NCBI GenBank assembly: GCA_964016885.1
Contig: OZ024740.1
Location: 52,638,001 to 52,702,000 of the forward strand
From: Eledone cirrhosa
Taxonomy: Eukaryota
Direction: 5' to 3'
DNA: 64,000 nucleotides
A program made the translations under genes and the position numbers. The notes under the pieces were generated by a model. That model had not been told where the DNA came from and did not search any database. It saw nothing but the letters and a program-made list of their open reading frames with translations. Of this stretch, positions 1-64,000 are shown piece after piece. Position 1 is the stretch's first letter. Each line of letters begins with the position of its first letter.

Positions 1-129
1 TCATTTTGTATTATATATCCCCTTCTTTTCCGAAAACCGAATGAGTGGGTGAACCCTCGGATATTTCAGTGCGAATAACGGAAGCGGGAAGGGAGGGAGA
101 CACTCGGAGTAACAGATAAGCACCTCTCA

Positions 130-529
130 GCCATTTAAATTTATAGAAAAGCAATCCCTTGATACTGAAGGTTTTGATCAGTCATCATTTTGTACTGTTG
201 TGGAAAGCGTTGTAAGCCTAAGTGTTTCCCAATTTACAAATCCACCATTCCAATGAGGAGTGGCTGTGTGAAAGAGCAATCCTTGCACCCCAAAATATCA
301 ATAAATGCCATTAATCTCTCTCAAATGATCCTTGGAGGTATCCAGACCTATAAATTTATTGGTGCTAAAAACATTGTATATACTGAAGTTCTTAAAATGT
401 TTTAAAATTATGCTATGCAATATTTAAATACCTTTTATTTAAAAGAAAACGGACATTACAACAGATGATAATAGGTGCCTTATGAATAGATTTGAACACA
501 GCATGGGGCGAAAGCCGGGAGGATGCTAG
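130..529 (+). mobile_element. Helitron 3' remnant (helicase fragments and terminus)
   Basis: Translates to SVFPNL...EEWLCERAILAP and KNIVYTEVL, both typical of Helitron Pif1-like helicases. Ends in a GC-rich hairpin (GGCGAAAGCC) followed by CTAG. Confidence 0.7.
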
Positions 530-3241
530 CATATATATATAACGAAAAATTAACAAGTATTATGATTATAGCATTTAATAAATTTACGACCGTTTCGTTG
601 AACTAACAAGAATATTAATTCCTGCAAGAATAAATCCTCCGAATTGATCATATACATATATTCATTTAAGTTTAGTGGTTCACCACTGGATAGAACTGGT
701 CATTCTGTATAGTTAACCATGATATAAAAGTAGGAAAAGCACTCAACATTACGCAACTCATCCATCATTGATGTTGAATCCTGTGGGTGGTGCAGGAACG
801 GAGTTAAATATTAGTTTCATATATATATCAACTGAATATGGCCTCCGATCTTTTATATATATGTACGTTTATGTAATTGTTTTGCAAGATTCTTTATGTG
901 AAATCATTGTTCTATTTGGGGATGATCATTTTGCCAATAAAACAAACGCACTATTGACTTTCACTTCAACTTTATTATTACTAGTTATTGGTTATTTTAA
1001 AACATCTTAAAACACACCCTGCCTCATATGTAGATGACATGATACTCCCAAACCTCTCACCTTTCTATAGACACTCGTGTATATCTACCCTAACCCTACA
1101 TAAAGCACATAGAAACCTGACTGAAATAAATAAATAATTAAAACACACAAAATAGCACACCCTAAATCCACTATCTCCCTTCTTGCCAGCAATTACCCCA
1201 GTGTATTACTGGTACTTTATTTTATCGACTCCGTAAGGATGAAAGGCAAAGTTAACCTCGGCGGGATTTGAACTCAGAATATAAAGGACCATAACTCTAT
1301 ACTACAAAGCATGGTGTCTGACACTACTGATACTGCCAATCCACCATATTACATCAAATAATACTGATCAATACACATAAACATAAATATATGAGATACA
1401 CATCAAAAGAGAGCTCACAAAGAAGATATAATGTGGAAAGGAAAATGTCACCAACATACTAATGCCACATTTAGTCAATGGAAAGAAACAATAACAATGG
1501 TGCACAAACAGTACATTACATCTAGTATTGACAATGCTACTTATACCAAGAATCTAGTCTCTTCACAACAAACCAACTTAAAATAACTTGTACACAAAAC
1601 TGCACTCTATGCATACTCACTGGTTCTACACAGATCACAGGATATGTAAAGGCCATAGTTCATTGACACAGCAAACTTCAACCCATACAAGTCCTACTCC
1701 TACATGAAAAAAAATCACCTCTAAATGCTCAGACATATACAACTTGTCAGAACACTGCTATAACATCATCCCAAATTCATAATCTCTCTCACTCAGACCA
1801 GACACATATACACAGAAAATTGCTAGAACACCAATACCCTCAACAACCCTAAACACTGCTGGGATGCACTCAACCAAAAGTGAATACAGAAAAATAACAA
1901 CTGATGTCTTCTTACTGAGTTCACCTTGCTTACTTCTGCTGAGGCACCTCTAGAATCTGTGAGTGTACAGAAATATAGAGGATAGAGTGCAACATGTCTA
2001 GACTGTTGCATTGCAGTCTATACATTATATAGTAATGTCATTGGCAAAGCAGAAACACAGTATAACTAAGAAAGTGAATATTTTGGTATGTCTCATTGTT
2101 AGGATGACTACTTACATGCCGCGTGATGACTTCATCAGGGTTGTGTTGAGGCTAAATAAAAATAACACTGTTTTTAAAACATGAAAGCCCCCATCTGTAA
2201 TTGCTCAACCTGCTAGAAATAGCAGCCAAATTTTCTTTAAAACATTCTATGGTCTTAAAGAGAAGAGAGGCTTTAGATAATATAGTATTAAATACACTAT
2301 ACTTGGGGAAATGTGATAATTGCTGTGGGAATAACTGAAAATAGATCTGCTCAATTATTCAAGCATGCCATTTAAGAAGCCTCTATAAAGTCATTGGCCC
2401 ACTAGAAAAAGCAGCCAAATTTCTCTCAAATCATACTCTACTGCATTATGCCGGAATAAAAAAGACTGGATGGTCAAAGTTTGAGTACTTCTGTTGAAAG
2501 CGAACTGAGCTGGAACTAAACAAACTTTCTTATGAATTCAGGGTCTGTTAAATTATTCTAATTGTAAACATTGAATACAAATAGTAATGTGTATGGGAGA
2601 GGCAGTTTTTCTGTTATAGGCATGCTCATACAAATCTGCTAGGGGAAAAAAATGTTTGTGTTATCTTCTCTTTCTTTTCTACTGTTACTACAGCAGCCTC
2701 TACTTGAAGCTGGTTGGCCATATCGCTCCAAGTCAGGCACTTCTGGCTCACTCATTTCTCATTGTAGACTGCTCCAACTGATTTTCTCAGGTCAGTCCAC
2801 TACAATACCATCACTATCAATGCTTTACTAGCTTCTGGCTGTTCAAGAGGAACATTAGCCACATAAATCTCATTGGCCTTGCAAAGGCCAATATTTAAAA
2901 AAAAAAAAAGAAAAAATAGGAGTGATGAGGTCAGAGGAATATGTGAAATTAGAGACCTTACAAATCCATGGTAATATGGAAAAACGAAAACAATTACAGT
3001 GATGATGATGATGTTGATGATATATAACACCTCACAAAGATTTCCACCTATATCTGAAACATTTTATAAAATAAGCCAAAGCCAGAATCTTTTATATGGT
3101 CCATTGATCTGCTAAAATTAGCAATATCTACATATACCCTACTGTCTTTACAAAAAAGGAAGGACATATTGGACAATATAATTCTAAATATACAAAAGGC
3201 TGAGAAAACTGGCCAAGATTTAAATAGTCAAATACCTAGCT

Positions 3242-4484
3242 TGAGCGGATGAGTCTCAGTTTTCGCAGCACTGATTTTAATTCCAACCATGCAGCACACA
3301 GTATCAAACCTATCAAGTGCAAATCGGAGATCACCTATTAAGTTAAGTAACACCATTTTGTCTGTAAATGCCAGTCATATCACTTCCAACCTGGTTGCGT
3401 ATGTCAATCCTGTTCAGGAAAATAATGAACAGGAGAGGTGACAGTACACATTCTTAGTGGAGTCCGACTCTCACATTGAATGGTTTCGATTTAGCACCAT
3501 TTATCCGAACACAAATACTTCGGCATTTGTATAGAGCTAGCAGGGCAACAAGAAGCTGACCATTGTTACAATACTCCTGCAGAACTTTCTACAGCAGGCT
3601 ATGAGGAACGTGGTTATATGCCTTTTCGAGGTCTACAAAACAAGAATATACCTCTTGGCAATACTCCCATATCTCGAAGATCTGCCTCAATGTGAATATT
3701 TGGTCGATTGTGCTGTGTCAGGGGCAGAAACCACACAATTCATTAGCTAGCTTGGACTCAATAATCTCCCTACATCTCTTTGCCAGACACTGAGCATAGA
3801 CTTTACCAGCGAGACTTATCAAAGCAATTCCGCTGTAATTTGAACAATCTCTCTTGTCTCCCTTTTTGAAAATTAGGATTATCACTCCTGACTGCCATTG
3901 CTTAGATGCCTTTGTGGAGATCAAGGAAGCCTGTGTAATGCACTCTACATGTGAATGGAGTTCCACTGAAGCAGGTAGAGATGTTAAAGTGTCTCGGGGC
4001 TGTGTACACAAGTGATGGAAAGCAGGAAGCTGAATTAAGTGCAGGAGTTGGTGCAGTAATGTGCCAGCTTCAGCATTTGGTAATCAAAAGAAGAGAGTGT
4101 GCAAAAAAACCAAACTCGCTATCTTCAATTCACTATTTGTGCCAACCCTTACCTATGGTCACGAATGTAATGACTGAAAGAAAGAAAATGATCGCAAATA
4201 CCAAAATGCAGTTCCTCCAAAGGGTCTTTGGAGTAACATTACTCGATAGAGTGCATAGCACGGAGATCGTAGAACCACAACTTCTCTGAATTGAGAGATC
4301 ACAGCTCCAATACTATGCGCATGTGGTTAGAATATCTCAAGAAAGAATCACTGGACAGATTTTAGGGGCAAAACTAACTGGCAGGAGAGCCAGAGAATGG
4401 ATGGTCCCACAGGACACCTGCTGAAAGGAGTGTTTGAGGACTCTGCCCCAAGACCTTCTCAGGAATAATTGGGTGAAGAAGAGG
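3242..4484. mobile_element. RTE-clade LINE with 5' inversion and 12-bp TSD
   Basis: RT motifs on the minus strand at 3242-3925 (FKKGDKRDCSNY, FVDLEKAY, AFTD, KISAAKTE) continue on the plus strand from ~3925 (LHVNGVPLKQVE..KCLG). TSD AAATACCTAGCT at 3230-3241 and 4485-4496. Confidence 0.85.
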
Positions 4485-4958
4485 AAATACCTAGCTGAAA
4501 ATAACTCTCAAAGCATTAGCAGGTTTTAAATTTTATTTTCACTGGATCACTTATGCAAAACAATTAGAAATCTAAACAAACGTATTTGTTTATGAAAAAT
4601 ACTCTGGCATCTCCCACTATACTTGAAAGGCTTATGAAGTGAAGACAATGAATGGAAGCCAGAATGTGAGAGACATGACTGAAGTTGAATACAATTGCTA
4701 TTTTAGAATATAGAATCATTTCACTATGTTGACATTTACACTCACAGTTAGTCATACTTTTCTGCAAAAAAAACTACTGCTAACATGATATAATATTTTC
4801 CCCATTCTTAATGTAGTGGTAAGCCAAGTTCAGGATTAGAATTTCATCCTCCATCAAAACAATTTTCATTCTTGCACTCTTGGAAAAAGCATGAATATCA
4901 CAACCTTTCATTTCTCTTCTATAAATATAATAATTCATAACAGTTATTTTTTTTGTAG

Positions 4959-5245
4959 GTACCCATATTGTGTCTGATATATGGGCAGAATATCTTCAGA
5001 TTGACCAAATCGAACAAGGTATATATACTCAGGAATATTTAGATTATGATTATCCAGATGATACAGAAATACACACCAGAAATATAGAGAGAATGTGGCT
5101 GACAATAAAAAAGGATTTTCAACGAAAGCGAAAAATATTCTTATCTCCATCTTTATTAACAGAAATTATGTGGAGATATCATTTTAAGGATAATGATAAA
5201 TTTTCTGCTCTAATTTATTGTATCAAACACTTATATAAAGTTTAA
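4959..5245 (+). CDS. Merlin-derived gene copy A, last exon (first exon presumably upstream of the window)
   Basis: Acceptor TTTTTTTTGTAG|GTACCCATATTGTGTCTGAT. The open frame GTHIVSDIWAEY...HTRNIERMW...KHLYKV* is homologous to copy D exon 2. AATAAA overlaps the stop. Confidence 0.8.
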
Positions 5246-5289
5246 TAAAGTTAATATTGTATTTTTATTTGTAGTTAAATGTACACAAT

Positions 5290-6500
5290 AGGGTCATTTC
5301 AGTTAAATTCAACAGAGGTCTTCAGATTTTCACCATTTATTGATACCGACAAAAAAAGTAATTTCTTAAAATATTTTCTCCATAGAACTTATCAATCAGA
5401 TTTTATGCCTATTTAAAGACTTGGGCAATTTCCAAAATTTTGAAAATATTGAATTTATTTGATTTTTAGATGCCTAGTAACTTTTATTGGAACTTGATTT
5501 CCTTAATCTCCACCATTTGAAGTTCCTCAGACACTAAAATACAATTGCTTTAAGCTGGCCATTTTAAATAAAATGTTAACTGAAAATTTGAAAAATCTGG
5601 GTCTTAAGGGCTATTTTTAAAAAACTCTAAGTTTAGGTGACTGCTACTGAATAACAACTTTTGAGCATGCCATCTTTTCTAATCATGCAATTATGATTGG
5701 CAAATGAGGCTTCATACTTTTGTTACACATTCTGGAATGGTGGGGTGGAGCAGAAAAATTTCTTCAAGGTATCTATTGATGGGTGATCGTGTCTATCAAG
5801 GTAGTTTTCCCAAAGTGCACTTCCCTTCCAAAGCTCAAGAAAATGAAATGCACTAGAAGTGAGTAATAAAAAAAACAATTCAATGAAAAACAAATGGCAC
5901 CAAAAGCTATTCATAAGCATCATATCTAATCAAACTTTGTACTTCTTTTATTTCATCATAAGAAAAACAATAGAATAGAATAGACCTGTGCATCCAGAGG
6001 TAAGTAGATCAACTTTCTTTATGATGTTCTCGATTGGAATCCAACAGATGTCATACTTACTCGGTCAGAAAAATTGGCTTTTAGGGCCTTTGGGATGAAG
6101 GAATTTCACAGTAATGTCAGTGTCCCACTAAAACATAATTTACCATTCCAAAGTACCAACCATCATTGTACTTACAAGCATAGGAAGACCCAGCTAAAAT
6201 ATCTTCAATTGACATAGTGCTAGCATTGTTTTGCAACAGCAAAGACGAGCAATGCCCAGAAACAAAGCTGGAAAAAAATGAGTATCAGCTGGTAGTTACC
6301 CCAGTGAAGAGTTGCTTGCCTGCAATGACACCTGTGCCATGCTGTATAAGCCTGTGCATTTCCCTTGGACAGCGTCAGTGGCAAGGAGATGGAAGATAGG
6401 CATACATAGATGAGTGCTGGTTTTCCACAAAAGGTCAGTCATAGACAATAGGGTCTTATACATATATCTTTTCCAACAAGTGTGAAACTAACATTTTATA
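5290..6500 (-). mobile_element. Degraded DNA-transposon-like remnant, superfamily unassigned
   Basis: A minus-strand fragment ACKYNDGWYFG...VKFLHPKGP...DICWIP resembles the C-terminus of invertebrate transposon-associated proteins. Many stops; ends not resolved. Confidence 0.3.
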
Positions 6501-6790
6501 TTATTGTACCTCTGTTTTCATCTTGTTTATCTTGAACTACATATATATATTATATCATCTTCATCACTTGTACGTTCACTTTTTCATGTTGGCATAGGTA
6601 GGATGGGATGTTTTGAGACAATGTTTTCCAGCTGGGTGCCCGTTCTGTTGCCAAACCTTTTAGTCAACCCTTATGACGCGGATTTGGTGTACCTATTCTA
6701 TGGTTCAACCGATTCAGTCATGGAACAATGAAAGTTATATGATTATGATTTGTGTGTGTGTGTATATATATATATTTATTGTATAGAAGG

Positions 6791-6841
6791 AGCTTCTACA
6801 GGACTAGAACTGTTTCATTCAGATGAAATCTTCAGGAAGCT
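6791..6841 (-). ncRNA. Type I hammerhead ribozyme motif
   Basis: Minus strand reads AGCTTC-CTGAAGA-tTTCatctGAAt-GAA-ACAGttctagtcCTGT-A-GAAGCT. This gives a 6-bp stem I, the core, a weak stem II, a 4-bp stem III and a GUA cleavage triplet. Confidence 0.7.
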
Positions 6842-7694
6842 GGGTGTCATATTAAGTTCTGGTATTTATACATTTAGGTAGTGGTAAGGGAGGGGTGGTG
6901 GCTGGGGGGGGGGGGGGTATTTAGATACACAGGACCATAACATGGCACATACCGTTTTTTCTTTGGGGAGTGGTCAATTAGCCAAGTGCTTTTGTAAAAT
7001 AAAAAGAAAAAGAAAAGTAAATAAATAAATAAAAATAAATAAAAACCCCCAAGAATAGTAATTCAACAGATATATAGTAGGGAAATTTTTTAGGTGGGTT
7101 GGTATTGTTCTATGGTGAGTGGTCAAGTTAACATACAAGCTACAGGTGGCCAGAGTGTTTTTGTAGAATGAAAAGAATAAAATATATTTACATACTCACA
7201 ACCACATACATAAACACTTACACACACATATATATGTATATCTATACATATATATACACACACAAAAAAAGCACATACACACACATATACACACACATGC
7301 ATACACATACACACATATATATATATACATGTATGTATGTCTCTCAGTATAAACTATTCTATACATACATATACACACACATACATACACATACATACAC
7401 ACAAACACATACATACACACACATATATATACATATATATATATGCATACACACATACAAATACATACACATATACACATACACGCACGCACTCGTTCAC
7501 ACACATATATGTATCTATATATATTGGAAAAAGTAGTGGGACAAATTATAAACTGAGCCTGATAAAAGATTAAAATATTTATTATCACTACTAAATTATT
7601 AATATTATCATCAAGTAAATAATTATTATTTATTATTTACCATTCACTATTTATTACCTATCTTTTATCTTTTATCTATTCATTATTTAATCAT

Positions 7695-8260
7695 GGCAGG
7701 TGGATTGGCAGTATCGGTAGAGGGTCGGACGTCATGCTTTCCAGCATAGTTACGTCCCTTTACGATCTGAGTTCAAATCCAGCCGAGGTTAACTTTGCCT
7801 TTCATCCTTACGGGGTCGATAAAATAAAGTACCAGTAATGCACTGGGTAATTGCTGGCCTTGTGCCTAAAGTAGAAACAATTATTTAATCATGGCAGGTG
7901 GATTGGCAGTCATGCTTTCCAGCATAGTTACGTCCCTTTACGATCTGAGTTCAAATCCAGCCGAGGTTAACTTTGCCTTTCATCCTTACGGGGTCGATAA
8001 AATAAAGTACCAGTAATGCACTGGGTAATTTCTGGCCTTGTGCTAATAGTAGAAACAATTATTTAATCATTCACGGGTAGTGGATTGGCAGTATTGGTAG
8101 AGGGTCGGACGCCATCTTTCGAGCATAGTTACGTCCCTTTACGGTCTGAGTTCAAATCCTGCCGAGGTTAACTTTGCCTTTCATCCTTACGGGGTCGATG
8201 AAATAAAGTACCAGTAATACACTGTTATTGCTGGCCTTGTGCCAAAAGTAGAAACAATTA
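7695..8260 (+). mobile_element. Three tandem tRNA-derived SINE copies
   Basis: Repeated GG..GTGGATTGGCAGT...GAGTTCAAATCC (B box)...GGGGTCGATAAAATAAAGTACCAG...AGTAGAAACA units, each bounded by ATTATTTAATCAT. The same family occurs at ~1185-1345(-), 43970-44252(+, two copies), 57651-57840(+) and 63880-64000(-). Confidence 0.85.
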
Positions 8261-9509
8261 TTTAATCATTCACTTATTAAATGATAAATAAATGAACTAA
8301 CAAACAAACAAATAAATAAATAAATAAGTAAATAAATAAATCTCGAACGTGTGCGTGCAGCAGTTCATAACTGCACGAATGCAAGCATGAGCAGATATAT
8401 ATGTGAATGTGTGTGTAACACAATATAAAGACCTGGAGGGGAGGAAAGAAGGTAATAATGAGAGATGGAGGGGAGGAACGAAGGTAATAATGAGAGATGG
8501 AAGTGGGATGGGGGGTGGGGGGGGGGTCTGTAGTTTTTGTAATTTGCATAGTTCTTGTGCATGCAATTAGGGGAGTGTTCCGAGATCTTGTTGAGGAGAG
8601 GGCCTTTGGCGAATAGAATCTCATAGCTCTCGGAGATACAGAGGTCACAGCAATTATGGCCTCCCGTATAAGATCGCGCTCTCTGGAGTAGTCTCCATTG
8701 GGTCTTGAAGGGGATGGAGTTCCTTTTAAGGTGCCAGATGTGGGCGGCGAGTGTTGTTTGGTTAGATTTGTCTGGGCGCCGGAACGAATGTGTGTGGGCG
8801 TACCAGCGAGTCTTAAAACTGTTAGAAGTCATCCCGATGTACGAGTTCCTTTTTTCATCGGGGCCTGAGAGTACATCGCATATATAGACGAGATCTTTTT
8901 TTAGACAGTTGTTGTTGAGGGGGCAAGTAGTCTTATCAGGGCAATGCAATTGCCATCGGTTGCTGGATGGGCTTCTGAAAAAGTAGACTTATTTAGCTTA
9001 TTGACGTTATTGTTGGCTAAGTTCCTAGCTAGATTAGGTGTGGTAGAGTAGGAGAGTCTGATGGTATTCTTATTAAGGATTGTATAGTACCTATGTTGGG
9101 TGGGGAAGTGTTTTTGTAAGAGAGTGAAGAAAATTTTAGCTACAGGTGTTGAAACTTCGCGGTTGAAGGGGGGGTAGTACCAGCTAATGTGCCTTCGCCT
9201 ATTCTTCCTGGGTGGGCGTGGGGCTATACTAAGGTAGGTGATCTTATCTCTAAAGCCGCTGCGGGCCAGGGCCTCGTTGTAATAGGGGGCTGCTGCTCTA
9301 AAGATATCTTCATTGGCGGCGAGGCTAGATATCCTAATGGAGACACTTTTCACTAGGTTGTCTAATATATTTTTGGGGTGGTTAAAATTAACGTCTATAT
9401 ATCTAAGGGATTCATTAGGTATATATATATAGTGAGAGAGAGAGAGAGAGAGAGAAATAAGCTCTCAAATTCTCAGAAGGCTCACTAGAAGTAGTAGATA
9501 GCTTTTACT

Positions 9510-10035
9510 ATTTAGGTAACCTCATTAACAGTAAATGCGGATGTACTGAAAGTGGTGTAGCCAGAGTTAGAACAGAATGGAAGAAGTTCAGGAAGCTGTT
9601 ACCTCTGTGAGCAACAAAGGGCTTCTCTCTTGGAGTAAAGGGCATATTTATGGTATTTGCATTCAAACTCTAATACTATATCACAGCGAGACATGCATCT
9701 TGAATTCAGAAGATGTGCAGTGACTAATACGAAATCAGGTATGCATACTCTGCTGGATGTCTAATGTGAGTGCATATGAATGAAATATCATACCATTGTA
9801 AAGTTGAGTATGAGGAATTGAATGTAGCATGCAAAAGAGAGCACATTGCACTGGTATGGTCATTCAATGCATAAGGAGATCAGGAGTTATCTAAAAAGTG
9901 CCAAGCACTTAAAGTAGGTGAAAGAGGGAGACCAATGAATAGATGTAGACAAAGATGTGAAAAACAACCTCAAGAAATTGAGCATAATGAAAGAGATGAC
10001 ACAGGACTGGCCATATGCTATAATATACAAGTCCT
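9510..10035 (+). mobile_element. Degraded 3' fragment of the PHD-type RTE-like LINE
   Basis: GGCS..VRTEWKKFRKLL and KGLLSWSKG remnants, similar to 45360-45900. Confidence 0.65.
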
Positions 10036-10915
10036 GCCCACCTGTACTATAATACTAAAATTAAATGTGATAAGAGGCCCCTTTTAATCTTCCCAGAATG
10101 ACCAAGACAACATAGAATAAAGAGGACCCTTTGTACATGTTGAGTACCTGAGAACCTCTCTAGAGGTGTCATGCTAAAATGCACTCAGCACACTCTCTAA
10201 AGTGGTTAGTATGAGGAAAGACATCCAGCCCTAGAAATCATGCCAGAATATGAAGCATATGAGCAAGGCATGATTCTTGAACTAGACTGTAACACCTCAT
10301 CCACCTCGTGTCAGCATGGAAAGCAGTCAGAAAATGATGCTGATGATGACATGCATCATCATCATCATCATCATCGTTTAACATCCATATTCCACGCTTG
10401 CATGGGTTTGGACGGGAGTTTTCCCACTTGAGGCAAGAGTGGTTGTCTTGCTCGCATAGGACTGTCTGGTGGGTTTTCTACGGCTGGATGCCCTTCCTAA
10501 CACCAACCACATTTACAGTGTGAAACTGGGAGATTTTTACCGTGTTACCTACACGGCCACATTACAGCGTTGACTTATAGACGGAGATCAACATGCAGCG
10601 ATGCGATTTCACAAGTTACATCCTTTTGTAGATAAAGTATCCTAAGATAGTGCGGTCCAATAAGCTGAAACTAGTAAAGTATTGCAACTTCGGTCCAAAC
10701 CTCAAGTTTATTTTATGCTTTCTCAAAAAGAAATTTATACTAATTATTTTCAAAAAGAGGGCAATGTTTAACCATATTCGTTTAAAGAAATATTTCTATT
10801 TTAAAATATTTACTTCTTTCCTAATTGTTTTTAAAATAGGCACAAAACAGAAATTCTTTTGGGTGGGGGAGGGTTAGTCGATTAAATCGCACTTGACTGA
10901 TACTTAGATTTACCA

Positions 10916-11131
10916 CAGGGTTTGAAAACCTGGACGATATCGCCCACCTGTGACAATTTCAACTGTTCGGTGGGTGATGAACAACTAAACAGAAAATGGT
11001 GGGTGAATGGAAATTTTGGAGGACGATATACGATTTTTAGTATGCTTTTGAATAGTTATCACATAGGTGAGCAGTAGAAAATATTTCCACGTGAAACTGG
11101 GCCATGACGCAAAAAAGGTTGGGAATCCCTG
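10916..11131. mobile_element. hAT-like MITE inside a SINE remnant
   Basis: Termini CAGGGTTTGAAAACC and GGTTGGGAATCCCTG. Imperfect 8-bp flanks ATTTACCA/ATTTACGG. Confidence 0.55.
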
Positions 11132-11368
11132 ATTTACGGGCACAAATACGATGAAAGTTGAGCACGGCGGAATTTGAATTCAAAACGCAGAACAAATAGC
11201 ACAAGGGACTGACATACGCCCAAACAATTCTGTGAGCAAAATAAAAAAAACTGCAGAAAGTTTTAAATTCATATAAATTGTTTTACGTCCTTCGTAATGC
11301 TAAAGACTTTATACGAAACTAACACTTTTTTTAGAGTAATATTTTTCGTTGTTTAATTTCTTAAAGAA

Positions 11369-12058
11369 ATGCCACGCGGAAGGCCAGCAAACCCTAAAAC
11401 AATATGCACAGACATCGTTGATAAAGAAAAAATTATTCGAGAATCTTGGACGTTTTGTGATCTCTTTCAACGGACCTCCACAAATGATATAACAATTACA
11501 TGGTTGGCGAAATATAAGCTGATAAGCAATTCTGTTACGTGTGTCGTTTGTGGGAAACCATGTTCAGTAATTAGCTCCAATAACAGAGTTGATGGAAAAT
11601 TATGGAAGTGCCCAAAGCAAAACTATCAATCCGTGCGGGGTCCTTTTTTGAAAATAGTCACCTCTCCTTATCCACGTTTATATGGCTTATGTATATGTAG
11701 TCAAGAGAGTATTTACAGTCTGAGATAGCTCATGAGTTAAAAGTGAATAAGAATTCAACTACTGACCTGTTTCGTTACATTCGGGAATTGCTGGAACGGT
11801 TCTTGGAGGACCACCCGACAGAATTAGATGATTATTCTCCTGAGATTGGTGGGTTTGATTAACAGACAGGCGAACCAAAAATCGTTGAAATAGATGTAAA
11901 CAAATTTGTTAAATCTAAATGTAAGGATAAAAAACATGCAAAAGGATTTATGGTTTTTGGTGGGATTGAACGTGAAACTGAAAAATGTTTTCTGGTCCCT
12001 ATTGAGTATCAAAATAAAGACGCTTTCGAAGCTGCAATTATCCGGTGTATTTTACCAG
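11369..12058 (+). pseudogene. Merlin-derived gene copy B, first exon, disrupted
   Basis: Homologous to 41895-42591 but 690 nt instead of 697 (frameshift near 11620). In-frame TGG>TAG near 11698 and TTA>TAA near 11860. The donor CCAG|GTATGG is retained at 12059. Confidence 0.85.
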
Positions 12059-12126
12059 GTATGGTTAGTAAAATCGATTACTTTCATTCATGTCTCGCTG
12101 GTACCTTTCGTTATTTCTTTTATTAA

Positions 12127-12520
12127 CCCTACCTACCAGGGAGGGTGGCAACACAACGCTATTAGCTGTCAGTCCAGTGGAAAACAGGCGAAGGTGACGT
12201 CACTCGTCAACATCGTTTATTTCCGTATTACTACCACGCGTAAGTGGAGTTTTCACGCGTTTTTTTGAGAGAGAGGGGGAAGACTTAAAGGGGCCAAAAT
12301 AGAAAACAAGTCATGGTTATAAAGCATATCGATGTAAGTGGAGTTACTTAAATGAAAATATAGGTGGCCCTTAAAAGGGCCAAATTAGAAAACAAATTTA
12401 AGTTAATTAGAAAACAAGTCATGGTTATCAATGTAGAAAACAAGTCATTCATAAATTTAAGTTTTATAATCAAATTTTTTTCACCAACAAATATGACAGC
12501 TAATAGCGTTGTAGTGCCCG
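12127..12520. mobile_element. piggyBac-like MITE, with an inverted partial copy at 29264-29402
   Basis: TTAA|CCCT start. Internal inverted repeat ACAACGCTATTAGCTGTCA / TGACAGCTAATAGCGTTGT. The second copy ends AGGG|TTAA at 29402. Confidence 0.6.
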
Positions 12521-12553
12521 CAATTCTGTATCTTTACGTATATTGCGCATAGA

Positions 12554-12860
12554 TACGAGGGTTGACAAAGATACTCTCATGGAATGTGACCAAATGAGGT
12601 TTATTTTTCAACATAGTCTCCCTTGCGTTCCACACACTTCTTCCATCGGTGTTGCAGTACTGAGATCAATGTTTTCCTCGATAGTGGCAGTTGTAGGACG
12701 TCCAGACATTGGGTCATCTTCAAGAATCCCCTATCCTTTCCTAAATTCGGCTGCCCACTTTTGCACAAAGGAAAATTGTGGTACAATATTGTAAGGTCTG
12801 CTTATAGCATTATCCATCTTTCAAAAATGAAGGTCCACATTTCGTCGACTTCAATACATT
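12554..12860 (-). mobile_element. Mariner-like non-autonomous fragment
   Basis: TA-CGAGGG terminus. The minus strand encodes RWKKCVERKGDYVEK*, a mariner transposase C-terminus. Confidence 0.75.
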
Positions 12861-13509
12861 TTATTACATTTTATTGTATTGTAAACATTAACTTTTATGG
12901 AAATTTTATTACAAAATTTCAATTTAGTTCGATTTTTTGGAATTTATTTAACAAACATGGAAAAATAAGAAAAAGAATAAAATAAAAAATAATTTGATTG
13001 CCTTTAATAAAGAAGATAAATAGAGTGGAACTGATTTCCAGGTTATACTAATGAAACAAGGTTTTTTCCATTACTGATATTATCTGTCTGCCGCAAGTCC
13101 TGGTAGAAGATGCTACACGAACTAAAGTATTTTACTGAAGGACGCAACATGCTGCAGGATCGAAGAAACGAGCCCATGACTTTATAATGGTTAGTCCAGT
13201 ACCGTAACCCATAAGGCATGTGCCTTCACAGAGGAAAGGTAAATCATATTATAACAGATTAGATGGGTACTATGTTAAATATTACTATGTGTCATATTAT
13301 ACCAAAGAGGAAGTGTGCTGTATAATAAACATTGATATCAGGTTGATTCAATAACTACCCGGTCCCACATATGAACCCATGAACTTATGGTCGTCAGTCA
13401 AACACTTTAACCATTGTATGTATGTATACACGTATGGATGGATGTATGTATGTGTGTATACATGTATGCATGTATGTATACATGAATATATGTAAGTATG
13501 TATGCGTGT

Positions 13510-15992
13510 ATGAGAACAACTGGAAGGAGTTCAGGAGCTCGGTCTATGAGGTTTCAGCAGAGGTCCTTGGCTTTGTCACAAGAAAACAGGGACTGGTTTG
13601 ATGAGAATGACCAGGAGGTCAAGGCTCTGCTAGACAGAAAACAAAAGGCACTTGATGCAGTTCTTAAAGGTGGTAGCTCTGTTGGTGACAATTATGAGCG
13701 TTACAGACAGGTAAAGAAGGAAGTGCAGGTGAAACTCAGGGCTATGCAAAATACCTGGTGGAGCAACAAAGCAGATGAAGTTCAAGTGGCATCTGACGGC
13801 AACAATGTGAAACTGCCGCACTTTCTACTCACAGAGGTGTATGGCCCTTTCAGCTCTCCAGTGGCCCCTTTGAGATCGAAAGATGGCAAGCAATTACTGC
13901 GCGACCCAAAAGACACTCGACAGATAGAGAGATCACTTTGATGAGCTCTTAAACCAACCATCCCAGGTTGATGATGATTTCATTTCTTCCATTCCTATTG
14001 AACCAGTGAAGCATATGAGATGGTTAATGTATCTCCTCTTGCAGAGGGGACTTCTGTTGTGCATAAGCTGAACTGTGGAAAGTCTCCTGGTATGGATGGT
14101 CTGAGTGGAGCGGTTTTGAAGTGTGGTGGTGAAAACTTCACGCAGCGCCTGACTGACCTCATGAAAATTGTGTGGGAAGATGAGAATGTCCCACAAGAAG
14201 GATGCACTCATGGTGATTCTCCATAAAGGAAAGGACGGCAAGGACAAATGTGGCAATTATCATGTCATATCCCTTCTTTGAGTAGTTGGTAAAGTCGTGT
14301 CGAATATTGATGGATAGATTGATCCCAAGAGTTGCTCTGAATGTGTTGCCTGAGTCGCAGTGTGGGTTCAGAAACGAAAGAGGAACAGTGGATATGATTG
14401 TTTCTGCTCGGCAGCTGCAAGAAAAGTGTATCGACCTGTATGGACCTTTACCAGGTCTTTGTTGACTTGACAAAGGCCTTTGACACTGTCAATCGAACTG
14501 CGTTGTGGGAAAAAAATCCAAGCTAGGGTAGAAGATTCTGCATCTTTTCCATGGTGACATGAAGGCTTTGGTCAGTATTGGTGGTAGCATCTCTGAACTA
14601 ATATCAGTTGAAAATGGAGTGAAGCAGGGGGACATTCCGGCTCCAACTCTGTTTTGCTTATATTTTACGATAGTGTTTCTCATGGCATTCAAATATTGTT
14701 CTCATGGGGTTTACATCAGGTATCGCACTTCAGGAAGGTTGTTCAACATCAGGCGCTTTGGTACAAGCACAAAAGTATTAACATCTATAATCCGAGAGTT
14801 TTTGTATGCAGACGACTGCGATCTTTTTGCACACTCACAAAGTGACATGCAGCATATTATGAACTCTTTTTCTGCAGCTTGCAGCACTTTGGGCGTCACA
14901 ATAAGCTTGGAAAAAACTGTTGTGATGTATCAGCCAGTACCTGGAAACGAGTACACTGCACCAAGTGTGTACGTGTACGGAAAGAGGCTAAAAGTTGCTG
15001 ACAAGTTTGTTTACCTTGGTAGTACATTGAACACTTCATGCACACATGATAATGAAATATCCTTAAGAATCAAGAAAGCCAGTGATGCTTTTGGACGGTG
15101 GCCTCAACGTTTATGGTCCAGACGAGGTATCACTATCGAAACCAAGGTGTGAAAGTGTATCTGACTTGTGTCGTCTCCTCTTTACTTTATGTTTGTGAAA
15201 CGTGGGTCACATACAGAAAGCACCTCAAGGATCTGGACAGATTTCACCAACAATCGCTTCATAAGTTACTTGGGGTGTGGTGGAAAATGTTCACCAGTGA
15301 TTTGGAAGTTCTAGAACGGAGCAGGTGCGTGACTATAGAGAGCATAATCTTTCGGTGTCGGTTGAGGTGGTGCAGTCACGTGGTCCGGATGTCTGATGAT
15401 CGTATTCCAAAGCAACTTCTCTATGGAGAACTGTGTGAAGGAAGATGACCACCACATAAACCAAAAAGGCGGTACCGGGACTGTATCAGGGGCACCTTGG
15501 CTTGTGCTGGAATTTCATCTGACGAATGGCAGAAAATGGCTGACGAGCGTGTGAAGTGGAGACGTTTGATCAAGTCAGGTGGTGAACACTTTGAAACTCG
15601 TCGGAGAGAACACCTAACACTGAAAAGGAAGGTGAGGATTGAGACTGTTCTGAACTGCCTGCTGTTGAACATCATCTGGTTTGCCAGCACTGTGGTCAAG
15701 TCAGCCTGAGCAAAGCTGGTTTGGTTAGACATGAACAAAGTCATATCAGTAGACCTCATGTAGATTATGATCTGAAAAGGTGTAAGAAATGTACAAGCAT
15801 GCGAGGTCTTAAAAGATACATGTGAACATACAGCCAGAACAAAGCAATGGAAGGTTTCGGGGGAGCCTAAAGTTGCCATGTGTGTGCCAGAGGGTGCAAG
15901 TATTTGGCTGGTTTAAAGAGTCACATTTGTGCTTCACATTTTTGAACATTTTATCGGGCGATGGCAATACTTGAACACGAGTTTGCAGCCAT
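13510..15992 (+). mobile_element. 5'-truncated RTE-clade (BovB-like) LINE with C-terminal C2H2 zinc fingers
   Basis: DWFDENDQE, GKSPGMDG, PESQCGFR, FVDLTKAFDTV, GVKQGDIPAPTLF, LYADDC, FVYLGS and RIPKQLLYGEL across several frameshifts. Inserted in a (TATG)n tract. Confidence 0.92.
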
Positions 15993-16809
15993 CATGTAGT
16001 ATGTATGTATGTATGTATGTATGTCGGGTTACTCTTGAGTGCTATTGGTAACATGTAACCCAGTACAACCAGGTGCATGGTCGGGTCGTCGGCGACTAAA
16101 CCGGCAACCCCACCAAGTTTATTTATTGAGGAGGGTGATTTTGGACACCCTGCAGGACAAAAAACAAAACCTGACAAAGGGCGGAAGATCTCATAAGAGT
16201 CAACGGCCATCCAAAAGTGTGTAAATATGTATATACACATGTACATATGTATGTACATGTATATGTGTATATACATGGGTGCATGTGTATGTACATGCGC
16301 GGGGACATAGAAATAATCAGGCTGGACACCCGATCGCGCGGTTAAACCACTGGGAGTGAAGGACCCCTAGCCTTTGTCAGGGCATTCTTCTAGGAGAAGG
16401 CAACTCAGGAAACTGGGATAACTCCGATATAAAACCTGCGGCTCAGTAGTTAACGATGATGTTGATATTTTCTTCTTTTCGGGTTATAGCTACTGTCGCT
16501 CAGAGAGTGGGATTGGCTCAGTGCACAGTCTTTCCTCATTTAAAAAAATATCTTCATGCACAGGCATTGCATGATAGAATTAATTAATAATTATTAATAA
16601 TGGTATATCGTGCAATGGCCATACTCGATAACGAGGGGGCAGCCATCATGTATGCATGCAAGCGTGTATGTGTTTGAGTGTGTGTGTGTGCATATATATG
16701 TGTGTGTGCGTGTGTGTATATATATATATATATATGTGCATGTGGGTGTGTATATATATATCTCCATATACATATTTATTCAGCTGATATAGGTTGGATT
16801 GGTTGGAAT

Positions 16810-17520
16810 ATTCTGACGCGAATTCTTTCTGCTCTGTTAAATCGAAACAAATCTTGACTTTTTATTTGAGGTTTTCTATATAAGAGACCGGGAGACCATG
16901 TTGATACTATGAAGGCCATTTGTCCTAAGCCGCCTGGACTATTGCTCCCAGCTGTGGTCAGCCCATAGTATCAAACTAACCACGGAACTTGAGACAATCC
17001 AACGAAGCTACACCAAGAGGATTGCACGATGAAGGAGATGAGCTACTGGGAGAGGCTAAAAGAACTGAAACTCTACTCCTTGGAACGAAGACGGGAGAGA
17101 TACGCAGTGATATACATATGGAAAATCCTGGAGGGACTAGCGCCAAACTTTGGTATTGAGAGCAGGACCCCCCCCCCCCCGAACAGGACGTCACCGTGTG
17201 GTGACAAAAGTCCTGTCTTCCACATCTAGAACAAGAAGCAGATATTGCAATAGACTGGGGTTCAAAGGCCCTCAACTCTACAATAAACTGCCAAGGGATT
17301 TGAGAGATCTACATGGTGTGGCCGTGGATATTTTCAAGAAACTTCTCGACACCCTGTTTTCCAGGATCCCGGATGAGCCCACATCACGGTACAAAGGTAA
17401 CCTAAGAGCAGCAGCAACAAACTCCCTCGTACATCAATGGCCAGCCAACACAGGCTGGAGATAGAATGTGTAGCAACAAGGGCAGTGCCCAATCATGGTC
17501 TCAGCCGGATGGCTGGAACA
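16810..17520 (+). mobile_element. CR1/L2-type LINE 3' fragment, with an inverted partial copy at 20590-20860
   Basis: SRLDYCSQLWS, SYWERLKELKLYSLERRRERY.VIYIWKILEG, GPQLYNKLP and FKKLLD..F..IPDEP. Confidence 0.85.
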
Positions 17521-17556
17521 GCTAAAAGAGTATATATATATATTTAATATAGAAAT

Positions 17557-17608
17557 GGCTTCAACAGGACTAGAACTGTTTCATTCGGAGGAAATCATCA
17601 GAAAAGCC
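17557..17608 (-). ncRNA. Hammerhead ribozyme motif, same family as 6791-6841
   Basis: Minus strand reads GGCTTTT-CTGATGA-tTTCctccGAAt-GAA-ACAGttctagtcCTGT-T-GAAGCC, followed by (TA)n. Confidence 0.6.
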
Positions 17609-17817
17609 GACTGTCAATGTAATATGGGGAGGGTAGTAAATTGATGCTAAGTAGACAAACACATACACACTGACAGGCACTCCTGATTTTCAAGATTAAT
17701 TTATTCCAAACAAACAAAGGGTTTTCATTGAGTGGCAATATTAAAATGCTCTGCTAAAAGATATAAATATGTGTGTGTGTGTGTGTATATATATATATGT
17801 GTGTGTGTGTGTTTGTG

Positions 17818-17856
<39 letters not shown>

Positions 17857-17889
17857 TTGTGTATATATATATATATGTGTGTGTGTGTT

Positions 17890-17925
<36 letters not shown>

Positions 17926-17928
<3 letters not shown>

Positions 17929-18240
17929 AGGCAACACGGTAAAAACCTCCCAGCCCCACACTGTAAATGTGGTTGGTGTTAGGAAGGGCATCCAGCTGTA
18001 GAAAACCCGCCAGACAGTCCACGCTGTAATGTGGCCGTGTAGGCAACACGGTAAAAACCTCCCAGCCCCACACTGTAAATGTGGTTGGTGTTAGGAAGGG
18101 CATCCAACTGTAGAAAACCCGCCAGACAGTCCTATGCGAGCAAGACAACCACTCTTGCCTCAAGTGGGAAAACCCCCGTCCAAACCCATGCAAGCGTGGA
18201 ACACGGACGCTAAACCTGATGATGATGATGATGATGATGA
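17926..18240 (+). mobile_element. SINE with (GAT)n tail and internal duplication; family also at 10350-10570(-), 19930-20520(+), 44400-44530(-), 57280-57460(+)
   Basis: Shared core GTGGTTGGTGTTAGGAAGGGCATCCAGCTGTAGAAAACC and a (GAT)n tail like that of the PHD-RTE LINEs. Confidence 0.7.
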
Positions 18241-18259
18241 TATATATGTGTGTGTGTGT

Positions 18260-19097
18260 ACAAATTTCAATAATATTAAGACACCCTAATGGGGGTTAAA
18301 CGCCCTATAGTGAAAAGTTTGGCCAATAAATGGAACAAGATTTTACGAACTCCTCCTATGGTTTTGGAGATAGATCCCCATAACCATATATATTCTGAAA
18401 CTACATTGCCCAGGGTACTTGTATAAGTATATTTCATTTTAATCAAAGGGTTCATCGGGGGCACAAAACCGCTGCTGAAACTTTACCTTCGATTTATATG
18501 CAATTTAAACCATAGGGTAAATGACAAGATATGATGCCTATTCACATCATTTCAGCAAATTTCAATAAAATTAGAATACCCTAATGGGGGTTAAACCCCC
18601 TATTAGGGTTCACCAGGGGGCACAAAATCCCCGCTGAAAATTTTTTCGGTTCGATTTTTATGCAATTTAAACCATAGATAAATGAAGAGATATGATGCCT
18701 ATTCACAAAATTTCAATACTATAAGACACCTTAATGGTGGTTAAACCCCCCTATTAGTGTTCCCGGGGGTACAAACCCCCGCTGAAAACTTTTCCCTTTC
18801 GATTTATATGAAACTTAAACCATAGGTAAATGACAAGATATGATGCCTATTCACAAAAGTTTTCAATTGATATTTAAAAAAAAATTATTTACAAGAAACA
18901 AAATAAGAATAAGATTTAATAATGCAATTTTGATTTGATATATTACAAAAAATGATGTTTTCCAATTTTTCATGCATTATATTTTACATTGAGTAATATT
19001 GAGTTTTTCTCCATAAATTATATCACTGATTTAAAATCAATCATTTTCTTACAAAAGAAATGTGTGAAACGCAGCAAGGCGCTGGTAATTCGGCTAG
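18260..19097 (+). mobile_element. Non-autonomous Helitron-like element with three internal tandem units
   Basis: Three copies of AAATTTCAATA..TAAGACACCCTAATGGGGGTTAAACCCCCTAT...GATATGATGCCTATTCAC. The 3' end is GCAGCAAGGCGCTGGTAATTCGG-CTAG|T. Confidence 0.6.
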
Positions 19098-19145
19098 TAT
19101 ATATATATATATATGTGAGTGTGTGTATATATATGTGTGTGTGTG

Positions 19146-19850
19146 TGTGCTCATTATGTAGGGGAGGTGTAGGTAGAAACTCCATCCTCTGCCCTATATG
19201 CAAACTATGGGTACACAAGAGATGTAGTGGGATCTCAGGAAGTTTAGTTAAGAATGTAGGCTTTACATGTAGCAGTTGCACCATGACAGTAAGCAGCAAA
19301 CAATCACTGAAAACAAGTGACATCAAAGTCTGGGAGGACTTGGTAAAAACAATACCGAATTAGCAGCGGAGGGGGGTGTTCTGAAAGAACGGGGTGGAAG
19401 AAGTTGAGGGAGCTACTGCCACAGCTGGATACAAAAGGCTTTTCCCTCAGAATAAAAGGTAGACTGTATGATGTGTGCATATGAACGGCAATGTTGCATG
19501 GTAGTGAGAGCTGGGCGCCGTGTGTAAAAGACTTGCATAGATTAGAAAGGAATGAAGCTTGTATGCTCCGATGGATGTGTAATAGTAATATACGCGAACA
19601 GCAAAGCATAAACAAACTGAAAGAGAAACTAGGCGTAAGAGGAATCAATTGTTGTGTGCAGGAGAGGAGATTATGTTGGTATGGACCTACGATTCGTATG
19701 AAGGATGACAGCTACATAAAGTCCCAGAAAGACTTGAGATGAAGTGATAAAAGCCGACCTTGCCCAATTGCACCTCTGAAAGGCAATGACACAGGACCAA
19801 GATCTCTGGCGTTATGAGGTAATACAGAAACCCCAACTTCCCACGGGCCC
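19146..19850 (+). mobile_element. PHD-type RTE-like LINE 3' fragment
   Basis: CSLCRGGVGRNSILCPICKLWVHKRCSG...CSSC, MLHGSESWA and RLERNEACMLRWMC. Confidence 0.85.
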
Positions 19851-20145
19851 AGGCCAAGGCTGAAACATACATACAGTATGCACCACTCCATCCCACCCAC
19901 CAATATATATCTTTCATGAGAACAGGCCGAAACACTGTAAAGTGGTCATGATGGTGACACGGTAAAAAACACCCAGTCCACACTGTAAAGTAGTCGTGGA
20001 GGAATCACAACAAAAAACACCCAGTACTCATTGTAAATGAGCTTGGCATGAGGAAGGGCATCCAGCTGTAGAAACCAAGCCAAAATCAGTTCTTTATGAG
20101 CAAGGCATGGTCACCTGACCTAAGATAGCCAACAATAGAAGGCAC

Positions 20146-20997
20146 ATGGCTCAGTGGTTAGAGCATTGGGCTTGCAATTGAAAGGTTGTGAGTTTAATTC
20201 TCGGACTGGGTGATGTGTTGTTTCCTTGAGCAAGAGACTTTATTTCACATTGCCCCAGTTTACTCAGCTGTAGAAATGAGATGATAGGACTGGGATCCCT
20301 ATCATTCCACTGCAAAGTGGTCGTGGAGGCGCCACGGCAAAAAAAAAAAACACCCAGCACTCACTGTAAATGAGGTTGGTGTTAGGAAGAGCATCCAGCT
20401 GTAGAAATCAAGACAGAATCAGTTCTCGTATGAGCAAGACAAGGTCAGCCGACCGGACACTGCCAACAACAGGACAACCCATGCTAGCGTAGAAGAACAG
20501 ACATAAAATGATGATGATGAAATATAACAGAGTTTTATAGCTTGCTTGAAGCATTGATGAATAGGAAACACTAATTTAAATTTTGAAAACCACGTTGAGG
20601 GCCTTTGAACCTCAGGCTATTGCAATAGCTGCTCCTGATTCTAGATGTGCAAGACGGGACCTTTGGTACCACACAGTGACGTCCTGTTCGAGAATTGGTC
20701 CAGCTCTCAATGCGAAAGTTTGGTCTTAGTCCCCCCCAGGATTTTCCATATGTATATCATTGCATATCTCTCCCGTGTTCATTCCGAGGAGTAGAGTTTC
20801 AGTTCTTTTAGACTCTCCCAGTAGTTTATCTCCTTCATCATGGCAACCTTCTTGGTGTAGACCCCAGTCCTATCATCTCATTTCTACAGCTGAGTAAACT
20901 GGAGCAATGTGAAATAAAGTGTTTTGCTCAAGGAAACAACACATCACCCGGTGTGAGAATTGAACTCACAACCTTTCGATTGCAAGGCCAATGCTCT
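20146..20997. mobile_element. Inverted pair of tRNA-headed SINEs (20146-20314 +, 20862-20997 -)
   Basis: GGCTCAGTGGTTAGAGCA (A box), then CCTTGAGCAAG...TTACTCAGCTGTAGAAATGAGATGATAGGACTGGG, with its reverse complement about 550 bp downstream. Confidence 0.8.
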
Positions 20998-21589
20998 CAA
21001 TATGTATGTATATATATATATACACATATATATAAACTAATATATACACACACATATATATATATATAGTAATAATAATACATATGAAGACTAAAATCCA
21101 AAGAGGGCTTGATAGGGATAAATATATATCAATTATATAAGAACCGTAGAGCAAATATTTATTAAAATAACAGATTAAAGTTTAAGCAAAGAATCGGCTG
21201 CGTTCACCCTTAATGGGATCTTCTGAAACTAAAAAAAAATCAATCTGTGAACGCAGAAGTAAATATTTCGAAAAACGTTGCAACCGAAGGAAGACAGGAA
21301 GACGATACTTTGGTTCGTGAAGACGTAGTTTTAGATATTTCTTCCTGCTTGGTACGGGTATGTTCTTTCTAGAAATATTCAGATGTTTCTGCATGATGAA
21401 TATAAGTCAATAGAGTACTCAGTCAAGGGAGCCAAATAGTAATAATAATAAATTTGAAGACTAACATCCAAAGAGGGCTCGATAAGGACCATGACCTCTG
21501 GAGTCACACAGTAATACAGAAGACCCGACTTTCCACAGGAACATATAGACAATATTTGTTTTCCTTTGTTTTTTTATGTCCTATGAACT

Positions 21590-24500
21590 AATCCGACCTC
21601 CAAAATGCTTGCAATTGACTATTTTTTTAGCATATTAACAACAAGTATATGATTTCCACTGCAATTAAAAATGACTAGCTTTGTGAATGGTTTTTCCACG
21701 CACTTTCTGCCTTCATATTTCTACAAAGCTAATGATTGACGATAGGTTTCAAAGTTATATTCATTCATAATATGTGAAAAAAATAGTCAACTGCGAGCAT
21801 TGGTGCGATGTAAATGTTATTACAGTGTTCTGTAATAAATTTATCATATGGTGAAGTATATGATGTGGATTGGGGTAGATTAATGTGCTGTGGTGTGCTT
21901 TGTTATAAGTGAGGATTTAAATTTCCACTTTGATTTATGTTTCCATGTCATAATTATTGATAAGTGGAATAAAAATAGTCAATTGAGAGCACCTTTAATG
22001 TCAGATTGGGTGGTAAGCACACACACAAAAAAAGGAAACGGGAAGAAAATGTTTCACACCAAGATCAATAGCTTGGTGTTATGTAGTATGGTGTAACTTG
22101 GTATGGTTTGGTTTGGTTTGGTTTGGTGAAGTTATGAAATTGAACCCAATTGTAAACGATAGATTCCCATGTCATATTCATTGATAATGTGTGGGAAAAT
22201 AATCATTTGCAAGCATCTTTGATGTTAGTTTGAGGTGGTAACCACAAAAAAAAAAGCAGGTAGCAAATTTGTCACATGGTGTGATGTAAATGGTAGGAGT
22301 AGGTGTTCTGTAATAAATTTACCATATAGTGAAGTATGGTTATGGTGTGGATTGGGGTAGATTAATGTGCTGTGGTGTGCTTTGTTATAAGTGAGGATTT
22401 AAATTTCCACTTTGATTTATGTTACAAAAAAAGATTTTCCCTCATTTTTGCATGTGCTATCAACTTCCAAGAAGCTCGCAGTGGACTACGCTTTTAGCAT
22501 ATTTACAAAAACATATGACTTCCGCTTCAATAAAAAATGCCTAGCTTTGTAAATGGTATTTCCACCCACATACTCCCTCTTTTTTCTACAAAGCTAGTCA
22601 TTTTCATCAGGTTTCCATGTCATAACCATTGATAATATGTGCATAAAATAGTAATTTGCGAGCACCATTTATGTCAAATTGGGTGGTAAGCACAAAAAAA
22701 AAAAAAAAAAAATGCCAGATGAAAATTTGTCACACCAAAATCAATATCTTGGTGTGATGTAGTATGGTGTGGTTTGGTGAAGTTTCTACAAAGATAGTCA
22801 TTTTCGACAGGTTTCCATGTCATAATTATTGATAAGTGGAAAAAGAATAGTCAATTGGGAACACCTTTAATGTCAGATTGGGTGGTAAGCACACACACAA
22901 AAAAAAAGGAAGCGGGAAGAAAATGTTTGACACCAAGATCAATAGCTTGGTGTGATGTAGTATGGTGTAACTTGGTATGGTGTGGTTTGGTTAGGTTTCG
23001 TGAAGTTATGAAATGGAAACCAATTGTAAACGATAGATTCCCATGTCATATTCATTGATAATGTGTGGGAAAATAGTCATTTGCAAGCACCTTTGATGTT
23101 AGTTTGAGGTGCCACAAAAAAAAAAAAAGCAGGTAGCAAATTTGTCACATTGATGTCCATACCATGGTGTGATGTAAATGGTAGGAGTAGGTGTTTTGTA
23201 ATAAATTTACCATATAGTGAAGTATGGTTATGGTTTGGGATTGGGGTAGATTAATGTGCTGTGGTGTGCTTTGTTATAAGTGAGGATATAAATTTCCACT
23301 TTGATTTATGTTAGAAAAAATTTTTTCCCTCATTTTTGCATGTGCTATCAACTTCCAACATGCTCGCAGTGGACTATGCTTTTAGCATATTTACAAAAAA
23401 TATGACTTCCGTTGCAATAAAAAATGGCTAGCTTTGTAAATGATATTTCCACCCACATCCTCTCCTTTTCTCTACAAAGCTAATCATTTTCATCAGGTTT
23501 CCATGTCATAACCATTGATAATATGTGCATAAAATAGTAATTTGCGAGTACCTTTTATGTCAAATTGTGTGGTAAGCAAAAAAAAAAAAATGCCAGATGA
23601 AAATTTGTCACACCAAAATCAATATCCTGGTGTGATGTAGTATGGTGTGGTTTGGTGAAGTTTCTACAAAGATAGTCATTTTCGACAGGTTTCCATGTCA
23701 TAATTATTGATAAGTGGAAAAAGAATAGTCAATTGGGAACACCTTTAATGTCAGATTGGGTGGTAAGCACACACACACAAAAAAAAGGAAACGGGAAGAA
23801 AATGTTTCACACCAAGATCAATAGCTTGGTGTTATGTAGTATGGTGTAACCTGGTATGGTGTGGTTTGGTTTGGTTTGGTGAAGTTATGAAATTGAACCC
23901 AATTGTAAACGATAGATTCCCATGTCATATTCATTGATAATGTGTGGGAAAATAGTCATTTGCAAGCACCTTTGATGTTAGTTTGAGGTAGTAACCACAA
24001 AAATAAAAGCAGGTAGCAAATTTGTCACATTGATGTCCATACCATGGTGTGATGTAAATGGTAGGAGTAGGTGTTCTGTAATAAATTTACCATATAGTGA
24101 AGTATGGTTATGGTGTGGATTGGGGTAGATTAATGTACTGTGGTGTGCTTTGTTATAAGTGAGGATTTAAATTTCCACTTTGATTTATGTTACAAAAAAA
24201 TTTGTTCCTTCATTTTTGCATGTGCTATCAACTTCCAAGAAGCTTGCAGTGGACTATGCTTTTAGCATATTAACAAAAAATATGACTTCCGCTGCAATAA
24301 AAAAAGGCTAGCTTTGTAAATGGTATTTCCACCCACATCCTCCCTCTTTTTCTACAAAGCCAGTAATTTTCATCAGGTTTCCATGTCATAACCATTGATA
24401 ATATGTGCATAAAATAGTAATTTGCGAGCACCATTTATGTCAAATTGGGTGGTAAGCACAAAAAAAAAAAAAAAAAATGCCAAATGAAAATTTGTCACAC

Positions 24501-26590
24501 CAAAATCAATAGCTTGGTGTGATGTAGTATGGTGTGGTTTGGTGAAGTTTCTACAAAGATAGTCATTTTCGACAGGTTCCCATGTCATAATTATTGATAA
24601 GTGGAAAAAGAATAGTCAATTGGGAACACCTTTAATGTCAGATTGGGTGGTAAGCACACACACAAAAAAAAGGAAACGGGAAGAAAATGTTTCACACCAA
24701 GATCAATAGCTTGGTGTTATGTAGTATGGTGTAACTTGGTATGGTGTGGTTTGGTTTGGTGAAGTTATGAAATTGAACCCAATTGTAAACGATAGATTCC
24801 CATGTCATATTCATTGATAATGTGTGGGAAAATAGTCATTTGCAAGCACCTTTGATGTTAGTTTGGGTGGTAACCACAAAAAGAAAAAAATAGCAGGTAG
24901 CAAATTTGTCACATTGATGTCCGTACCATGGTGTGATGTAAATGGTAGGAGTAGGTGTTCTGTAATAAATTTACCATATAGTGAAGTATATGGTGTGGAT
25001 TGGGGTAGATTAATGTGCTGTGGTGTGCTTTGTTATAAGTGAGGATTTAAATTTCCACTTTGATTTATATTAGAAAAAAAATGTTTCCTTCAGTTTTTCA
25101 TGTGCTATCAACTTCCAAGAAGCTCGCAGTGGACTATGCTTTTAGCATATTTACAAAAAATATGACTTCCGCTGCAATAAAAAATGCCTAGCTTTGTAAA
25201 TGGTATTTCCACCCACATCCTCCCTCTTTTTTCTACAAAGCTAGTCATTTTCATCAGGTTTCCATGACATAACCATTGATAATATGTGCACCATTTATGT
25301 CAAATTGGGTGGTAAGCACAAAAAAAAAAAAAAAAATGCCAGATGAAAATTTGTCACACCAAAATCAATAGCTTGGTGTGATGTAGTATAGCGTGGTTTG
25401 GTGAAGTTTCTACAAAGATAGTCATTTTCGACAGGTTTCCATGTCATAATCATTGATAAGTGGAAAAAACTAGTCAATTGGGAGCACCTTTAATGTCAGA
25501 TTGGGTGGTAAGCACACACACAAAAAAAAAAAGGAAACGGGAAAAAAATGTTTCACACCAAGATCAATAGCTTGGTGTGATGTAGCATGGTGTAACATGG
25601 TATGGTGTGGTGTGGTTTGGTTTGGTGAAGTTATGAAATGGAAACCAATTCTAAACGATAGATTCCCATGTCATATTCATTGATAATGTGGGAAAATAGT
25701 CATTTGCAAGCACCTTTGATGTTAGTTTGGGTGGTAACCACAAAAAGAAAAAAAAAGCAGGTAGCAAATTTGTCACATTGATGTCCATACCATGGTGTGA
25801 TGTAAATGATAGGAGTAGGTGTTCTGTAATAATATGGTGCTGTTTGATATGGTGTGGTTTGGGGTAGATTAATATGGTGTGGTGTGCTTTGTTATAAGTG
25901 AGGATTTAAATTTCCACTTTGATTTATGTAAGAAAAACATTTTTTCATTCACTTTTGCATCTGCTATCAACTAATACAACTTCCAAGTTGCTCGCAGTGG
26001 ACTATGCTTTTTGCATATTAACAAAAAATATGACTTCCGCTGCAATAAAAAATGACTAGCTTTGTAAATGTTATTTCCACCCACATCCTCCCTCTTTTTT
26101 CTACAAAGCTAGTCATTTTCGACAGTTTTCCATGTCACAATTATTGATAATGTATGCATAAAATAGTAATTTGCAGCACCTTTGATGTCAGATTGGGTGG
26201 TAAGAACACACACAAAAAAAGAAAAAGAAACAGGAAGAAAAATTTTCACACTGAGATCAAAAGCATGGTGTGATGTAGAATGGTGTAGTTTGTTATGGTG
26301 TGGTTTGGATTGTTGTAATTATGAAATGGGAACATATTGCAAATGATAGTTTTCCATGTTATATACATTGATAATGTGTAAAAAAATAGTCATTTGTGAG
26401 CACCTTTGATATCAGATTGGGTGGTAAGCACACATACACACAGAAAAAAAAACAGGAAGAAAAATGTTCTCACTGAGATTAATAGCATGGTGTCATGTAG
26501 TATGGTGTAGTTTGGTATGGTGTAGTTTGATGTAGTTTAATGTGGTATTGTTTTCCAACCTCCAACATGCTCACAGCCGACTATGCTTTT
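21590..26590. repeat. Tandem satellite, ~880-bp higher-order unit x ~5.5, built from ~200-bp related monomers
   Basis: The marker TGCTATCAACT recurs near 22455, 23343, 24223, 25103 and 25962. The sub-motif TTCCATGTCATA..ATTGATAA...GGTGGTAAGCAC recurs about three times per unit. Confidence 0.9.
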
Positions 26591-26638
26591 ACCATCATCA
26601 TCATCATTTTACGTCCACTTTTCCCTGCTTGCAAGGGT

Positions 26639-27162
26639 GGGACGGGAACTGATTCTGGCTTGATTTCTACATATATACACATACACACCGCATATATATA
26701 TATACGTAGAAACACACACATACAATAACGACGAGTACTACGATTCTGGAGGAACGAATGATGGAGAAGATGAAGCTCTCTGCCGCAGAATAAATGGTAT
26801 TTAATTTTAATAATAATACTAATATAATTCCCGCTCTATATAACCACCTTTGTTTAGCTCTAGGTTTTTTTTGCTTTGGACTATATTTGTAATATGGTTC
26901 GGGACGGGAACTGATTCTGGCTTGATTTCTACATATATACACATACACACCGCATATATATATATACGTAGAAACACACACATACAATAACGACGAGTAC
27001 TACGATTCTGGAGGAACGAATGATGGAGAAGATGAAGCTCTCTGCCGCAGAATAAATGGTATTTAATTTTAATAATAATACTAATATAATTCCCGCTCTA
27101 TATAACCACCTTTGTTTAGCTCTAGGTTTTTTTTGCTTTGGACTATATTTGTAATATGGTTC
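26639..27162 (+). repeat. 262-bp direct tandem duplication spanning a SINE/Penelope-like junction
   Basis: GACGGGAACTGATTCTGGCTTG...GTAATATGGTTC at 26641 and again at 26903, apparently identical. Confidence 0.85.
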
Positions 27163-27298
27163 TAAATGTTATACACCTCCTTAGTGATTTTTATTATAAA
27201 TTTTTACCCATAATCTTGCAATACTTTAGTGTATGTACACTCCATATTCTTCGGAGTTTTCGGCTTGTATTGGCCGATAGTACTTCTTGTTGTTTTAA

Positions 27299-27340
27299 TT
27301 GCCCTGATGAGTCCTTAATAGGACGAAACATTGTTGGCTA
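27299..27340 (+). ncRNA. Minimal type I hammerhead ribozyme in a Penelope-like 3' end
   Basis: GCC-CTGATGA-GTCCTtaatAGGAC-GAA-ACattGT-T-GGC, followed by AATAAA and then (TA)n. Confidence 0.75.
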
Positions 27341-27573
27341 ATAAAGACTTTTGATGTATTGAAGGCTTCTTTGTTTTATTTTCATAATTCTTCGGCTCTG
27401 TTTAATTACATTGAGCTATACCTTTTACTGTCATTTCTATAATACGAAGAGGGTGTTTAACTCCAACACGCTCCAGTATTTTAATCCTTATATATATATA
27501 TATATATTTCTTAATTGAATTGATTATCATTATCGTTTTTATGGCAAAAGATAGACAGAGAGGGAAAGATTTT

Positions 27574-27612
<39 letters not shown>

Positions 27613-27667
27613 GTGAGGTTTTTTTTACAAAATGAAAAATAACCGAGGTGTCCTACACGAGTGAAAG

Positions 27668-28009
27668 TATAAAGAAAAAGATATCAAATCGAAAATGCAA
27701 CTGGAGTCTTATTTTATAAAAAAATATATATATTTATTTGGTTCCTTTACCGGTTTCGCAGTTCTTCTGCTTTTCAAAAGGTGAGTTGAGATGGAGGGTC
27801 TGTGGTATTTTACCGGTTTCGCAGTTCTTCTGCTTTTCAAAATGGAGGGTCTGTGGTTTTTCTCACATGTGAGAAAAACCACATACCCTCCATCTCAACT
27901 CATCTTTTGAAAAGCAGAAGAACTGTGAAACCGGTAAAGGAACCAAATAAATATATATATATTAAAAAAAAATAAGACCCCAGTTGCATTTTCGATTTGA
28001 TATCTTTTT

Positions 28010-28016
<7 letters not shown>
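27668..28016. repeat. ~350-bp near-perfect palindrome between (TA)n tracts, containing three variant hammerhead motifs
   Basis: Centre GGTTTTTCTCACATGTGAGAAAAACC at 27867/27868. Arms TATAAAGAAAAAGATATCAAATCGAAAATGCAACTGG and CCAGTTGCATTTTCGATTTGATATCTTTTTCTTTATA. Confidence 0.9.
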
Positions 28017-28054
<38 letters not shown>

Positions 28055-28421
28055 AGAAAGAAGAGAAAAAAACGAGACCCTTAGAAACGAATAAGAGTCA
28101 TCAAAACGATCATATGTATTGCTTTAAACTGTAATGCGAAGGGATACACTAGTATTTGAGGTACCATTATTTGGGATTTTAACCCTCGGACTTTTCCCTC
28201 CCGGTTTTAAAATTTAGGGAAAATTTAGGGGTGACTGGGAATATTACATAATGTAGGGATTTTTTTTTCCTTTTCTATCATTTCTTATTTATGTATTTAT
28301 ATATTTATTTATCTACTCTCGTGATTGATATTCCGACAAATGTTATGGGTGTATTTTGATTTTTTAATATGTCAGGTATAGCATCCAAAAATTTCTCCCT
28401 TCCCCCAATATATATATATAT

Positions 28422-29098
28422 ATTGAGCCCTCTGCCACTCATGTCGGATTTTGTTTATCGTAAATTCGTGAGCTGATTTTTCGATACTCGATTATTCTAT
28501 TATATTTAGCTCTAGACATAGCTATTGACCAGTTAATTTTATTGTTCATTTTTGTCGATTCTATTGAATGATGAATAGCTCCTGTTTATTTTAACATGTC
28601 TATCGAGCACTCTTATTCGATATGTGTATTACACATTCTCGATTATCTTTCGCGAATATAGAGGTTATCTCCCTTGCTAGACTCCATGTGCGTTTAGCTA
28701 CAGTTAATTTCTTCATTCGTCGGACAATGGCCCGTTGATAAAGTTATTCCGGTCCCTCTTCTCCCTAGAAGTCTTATATATTTTTATGTGGGCTGATAGG
28801 GGGCGGATTAAGGAATAGCAGAAACCCAAGAAGCTAGATTTACCACCTTTCTACTGGGTCCGGGTAAGCTTTTTACATTCATATGATTTATTGATTTATT
28901 GATATTTTATCTGAGTGACCCGAATCTTCTTGGTCGTAATTTTTCGGCTGCACGGGTGATTTTAGGCATAATCTTTGTGTGTTGGTATCTTAACGATAGT
29001 TATAACTCTGAATTATTGAGCCCACTGCCACTCATGTCGGATTTTGTTTATCGTAAATTCGTGAGCTGATTTTTCGATACTCGATTATTCTATTATAT
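28422..29098. mobile_element. Small non-coding element with ~83-bp direct terminal repeats in a (TA)n tract
   Basis: ATTGAGCCC(T/A)CTGCCACTCATGTCGG...GATTATTCTATTATAT at 28422 and 29015. Confidence 0.65.
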
Positions 29099-30399
29099 AT
29101 ATATATATACAAACACTGTGTCCCAAAAAATGTATTCACACTTCAACAGCAAAGTAATCAAAGTGTGTATATATTTTGGAGGGGACACCGTGTATATATA
29201 TATATATATATGTGTGTGTGTATGTGTAACTAGTAAAACTGTAAAAACGCAGCGGTATATTCTAATTTGGCCCTTTTAAGGACCACCTATATTTTCATTT
29301 AAGTAACTCCACTTACGCGTGGTAGTAATACGGAAATAAACGATGTTTTGCTTTCATCGGCTGCTTCGACTGACAGCTAATAGCGTTGTAGTGCCGGGAG
29401 GGTTAATAAAATCTATAGTTTTCCATTTCTACCTTGTTAAGTCATTAAACAGTCTTATTTTAACTTTAGCTTCACAAGTAAATTTTCTGGGTGTCATTGA
29501 TAATAGGTATTGAATAAAGAAAAAATATCTTGTCCAATTCACTAAATTAATTTTGCATGTTTTATTTGCATTATACACACGGACGAACACTAACATGTAT
29601 ATACACAATGGATCCAGTGAATTGGACGAAATATTTTCATGTTCTTCATTCAAGATCTGTTGTCCAGACTACCCAATTTTCCTCATTGCCAATTACTTCT
29701 TTATATTAACAGGTTATTATTTGGTCAGAAATAACTATTATACTTATTTTGGTAAATTTATAGAACACCCACTTTTATTTAAGTGGGAAAAAAATTCCTG
29801 TTTTTTGGGGTTTTTTCGCGTGCTATCAACTAATCTAACCCCCGGGATGCTCCTCGCAATCTACTTTTTCCCCCTAGGAAAACGGAGGGGGTGGGAGTTT
29901 TCTTTACGAGTGTTATAAACGAATATGATCTCCAAATCAGTCGGAAACGACTAGATTTGTAGAAACAAGTCACAAAGACATGCTAAAAGAGACCCTGAAA
30001 GTATGTAATATAGACCCTCACCAGTGGACCATCCATGCTGCTGGTCGCAATGTTAGGCGCGGCACCATCCGGCTAGCTACAAGTGCATTTGGGGCAAACC
30101 GATGTCATAATTTAATCTAAAATATTCAATTTCACTGTTAACTGTCTGTATGAAGAGGAATGTAAAAGTTGTTTTTGAAATTATTGATAATGTTTCGAAA
30201 TAATGATATTTTGTAAGATAATTTAAAAAAATAAATAACACTTTTTATAAGCATCAGAGTGTCTAAAGATTTTTATTAATGCTTTCAGTTATTGAACTGT
30301 AGCAATGCTGGAGCAACAGCTTTAACAAATCCTTTCAGTCTGCTCCTTATTTTATTGATCTGTATTACATGATAATTTTATTGTTTATAATTCTTACAG

Positions 30400-31540
30400 A
30401 ATGAAAATATAAACACATATAATACAATTAATACTTCATAGTTGCACGAACAACATTACAAAGCGTTTGCAATTTACAGTAGAATAACATAACAAATATG
30501 TTTTAAATATATACATAAAATGCCTCGGTAGCACTACAAAGGATGATATCATGAAAGATATATTCCTTCAATGCTACAATATTAAAGAAAATGTAAAAGA
30601 AGGGGTGAACAACGGAGCCAACACCAGAGCAAAAGACAGCAACGTCGCGAGTACTGGGCAACCTCTCTAATGATTTTTGAGGCAAGCCAGCACACTCGCA
30701 GCGTTGCCTCGGGTGATGGCGAGGCTGATGCGCTGAAACAGCCAAGCACCCTCGCTAGTCACCTCTATTAGGCGAGCCGCCAGTGAGGAAAGGAACCTCG
30801 CAGTCAGCGGCCCGACTCCCCCAAACGTCTCGAAAGCCACAGGCTGAAAAATGTAGCTGGCCAACAGAGCAGAGTATTTGAGGGTCTTACTCCGCTCGGC
30901 TGCAGAAGCTGTGGCTCTCGTCCTAACCGCAGCATCCAGGATGTGGGAAAGAGCAAAGGAGTCACTAACAGTGACATCCCAGACAAGGCACCTGCCTCTC
31001 GACCAGGGGCACAGGTATTTTGCCGTCACTTCTGGACAACCCAGTTGGTTCCAAGACTGAGGGGATATTCGCCCGGGCCAAAGCTCTCTTCAGAATGATG
31101 CGCGAAGCGGCCGGCATTCAGGCGACAAGAAAGACCGTGGAGGCCTGTAGAGTCGAGGAGTTTGCCGCATCGGCACCTCAAACCCATGCAGACGTCGGCT
31201 CCCACTCTGAGGGCGATGGAGACACGAAGTTCGTCCAGGCTGAGTAGGCCACCAACGTTGGCCACGGGTAGGGCATCGACCCAGTCGCCTGAGTATTTGG
31301 CGCTGGCAGATAGTAAGCGGCACCTTGCAAACTGATCTGACTGGACGAAGAGGGAGTCGAAGGAGGCCTTCGAACTTATGCTGTCCCAAGCTCTCTGACT
31401 TCGACTGTCCTCCACCTTCTCAGGAAGAGACAAGCCCAGCTCACTCCATTGCTGGAGAGCTTCACCCAACTCCCTGTTGAAACTAGTCCATGTTGGAGAG
31501 GAGAGGATGCTGCTCACCAGGGTGGAGGAAAGGAAGCAGG
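30400..31540 (-). mobile_element. CRE-clade-like non-LTR retrotransposon 3' portion (zinc knuckle and restriction-like endonuclease); fragments also at 40790-41010 and 46880-47410
   Basis: SGDWVDALP, ELRVSIALRVG, CRCG....GLHGLSC, CLVWDVTVSD, AAERSKTLKY, FQPVAFETFG and FQRISLAITRGNAASVL. Confidence 0.85.
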
Positions 31541-32069
31541 GGAGAGATGTTTACCAACTATGATTTTGGCTCAGTAAACTGATACTGGCATAGATAAACA
31601 CACATATGTGAAATGTTTACTTTTTTTTTTATAACTATACATGTTTAGCTTTGCAATGAAAAGTAGACAAAGTCGTCACGACCAGGCTTTGTATTTTGTG
31701 AGGGCAGGAAAGTGGGATTGGTCTAACTATAATTTTCTGTCTTTTAAGACCTTTGCCCAGTACTCCTTACGACGTTGCTCTCCTTTTCTCGGTTGTTCAC
31801 CCCTTCCTTTACATTTTCTTTAATATTGTAACATTAAAAGAATATATCTTTCTGAATGAATCGCGAGCTATTTATAATGTTATCGAAGCATTTGTAATGT
31901 TATTTATGTATATATTTAAAACATATTTGTTATGTTATTCTACTGTAAATTTATTTATATGCTTTGTTTATATTTTCATTCTGAAAGAATTGCAAACGAT
32001 TTGTAATATTAAAATTTGCAACGTTATTCTACTGTAAATTTATACAACGATAAGAGTTATGTTAAGTTT

Positions 32070-34008
32070 TATAGCGGGATACTGGGTTGTATGAATGTAA
32101 CAAGGAGACATGGTTTGTGTGTATAATATTTAATCAACAATTTAACAGTGTAGTTGACATGTCAATAAACGAAAGAATGAAGCAAAGTTAGTAGTTACCG
32201 TTTTGATTGCCAGGCAAACGCGACTGGCAGAAGACGCCTGGCGAAGGCCAGGCGCCGGAAGGGCAAATGAGAGAGTGAGAATTTAAAGTTGTTAATTTTA
32301 TAGGGTTCTGACCGGAAATTACAGAAAGGGTTCTACTTCCCGTCTAGATGTTAATCTATTGGGGTTGTGAGTCACAACAAGGGAGGCAACTGCCACATAA
32401 CCTCCCGCCAGAATTTTAGAATATAAAAATCGAATGAAATATGTAGCAAGTTGGCGAGAATGTTGTAACAGACATGAAAATTACGACAAAAGAATGTTTG
32501 CAAAAATCAATGATAGATGTCAAGGTAGCCAACCGCTCTTGGCCAGAGAACGACTGGACATCTATCTATCCATCACCCAATGATACAATGTAATAAAGTA
32601 AGAAAAGAGCTCAAAGTTCAAATGTACAAAATATAGTTCACAGGTGTGCAATCACATGACAGCAGGAAAGAAGTGTGTTCCAGAGAATGAATGCAGGTGG
32701 TTTCTGTTCTATGGTATTTCGTGCAATTTCCAACCTCCGAATGGATTTTCTCACAGGAAGAGTGCTGCAAAAATAAATTCTCTGGCTTGTTCTGCTGGTT
32801 TTGGTTGTTGGTGAAGCTGTGTTGCTGTTGATGTTGTCTCGCGGAGTGAGCGTATTCGGTGTTTAAATTCACAGTAAAAAAAAATTTTTTCGGAAAAAAT
32901 GAGTTGCGCAAAGTGTTAGAAATAACAGCCGAAGTTGATGGTCGATGTTGAGAATGCGTTGACCTGGAATGGTCAAGAGGCCAGCGACCAAAGAAATAAG
33001 CATTCTGAATAAATGCGCAGTTTTCAACGGCAAATTTAGGTGGTAAATTTTTAAACCGGCAAATAGGAGAATATAGCTTAAGGCTGAAGAATCCTTGGCG
33101 AGAAACGTTATCTCTGGCATGCGGCTATCTCTGTGAGTCTAGAATTTGTGCTGCCTACACGTGCCAATACACGGTTAAGTTAGGTTGAAAAAATAATATT
33201 TCTAACGCGCGAGAAAATGATAGTGCAAGTGTGAAAGTGACAATGATGAAAAAGAAAGGCTTCACTCAGCATTATTATTGGTGTGAACTTTTGAAAAAAA
33301 CTTGAACGATGAAGAAAACGATGAAAAAAAAAAAAGGCAATGGTTCATCGAAAATAAATGTTCCTGTTGAAATGTTTTTAAAAAAATATCAAATTTCTTT
33401 TTTTTTTGTTGTTTTGAAAATGTTCGTTGTTAGAAACGAGAAACATATATATATATCGTGAAATGCGACAGTTAGTTGATGCGTGAGAGAAAAAGTCTGT
33501 CTGAACGCGAATTTCACATGTGCGTGTGTCCGTTTCTTTGACTGAGTATTTTCATAGTTTGTCAATAAATTTGCTGTGTATTCGTAATGTTACTCACACA
33601 ACACCAGATTCCGCTATTTTTTTCTTTTTTCGGGGTGACCACTTATAACAATGAACGGCTGCGTGTTCGTATCACGTCAGGGTCACCAATATAGCGAAGA
33701 ACTAGCGGTGTATTAATGTAACAAGGAGACATGGTTTGTGTGTATAATATTTAATCAACAATTTAACAGTATAGTTGACATGTCAATGAATAAACGAAAG
33801 AATGAAGCAAAGTTAGTAGTTACCGTTTTGATTGCCAGGCAAACGCGGCTGGCAGAAGACGCCTGGCGAAGGCCAGGCGCCGGAAGGGCAAATGAGAGAG
33901 TGAGAATTTAAAGTTGTTAGTTTTATAGGGTTCTGACCGGAAATTACAGAAAGGGTTCTACTTCCCGTCTAGATGTTGTGAGTCACAACAAGGGAGGCAA
34001 CTGCCACA
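32070..34008 (-). mobile_element. Internally deleted LTR retrotransposon (Gypsy-like); LTRs 32070-32397 and 33690-34008
   Basis: Direct repeats of ~320 bp reading TGTGGCAG...CGCTATA on the minus strand. 4-bp TSD GTTT on both sides. PBS TGGTGACCCTGACGTGAT (tRNA-Trp) 1 nt from the 5' LTR. Purine tract GGCGGGAGG before the 3' LTR. The 1.3-kb interior has no long ORF. Confidence 0.88.
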
Positions 34009-34669
34009 GTTTCAATAATATTTCTAGTCTTAATAAAATGAATATTAAAACTTTAATTATATTATAATTATCTACATTATGATGTTTATATTATTAAGAA
34101 TATCCATCTCATGTCAACTGAGAGATTAATAGCTTATAACTATTTGTAGTGTATACAACTTTGGAAACTAACTAATGATTACGTGTGAAGAAATGCATCA
34201 GATCTGTATATGCTTGATACACCTGGGAATGTCACCCGTTCTCTGTTACCAGCTATCACTCTATCAACCATTTTACAAAGCATTTTATCTAGATTTTACA
34301 ACTGTAATTAGGAGGCTTATGAAGTGCAGACAAATACAATGAATAAAAGCCAGAATAAGAGATGTAAAATTTGAATGCAATTCGTGTGAAATATCCTTTT
34401 TAATATATTGAATCATATGACAGCATAGACATTTACACTCACTTCATTCACCCATACCTTTCTGCAACAAAGTTTACTGCTAACATGATTTAATATATCC
34501 CCCATTCTTAATGTAGTCACTGTAACGTAGTAGTAAGCCAAGTTCAGGATCAGAATTTCATCCTCCATCAAAACAATTTTCATTCTTGCACTCTTAGAAG
34601 ATGCATAAAAGACACAACCTTTCATTTCTCCTCAATGTAGTGATTCATGACAGTTATTTTTTTTTGTAG

Positions 34670-34956
34670 GTACCCATATTGTGTCTGATATATGGGCAGA
34701 ATATCTTCAGATTGACCAAATCGAACAAGGTATATATACTCATGAATATATAGATTATGATGATATAGAAGAAACACAAATACACACCAGAAATATAAAC
34801 AGAATGTGGTTGAAACTAAAAGAGGATTTTCAGCAAAAGCGAAAAACATTCTTATCTCAGTCTTTATTAACAGAAATTATGTGGAGATCTCACTTTCAGA
34901 AAACTGATAAATTTGCTGCTCTAATGTATTGTATCAAACACTTATATAAAGTTTAA
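34670..34956 (+). CDS. Merlin-derived gene copy B, last exon (open frame)
   Basis: Acceptor TTTTTGTAG|GTACCC. Uninterrupted frame almost identical to copy D exon 2 (HTRNINRMW). AATAAA at the stop. Confidence 0.7.
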
Positions 34957-36036
34957 TAAAATCATTTTATTATTTTTATTTTTACTTGTTCCTATCTGTA
35001 ATTAACTGTTAAGCTTAAACCTACAATACAGAACCATTTATTTTGGTAGGAATACTGTTGCTATTTATATGAGTTAAGTCTCTAACTGTTAGTGGCATAT
35101 GTATCTCCTGGTCTCTGTGGATTGAACTTTTCCAGTTAGCTTGTGCTTTACTCTAACAACTTGGATGTACATCAAGGCTCAGTTATCTCCCCTACACTGT
35201 GTTAGTTTCCTCCTAATTTTACTTCTCAGAGGTCATCAACCTTTTTATATTCTACCCTTAACCTTTCTACCTAGGCCTGACAAACTCATATTCCATGATC
35301 AGGATATTGCACTAATAACATGATATCCTGGTTATGTTTAACAATGCCAAATTACTGATGTCATGAATATCAACAAATTCAGCATAACCTAAACCATCAC
35401 ATTCTCTTCAATTTCCATGAAGTAGTTTTTAATGTCTACTGCATATTTTTCACTTAGTTAAGATATCTTCCCTATAGTTGATTTACATTTTCTAAGTTAG
35501 ACAACATATCCATAAAAAAAGATATGTTTGTTGTTTGGTTCTTTCGCGCTCACTCACGCAAGTGGTACAAACAAACATACAGCTGTGACGAATCTTAGAA
35601 CGCTGGACCCTTATAGTTTCTCAACCCCCTCCTTTCTCAGTCATTACATAGATGTGTGTGTATGTAATAATTATCTTTTCTCAGTGTGTATGTTTATATA
35701 TATGTATGTGTAGATGCGTGTGTGTTTGTAATTCTATTGTCTATATTATCTTTCTAAATAAACACATACAAACTCACACAAATATTATATATTATTTACA
35801 CAAACTCACATAATCATAACAGCCAATGTGTATAACCAATTCGCTATACATAGACACATAGGTGTAACGAATATTAGACGCTGCCACCCCTCCTTCCTCA
35901 GTCCACATTAGCACCCCTTCCTTCCTCGGTCGACGTTATTACCCCTTCTTTCCTCAGTCATCTCTAGTGTGTGACGGACAAATACACAAGTGTATTATAT
36001 ATTAGTAGATATATATGTGCATTCTTTTAGATTCTC

Positions 36037-38549
36037 ATGTCACGCGTAAGACGACCAAGTAACAAAACGATATACACTGATATCGTTGTTGACGAAAAAG
36101 TTATTCAAGAGTCTTGGACATTCTATCATCTCTTTCAACAAACTTCCACAAATGATGAAACAATTACATGGTTAGCGAAATATAAGCTCATAATTCTGTT
36201 ATGTGTATCGTTTGTGGGAACCCATGCTCATTCATTCGGTACAGGCATGATTAAGATAGAAAACGATGGAGATGTCCAAAGCATAACTTTGTTCGATCTG
36301 TCTGTAAGGGATCAGTTTTTGTGAATAGTAACCTCTCGCTAACAACCTTCATATGGCTTATGTATATGTGGTCAAGAGAACATATACATTCTGAGATAGC
36401 CCATGAGATAAACATGAATAAGAGTTCAATTATTGTTTTGTTTCAACTGATTCAAGAAGAAATAAGCTGTGTAGCTGGTCCTGGCAAAATAGACATGCTT
36501 TTTAAGCTTATTTTACCGGTAAACCCTAATGGGATACAACTCTAGCCGGGGGTCCCGGAAGCTCATTTTAATGCTAAATAATAAATAGTGTTTTAGATCC
36601 CAGGTAGTGACAACTATCTTTAACCCAGGTCGTGACTTTTAGGCTAAAATTCTTAATTTCAAAAATATATGACCTTCTACTAAAATTCTTAATTTCAAAA
36701 AAAATTTGATACTGCTAAAATTCTTAAGCCATGGAACTCAGTAGATGTGTGTGTATGTAACTAAAGCATAACATATGTTACAAATGGACAAAACACAGGC
36801 AGAATTATAATAAGATGATGACTAAATGATTTTAACTTGGTAAGGCAAGCCGCCAATGATGACAAGATCTTTGTTGTTAGCCGCCCAACTACTCAAATGC
36901 CACAGGCTGGAAAAAATAAGTTGCTGATAATTCCCAGTATTTTAGAATTTTATTGGAAGAGGCTATGTAGCCAGTAAGAGTGTCAGACACCATGAGTTGC
37001 AGTCCAAGTTAAGACAATTTGAAATCTTTTTCCCCCATCAACTGTTAAAAAACAAGTTAAAATTATTTAGTCGTTCATGTTATGCTTTAGTTACATACAC
37101 GCACACATCTACACGTAAATACATAAACAGATACAGACAGCAGAAGGAAAGGGCTGGTGAAACACTATAGTGATGTGTGTTGCGTCCCTTTAGGGTTTAC
37201 TGGCTACATAGCCTATTCAAATTTTATTGTCTTCGGCTTTGGAAGCCGTGATCCTCACATTTTACAACAGCATCCAAGATTTCTGAAGGAGTAAAAGAGT
37301 CATTGAACTAAGTGCTTTTTGTCGTGGCACCAAACGACCACTTTACAGTGTGAGTTGGCGTGGGGAAGGTGCATCTAGGGTTGAGGGCACTTATCAGGTG
37401 AGGGTGGGGTGTTAGGGCGTGGGTGAAGGGTGAGGAAGGTAGGGGAAAGTAGAGCATACTTAATGTATGTTTCAACCTGTGCATATGGGAAGGCGTGTCT
37501 TCTGTATTACTGCATAATGCCAGAAATCTCAATCCTATGCCATTGTCTTTGAGAGGTGCAATTGTGCAAGGTCAGCCTTTATCACCTCGTCCCTATATAT
37601 AATATGTGTGTGAGGGAGATTAAGAAACATTAAAATGAGGATCTATTGAACTTAGTTTTAATTTTATTATAAATATTAATTGATTATGATCTGTTTGATT
37701 TGAATGTGAGATGAACGTGTGGTCAGACAATAAAGACTTCAGCTAATGTGTACTGGAGGGGCAATTGTGCTGTGAAAGACATTCTTATGAAAATGAATGA
37801 CATTTGCTTGGTAAAAAAATACTATTTGCTGATAGTGGAAGGCACCATTGGCAAAAGAAATCTGAGAAAGAAATAATATCTAAATGGAGGTAAGCCTAAC
37901 AACATTAGTTGGGTTGTATGAGTGAAAAATAAAAAAATAAAATTTGTTCATGAAAGATGCTCTAGCACACAACTATACTTGAGGGGCTTATGAAGTGAAG
38001 ATAAACATTGACTGAAAGCCAGAATGAGAGAGATGGCTAAAGTTGAATCCAGTTGCTATTTTAGAATATTGAATCATTTAACATTTACACTCACATTTAG
38101 TCATACCTTTCTGCAACAAAGACTACTGCTAACATGGTTTAATATTTTCTCCCATTCTTTATGTAGTCACTATAATGTAGTGTTAAGCCAAGTTCAAGAT
38201 CAGGATTTCATTCTCCATAGAAACAATTTTCATTCTTGTGCTCTTGGAAAAAACATGTCACATTTATGACAGTTATTTTATTTTATTATATTTTTGTAGG
38301 TACCCATATTGTGTCTGACATATGGGCTGAATATCTTCAGACTGACCAAATCGAACAAGGCATGTATACTCAGGAATATATAGATTATGATTATCCAGAA
38401 ATATAGATAAAATGAGGTTGAGACTAAAACACTCTATTAGAAGAAAATATGGGAAACTCTTCTTTCAATCTTTTTTTAACAGAATTTGTGGAGATCGCAA
38501 TTTAAAAATAATGATAATTTATTGTATCAAACATTTGTATAAAGTTTAA
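36037..38549 (+). pseudogene. Merlin-derived gene copy C: frameshifted, truncated exon 1 (36037-~36460) and internally deleted exon 2 (38300-38549)
   Basis: Exon 1 reads MSRVRRPSNKTIYTDIV...WLAKYKL, frameshifts, then FIWLMYMWSREHIHSEIAHE. Exon 2 begins TTTTTGTAG|GTACCCATATTGTGTCTGAC and has deletions after DYDYP. Confidence 0.85.
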
Positions 38550-39229
38550 TAAAGTTATTGTATTTTTATTTGCAATTTTTTGTATTCATTATTAGCTGTT
38601 AAGCTGAAACAACACCATATTGAACCATGTTTATTGGTTGAAATATTGTTGTTCTTTACATGAATATCAATGGTTGAATGAATTGAAATTTTTCTGATAG
38701 TTTGTTCTTCACTTAATGTACAATTATCTCCCTCATGTTTTGAGAGTACAAAATGAATCACTTTAAATACAAAGGTTGAATACCGTAATTTACCATCTTC
38801 AATGAGACCAGTTCTCCACAGTAAGAGATGCTCCTGGGTATTTTAATTAAAGTGAAGAAGAATCAAACAAAGCTGGAATGTCAAGGTCCAAAACAATTTT
38901 GAAACTAGGTGGCCTTTTTATGTCTTACCAAACAATAGAGTGCAATATGTCACTAAAGGATCATTTCTTGGATTGACATTTGGACGTTGCTAAGCCATGG
39001 ACACTGTGAACATTTTTATCAGGATATCTTTACTGTAGAAAAGCAATCCCAAGGCAACTAGAGCTCTGTTTAATGATTTCTGGTGGATTCTTAAGAGAGA
39101 TGTTTAATGCAAAATACAAAAGAAGATCTATCCAAACTATATTTTAAATTTTAGATGTCTTTTCAATCATGTTTTAATAAATGAGAAAACAAAAACCTTG
39201 TCTTATAGAGATTTCTGAGGATGGCCAAT

Positions 39230-39950
39230 CAATCACGTTTCTGCAACTGGTGCAGCCAGTTGTTGGGGTGCCACTCTAGAGGGTTCTGTAGTCAGCCATC
39301 GCAACTGGTCTCTATTCTCTGTCATGAGTAGAATGGTCTTGGTGTTGTGACCAGTCCAGTTATTGCTGTTGTTGAACCAGAATTTCCTTTGTCTGCATCT
39401 CCTTTGCCACCCCACCTGACTGTGCTCTGAAAGATGGTTTTAGACAATGGATTGTGGCAGGATACATGGCCATACTAGGCAAGCTTCCATCTTTTCACTA
39501 TTGCAATGAATAGTTCCTGTCTGCCAGCATATTTGTCAACTTGCTGCCTGACAAAGCGGTTTGTTTTGTGCTCCTTGATCAAGATGTGTAGCAGACTGCT
39601 GAGGCCCTTGTTCTCGAATGCCTGGATTATTTGCTACATGTCAGCTGTGAGAGTCCAACACTCATTCCCATACAAAACAATCAAAGTCACCAAGGTCTTG
39701 TAGAATTTGAGCCTCGTTGGAAAACTGATCGATTGCTTTTCCATATGACATTCAGCTTTACCATGGCAGAAGTGGTCAAGCTGAGTTTTGTCAGTATCTC
39801 CTTTCGAGATCGGCCATCTTTGGTCAGAGTGAATCCTAGGTACTTGAAGGTGACCACTTCTTCAAGTCTTCTTCCTTTCAGCATGATGGTTGCTGTATTC
39901 TGATTATGACTATTAACCATAATCTTGCTCTTTTCTGAGCTGATCACCAG
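39230..39950 (-). mobile_element. RTE-type LINE 3' fragment; same family at 58350-59100(+)
   Basis: EKSKIMVN, LEEVVTFKYLGFTLTKDG.S.KEI and LNVIWKS. Confidence 0.8.
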
Positions 39951-41039
39951 GATGGTAGTTTTAGTTTATTCCCATATAAGTTAGTCAACTTAAATGTTTT
40001 ATCTACATCATCAACAATGGGATGCATAAATATCACATATGCCAAAATTGTTTTCATAATTTCAAAATGGGTTTTCGATTTTTTTACATTATTGTTTATC
40101 CCAGCACTGGTTAAAAAAATAACTACCTAGTTTTACAGTTGATAGACATTTCAATTTTTTTTCTCCATTATTAATTGCCCGGCATAAGTTTATATAAGTT
40201 GTCTTAAGGGTTTTTCATTTTGGCACAAGACCAGTAATTTTTGGGAAAAAGAAAAATCAGTTGACTGGTACTTTATTTTATCAACCTCAAAATGGTGAAA
40301 AGAAAAGTTGAACACAGAAAATAAAGAACCAGAACAAATGTTGCTAAACATTTGTCCACTGTTCTGCCAATCTTCCACCCTATTTGTCTTAATAATGAGA
40401 GAAATCGATTTATGTGTTTCTAATATAATACATTTTAAACTATGGCGGTGTTTCAGCTGTGCCCCACGATTTTATGGAGCAACTCGGTAGTACAGTGTTC
40501 GAAGGAGGCCTTAAGGTCTTGACGGCAACCATTGCGAAGAAGCGACCAGACAAGCCTCGGTATTTACTGGAGGTGGAGGTGTTTTTGCATTTATATCTGG
40601 AGGATTCTTCAGCTGTGCCGTAGACATGACACCCTCCATAGTGGTGATCTATAAGATAAATGATTATCCAGTACACTGTTAAGTGGTTCGAGCAAGGTAA
40701 AAAAGTATGGGGATAATGAGTTTGTGTAAAATTCTTCTTTTTAAGAGTATAGAGTTGGTTTTGATGGTCTTTTCCCAATTTTTTCAGAGTTGTAACAGTT
40801 TTCCACTTTGTCATGACATGGGAGCAAAAGAGTCACTGACTGTAGTGTTCCAGATGGGACATCTACCTCTTACCTGGGATAAGGCTGTCTGGATAATCCA
40901 AACGGCCCCAGAATTGAGGGGATATTTATCCGAGTTAGGGCCCGTTTAATGATCAGGTTTATTTCGGTGTGGAAGGCGAAGCGACCAGCATTCAGGCAGC
41001 AGGACAAACCATAGAGACAATATTTGTTTTGCAAATAAT

Positions 41040-41513
41040 GGATCTCGGCGATATCCAATTTTAGCGGCCTAAATGCCGCTTACTTGCTGTAGTTGCTGCT
41101 TACTTCAATGTATGAGGCTATTCCAACAAATTTACATTCCCAGAACGAGGAAACTGTGGGGATATGTCGCCGGCCAACAAAGGTTTTGTACAGGTAAGAG
41201 AAGAAGGGAGCACCCCCCTCTCTCTGTGCTCCCTGGCAGAAAAGTCGCACACTTTCTACGGGTGTGTGTGTGACCCCAAAAGGCTAATAAATCGCAAAAA
41301 AACAAACAAACAAAAACGTGGCAAATAAAGAAATCTATGCCCCAGTGGCAAATAAATCGCAAAAAAAAAAACAATAAATAAATCTATATTTCTTTTAACG
41401 GCTAAAAAAAGGGAATGTAAATTTGTTGGAATAGCGTCATACATTGAAGTAAGCAGCAACTACAGCAAGTAAGCGGCATTTAGGCCGCTGAAATTGGATA
41501 TCGCCTGGATCTC
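41040..41513. mobile_element. MITE with ~100-bp TIRs and 4-bp TAAT flanks (Sola-like)
   Basis: GGCGATATCCAATTTTAGCGGCCTAAATGCCGCTTACTTG...ACATTCCC is reverse-complemented at 41410-41513. TAAT on both sides. The superfamily assignment is tentative. Confidence 0.8.
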
Positions 41514-41894
41514 TAATATTCAAAATGTAAACATTTAAAAAAAAGCATTTCTTCTTAACAAGGCATATTAAAATATCTAATTCAACATTTTTGTGATATC
41601 TTTTCACATTTCGTATGTATTAACGTGTTTTATACAATAAACATATCACGAGTTGTAATTTGAAATCAATTTCGAAAGCGATTTAAGGTTACTAGGGGGT
41701 AACGTGAAATTGAGGGTAACTTGAAATGTTTACACCGCAACAAACAACACAAGCCTTGACGACTGTCAACAATGAAAATCTAATACACTGAAAAAAAGTG
41801 TTAGTTTCGTATAAATAATGTTATTTTCTTTAACTTATACGAAACTAACATTTTCTTCAGAATATGAATTATCGCTGTGTAAATTCTCGCAGAA

Positions 41895-43568
41895 ATGCCT
41901 CGCGGAAGACAACCATGTCCCAAATATCTATGCTCAGATATTGTAGATGACGAAATAATTCTTAAAGAATGTTGGACATTCTGTGATCTTTTTCAACACA
42001 CTTCCAACAATGATGTAGCAATTACATGGTTGGCGAAATATAAGCTTATAAGTAATTCTGTTACGTGTCCCGCTTGTGGGAACCCATGTTCAGTGATTAG
42101 TTCCAGTAACAGAGTTGATGGAAAACGATGGAAATGTTCAAAGCATAGCTACTGTCGATCAATTCGCAAGGGTTCCTTTTTTGAGAATAGTCACCTCTCG
42201 GTGACAACATTTATATGGCTGATGTATATGTGGTCAAGAGAGTATTTACAGTCTGAGATAGCTCATGAGTTAAAAGTGAATAAGAATTCAACTACTGATC
42301 TGTTTCGTCTCATTCGGGAATTGCTGGAACGTTTCATGGAAGACCACCCGACAGAATTAGCTAACAACCCTCCTGAAATTGGTGGGTTTGATTTACAGAC
42401 AGGCGAACCAAAAGTCGTTGAAATAGATGTAAACAAATTTGTTAAATCTAAATGTAAGGATAAAAAACATGCAAAAGGATTTATGGTTTTTGGTGGGATT
42501 GAACGTGGAACTGAAAAATGTTTTCTGGTCCCTATTGAGCATCAAAATAAAGACGCCTTTGAAGCGGCAATTATCCGATGGATTTTACCAGGTATGTTTA
42601 ATAAAATCTGATTATCTTTCATTTGTACCGTGTTCAGGTAATTGGTGTATTTTTCAATTCAGCTTCACATGTAAATTTAATTTATTGTCAGTACGCAATT
42701 GCCTCTGTATTAACACTTTGTTAATATTTGTAGTCTTATATATTCGTTAGAAATCACTATTACACTATTATTTGAATATTTCATCTCAATATATATATAT
42801 ATGTCTAAGTTTTTTATTTTTTATTTTCGTGCAACAAAGCTGGAGGCAACTTAATTTATACGCCATAATCATGAAACCTATTCTCAGTAATCCATCAAAG
42901 AAACATATATCTATAATTTCTTTGTTTACACATTTTCGCGAGGAATCTGACTGATAATGAAGACTGAAAAAAAAAAGAAAGAAAAAAAAACCGTTCATTT
43001 TAAATAATTTTATTTTACAGTATTCAATGCAAAACCTAAAACTCACAACGAAATATATTATACAAAAAAAAAATATATAAATAAATAAATAAAATAAAAT
43101 AAAAATAATTTAAATGTTGTTTCTGATAATGTGAGATAGAATATGTCCCCTAGGAAACTTTGCTTCAATCAATTTCAAACCATCTTAGATCTTTGAAACA
43201 GCTCATAGAAGTAATTGATGATGAAGATAAACCTACAGTTAAAAACTAATTTCTTCTCAATGACATTGATTTTTCTTGTAGGTACCCATATTGTGTCTGA
43301 TATATGGGCTGAATATCTTCAGATTGACCAAATCGAACAAGGTATATATACTCATGAATATATAGATTATGATGATCCAGATGATACAGAAATACACACC
43401 AGAAATATAAACAGAATGTGGTTGAAACTAAAAGATGATTTTCAGCAAAAGCGAAAAACATTCTTATCTCAGTCTTTATTAACAGAAATTATGTGGAGAT
43501 CTCACTTTCAGAAAACTGATAAATTTGCTGCTCTAATTTATTGTATCAAACACTTATATAAAGTTTAA
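41895..43568 (+). CDS. Merlin/IS1595-family transposase-derived protein, copy D, intact; exons 41895-42591 and 43282-43568, 327 aa
   Basis: Exon 1 encodes a Zn ribbon (CPACG...WKCSKHSYC), SIRKGSFFENSHL, an HTH-like SEIAHELKVNKNS, VVEIDV, VFGGIERGT.KCFLVP and IIRWILPG. The donor CCAG|GTATGT at 42592 and acceptor TTTTCTTGTAG at 43281 join in phase 1 to give ILPGTHIVSDIWAEY...HTRNINRMW, the DDE_Tnp_IS1595 signature. 697+287=984 nt with no internal stop. AATAAA overlaps the stop codon. Confidence 0.9.
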
Positions 43569-45345
43569 TAAAATTGTTACACTTTTATTTGTAATTGTTC
43601 ATATCGGCAAATAGCAGTTAGAATATAGAACCATCTTTTTTTTATAGAATAGGGCTGTTTTTAACATGAGTAAAGTTTGTTAGTGCCATATGTACCTCCT
43701 GGTCTTTGTGGAATGAAATTTTCCAGTTCGGTTGTTCTTCACTCTTACAACACATATACTTCAACGCTCAATTATTCCCCCTATATTATGTTGGCGTCAT
43801 CCTAATTTTACTTCTAACTACTCACAGATGCCATCACCCTATACTCTACCCTTATCCTTTTCGCCTAGGCTTGGTAAACTCATATTTCAAACATTACATG
43901 GACTTAAAACAACTCATTGTTTGGATAGTGTATCACAGGTTTTGACCTATGTAATTGCTGACTACCTTTCATTCGGACGCCATGCTTTCCAGCATAGTTA
44001 CGTGCCTTTACGGTCTGAGTTCAAATCCCGCCGAGGTTAACTTTGCCTTTCATCCTTACGGGCTCGATAAAATAAAGTACCAGAAATGTACTGGGTAATT
44101 GCTGGCCTTGTGTCAAAAGTAGAAACTTTTATATCACTAAGTTCAAATCCCGCCGAGGTCAACTTTGCCTTTCGTCCTTACGGGGTCGATAAAATAAAGT
44201 ACCAGTAATGTACTGGGTAAGTGCTGGCCTTGTGCCAAAAGTAGAAACAATTATATCACTAAGTTGATTTTATTTTACTATACTCCACTACAAAGCAAAA
44301 TCAATAATCTAAATATACAATAAGCATGCCTTTGGTTGACCACAAAAGTTGTTATGACCATGTGTTCCAAGACAAAAGATTAGATCATGAGAGCAAACAT
44401 CATCATCATCATTTAACGTCTATCTTCCACGTTAGCATGGGTTTAGACGGGAATTGTCCCAATTGAGGCAAGATTGGTCGTCTCGCTCGTATAGGACTGT
44501 CTGGCAGGTTTTCTATGGCTGGATGCCCTTCCTTTATTTATAGATGTGAGCTTGCATCTGTGCTTTTGTTTAAGATAAAATATTGACCACAAAAACAACA
44601 ACAGGCATCCATTATCATCGCTTTTACATCTGCTTAGGTTGGATGGGATGTCACATTCAGAAGCTTGACCAATCCAGTGATGATATATTGCTCATACATT
44701 CCGTATCTGGCTTGATTTCTACAACCACCTTACAGAGTGTACTAGGGGCATTTTTTTTCGTAGCACCAGCACTATTGAGGTTGTCACATGTTTTACAAAC
44801 TAAAGAGTCCTCTCAAACCCTGTATTGTTTTTGCACTGGTGGATGTGTATCGGAATATCACCAGTCTACACAGTTTTGTGTTATTTCTTTTATATGGTTC
44901 AATGTTTTGTTGTTATTCCTCACTACTTAGTCCCATGTCTTCCTTTTTCACAAGTCACATACACTTTAAGCGCTTGGCACTTTTTTCATTCATTAAAAAT
45001 GAAGTCCTGAAGTTTCAACAATTTTTCTTTTAGGCTTGCAGAATCCTAGGTCATTGTATAATCATTTATAAGTTTATGAATATGTTCTGTATGTAATCAT
45101 GCTTTGTTATACTCAATATATTTTACTAAATTGTAATAACATAAGCATTAAGATGTGCTGAAACATTTGTAAAGCTATTAAATGATTTAAGAAATCTACT
45201 CAATTTGTTACACGCACACACACATACACATATATGTATCTGTAACGTCTATTCCAACTGACTAGCCTAAAATTCTATTTTATACCAATGTCGAGTATCA
45301 TCTTTTTCACACAGCTCTACTCCTTTCCACACTACCATTCCTGTC

Positions 45346-46445
45346 CATCATCATCATCATTTTATGTCCGCTCTTCCCTGCTCGCAAGGGTGGGACGGGT
45401 CTTATTCAGCACAGCATCTCTCCACTCGTCACGGTCCTTCGTCATCTCCACCGTGAGCTTCAACGATCTGAGGTCTGTTCTCACCACCTCTGCCCATGTT
45501 TTTCGTGGTCTACCTCTACCACGTCTTCCTTCAACCGGCATTTCCTGGCACTTCTTCACCCATCGGTCATCCTCCATGCGCATCACATGTCCATACCACC
45601 TCAGTTTCCTCTCCCGTACACTACATTCTATCCCTCTCAGACACAGTTTCTCTCTCAACACATTCATGCTGGGTCATTCACGCACATCCAACGGAGCATG
45701 CTTGCCTCATTTCTCTCCAGCCGTCGCATATCCTCTGCAGTTGCTACCCATGTCTCACTATCATGCAGCATCGCGCTCCTCACACGGGTATCATACAACC
45801 GGCCTTTCGTACGCAGGGAGAAACCTTTCTTCGTCAGCAAAAGAAGCAGCTCCCTAAACTTCTTCCAACCCGTCATTATTCTAGATACTATGGCCTCGGA
45901 ACACCCTCCTCCCATGCTAATCTGATCTCCTAGGTACCGGAAGCTATCCACCACTTCTATAGCACCCTCCTGCATTTGAAAAATGTGTCTATCAATGCGA
46001 CTTCTACTGTCTAATTTCCCTGTACATCTACTGCATACATATTTCTCCCTACCTGTTAGTTTGCCTGCTATCCCGCTACATCTCTTGTGTACCCAGGATC
46101 TGCATTGTGTGCATTTTATAGAATTTATGCCACTTCTTTTTCTGCATATCGAACATGGCCATTTCCCTGACGGAATCAGAGTTTTGTCCTCTTTTCTACT
46201 CAACACTTTTGTCTTAGCTAGGTTCACTCTCAGTCCTCTTGCTTCCAACTGTTGTTTCCATAGCCAGAATTTATTCTCTAGCTCCTCTACTGATTCTGCT
46301 ATAAGAACCAGATCGTCAGCATAGAGAAGTTCCCATGGACAGCCAGTCTTAAACTCCTCTGTTATGGCTTAGAGGACTATAATGAACAAGAGCAGGCTGA
46401 GGACCGAACCTTGATGCACTCCTACTTGTATCTGGAATTCCTCAC
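45346..46445 (-). mobile_element. RTE-like LINE 3' part with a PHD finger in the RT; another copy at 50173-50865(-)
   Basis: GVHQGSVLSLLLF, PWELLYADDL, GLRVNLAKTKV, a C4HC3 finger, FRYLG, KLRWYGHV and GRGRPRKTW, followed by a (GAT)n tail. Confidence 0.92.
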
Positions 46446-49135
46446 TAATGTTTTTTTTACAAGATTTGTGAGTCACCATCTAACTTATTGCCTTGGAAGG
46501 ACCTACACATGCCTTATCTTCAAACCCAACCAATAACAATGTAAGGAAAAAAGAAATGCTGAGCGACCATATTGACTAGTAGCTCCAAAACTTTTCTCTC
46601 TCAAAGACCCCTTTCATCTGAATGAATCCCCCACCCTGCTACAACTACGCTTCTCTCCAATTGTTATACTGTGATAATAACGACCAAAAGAGAGAAATGT
46701 TTATACTAAGAGAAGAATGGATACCTAATAGTATGTGCATATATTTATGACAAAGTAATTGGAAATTTGAAATTAGCTCGCAGAGCCACAGAAAATTGCG
46801 GACCCAAGGTTAGAAACCGATGATATAGATAAACGCTTCTTCCGTTTGTCGCAGCCAACACACACAATGTCTATGTGTATGTACAGGGTTCCATCCCCAG
46901 CCGTTCTCGATTTTGCGGTGGAAAACAGCAATGTGCAGACCGTGGGCTCCTGAAGTCTCGACAGCGACCGGCGTGAAAAGGGAGCGGTTGGTTAAGCCCT
47001 GATATTTAGTTATCTTCCTCTCCTCTGCGGTGCGGTGCCCGAGTTTGCGGCCGAAGCAACAAGGTTGGAGGCGAAGGACGAGTCGCAACAAGTGGCGTTT
47101 CAGATAAGGGATTTACCTCCCTTGACTGCGAAGAGAGTTATCCAATCTGGGCGCTTAACATCACTATCGTGGATGCCAGCTGGCTCTAGTTGTAGCGAGA
47201 AACTGGCCGCATCGTGATACCTTCTGATTATATCATACAAAGTATTGTGTCAAGGGAACTGACCTGCGGTATGGCGGCAGGATAGTGGGTGCAGACCGAA
47301 CTTGTCAACTACGGCATTTTTGTGGCTAACACACATGCAGTCCATGGCGTTGTGTCACTCTGATGCGAGTACACTCATCAAGAAGGGTACCGGTTAATGA
47401 GGACGACACCGAAATGTGCCATGCACCGTTGTTTGATTACGTGACAATGAACCGGTGTTAGTTTAAGACTCGATTCGCCCGAAGGGCTCTTGATGCCGTT
47501 TCAGTTGTAAAAATGAAATAAAAAACGAGTTAAGGGAGATAACTCAAACGGCTTAGATCAAGGTTCAGTGTGTTGATTAGATATATATAACAAACCAAAA
47601 CGAAACTACAGTAGAACGCTATCATTACATCGAATGGGATGCCGTTGATAACACGTAACTACTTCCTTTTTTTACCTATGATTTAACTTCATAAATTGTT
47701 TATTTTATTTTAAAAATTCTCTTGTTTATTCATGTCAGAACATTGTATCATGGGTGTACGAGTATAGCAATCGTTTCATATTTTCATTAATTTAAGTAAA
47801 AAAATGTGTGTTTCATGAACCAAAAGCGTTCAAGATTTTTAACACAGTCACAATCCAAGCCCAAATTACTCAACGTGTCCTTCCCTTTTTTAAGTTGGTA
47901 AAGATTTAAATTGATGGAGATTTTATTGCGAACACTAGCAAGCTAAACGGCGGCTGTAGAGGCACATTGTTTTCAATGAGAAGTTGTTTGCATAGAAACT
48001 TACATAAGTGAAACAACAGGCTCTTGTCTGAACCCCTTTCTAAAATGCTAATTCTCGCTATTTATTTAATTAGAATTATAATTAAATTCAGTCAAAATTC
48101 ATCTATTAACTTTAAATAGCATTTTCTTGCACAACGAAGGAACTTCTACGCAGTCACTTGCCTTGTTAGAAATAGCAGTCGGATCTCCAATCATACAATC
48201 TTGAATAAAGAAAAAACATACTCGATAGTGTAATCCAAAAAGTTAGAATAGTTATAGCTAAAATACATTTTACCATACGTCGGCTCAATCTGGATAGACC
48301 TGGGCTAAGCAACCACTGCGGCTTCCAATTCCGGCACAGCAGGCGAACACTAGTCTCGAAGATTGACATTTATGATTTGTAAATATCGAAGGATATCAGA
48401 GACATCATGGAAATTATTTAGTTTATGAAAATGAAAAGGAAAAAATTCTATTCTTGAGATATTTTCGTTGTTGAAATTAATTGAAATTGTAATTATTTGA
48501 ATTATATATTTACATAACGAAAGCAATAATTCTTAATAAAACGAAATTGAAAGAAAATACAACAGTTCTTTAAGTACTTACTGAATGTAAAGATTAAATT
48601 TGAGAATAATCAATAAAATACAAATAAAGAATCAGGGAGAAATGTGGGCTAAAACATTCTCATTGTCAAATAAATGCATCGGTCGAATAATGTACACTAC
48701 ATGAACTCAACCAAATGTACAGCCTCTCTATTATCCTTCCATATTTACAATTCACGAACGTCAATTCTCTCGACCAGTAGTGTTCGCCTATTTTGTTGAA
48801 TATTATACAGCATAATTAAAACTTTGCTGGTCCCTTATTTTTTTAATGAGACAAATTTCATCCAGGGAAGAATAAAAATAAATAAGCTTAGCAAGAAAGT
48901 ACAACGAAAAAGCCTTAAGTTCTAAAAGTGAGCTCAAACATCGCTTGATAAACCGAAATTGAAACACCCCCTCGAGTATCATTGTTCAGATAATAGGCAG
49001 GTTGCTATAAAATAAAATAAACTAGATCATTGATATCTTACATTTATTCTAGACAGTATACTAATAAAATGAAGGTAAAATTTCAAGATAGAAAATCGAA
49101 AACTGAAACATAAACACGAACCAGGAAACAGTTTG

Positions 49136-50172
<1,037 letters not shown>

Positions 50173-50984
50173 ATCATCATCATTTAACGTCCGCTTTTCC
50201 CTGCTTGCAAGGGTGGGACGGATCCTATTCAGCACAGCCTCTCTCCACTTGTCACAGTCCTTCGTCATCTCCTCCGTGAGCTTCAGCGATCTGAGGTCTT
50301 CTCTCACCACTGTTTTTCGTGGTCTTCCTCTACTGTGTCTTCCTTCTACTGGGATTTCTTGGCACTTCTATACCCAGCGGTCATCCTCCATGCACATCAC
50401 ATGTCCATATCATCTCAGTCTTCTCTCCCGCACACCACAACTTATCCCTCTTATACACAGTTTCTCTCTCAACTCATCTATGCTTGGTCATTCACGTACA
50501 TTGACATTGCACATCCAACGGAGCATGCTTGCTTAATTTCTCTCCAGCTGTCGCATATCCTCTGTAGTTGCTGTCCACGTCTCACTACCATGCAGCATCG
50601 CGTATCTTACACAGGCATCATATAACCGCCCTTTTGTATGCAGGGAGAAACCCTTCTTTGTCAACAAAGGAAGCAGCTCTCTAAACTTCTTCCAACCCGT
50701 TCTTATTCTAGATACTATGGCCTCGGAACACCTCCTCCCTTGGTAATCTGATCACCTAGGTACCACTTCTATAGAACCTACCTGCATTTGAAAGATGTGT
50801 CTATCACTGCAATTACTACTCTCAACTTTCCATGTACATCTACTGCATACATAGTTTTCCTGCTATCCCACTACATCTACATCTATATATATATATATAT
50901 ACACACATATGTCTGTGTGTATATATATATATACACACACACACACCCATGTGTGTGTGTATATATATATATGCACACAGACAC

Positions 50985-51022
<38 letters not shown>

Positions 51023-52178
51023 GTGTCTGTGTGCATATATGTATATATGTGTGTGTGTATGTGCTTCTACTAGTGAACATTTTATTTAAAATTAAAAAAA
51101 TATTGTGTGTTCTGGAGGTGAGGTGCAGAGGTGGCTCTGCAAGACTTCTCAAAGGCAAGTAACATAGATACAAGCTCTTCTGGGTAGGTAATGACGAAGG
51201 TAGGTGGAGTAGGTATCCCACTAGCCAAGAAATGGGTAGATAAGGTAATTGAAGTAGTTAAAGTAAATGACAAACTTGGAATAGGATTAGTAAAGAGAAC
51301 GACAGCAATTATCTCTAGCTATGCACCACATAAGTAGGAACAAAAAGACTGATTTTATGAACAACAAGAAATGAAGTGGGTATGTGGCTCCTTGAATTCT
51401 TTGATGCAAATGATTTAACCATTTGTAACTCTAACTTCAGGAAACTGGCTAGCCAACAGATCACCTACTAGTCAGGTGAACACGTGAGCCAGATTGACTT
51501 TGTACTTGTTAGAAAACAAGATAGATGGTTAAAGGTATTAAGATTTTCCCCAGAAAAGATGCATTGCCCAAAATAAGTTAGTTATTAGCAGCATCAAAAT
51601 AAGCCCAGGACAGAAGAGGAAACAGAAAAATCTGGTGGAGGAGTCTTTGGAGGCTAAAGGAACTTTCTGCTAAGTGTAGGTTCAAGAAAGCTTTATTTGA
51701 GGCATATGAGAAGGAAGATGAGACACATATGACATAGAGGACAATTGGAAGTTTCTACGTGATAATTTACTGCAAGCGCCAGCTAGATGGTGGTGGAACA
51801 GCACAGTAGGTAGAGCCATTAAAGCCAAGAGACAGGCATGGAACAAATGGAAAAATGAGGGCAGTAGTGACTGGTACCTGGTAGCTAAAAGAGAGGCTAG
51901 GTGGCAGGTATACATATCACAAAAAGAGGCTGAAAATGGCGGTTTGCCAATTTTTTGTGACGAGAATATCAGCAGCGTGTGGTGTTCTGCAATGCAAGAC
52001 AGTATCTCATTGCACATCAGGATATTGTAGGGAAAAAGTATGTTTGAAATGACACTGGTGCACTTAGCATCACTGATACTCAAAAGAAAGAGGCCTACTA
52101 GAAGGCTACTATAAGAGCTTAATGAAGGAGGAGAATGAATGGGAGGAAGGGAGACTACCCCCAGTTGACCCTATAGAG

Positions 52179-54301
52179 CAGGATTTCCCAACCCTTTTTT
52201 CAGCCAGCGCCCCCTTTGGGCGCAAACTTTTTCTAAGATAATTTTATAATTAAAACAAATTCAAAATTTAAATTTCGGAGCATAAGACTTACCACGTTAT
52301 CTGGTGAATGGCTGCAGTTCAAATGGGTACAAAACCTAAAACAAATCTGTGTGTGTATGTGCGCGTGTATGGTTGGGCCTTTATTCGCCAGGGGTCAATT
52401 TAAGTTTAATTGCAGAAAGGAATTCAAAGCAGCAACACACTCACATACATGCAATCATACCCATACATACACACGCATACAGCCACTCCCAAAAGCCAGT
52501 TTCATCCAAAATTCTGACCACCATCTATATCTATACATATATATAAAACTGAAATTGTCTGTGTGTGTGTGTCCTAATTTTTGCAAAGTCTATACAAATC
52601 CACATTTCTACTCTGATTGACTTCAAACTTGCATTTATATATTCCTTGCGGTCTAAAGATATTAATTGCAGCTTTTATTTTTCAATTTTCTGTTGTTAAA
52701 GGGGTGTTAGGCGCCGATTATCAATCTCTCTCTCTTTCTTAGTCAGTCTTTTTAGATAGATACATAGCTATAATGTCGCGCCCTTATAATATCTGTCTGT
52801 ATATCTGGCTGTCTGCATTACGACATTATGACAAATATTATTCTTATTGCTGACGTATTATTTTCGCTATTTTCCACTCATTGCCAGCAAACGTCTTCAC
52901 GAACCAAAGTGTCGTCTTCCTGTTTTCCTTCGGTTGCAACGTTTTTCGAAATATTTATTTCTGCGTTCACAGATTGATTTTTTTAGTTTCAGAAGATCCC
53001 ATTAAGGGTGAAAGCAGTGATTCTTTGCTTAAACTTTAATCTGTTATTTTAATATATATATATATAATTATATATTCGTGTACAGATATTTTTGCATACA
53101 CAAAAACAAAATATAAACAAATGTATTTATTTCACGAAAACACAGACGGCTTATCGTCATTGTTACTGCCGATATGCCACCCAAAAAGTCCCCCTACTTT
53201 TGGCACAAGGCCAGCAATTACATAGTCAACGGTTCAGAAATCACATGCATCACTGACAAGTTTACTCCTTACTCTACCAGTTAGTCTTAGTGTACTTTGT
53301 CCTGCTTTTAGGTCATGCCTCGAAGGAAGAGATACTCCATTGGCCGAAATACTGCGAAAGTGGCAAGAAAAAGAACAAGGCGGGCAAACGAATCGTCAGT
53401 GGAATCTGCTATTCGACGGTTGCAAGATGCTGAACGTACTGCCACAAGAAGAGCACTTGAAACAGACAACCAACGAACCGTGTCAGCTTTGCAATGTCTA
53501 TCAACAAATCCCAGGGTCAGACCCTAGCTGTTGCTGGTCTTCTTTTGGAAGAGTCATGTTTTTCACATGGGCAACTATATGTTGGCTGCTCAAGAGTGGG
53601 AAGCAAGACAAATCTCTTTGTATATGTCTGACACGGAAGAACAAGGAACATTATGTACAAGGAGGTGCTACAATCATTGTTTAGGTAGACGAGGCAGAAA
53701 GGGATATACACGATTGGCTGAAGAAGGACAAGACTGTTAGTAGTTTACGGCTGCTATCACACCAACAGCAGCAAAAACAACAACAAAAAAGAGAGGGAAC
53801 GCAATTACATGCTTTTGAAAAATTTTAATGGAAAATTATTTGCCTAAGCACAAAATGTAGAGATCATCCCCAGGCCGAGGTATTCCGTACTTCTCTGTAC
53901 TGTTTCAGAAAGGAGGGATAAACATGCCAATCTATGTTTAGAAGCCCGAGCAACGCCGGGCCATTCTGCTAGTTCTTTATATATTTGCACACAAATACAC
54001 ACATTCAGCTTTTCGCTTTTATTCATTGTTTTTTTTTTCTTTTAGTCGTCTGTCACCATTCATCTGTTTTTTGTTTTGGGGGTTTCACTTTAGTGACACC
54101 AGTTAACCTGGTGCCAGGAATTCGCTTGGTTGTAACCAAAGTGGAAAAAGTGCTTTTTAAATTTTTGAAAATTTGAAAGAAAAATAATGGATAAATGCCC
54201 ACCGCCCACGTGAGTATATCCCCCCCCCCCTCCCCAAATGAAATAAAACCTCCCAGCACCCCCTTTCAACAGAACAGCGTCGCCCATGCTGGGAAACACT
54301 G
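52179..54301. mobile_element. Non-autonomous hAT element with 8-bp TSD
   Basis: TSD CTATAGAG at 52171-52178 and 54302-54309. Termini CAGGATTTCCCAAC and GCTGGGAAACACTG. Confidence 0.88.
52524..53972 (+). mobile_element. Internally deleted Helitron; inverted fragment at 21155-21330
   Basis: A|TCTATAT...ATATAAAACTGAAATT start and CCCGAGCAACGCCGGG hairpin plus CTAG|T end. The RepHel N-terminus MPRRKR...RRLQDAERTATRRALET is joined to helicase motifs FAMSINKSQGQTL...CFSHGQLYVGCSRVG. Confidence 0.9.
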
Positions 54302-55699
54302 CTATAGAGGGACCTGCTATCAAAATTGACAGTTATAGGGTCACAGAAGCAATCAATGAGATTAAAAATGATAAAGTTGCAGGTCTGTCTGAAATAGTAA
54401 CCGAGATGCTAAAAACATCTGGAGAAGTATGAGTTGAACTAGTCACCCACATAGTCAATCAGATTACATGGGATGGGGCTATAACTAATGACTGGTGCAG
54501 CAGCATAAACATTAATTGCTACAAGGGGAAAAAGTGATGCTCTAGAAAGGCACACATACAGGAGAATAAAACTAACAGATCAAGTTATGAAAGTGACAGA
54601 AAGAGTTGTAGCATAACTAATTAGGGTAAGAGTCAGATTAAATGAGATGCAATTTGGCTTCATGCCAGGGAGGAGCACTGTGGATGCCCTCTTTATAGTA
54701 AAACAACTACAAGAGAAGTTTTTAGCTAAGAGTAAGTGTAGCTTTTGTTGATCTATAGAAAACCTTTGACAGAGTACCCTGGTCAGTCATCTGGTGGCTA
54801 TTAAAGAAACTAGGTGATGAGTGGCTTGTAAGAGCAGTGCAAGCCATGTACAGAGGAGCTATAAGTAAAGTGAGAATAGGAAGTGAGGAATTCAAGGTAC
54901 AGGAAGGAATGCATTAGGGTTCAGTTCTTAGCCCACTTCTATTTATGTAGAAGTGGACTAGGCATAAACTCTATACCATGTACACAGTGCAAACCTTGGA
55001 TACACAAGAAGTGTAGTGGGATAACAGGAAAGGAAGACTTTGTATGTAGTAGATGTTCAGGGCCATTTAATAGTAAGAGTGCTAATAATAAAATAAATAA
55101 TATAAACCTTTTCCGATCCCAAGAAAGATCCATAGAAGTGGTTGATAGTTTCTGTTACCTAGGTGATATAATTAGCGGTGGAGGTGGGTGCTCAGGGAGC
55201 ATAGTAGCTAGAATAAGGACATGATGGAAGAAGTTTAGGAAACAGCAACCCAGCTAACAACAAAAGGTTTCTCCCTACGAAAGGTCAGCTGTATGATGTC
55301 TGTGTGCGATATACCAAGCTGCATAGTAGTGAGACATGGGCAGTGAACTCAGAGGTCATGACAAAGCATAGATGAACAGAAGAAGAAGCTAAGTATAAGA
55401 GGTATCAGAAGTAGTGTGCAGGAGAGGAGACTGCATTGGTATGACGTGATACACATTGATGATGATCGCTGAGTGAAGAAGTCTCAAGAAATCCATGTGG
55501 AAGGAAACCTCAGTAGAGGTAGACCAAGGAAGACCTGGGCAGGTGTGGTAAGAACTGATTTCAAAACTCATTAAGCTTGCAAAAGGCGATGTCGAAGGAA
55601 CATGACGAGTGGAGAGATGTAGTGAGAAGGACAGAAAATGATGAGACCCAGACATTGATGTCTGTCAATATATATACTATGCAAAAGGCAAACAAAAAT

Positions 55700-57270
55700 A
55701 AAGCAAATGACACAGTACAATGAAGAAATATATTATTATTTTTACACTTGATAATATAGGAAAAGAGTCTTAACATTTCAGATGCTAGTCCTTCATCAGA
55801 AAAAAGAATGAGAAATTAAAGAAGAGATAGAAAGATTGTAGAGACGGGCAGTGGCAGAATAAAAAGAAAATTTTTTTAGAGAAAAACAGGTCTATTCACA
55901 TTCATCTCTAGGAAAACTGTTGATGCTGGCGTTTTATATTAGATAATCTATAAAAAGTGGTGAGTGTGTCTTGCTGAAAAGGAAAAAAACCTTTTGTTTA
56001 TAGAACTGTACGTGTGCGCATGCATATATATGTGTGTGTTTGTACAAAACTAAGAGGATATGTGTGTGTGTATATGTAAGTATAAGAGAGAGTGTGTGTG
56101 TGTTTGTAAGTACAAAGCTATGAGCATATGTGTGTGTGTATATGGGTGTGTGTGTATGTGTTGGTCCGTACAGAGCTGTGAAGTTAAGTGTAGTGTGTGT
56201 ATGTGTGTGTATTTTGTTGGTCTGTATTAGTTGCAAGTGTGTGCATTTCTGATCATAACAACCATAGGAACCTAGGGGGTGAAAGTACGTGTATGAGTGT
56301 GTGACAGTGGACAAGGTAAGGGTGACAGTGGCTAGGGGTAGAGAAGTAAGCATGAGCATTTGTGTGAATGATTAAAGAAATTGGGGAGGAGAGTTGAGTC
56401 CATTAGGGAAACTGAACCCAAGGTGGAAAATCAGATTACTCAGTCCTGGTGCATGAGGCCAGTGATCCGTGATGTAAAAGGACACCAAGAATAGACATGT
56501 AGGGAGGAGTGGCCTGGAGAAAGGAAATGATGAATGACGAGGGGGGGGGTGTAGTATCCCTGCCGAGTTCTATCTCCCTCAAATTTTCAGCGAAATGGTC
56601 TGCGAGACGGTGGCCTGTTTTTCCAATATACATGAACCTGCAAAGATTACGTGGCTGGATGTACAGGTGAAGGAGTGGCAGATACGGAACTATCAGTGCA
56701 TGTGAGAGTGGTAAGGTTCGAAATGAAGGGGCAGGTGTTAAAGTGGAGATGAGAACAGGAGCAGGAGCTGGGTGGAGACCTAAGTGAGGAGGAAGGAACT
56801 ATATACCAGGAGGTCACAGAGATTATGAGTGTGCTTAAAGTCAGTGATGTGTTGGTGATGGGGTCAGAAGAGAGGATGCAGAAGTAAAGGAGGATGTGTC
56901 ACCAGAATGATAGGGTGGTAGGTGAAGGGGAAAGGATGGCATGTAGTGGGGTGTGAGGGCTATGATACGGTTGGTTTAAGGGATGCAGGTGAAGGCAGCT
57001 TGGATCAGGGTGGGGGAACATCCATGCTGGATGAAGAAGGAGGCCATGTTTTGGAATTGGGTCTCGAAATCATGGTCTTGGCTGCAGTCCTGTAGACGTC
57101 TGTGCATCACACCACCTCAGCACCACCTTTATCAATGGGTTTGATGAAAATGTCATTGCTGCGCTGTAGGTTGCGCAGAGTGGAGAGTTCATTCAACCTG
57201 AGTGAGGTTTGTGTGATGAGAGTGCTTTTGGAAATTGAAGTGGTTCAAAGTATGTCAAGTCTCCACAAAT
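55700..57270 (-). mobile_element. Degraded, internally deleted Penelope-like element
   Basis: Minus strand DIFIKPIDKGG (PLE RT) and YIGKTGHRLADHFAE (GIY-YIG). A degenerate hammerhead CTGATGA..GAAA lies at ~55763-55805. Confidence 0.7.
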
Positions 57271-59894
57271 GTGTCAATTGTGAAGTGGTTGGTGATAGAA
57301 AGGGCATCCAGCTATAAAAAAATCTTTGTCAAAAGCAGAACTTATAACTAATACACTAATTGTGTATACAAGATTAATGCTGAAAAGGAATGCAATGAGT
57401 GGAAGGAAGCTGTGCTGGAAAAGACCTATCCAACCAATGCAAAGATGATGAGGATTATGATAAAAACTCACACTTAAAATATAAACAAAGGGAACTGTTA
57501 AATGTAATGGATTTATTGAATATATTCAACTAAATTCTGTAATGCAGCAAATGAGATTAGCAAGTTGCTGAAAATGGTTGTTAAATTTGGCTCACCACAT
57601 ATGTTCATGCAAGTACAAGAAAAATAGAATATTATTTGCCATACACAATGGGCGGTGGATTGGCAGTATCGGTAGAGGGTCAGACGCCATGCTTTGATGC
57701 ATAGAGTTACGGCCCTTGCCATTCTGAGTTCAAATCCCGCCGAGGTTAACTTTGCCTTTCAACCTTACGGGGTCGATAAAATAAAGTACCAGTAATGTAC
57801 TTGGTAATTTCTGGCCTTGTGCCAAAAGTAGAAACAATTATTTGCCATACACTAAAATTAGAGATCTGTAATTTGTTGTTTATTTGATGATTATTTTAAA
57901 CCAACAACATCATTTTACATCCATTTTTTCATGGGTTGAACGGTTGTTACTGACCAAGTCAGTACTTTAACAGAGCTACTATTCTCTCAGACTGGCCAGG
58001 GGCCACATCCTGCTTACATACATTCCAGTTTTGGTATGGGTATACAGCTGAATGCCCTTCCTAATGTCACCCACTTTACAGAGTGTACTGGGTGTATTTT
58101 ATCATAGCACCAGCACTGGGGAACCTGCCATGTCCTAGATAAAACTAAAGAGTCCTCTCAATACTCTTTGATATGATTTCTTTAGTTGGATATTCCTCCT
58201 AACATTAACCTTTTTACAGAGTGTATTGGGTGCATTTTATTGTGGCTCTAACACTATAAAGGGTCATAATTAAATGCTGTAACTTCTTCAAGACAACAGC
58301 TGGATTTCAGTAAGGATGTTTTCTCTCCCCAGTATTTTTCACAAGAGATGCTCCAGGACTTCCAGACCTACATTTCTATTAGGGGTCAGTTCCTTTCCAA
58401 CCTGCACTTTGTTGATGATATAGGCCTGCTTGGAAGTAGTAAAGCAGAATTCTAGGAACTCAACACCAGACAGGGAAGAGTATCAGGATTATATAGAATG
58501 GAGATTAGCTTAGAAAAGAGCAAGGTTTTGGTTAATAGTGATAATTAAAATACAGCAACCAACATCATGAATGGGGGCAAACTTGAGGAAGTGTACAACT
58601 TCAAGTCCAGGATCCACTTTGACAAAGGACAGCAGCTCAAGAAAGGAGATAGAGACAATTCTTGGCCTGGCTTCTACCATATCAGAACTGAATGTCATAT
58701 GGAAAAGCAATTCCATCAATTTTCCTATGAGACTTAAATTGCACAAGTCCCTGGTGGTTTCAGTCCTTCTGTATGGATGTAAGAACTGGGCTCTTATAAC
58801 TGATATGGAATGAAAAATAGTGTTTGAGCATAAATGCTTTAGAAGGCTGCAGAGTACAAAACAAACAACTTTGTCAGGCAGCAAGTCAACAAATATACTG
58901 GCAAGTAGGAATCAATCCTTGCGACAGTAAAAAGACACAAACTTGCACAGTTAAAGGAGGACAAAGAAAATACAGGGAAAAAAAAACATCAAGGACTATC
59001 CAGGTCACAATGATGTGACCTGTGCATAATGGAGGACAGAGAATAATGGCAAATGTTAACTGCAAAAACATCTTGTGTAGCACCCCAATGACTGGCTGCA
59101 CAAGTTACATAAACATGTTTCATTGAACTATGACATGCAGGGATATGGTATATCTATTCTACATTAATGAGATGCTCTTTATAGGGAACATTTTAAATTC
59201 ACTTTTAGCTATAATAAGGATCTTTGGTGTGAAATCTATACATACAAAAGTATGTACATGGCTGTGAGACATGGGCCTTAACTGCAGACGTTCTGAGAAG
59301 GCTAAGAAAAAAAATGAAGTGAGTATGCTCTGGTGGATGTGTAATGTTAGAGTGCAAGAACAATGCAGCATAAGTGAACTGAGAGAAAAACTAAGCATAA
59401 GATGAATCCAATGTCGTGTGCAAGAGAGAATACTGCATGTAATGCTTATGAAAGATTACAACGTTGTAAAAAAGTGCAGAGAAATCTCAATGGGTGGGTC
59501 ATGGAAGAAGTAAACCAAGGAAGACTGACCTGGGCAGCTGCGAGGGTTTGGGACATGTGATGCTGGAGAAGACTACCAGTATAAAAATATGTGACTTTTT
59601 ACTCCTCTTTTTTATCATAATAATAATTAGTTATACTCTATAATAATTAGTTTCACTGTATTCACACTCTATCCAGGAACACTCCACCTTCTTTTAAATC
59701 CCAGCACATCAGTCATAGTTTTAGTAACTGTTCTCCCTCTCCTTTCTCACATCACTCCCACAACTTCTACCTCATATCATGCCTTTAAACACCACCACAC
59801 TTGTCATGCACCCATGATATCATATTGTCATCTTCTCTTCCCTCTCCTACCTATTGTCATTTTTCTTCCTCATAACATAAAAATAGCACAGCTT

Positions 59895-59954
59895 ACTTGG
59901 GATGAATCATCATCCCCCTCCCATTAGGGAGGGGGATGATGATTCATCCCAAGT
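59895..59954. repeat. Perfect 28-bp-stem hairpin with 4-nt loop
   Basis: ACTTGGGATGAATCATCATCCCCCTCCC-ATTA-GGGAGGGGGATGATGATTCATCCCAAGT. Confidence 0.9.
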
Positions 59955-60773
59955 CAATGACAACCTCTCTAGTGTTGGTGTCATGATAAAACGCACCTAG
60001 TACATGCCAAAAGAAGGTTGAGAGGACACTTCAGTCATGCCATGACTCTTCTAGTGCTTGTGCCACAAAAAATGTACACAGTTCACACTGTAAAATAGTA
60101 AGTGACTGTAAGAAAGTACAGTTCACACTGTAAAATAGTAAGAAAGACATTCAGCAGTAGAAACTATGCCAAAAGAGAGTTGAGAGAACTCTTCAGTTGT
60201 GTCACAGGCATAACAGCCTCTCTAGTGATGGTGTACATTCTGTAAAGTGGTTGGAAATAGGAAATGCATCTAGCCATAGAAAACTTGCCAAACAAAGGAT
60301 TGAGATAACCTTCTAGTTGTGTCTCAAAGATACGACACCCCCCCCAATGATTGTTCCATCTTAAAATGAGTACAATTATGTGTTTCAGCAAAAGACATTC
60401 CTCAACCCATCAAAGAGGTCAGTGGCTCCAGCTAAGTACTGGCTTGGTCTGTGACAACTTGTCCATCCCTTGTTAATAGGTAAAAAACGAATGTTAAATG
60501 ATGATAATGATACTACAAAAGTAAGCATATTTTAGCAATACATTTTTCTTTGTCTTGAAAATGTTTATATGAAATCTATAATACATTTATATATCTAACA
60601 TCTAACAATCAATCTGTCTGCCTGCCTGCCTGTCTGTCTATCTATTGATCTACCTGTATATCTATATATCTAAATATATTTACAGGAACTGAGTCCATTT
60701 AGAAGCAAGAAGATTTAGGACGGCATAATCAACCACATCTTTCACCTGCATACGTCAAACTCCTATCTCCAAC

Positions 60774-61499
60774 ATGGGTTTGCAATGGACCATAATTACT
60801 AGTTTCTTATATTTGGAAATAGTAGTAATTTTCTTATTTCTGTTACCCTTCATATCACCACTTGCATGGCGGAAATTGTTTAAATCTAATTTCATATTAT
60901 TGATATCTACCTATTCACATTTCTATATTCGAGTAGCAATTTTTGCTTTAAGTGTTGCTTTCCTGAACTCAATTTGGCATCTCCGTAAATATAATATTGC
61001 AGTTGAAAAATTGGATAATATAACTGTAGTTACACCACGTACAGGTCAGAACCAGTATCTGAACTTAATTCAGACTCAACGGAATTTTTACATCTCTGGA
61101 TTTTCTTTGTTTCTTTGGTTGGTCTTGAATCATCTTGTCAAAATGACTACAATGCAGGCCCAACTGAAGATTGATTTAGATGTATGTTGCAAAAGAGCTA
61201 TCAGTGCTACTAAAGCAGCTCATAGGCTTATGAAGGCATCAACACTTTCAGCAGTGTGTAGTTCTGAGTGTAACAAAGTGGAAAATATGGCTATTATTGA
61301 AAAGGAGGACACTGCTAAAAGAGTTCAGGCTTTCAAAATGAAGCTGGAAAAAGCTGAAGAGGAATTATGTAAAGCTAGAATTGTGTTGAAAGAAAATCAA
61401 ATAGATGTGATGGCCATGAAATCTCAGTCTGAAGCAACTAAGCGTGAATATGATAGGTTGATGGAGGATTATTCTATCCTTCAGAAGAAAACTAAATAG
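60774..61499 (+). CDS. BCAP31: B-cell receptor-associated protein 31/29-like ER membrane protein, intronless CDS
   Basis: N-terminus MGLQWTIITSFLYLEIVVIFLFLLPFISPLAWRKLFKS and QRNFYISGFSLFLWLVL match the Bap31 family. Three hydrophobic segments, then a coiled coil (MKSQSEATKREYDRLMEDY) and a C-terminal KKxx ER-retrieval motif (KKTK). Candidate 5'UTR acceptor TTTACAG at 60685 and AATAAA at 61905. Could be a paralog rather than the ortholog. Confidence 0.88.
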   Translation: MGLQWTIITSFLYLEIVVIFLFLLPFISPLAWRKLFKSNFILLISTYSHFYIRVAIFALSVAFLNSIWHLRKYNIAVEKLDNITVVTPRTGQNQYLNLIQTQRNFYISGFSLFLWLVLNHLVKMTTMQAQLKIDLDVCCKRAISATKAAHRLMKASTLSAVCSSECNKVENMAIIEKEDTAKRVQAFKMKLEKAEEELCKARIVLKENQIDVMAMKSQSEATKREYDRLMEDYSILQKKTK

Positions 61500-64000
61500 G
61501 ACTTAAATAAGAAAGATGGTTAATGGAAAATAATGCAAGGAAAAGAAAATTAATATTTGTTGGGAATTTTGAAGATAAAGTAAGATTACTTTTAAAGTTT
61601 AAGACTTTCAGAATTGGTCTGATGAGTTTAATGAACTTGTTTGCCCTGAATAACCCAAATGTAAGAAATTGCTGAGTGACTTTCTTTTAATATGCAATTA
61701 TAAAGAACCAAAGGTACTCAAAAAATCAGTTTCTTGGATATGAACTTTTTTGAAATGATGTCTTTTACTATGAAGACTTAACAGACACCCAACCTTAGTA
61801 TTTCAAATTTCCTTGATGCCCTCCCTCTAAAATGGGTTATTTATTAACAAGGGTCAAAACATTTTGTATCACATTGTATATATAAATATACTTATTAATA
61901 ACAAAATAAATGTATCTATATATATCTACTCGTGTGTCTGTTTGATTCAGAAAATGTAAAACCTTTTTCAGGGCCTGCAGTTAAGCTAGAGAGGAGGTGA
62001 TTTAAATATTGGTAATTTTTTTCTAATAGATTCCTTGAGATAATACAATCCTGTAACACACTAAATTATAAAGATGCCTGCTGAAAATTATATAGCAGTG
62101 TGGTTAATAAGTTTGCTTCTACCATAGTCCTGGATTTAAATTTGGTGTGTGTGTGTGTGTGTGTGTGGATGAAATCACCACCTATTTTGTATGTCTGTTT
62201 TTCCATGCTAGCATGGTTTGGATATACCTCACAGCATCTCACCACTTCTCATGATCTTTCATCATCAGGCACACACAGTAATAGAAAACAAAATGACTAA
62301 CTCTATTGTTTATGTCATTAAATTTGGTATGTTTTTACAGCTGGAGTCTGTTTACTAACCACCTTACATTTCAGAATAATTCATTTTTTTATTCCCTCTT
62401 GCACTATTGGTTGTACTGACAAGTTTTAAAACTTCCCTTGACATTTTTTTGCCTCTATTTCTTCCTTCCTTTTTTGGTGTGGCTTTTCTAGATGGATGCC
62501 CTTCCTATCACAAGCCAGTTTATGGCATGGACTATATATATCACCATCATTTAACATCCACTTTCCCTGCTAGCAAGGGTCAGGCAGGTCTATACAGACC
62601 AAGTCAGTATTGAAGTGGGACTACTGACCTCCCAGACAGGCCGATGAGTCTGCATCCTACTTATGTATGGTCACATCAAGGGCAGAGGAGAGGTTATTGT
62701 GTCTTTTGACACAAACTGAAGGATCCTCTCATCCCCTTATGTGTGTGTGTACTTGCCTCCATATCAATGTTATTTAAAGAAAATGTTGATATTTATCTTC
62801 TGCATATAAAAAATGTTTCACAGCTTAACAGTTTGACAAAGATCAGCAGTACAAGCCATATTTAAACTTAATGTATGTATTGGTGTCAGGAAGGAATTCC
62901 AAACATAGAAAATACACCCTCAGAATGTCTCATCCAACCCATGATAGCATGGAGACAGAAAACAATTTGGATGAAGACAAGGAAGCTGAAAGAGACCTTA
63001 GCTAGTGACATATTCAGAGAAGTCTTATTTGATGTCTTACTTACAAACTGGAAGAAGAAATAGGGACTTATAACAGAAGAAAACTGGGAGTTTCTATGAA
63101 ACAACTTGCTGAAAGCTACAGACCAGATCTGTGGTTAGGGCAAGATCCCAGCAAGTTGGAAATTGACATGGTGGTCAAATAGATAAAGCCATTAAAGCTT
63201 AGAGACAGGCCTGGCTAGACTGGAAAAATAAGGGAAGCAGAAAGCTGTAACAGGCAGCTAGAAGAGAAACTAGATGTCAAGTATACTTAGCTAGGAGTAA
63301 AGCTGAAGGTAAAAAGATTGCACATGTTCTGCAGCATAAGGAACAGAAACATGAGGTATTCTTGATTGTAAGATGAGCTAGAAAAAAATCAGAGAGAAGT
63401 GCGTCTGGATAGATAGCAGCATACTTGCCATCCTTAACATTAAAAAGAAAATGACATGGAAATGCCTTTATGAGATATTATTAATTGAAGAAAATGCATA
63501 AGAGAGAGTAGAGAGAAGGCAAGTAGGCCCAATAGAGGGAACAGCCATTCAAGTTGACAGCAGTATTGTAGATAAAGCAATTATGGATGTGAAAGCAGGG
63601 AAGGTAGTACAATCATATTGTACAGGCATATTATCAAGGCAGTACTGATTGTTCATGTCCAGATTGTTACACTGTAACACTGCAGCTGCTCTTCCAATTC
63701 TGCAGTTTATATCAGCTTCTACATTTCCATCACTACATGAGGTGAAACAACCAACTTCAATTTTAATTTTGAAAAGTGATAATTGAAAGTCTTGACCATT
63801 TTACACCTGGCCGAGTCCATCCATCTCCAGGCAGGATACAACTGATTCTTCTAGAGAAAGAAAAACATGAAGAATTGATTCCAGTACTGGATTGCCACTT
63901 TATTTATTAATCTTGAAGACACAGTTGACTTCGGCAAGATTTGAACTCAGTGCACATTGAGCTGGAACAAATACTGAGGCATTTTAAATCTGACACTCTA

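Follow-up and report, generated by a model that had tools for sequence, protein, structure and literature searches.

An octopus gene family almost certainly domesticated from a Merlin transposase

The genes described here belong to an octopus family that was almost certainly domesticated from a Merlin transposase. Four copies, A to D, lie on the forward strand of the window, by which we mean the whole 64,000-nucleotide stretch of Eledone cirrhosa DNA analyzed (GCA_964016885.1, contig OZ024740.1, positions 52,638,001 to 52,702,000). We favor, with a probability of roughly 60%, the reading that the intact members are transposition-dead, putative sequence-specific DNA-binding regulators, a role suggested by their sequences. 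A sequence-only reading of the window had proposed a host family captured from Merlin and expanded by local duplication with birth-and-death. Both proposals are supported: the family forms one clade, shares its intron in 9/9 intact genes, lacks TIRs and has orthologues in three Octopus species, copy D has a spliced contig, and pseudogenes adjoin intact copies. The features of the window are as follows.

4959..5245, +, exon 2 of copy A, intact; E at the third catalytic position; 327 aa once spliced
11310..11323, +, 14-bp element of copy B, a conserved upstream site
11369..12058, +, exon 1 of pseudogene copy B, with a 7-nt deletion and in-frame TAG and TAA stops
12059..34669, +, copy B intron, 22.6 kb, GT-AG; repeats and retrotransposon fragments inside
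34670..34956, +, copy B exon 2; frame open; 94% amino acid identity to copy D exon 2
36037..36458, +, remnant of copy C exon 1, cut short, with a 4-nt deletion and a stop; donor and upstream element both absent
38300..38549, +, remnant of copy C exon 2 with a frameshift
41047..41505, no strand, non-autonomous Merlin MITE, 459 bp; GG...CC TIRs and 8-bp TSD
41800..41849, +, 14-bp element pair of copy D, inverted (41800-41813 minus, 41836-41849 plus)
41895..42591, +, exon 1 of copy D, coding for the N-terminal helices, the Cys cluster, the HTH-like region and the beginning of the RNase H core
42592..43281, +, copy D intron, 690 nt, phase-1, GT-AG; spanned by an X4 contig
43282..43572, +, copy D exon 2; stop 43566-43568, overlapping AATAAA 43567-43572; third catalytic position N

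The cluster had been taken for four genes, which holds for A and D, both intact, but not for B and C, which are pseudogenes. Copy B is so classified because of the 7-nt deletion and the two in-frame stops in its exon 1, and copy C exon 1 breaks off at about codon 142 without a splice donor. The phase-1 intron described as common to A-D was recovered in all nine intact family genes of the genome but is not whole in copy C, where the donor is lost. Exon 1 of copy A is intact and lies slightly 5' of the window (G000:C1:52635622-52636318), and a fifth copy, g0, also intact, lies farther upstream. The exon boundaries reported before proved exact: AG precedes exon 2 at 4959 (A), 34670 (B), 38300 (C) and 43282 (D), GT directly follows copy D exon 1 at 41895-42591, and an AATAAA overlapping the stop is present in 4/4 copies. 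The reported homology of intron ends and 3' flanks was also reproduced, with 82% between 4628-5276 and 34313-34987 and 83% between 34647-35295 and 43260-43889. Once spliced, copy D has an open frame for a 327-aa protein. The MITE at 41047-41505 is self-contained, lies about 390 bp 5' of copy D and does not bracket the gene; it is a passenger of another Merlin family and no part of gene D.

Genome-wide, nine intact family genes occupy five loci, with an identical phase-1 intron position in each. Identity for the family at these loci is 56-84%, and two pseudogene fragments were found besides them. The dispersed matches, whose nature the sequence-only reading had left to a genome search, are Merlin elements that are TIR-bounded, intronless in those examined, and 28-38% identical to the family (about 32%). 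Several of these Merlin families have intact DDE, TIRs and TSDs and were recently active; at element L015 a 9-bp TSD was seen. None of the 11 family copies was bracketed by GG-starting TIRs in a test that was positive for 7/7 true Merlin elements and that excluded one SINE-like inverted pair at a C3 copy. Around copies A-D, the absence of TIRs noted earlier was confirmed by comparing 1.5 kb on each side, which revealed no inverted pairing. Matches of the C25 group were considered as a second gene family and rejected, with 6 of about 25 examined being internally deleted elements that lie in duplicated blocks.

Transcript evidence comes from X4, a single run of unrecorded kind that we took as RNA because its cover is confined to exons. 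Over copy D the exons are covered and the intron bins have a depth of zero. The splice anticipated across 42591/43282 was found in one contig (record 29), which is specific to copy D and joins 42510-42589 to 43280-43370 without mismatch, with 80 and 91 letters on the respective sides. X4 contigs compatible with copy B alleles were also present, and none was specific to copy A exons, which is evidence neither for nor against transcription of A.

In the phylogeny, the 28 family proteins, which are not independent of each other, formed one clade with support of 100/100 relative to 7 element sequences. Across seven orthologue pairs, each matching O. bimaculoides with O. vulgaris or O. sinensis, identity was 90.9-97.6%, similar to two BCAP31 pairs used for comparison (89.2 and 96.7%). 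Three genes of the Eledone cirrhosa genome have Octopus orthologues at 82-87% identity; copies A and D lack one-to-one orthologues, and their nearest Octopus proteins are 74-77% identical. Among the matches listed from outside Octopus, including the nine nearest ones looked up, no family member was named, and the scores show a gap from 666 to 262 bits. As side observations on gene neighborhood, the C3 family cluster has rpS10 at a distance of about 40 kb, a family exon is fused with rpS10 in an O. vulgaris gene model, and BCAP31 relatives occur on contigs equal in size to that of the rpS10-linked Octopus family cluster.

The family resembles the Merlin superfamily (IS1595/ISXO2-like, PF12762) in its domain, its length of about 327 aa, its Cys cluster and its integrase-type core, and the first two Asp are mostly retained as well. 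It differs from Merlin elements in having an intron, orthologues and a clustered, low copy number, in lacking TIRs, and with them the element ends at which a TSD could be placed, and in having lost signature residues. The PF12762 (DDE_Tnp_IS1595) cut-off was passed by 5/5 full-length Octopus relatives; the single exons of copy D fell below it when scanned separately, and Pfam zinc-ribbon and HTH scores were under cut-off. We counted signature residues in 28 family sequences and 133 homologues, using non-gap positions only. The E following the first D (118/127 homologues) and the G of KYxRG (107/121) were each found in 0/28 family sequences, and the VxH segment, whose H is present in 91/110 homologues, is deleted in 28/28. 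The third acidic E is kept in 2/28 compared with 101/111 homologues. Retention is 26/28 for the first D and 25/28 for the second D, and the third catalytic position is D in 21/28, so that most paralogues could still hold a D-D-D nuclease site. Copies A and g0 have a D-D-E triad and copy D has D-D-N; the first D is absent from one conserved orthogroup and the second D from a different one. All four Cys columns are present in 28/28. In the structure that AlphaFold gives for P0004, an O. bimaculoides relative (pLDDT 93.4), the predicted fold retains an integrase-type core (best Z against integrases 13.1, rmsd 3.8, 132 aligned); a separate shallow-alignment model reached a pLDDT of 44.5, and a PDB sequence search gave no match. 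Among paralogues, conservation is highest in the RNase H core.

Paralogue dN/dS ranged from 0.18 to 0.47, with an upper CI below 1 in 36/36 pairs. A dN/dS below 1 among orthologues had been put forward as support for domestication, but active Merlin elements gave 0.12-0.39 (10 pairs), overlapping the paralogue range; because the elements behave similarly, paralogue dN/dS does not itself demonstrate domestication, and we discarded it as proof. Pooled by region, dN/dS nowhere exceeded 1 (maximum 0.90). Frames stay open over synonymous distances up to 1.1, and gene-conversion-like tracts occur among family members, which would be evolving through birth-and-death and gene conversion.

A 14-bp element was located 51-103 bp 5' of the ATG in 10/11 family copies, often doubled and in inverted orientation. 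Allowing up to 3 mismatches, 18 sites fell within 11 x 250 bp, against a background of 0.038 per 250 bp. An exact 15-mer of the element had 13 matches genome-wide, 9/13 at family genes, compared with 5 for a control pattern. An origin of the element as a TIR relic was not supported: scored with a weight matrix, 8 Merlin TIRs did not exceed the genomic background (p 0.06-0.84). A role as a splice signal (branch-point-like forward, donor-like reverse) was rejected, since the second copy lies upstream or downstream depending on the gene. Paired-site searches returned 5 and 1 loci, of which 2 and 1 were family genes. No genome-wide target network was found through 39 non-family 13-mer sites sampled out of 125 counted: 20/39 lay in one dispersed repeat with frames read as non-LTR reverse transcriptase, ETS/NF-Y content at the 39 equaled background, and non-family element copies showed no promoter enrichment (0.077 vs 0.078).

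Under the regulator reading, a single capture in an octopod ancestor would have been followed by intron gain. The zinc ribbon and HTH-like region would continue to bind DNA, with the RNase H fold as a scaffold; DNA binding is likely, judging from the kept Cys cluster and helical region. Paralogues may diverge most in the segments likely to touch DNA. The 14-bp element could be a protein-binding site, perhaps for the family's own proteins, and autoregulation through it is a tentative suggestion.

Alternatively, the proteins might suppress Merlin itself, as dead transposases that sit on TIRs or poison multimers formed by active Merlin transposases, and that duplicate to keep up with several resident families. 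Recently active Merlin families do reside in the genome, such a conflict matches the tandem birth-and-death and conversion tracts, and repression is a known role of domesticated transposases according to excerpts of PMC8101967. We nevertheless consider this unlikely: identity to the resident transposases is only about 34%, the 14-bp element is unlike the 8 tested TIRs, pooled dN/dS shows no region above 1, and orthologues are as conserved as those of housekeeping genes. Slightly less likely still are domesticated nucleases that cut or process host DNA at a retained D-D-D/E site, as in PGBD5, THAP9 and ciliate excisases. The loss in 28/28 of the adjoining invariant E, the KYxRG motif and the VxH segment argues against them, together with the N of copy D and the conserved orthogroups without the first or second D, even though three positions are acidic in most members (D-D-E in A and g0), the RNase H core is the best conserved part, and complete triads appear for Blepharisma IS1595-domain genes in excerpts of 10.1101/2021.12.14.471607. 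That the copies are selfish, decaying transposons, segmentally duplicated and without host function, is highly improbable and largely refuted by frames open to a synonymous distance of 1.1, orthologues in three other species, the intron gain, the missing TIRs and the conserved upstream element; in its favor, 2/4 window copies are broken, pseudogene fragments exist elsewhere, and family dN/dS is not separable from that of elements.

Domestication of transposases is well known. Our literature search found no paper on this octopus family, and found Merlin domestication proposed in protists only. As excerpted, the sources describe putatively domesticated Merlin/IS1595 genes in Stentor and Symbiodinium (PMC8101967) and Blepharisma (10.1101/2021.12.14.471607), which like the octopus family are TIR-less conserved Merlin frames of unassigned function, some segmentally duplicated and some without DDE. 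Compared with these cases, the octopus family is animal and has an intron gain, orthologues and a common upstream element. Excerpts of PMC8101967 count 191 Merlin sequences in O. bimaculoides and name no domesticated octopus family. The Octopus transposon-derived transcription factors of PMC10027918 (CENPB, THAP, HTH-Psq, ZBED, FHY3) share lineage-specific domestication and expansion in octopus. They derive from other donor superfamilies, and the main text of that paper contains no mention of Merlin or IS1595; the Merlin-derived proteins, unlike these factors, are still of full transposase length and have no host domain fused to them. The family adds a conserved, intron-bearing, multi-gene animal case of Merlin domestication and supplies candidate octopus-specific regulators unmentioned in the PMC10027918 survey. 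Direct comparison is possible with the active Merlin relatives that share this genome, and the common 14-bp element is a concrete candidate for DNA-binding study.

A more elaborate version, in which octopod-specific Merlin-derived regulators form a self-regulating circuit via the 14-bp element and also yield combinatorial proteins when, within a tandem cluster, the DNA-binding first exon of one copy is spliced to the last exon of its neighbor, seems to us improbable. Two observations bear on the splicing component: exon 2 of copy B is open although its exon 1 is dead, and a chimeric O. sinensis RefSeq isoform joins exon 1 of one family copy to the last exon of the neighboring copy.

We searched the 3.0-Gb Eledone cirrhosa genome with each exon separately, all counts being lower bounds, and the matches separated into family genes and dispersed Merlin elements. 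The family comprises at least nine intact genes at five loci and several pseudogenes, with 56-84% identity to exon 1 of copy D, and the intron position is identical in all nine intact genes. The dispersed matches (>100) reach only 28-38% identity; the seven inspected first are intronless and carry terminal inverted repeats (TIRs) starting with GG; a long open frame containing DE-D-E is present in six of them and a 9-bp TSD in one. No inverted repeats bracket any of 11 family copies, save for one SINE-like pair, whereas the same test was positive in 7/7 elements. The core proposal of the sequence-only reading, a domesticated, Merlin-derived family, is upheld: the cluster is real, and the family has one shared intron, lacks TIRs and forms a single clade. 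We give this reading a probability of about 0.95.

Family features in the window
4959, + strand, start of A exon 2 (exon 1 intact, ~2 kb upstream of the window)
34670, + strand, start of exon 2 of B, a dead copy
38300, + strand, start of C exon 2, frameshifted
41836-41849, + strand, 14-bp upstream motif of D
41895-42591, + strand, D exon 1, from the ATG, followed by GT
between 42591 and 43282, + strand, D intron, 690 nt, GT-AG, phase 1
from 43282, + strand, D exon 2, stop at 43566-43568, spliced product 327 aa

On re-reading, the positions originally assigned to D and to the exon-2 starts of A, B and C were correct, AATAAA overlaps the stop in 4/4 copies, and alignments show homology reaching the 3' flanks and intron ends. 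Of the four copies, A and D are intact, but B is a pseudogene (two stops and a 7-nt deletion in exon 1), and in C both exons are frameshifted, exon 1 being also truncated and without a splice donor. With g0, a further intact copy upstream of A, the cluster runs from an exon-2 remnant through g0, A and the dead copies B and C to D. The B intron holds a tandem array of ~870-bp units at ~90% identity (21939-26538) and an exact 262-bp tandem duplication (26639-27162) that may be an assembly artefact. Upstream of D, a 459-bp Merlin MITE (41047-41505) has an 8-bp TSD and closes on itself; its TIR matches that of another Merlin family resident in this genome (L053, L055), in which the copies carry inverted arms of ~1 kb. 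On one small chromosome (G000:C25:19.2-23.8 Mb, L041-L046), ~20 near-identical, internally deleted Merlin copies sit within multi-kb duplicated blocks.

Exon 1 matched proteins in Octopus sinensis, O. vulgaris and O. bimaculoides at 56-75%, and O. bimaculoides has eight family genes, whose LOC numbers include two consecutive triplets. The 28 family proteins group as a single clade in a tree of 35 rows (support 100/100, stem 0.83), at a point where, by the tool's warning, long branches meet; three E. cirrhosa genes cluster with Octopus orthologues, and A and D are without a one-to-one orthologue. Between Octopus species, seven orthologue pairs show 90.9-97.6% identity. Against 1.84 billion representatives, a profile search returned one family match at 666 bits, the following match scoring 262 bits; no named family member outside Octopus was among the matches looked at, which does not prove absence elsewhere. 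Synteny between species is partial: rpS10 lies ~40 kb from the family's C3 cluster, a family exon and rpS10 are joined in one O. vulgaris gene model, and for the window's cluster the evidence is indirect only, equal-sized contigs carrying BCAP31 relatives and the Octopus cluster. In O. sinensis, one RefSeq isoform is a chimera whose exon 1 matches one paralogue at 100% and whose exon 2 matches a different paralogue at 100%; this may represent true splicing between copies, or the near-identical junctions may have caused a mapping artefact. The O. vulgaris gene model P0021 (CAI9735743), in which C2H2 zinc fingers are attached to a family protein, is either a true fusion isoform or an artefact of read-through.

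The predicted model of an O. bimaculoides relative (P0004; alignment of 98 sequences) reached pLDDT 93.4 and pTM 0.89. Its residues 169-320 resemble integrase/transposase cores (best Z 13.1, rmsd 3.8, 132 aligned), the N-terminal half being barely tested. We compared the 28 family proteins with 133 homologues (149 hits minus 16 of at least 460 aa), the presumed triad columns being assigned from the Merlin DDE blocks and position in the P0004 model. The family conserves its Cys columns (28/28), first D (26/28) and second D (25/28), but has mostly lost the third E: that position is D in 21 proteins, N in 3, E in 2, K in 1 and S in 1. The acidic residues left at the three positions in most members would fit a retained D-D-D/E nuclease. 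The E following the first D occurs in 0/28 family proteins versus 118/127 homologues, the G of KYxRG in 0/28 versus 107/121, and the VxH segment is deleted in 28/28. Two conserved orthogroups are each short of one triad residue, the first D in one and the second D in the other, so their genes are maintained without the triad, and we consider a retained nuclease quite improbable. Nei-Gojobori dN/dS is 0.18-0.47 in 36/36 paralogue pairs (dS up to 1.1), and a regional scan of the paralogues found no protein region above 1. A ratio below 1 among orthologues had been put forward as support for domestication; among paralogues it did not discriminate, as elements give 0.12-0.39 (10 pairs), and the values show coding constraint, not domestication. 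Decaying elements would account for dead copies such as B and C; given the shared intron and the unbracketed copies, we regard this explanation as very remote.

The likeliest history begins in an octopod ancestor, where the ends of a Merlin copy were lost. The copy would then have gained the intron and been retained for its predicted DNA binding, and duplication, translocation, conversion and pseudogenisation would have produced the present clusters. The same predicted binding, in a genome with resident elements, would also be compatible with suppressors of transposons, a function we think unlikely. A and D share an identical run of 137 nt (approximate P 1e-6) and g0 and A one of 144 nt (approximate P 1e-7), both amid ~13% divergence, which points to gene conversion in each pair; conversion also raises apparent conservation near the intron. 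Paralogue divergence is greatest at the N-terminus, the Cys-cluster loop, the HTH-like region, the 179-196 loop and the basic helix.

Four runs (X1-X4) were used, none recorded as RNA. X1-X3 are continuous through the D intron. X4 covers the D exons with intron bins at zero depth and stops at 43585, directly beyond the AATAAA of D. A 171-nt X4 contig joins D exon 1 to exon 2 with no mismatch, and its exon-1 side has at least six differences from every other copy compared; the spliced sequence that the sequence-only reading had looked to for confirmation is present in one sample. Two more X4 contigs have as many differences from A as B has and carry B alleles at the listed positions, and pseudogene B therefore appears to be transcribed in that sample.

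The 14-bp motif lies 51-103 bp 5' of the ATG in all nine intact genes and in B and is missing from C. Its flanks align poorly between genes, and 7 of the 10 motif-bearing genes have additional copies, mostly inverted. Eleven upstream stretches of 250 bp contain 18 sites in total, versus 0.038 expected per 250 bp, a comparison in which only second sites are a fair test of enrichment, the motif having been defined on the same genes. Genome-wide, 9/13 exact 15-mer matches fall at family genes or pseudogenes (reversed control: 5). The motif matched none of eight Merlin TIRs, and no promoter signal was seen at its other genomic copies. This orientation-independent clustering suggests a putative protein-binding site. 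The element is present at both members of a head-to-head pair at G000:C2:318919023-318921009, which consists of an intact family gene and a pseudogene copy in inverted orientation. At G000:C6:24428816 (L073, L088), where no gene was identified, a non-family copy directly follows CRE-, CCAAT- and ETS-like motifs.

No description of this octopus family was found in the literature searched, most subscription papers being outside its reach. The accessible part of PMC8101967 proposes Merlin domestication for Stentor and Symbiodinium, and its tally of Merlin sequences for O. bimaculoides is 191; its supplements may list family proteins as elements. IS1595-domain genes of Blepharisma are described as TIR-less in the available text of 10.1101/2021.12.14.471607, and the octopus family is likewise unbracketed. 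A survey of octopus transposon-derived factors does not include Merlin in its accessible portion (PMC10027918), and Merlin is among the recently active elements of O. vulgaris in the available sections of PMC13282606.

At 60774-61499 (+), the window carries an intronless BCAP31-like ORF, 65% identical to O. sinensis BCAP31 and possibly a retrogene; Octopus has two such genes. A fragment at 8280-9464 (-) has the look of a Penelope-like element with an endonuclease of the GIY-YIG type. Other Merlin-like proteins with eroded motifs (P0158, P0164, P0166), among them a scorpion (Centruroides) set from several loci and a protein with a presumably ZAD-like, Cys-rich N-terminal extension, are candidates for independent domestications.
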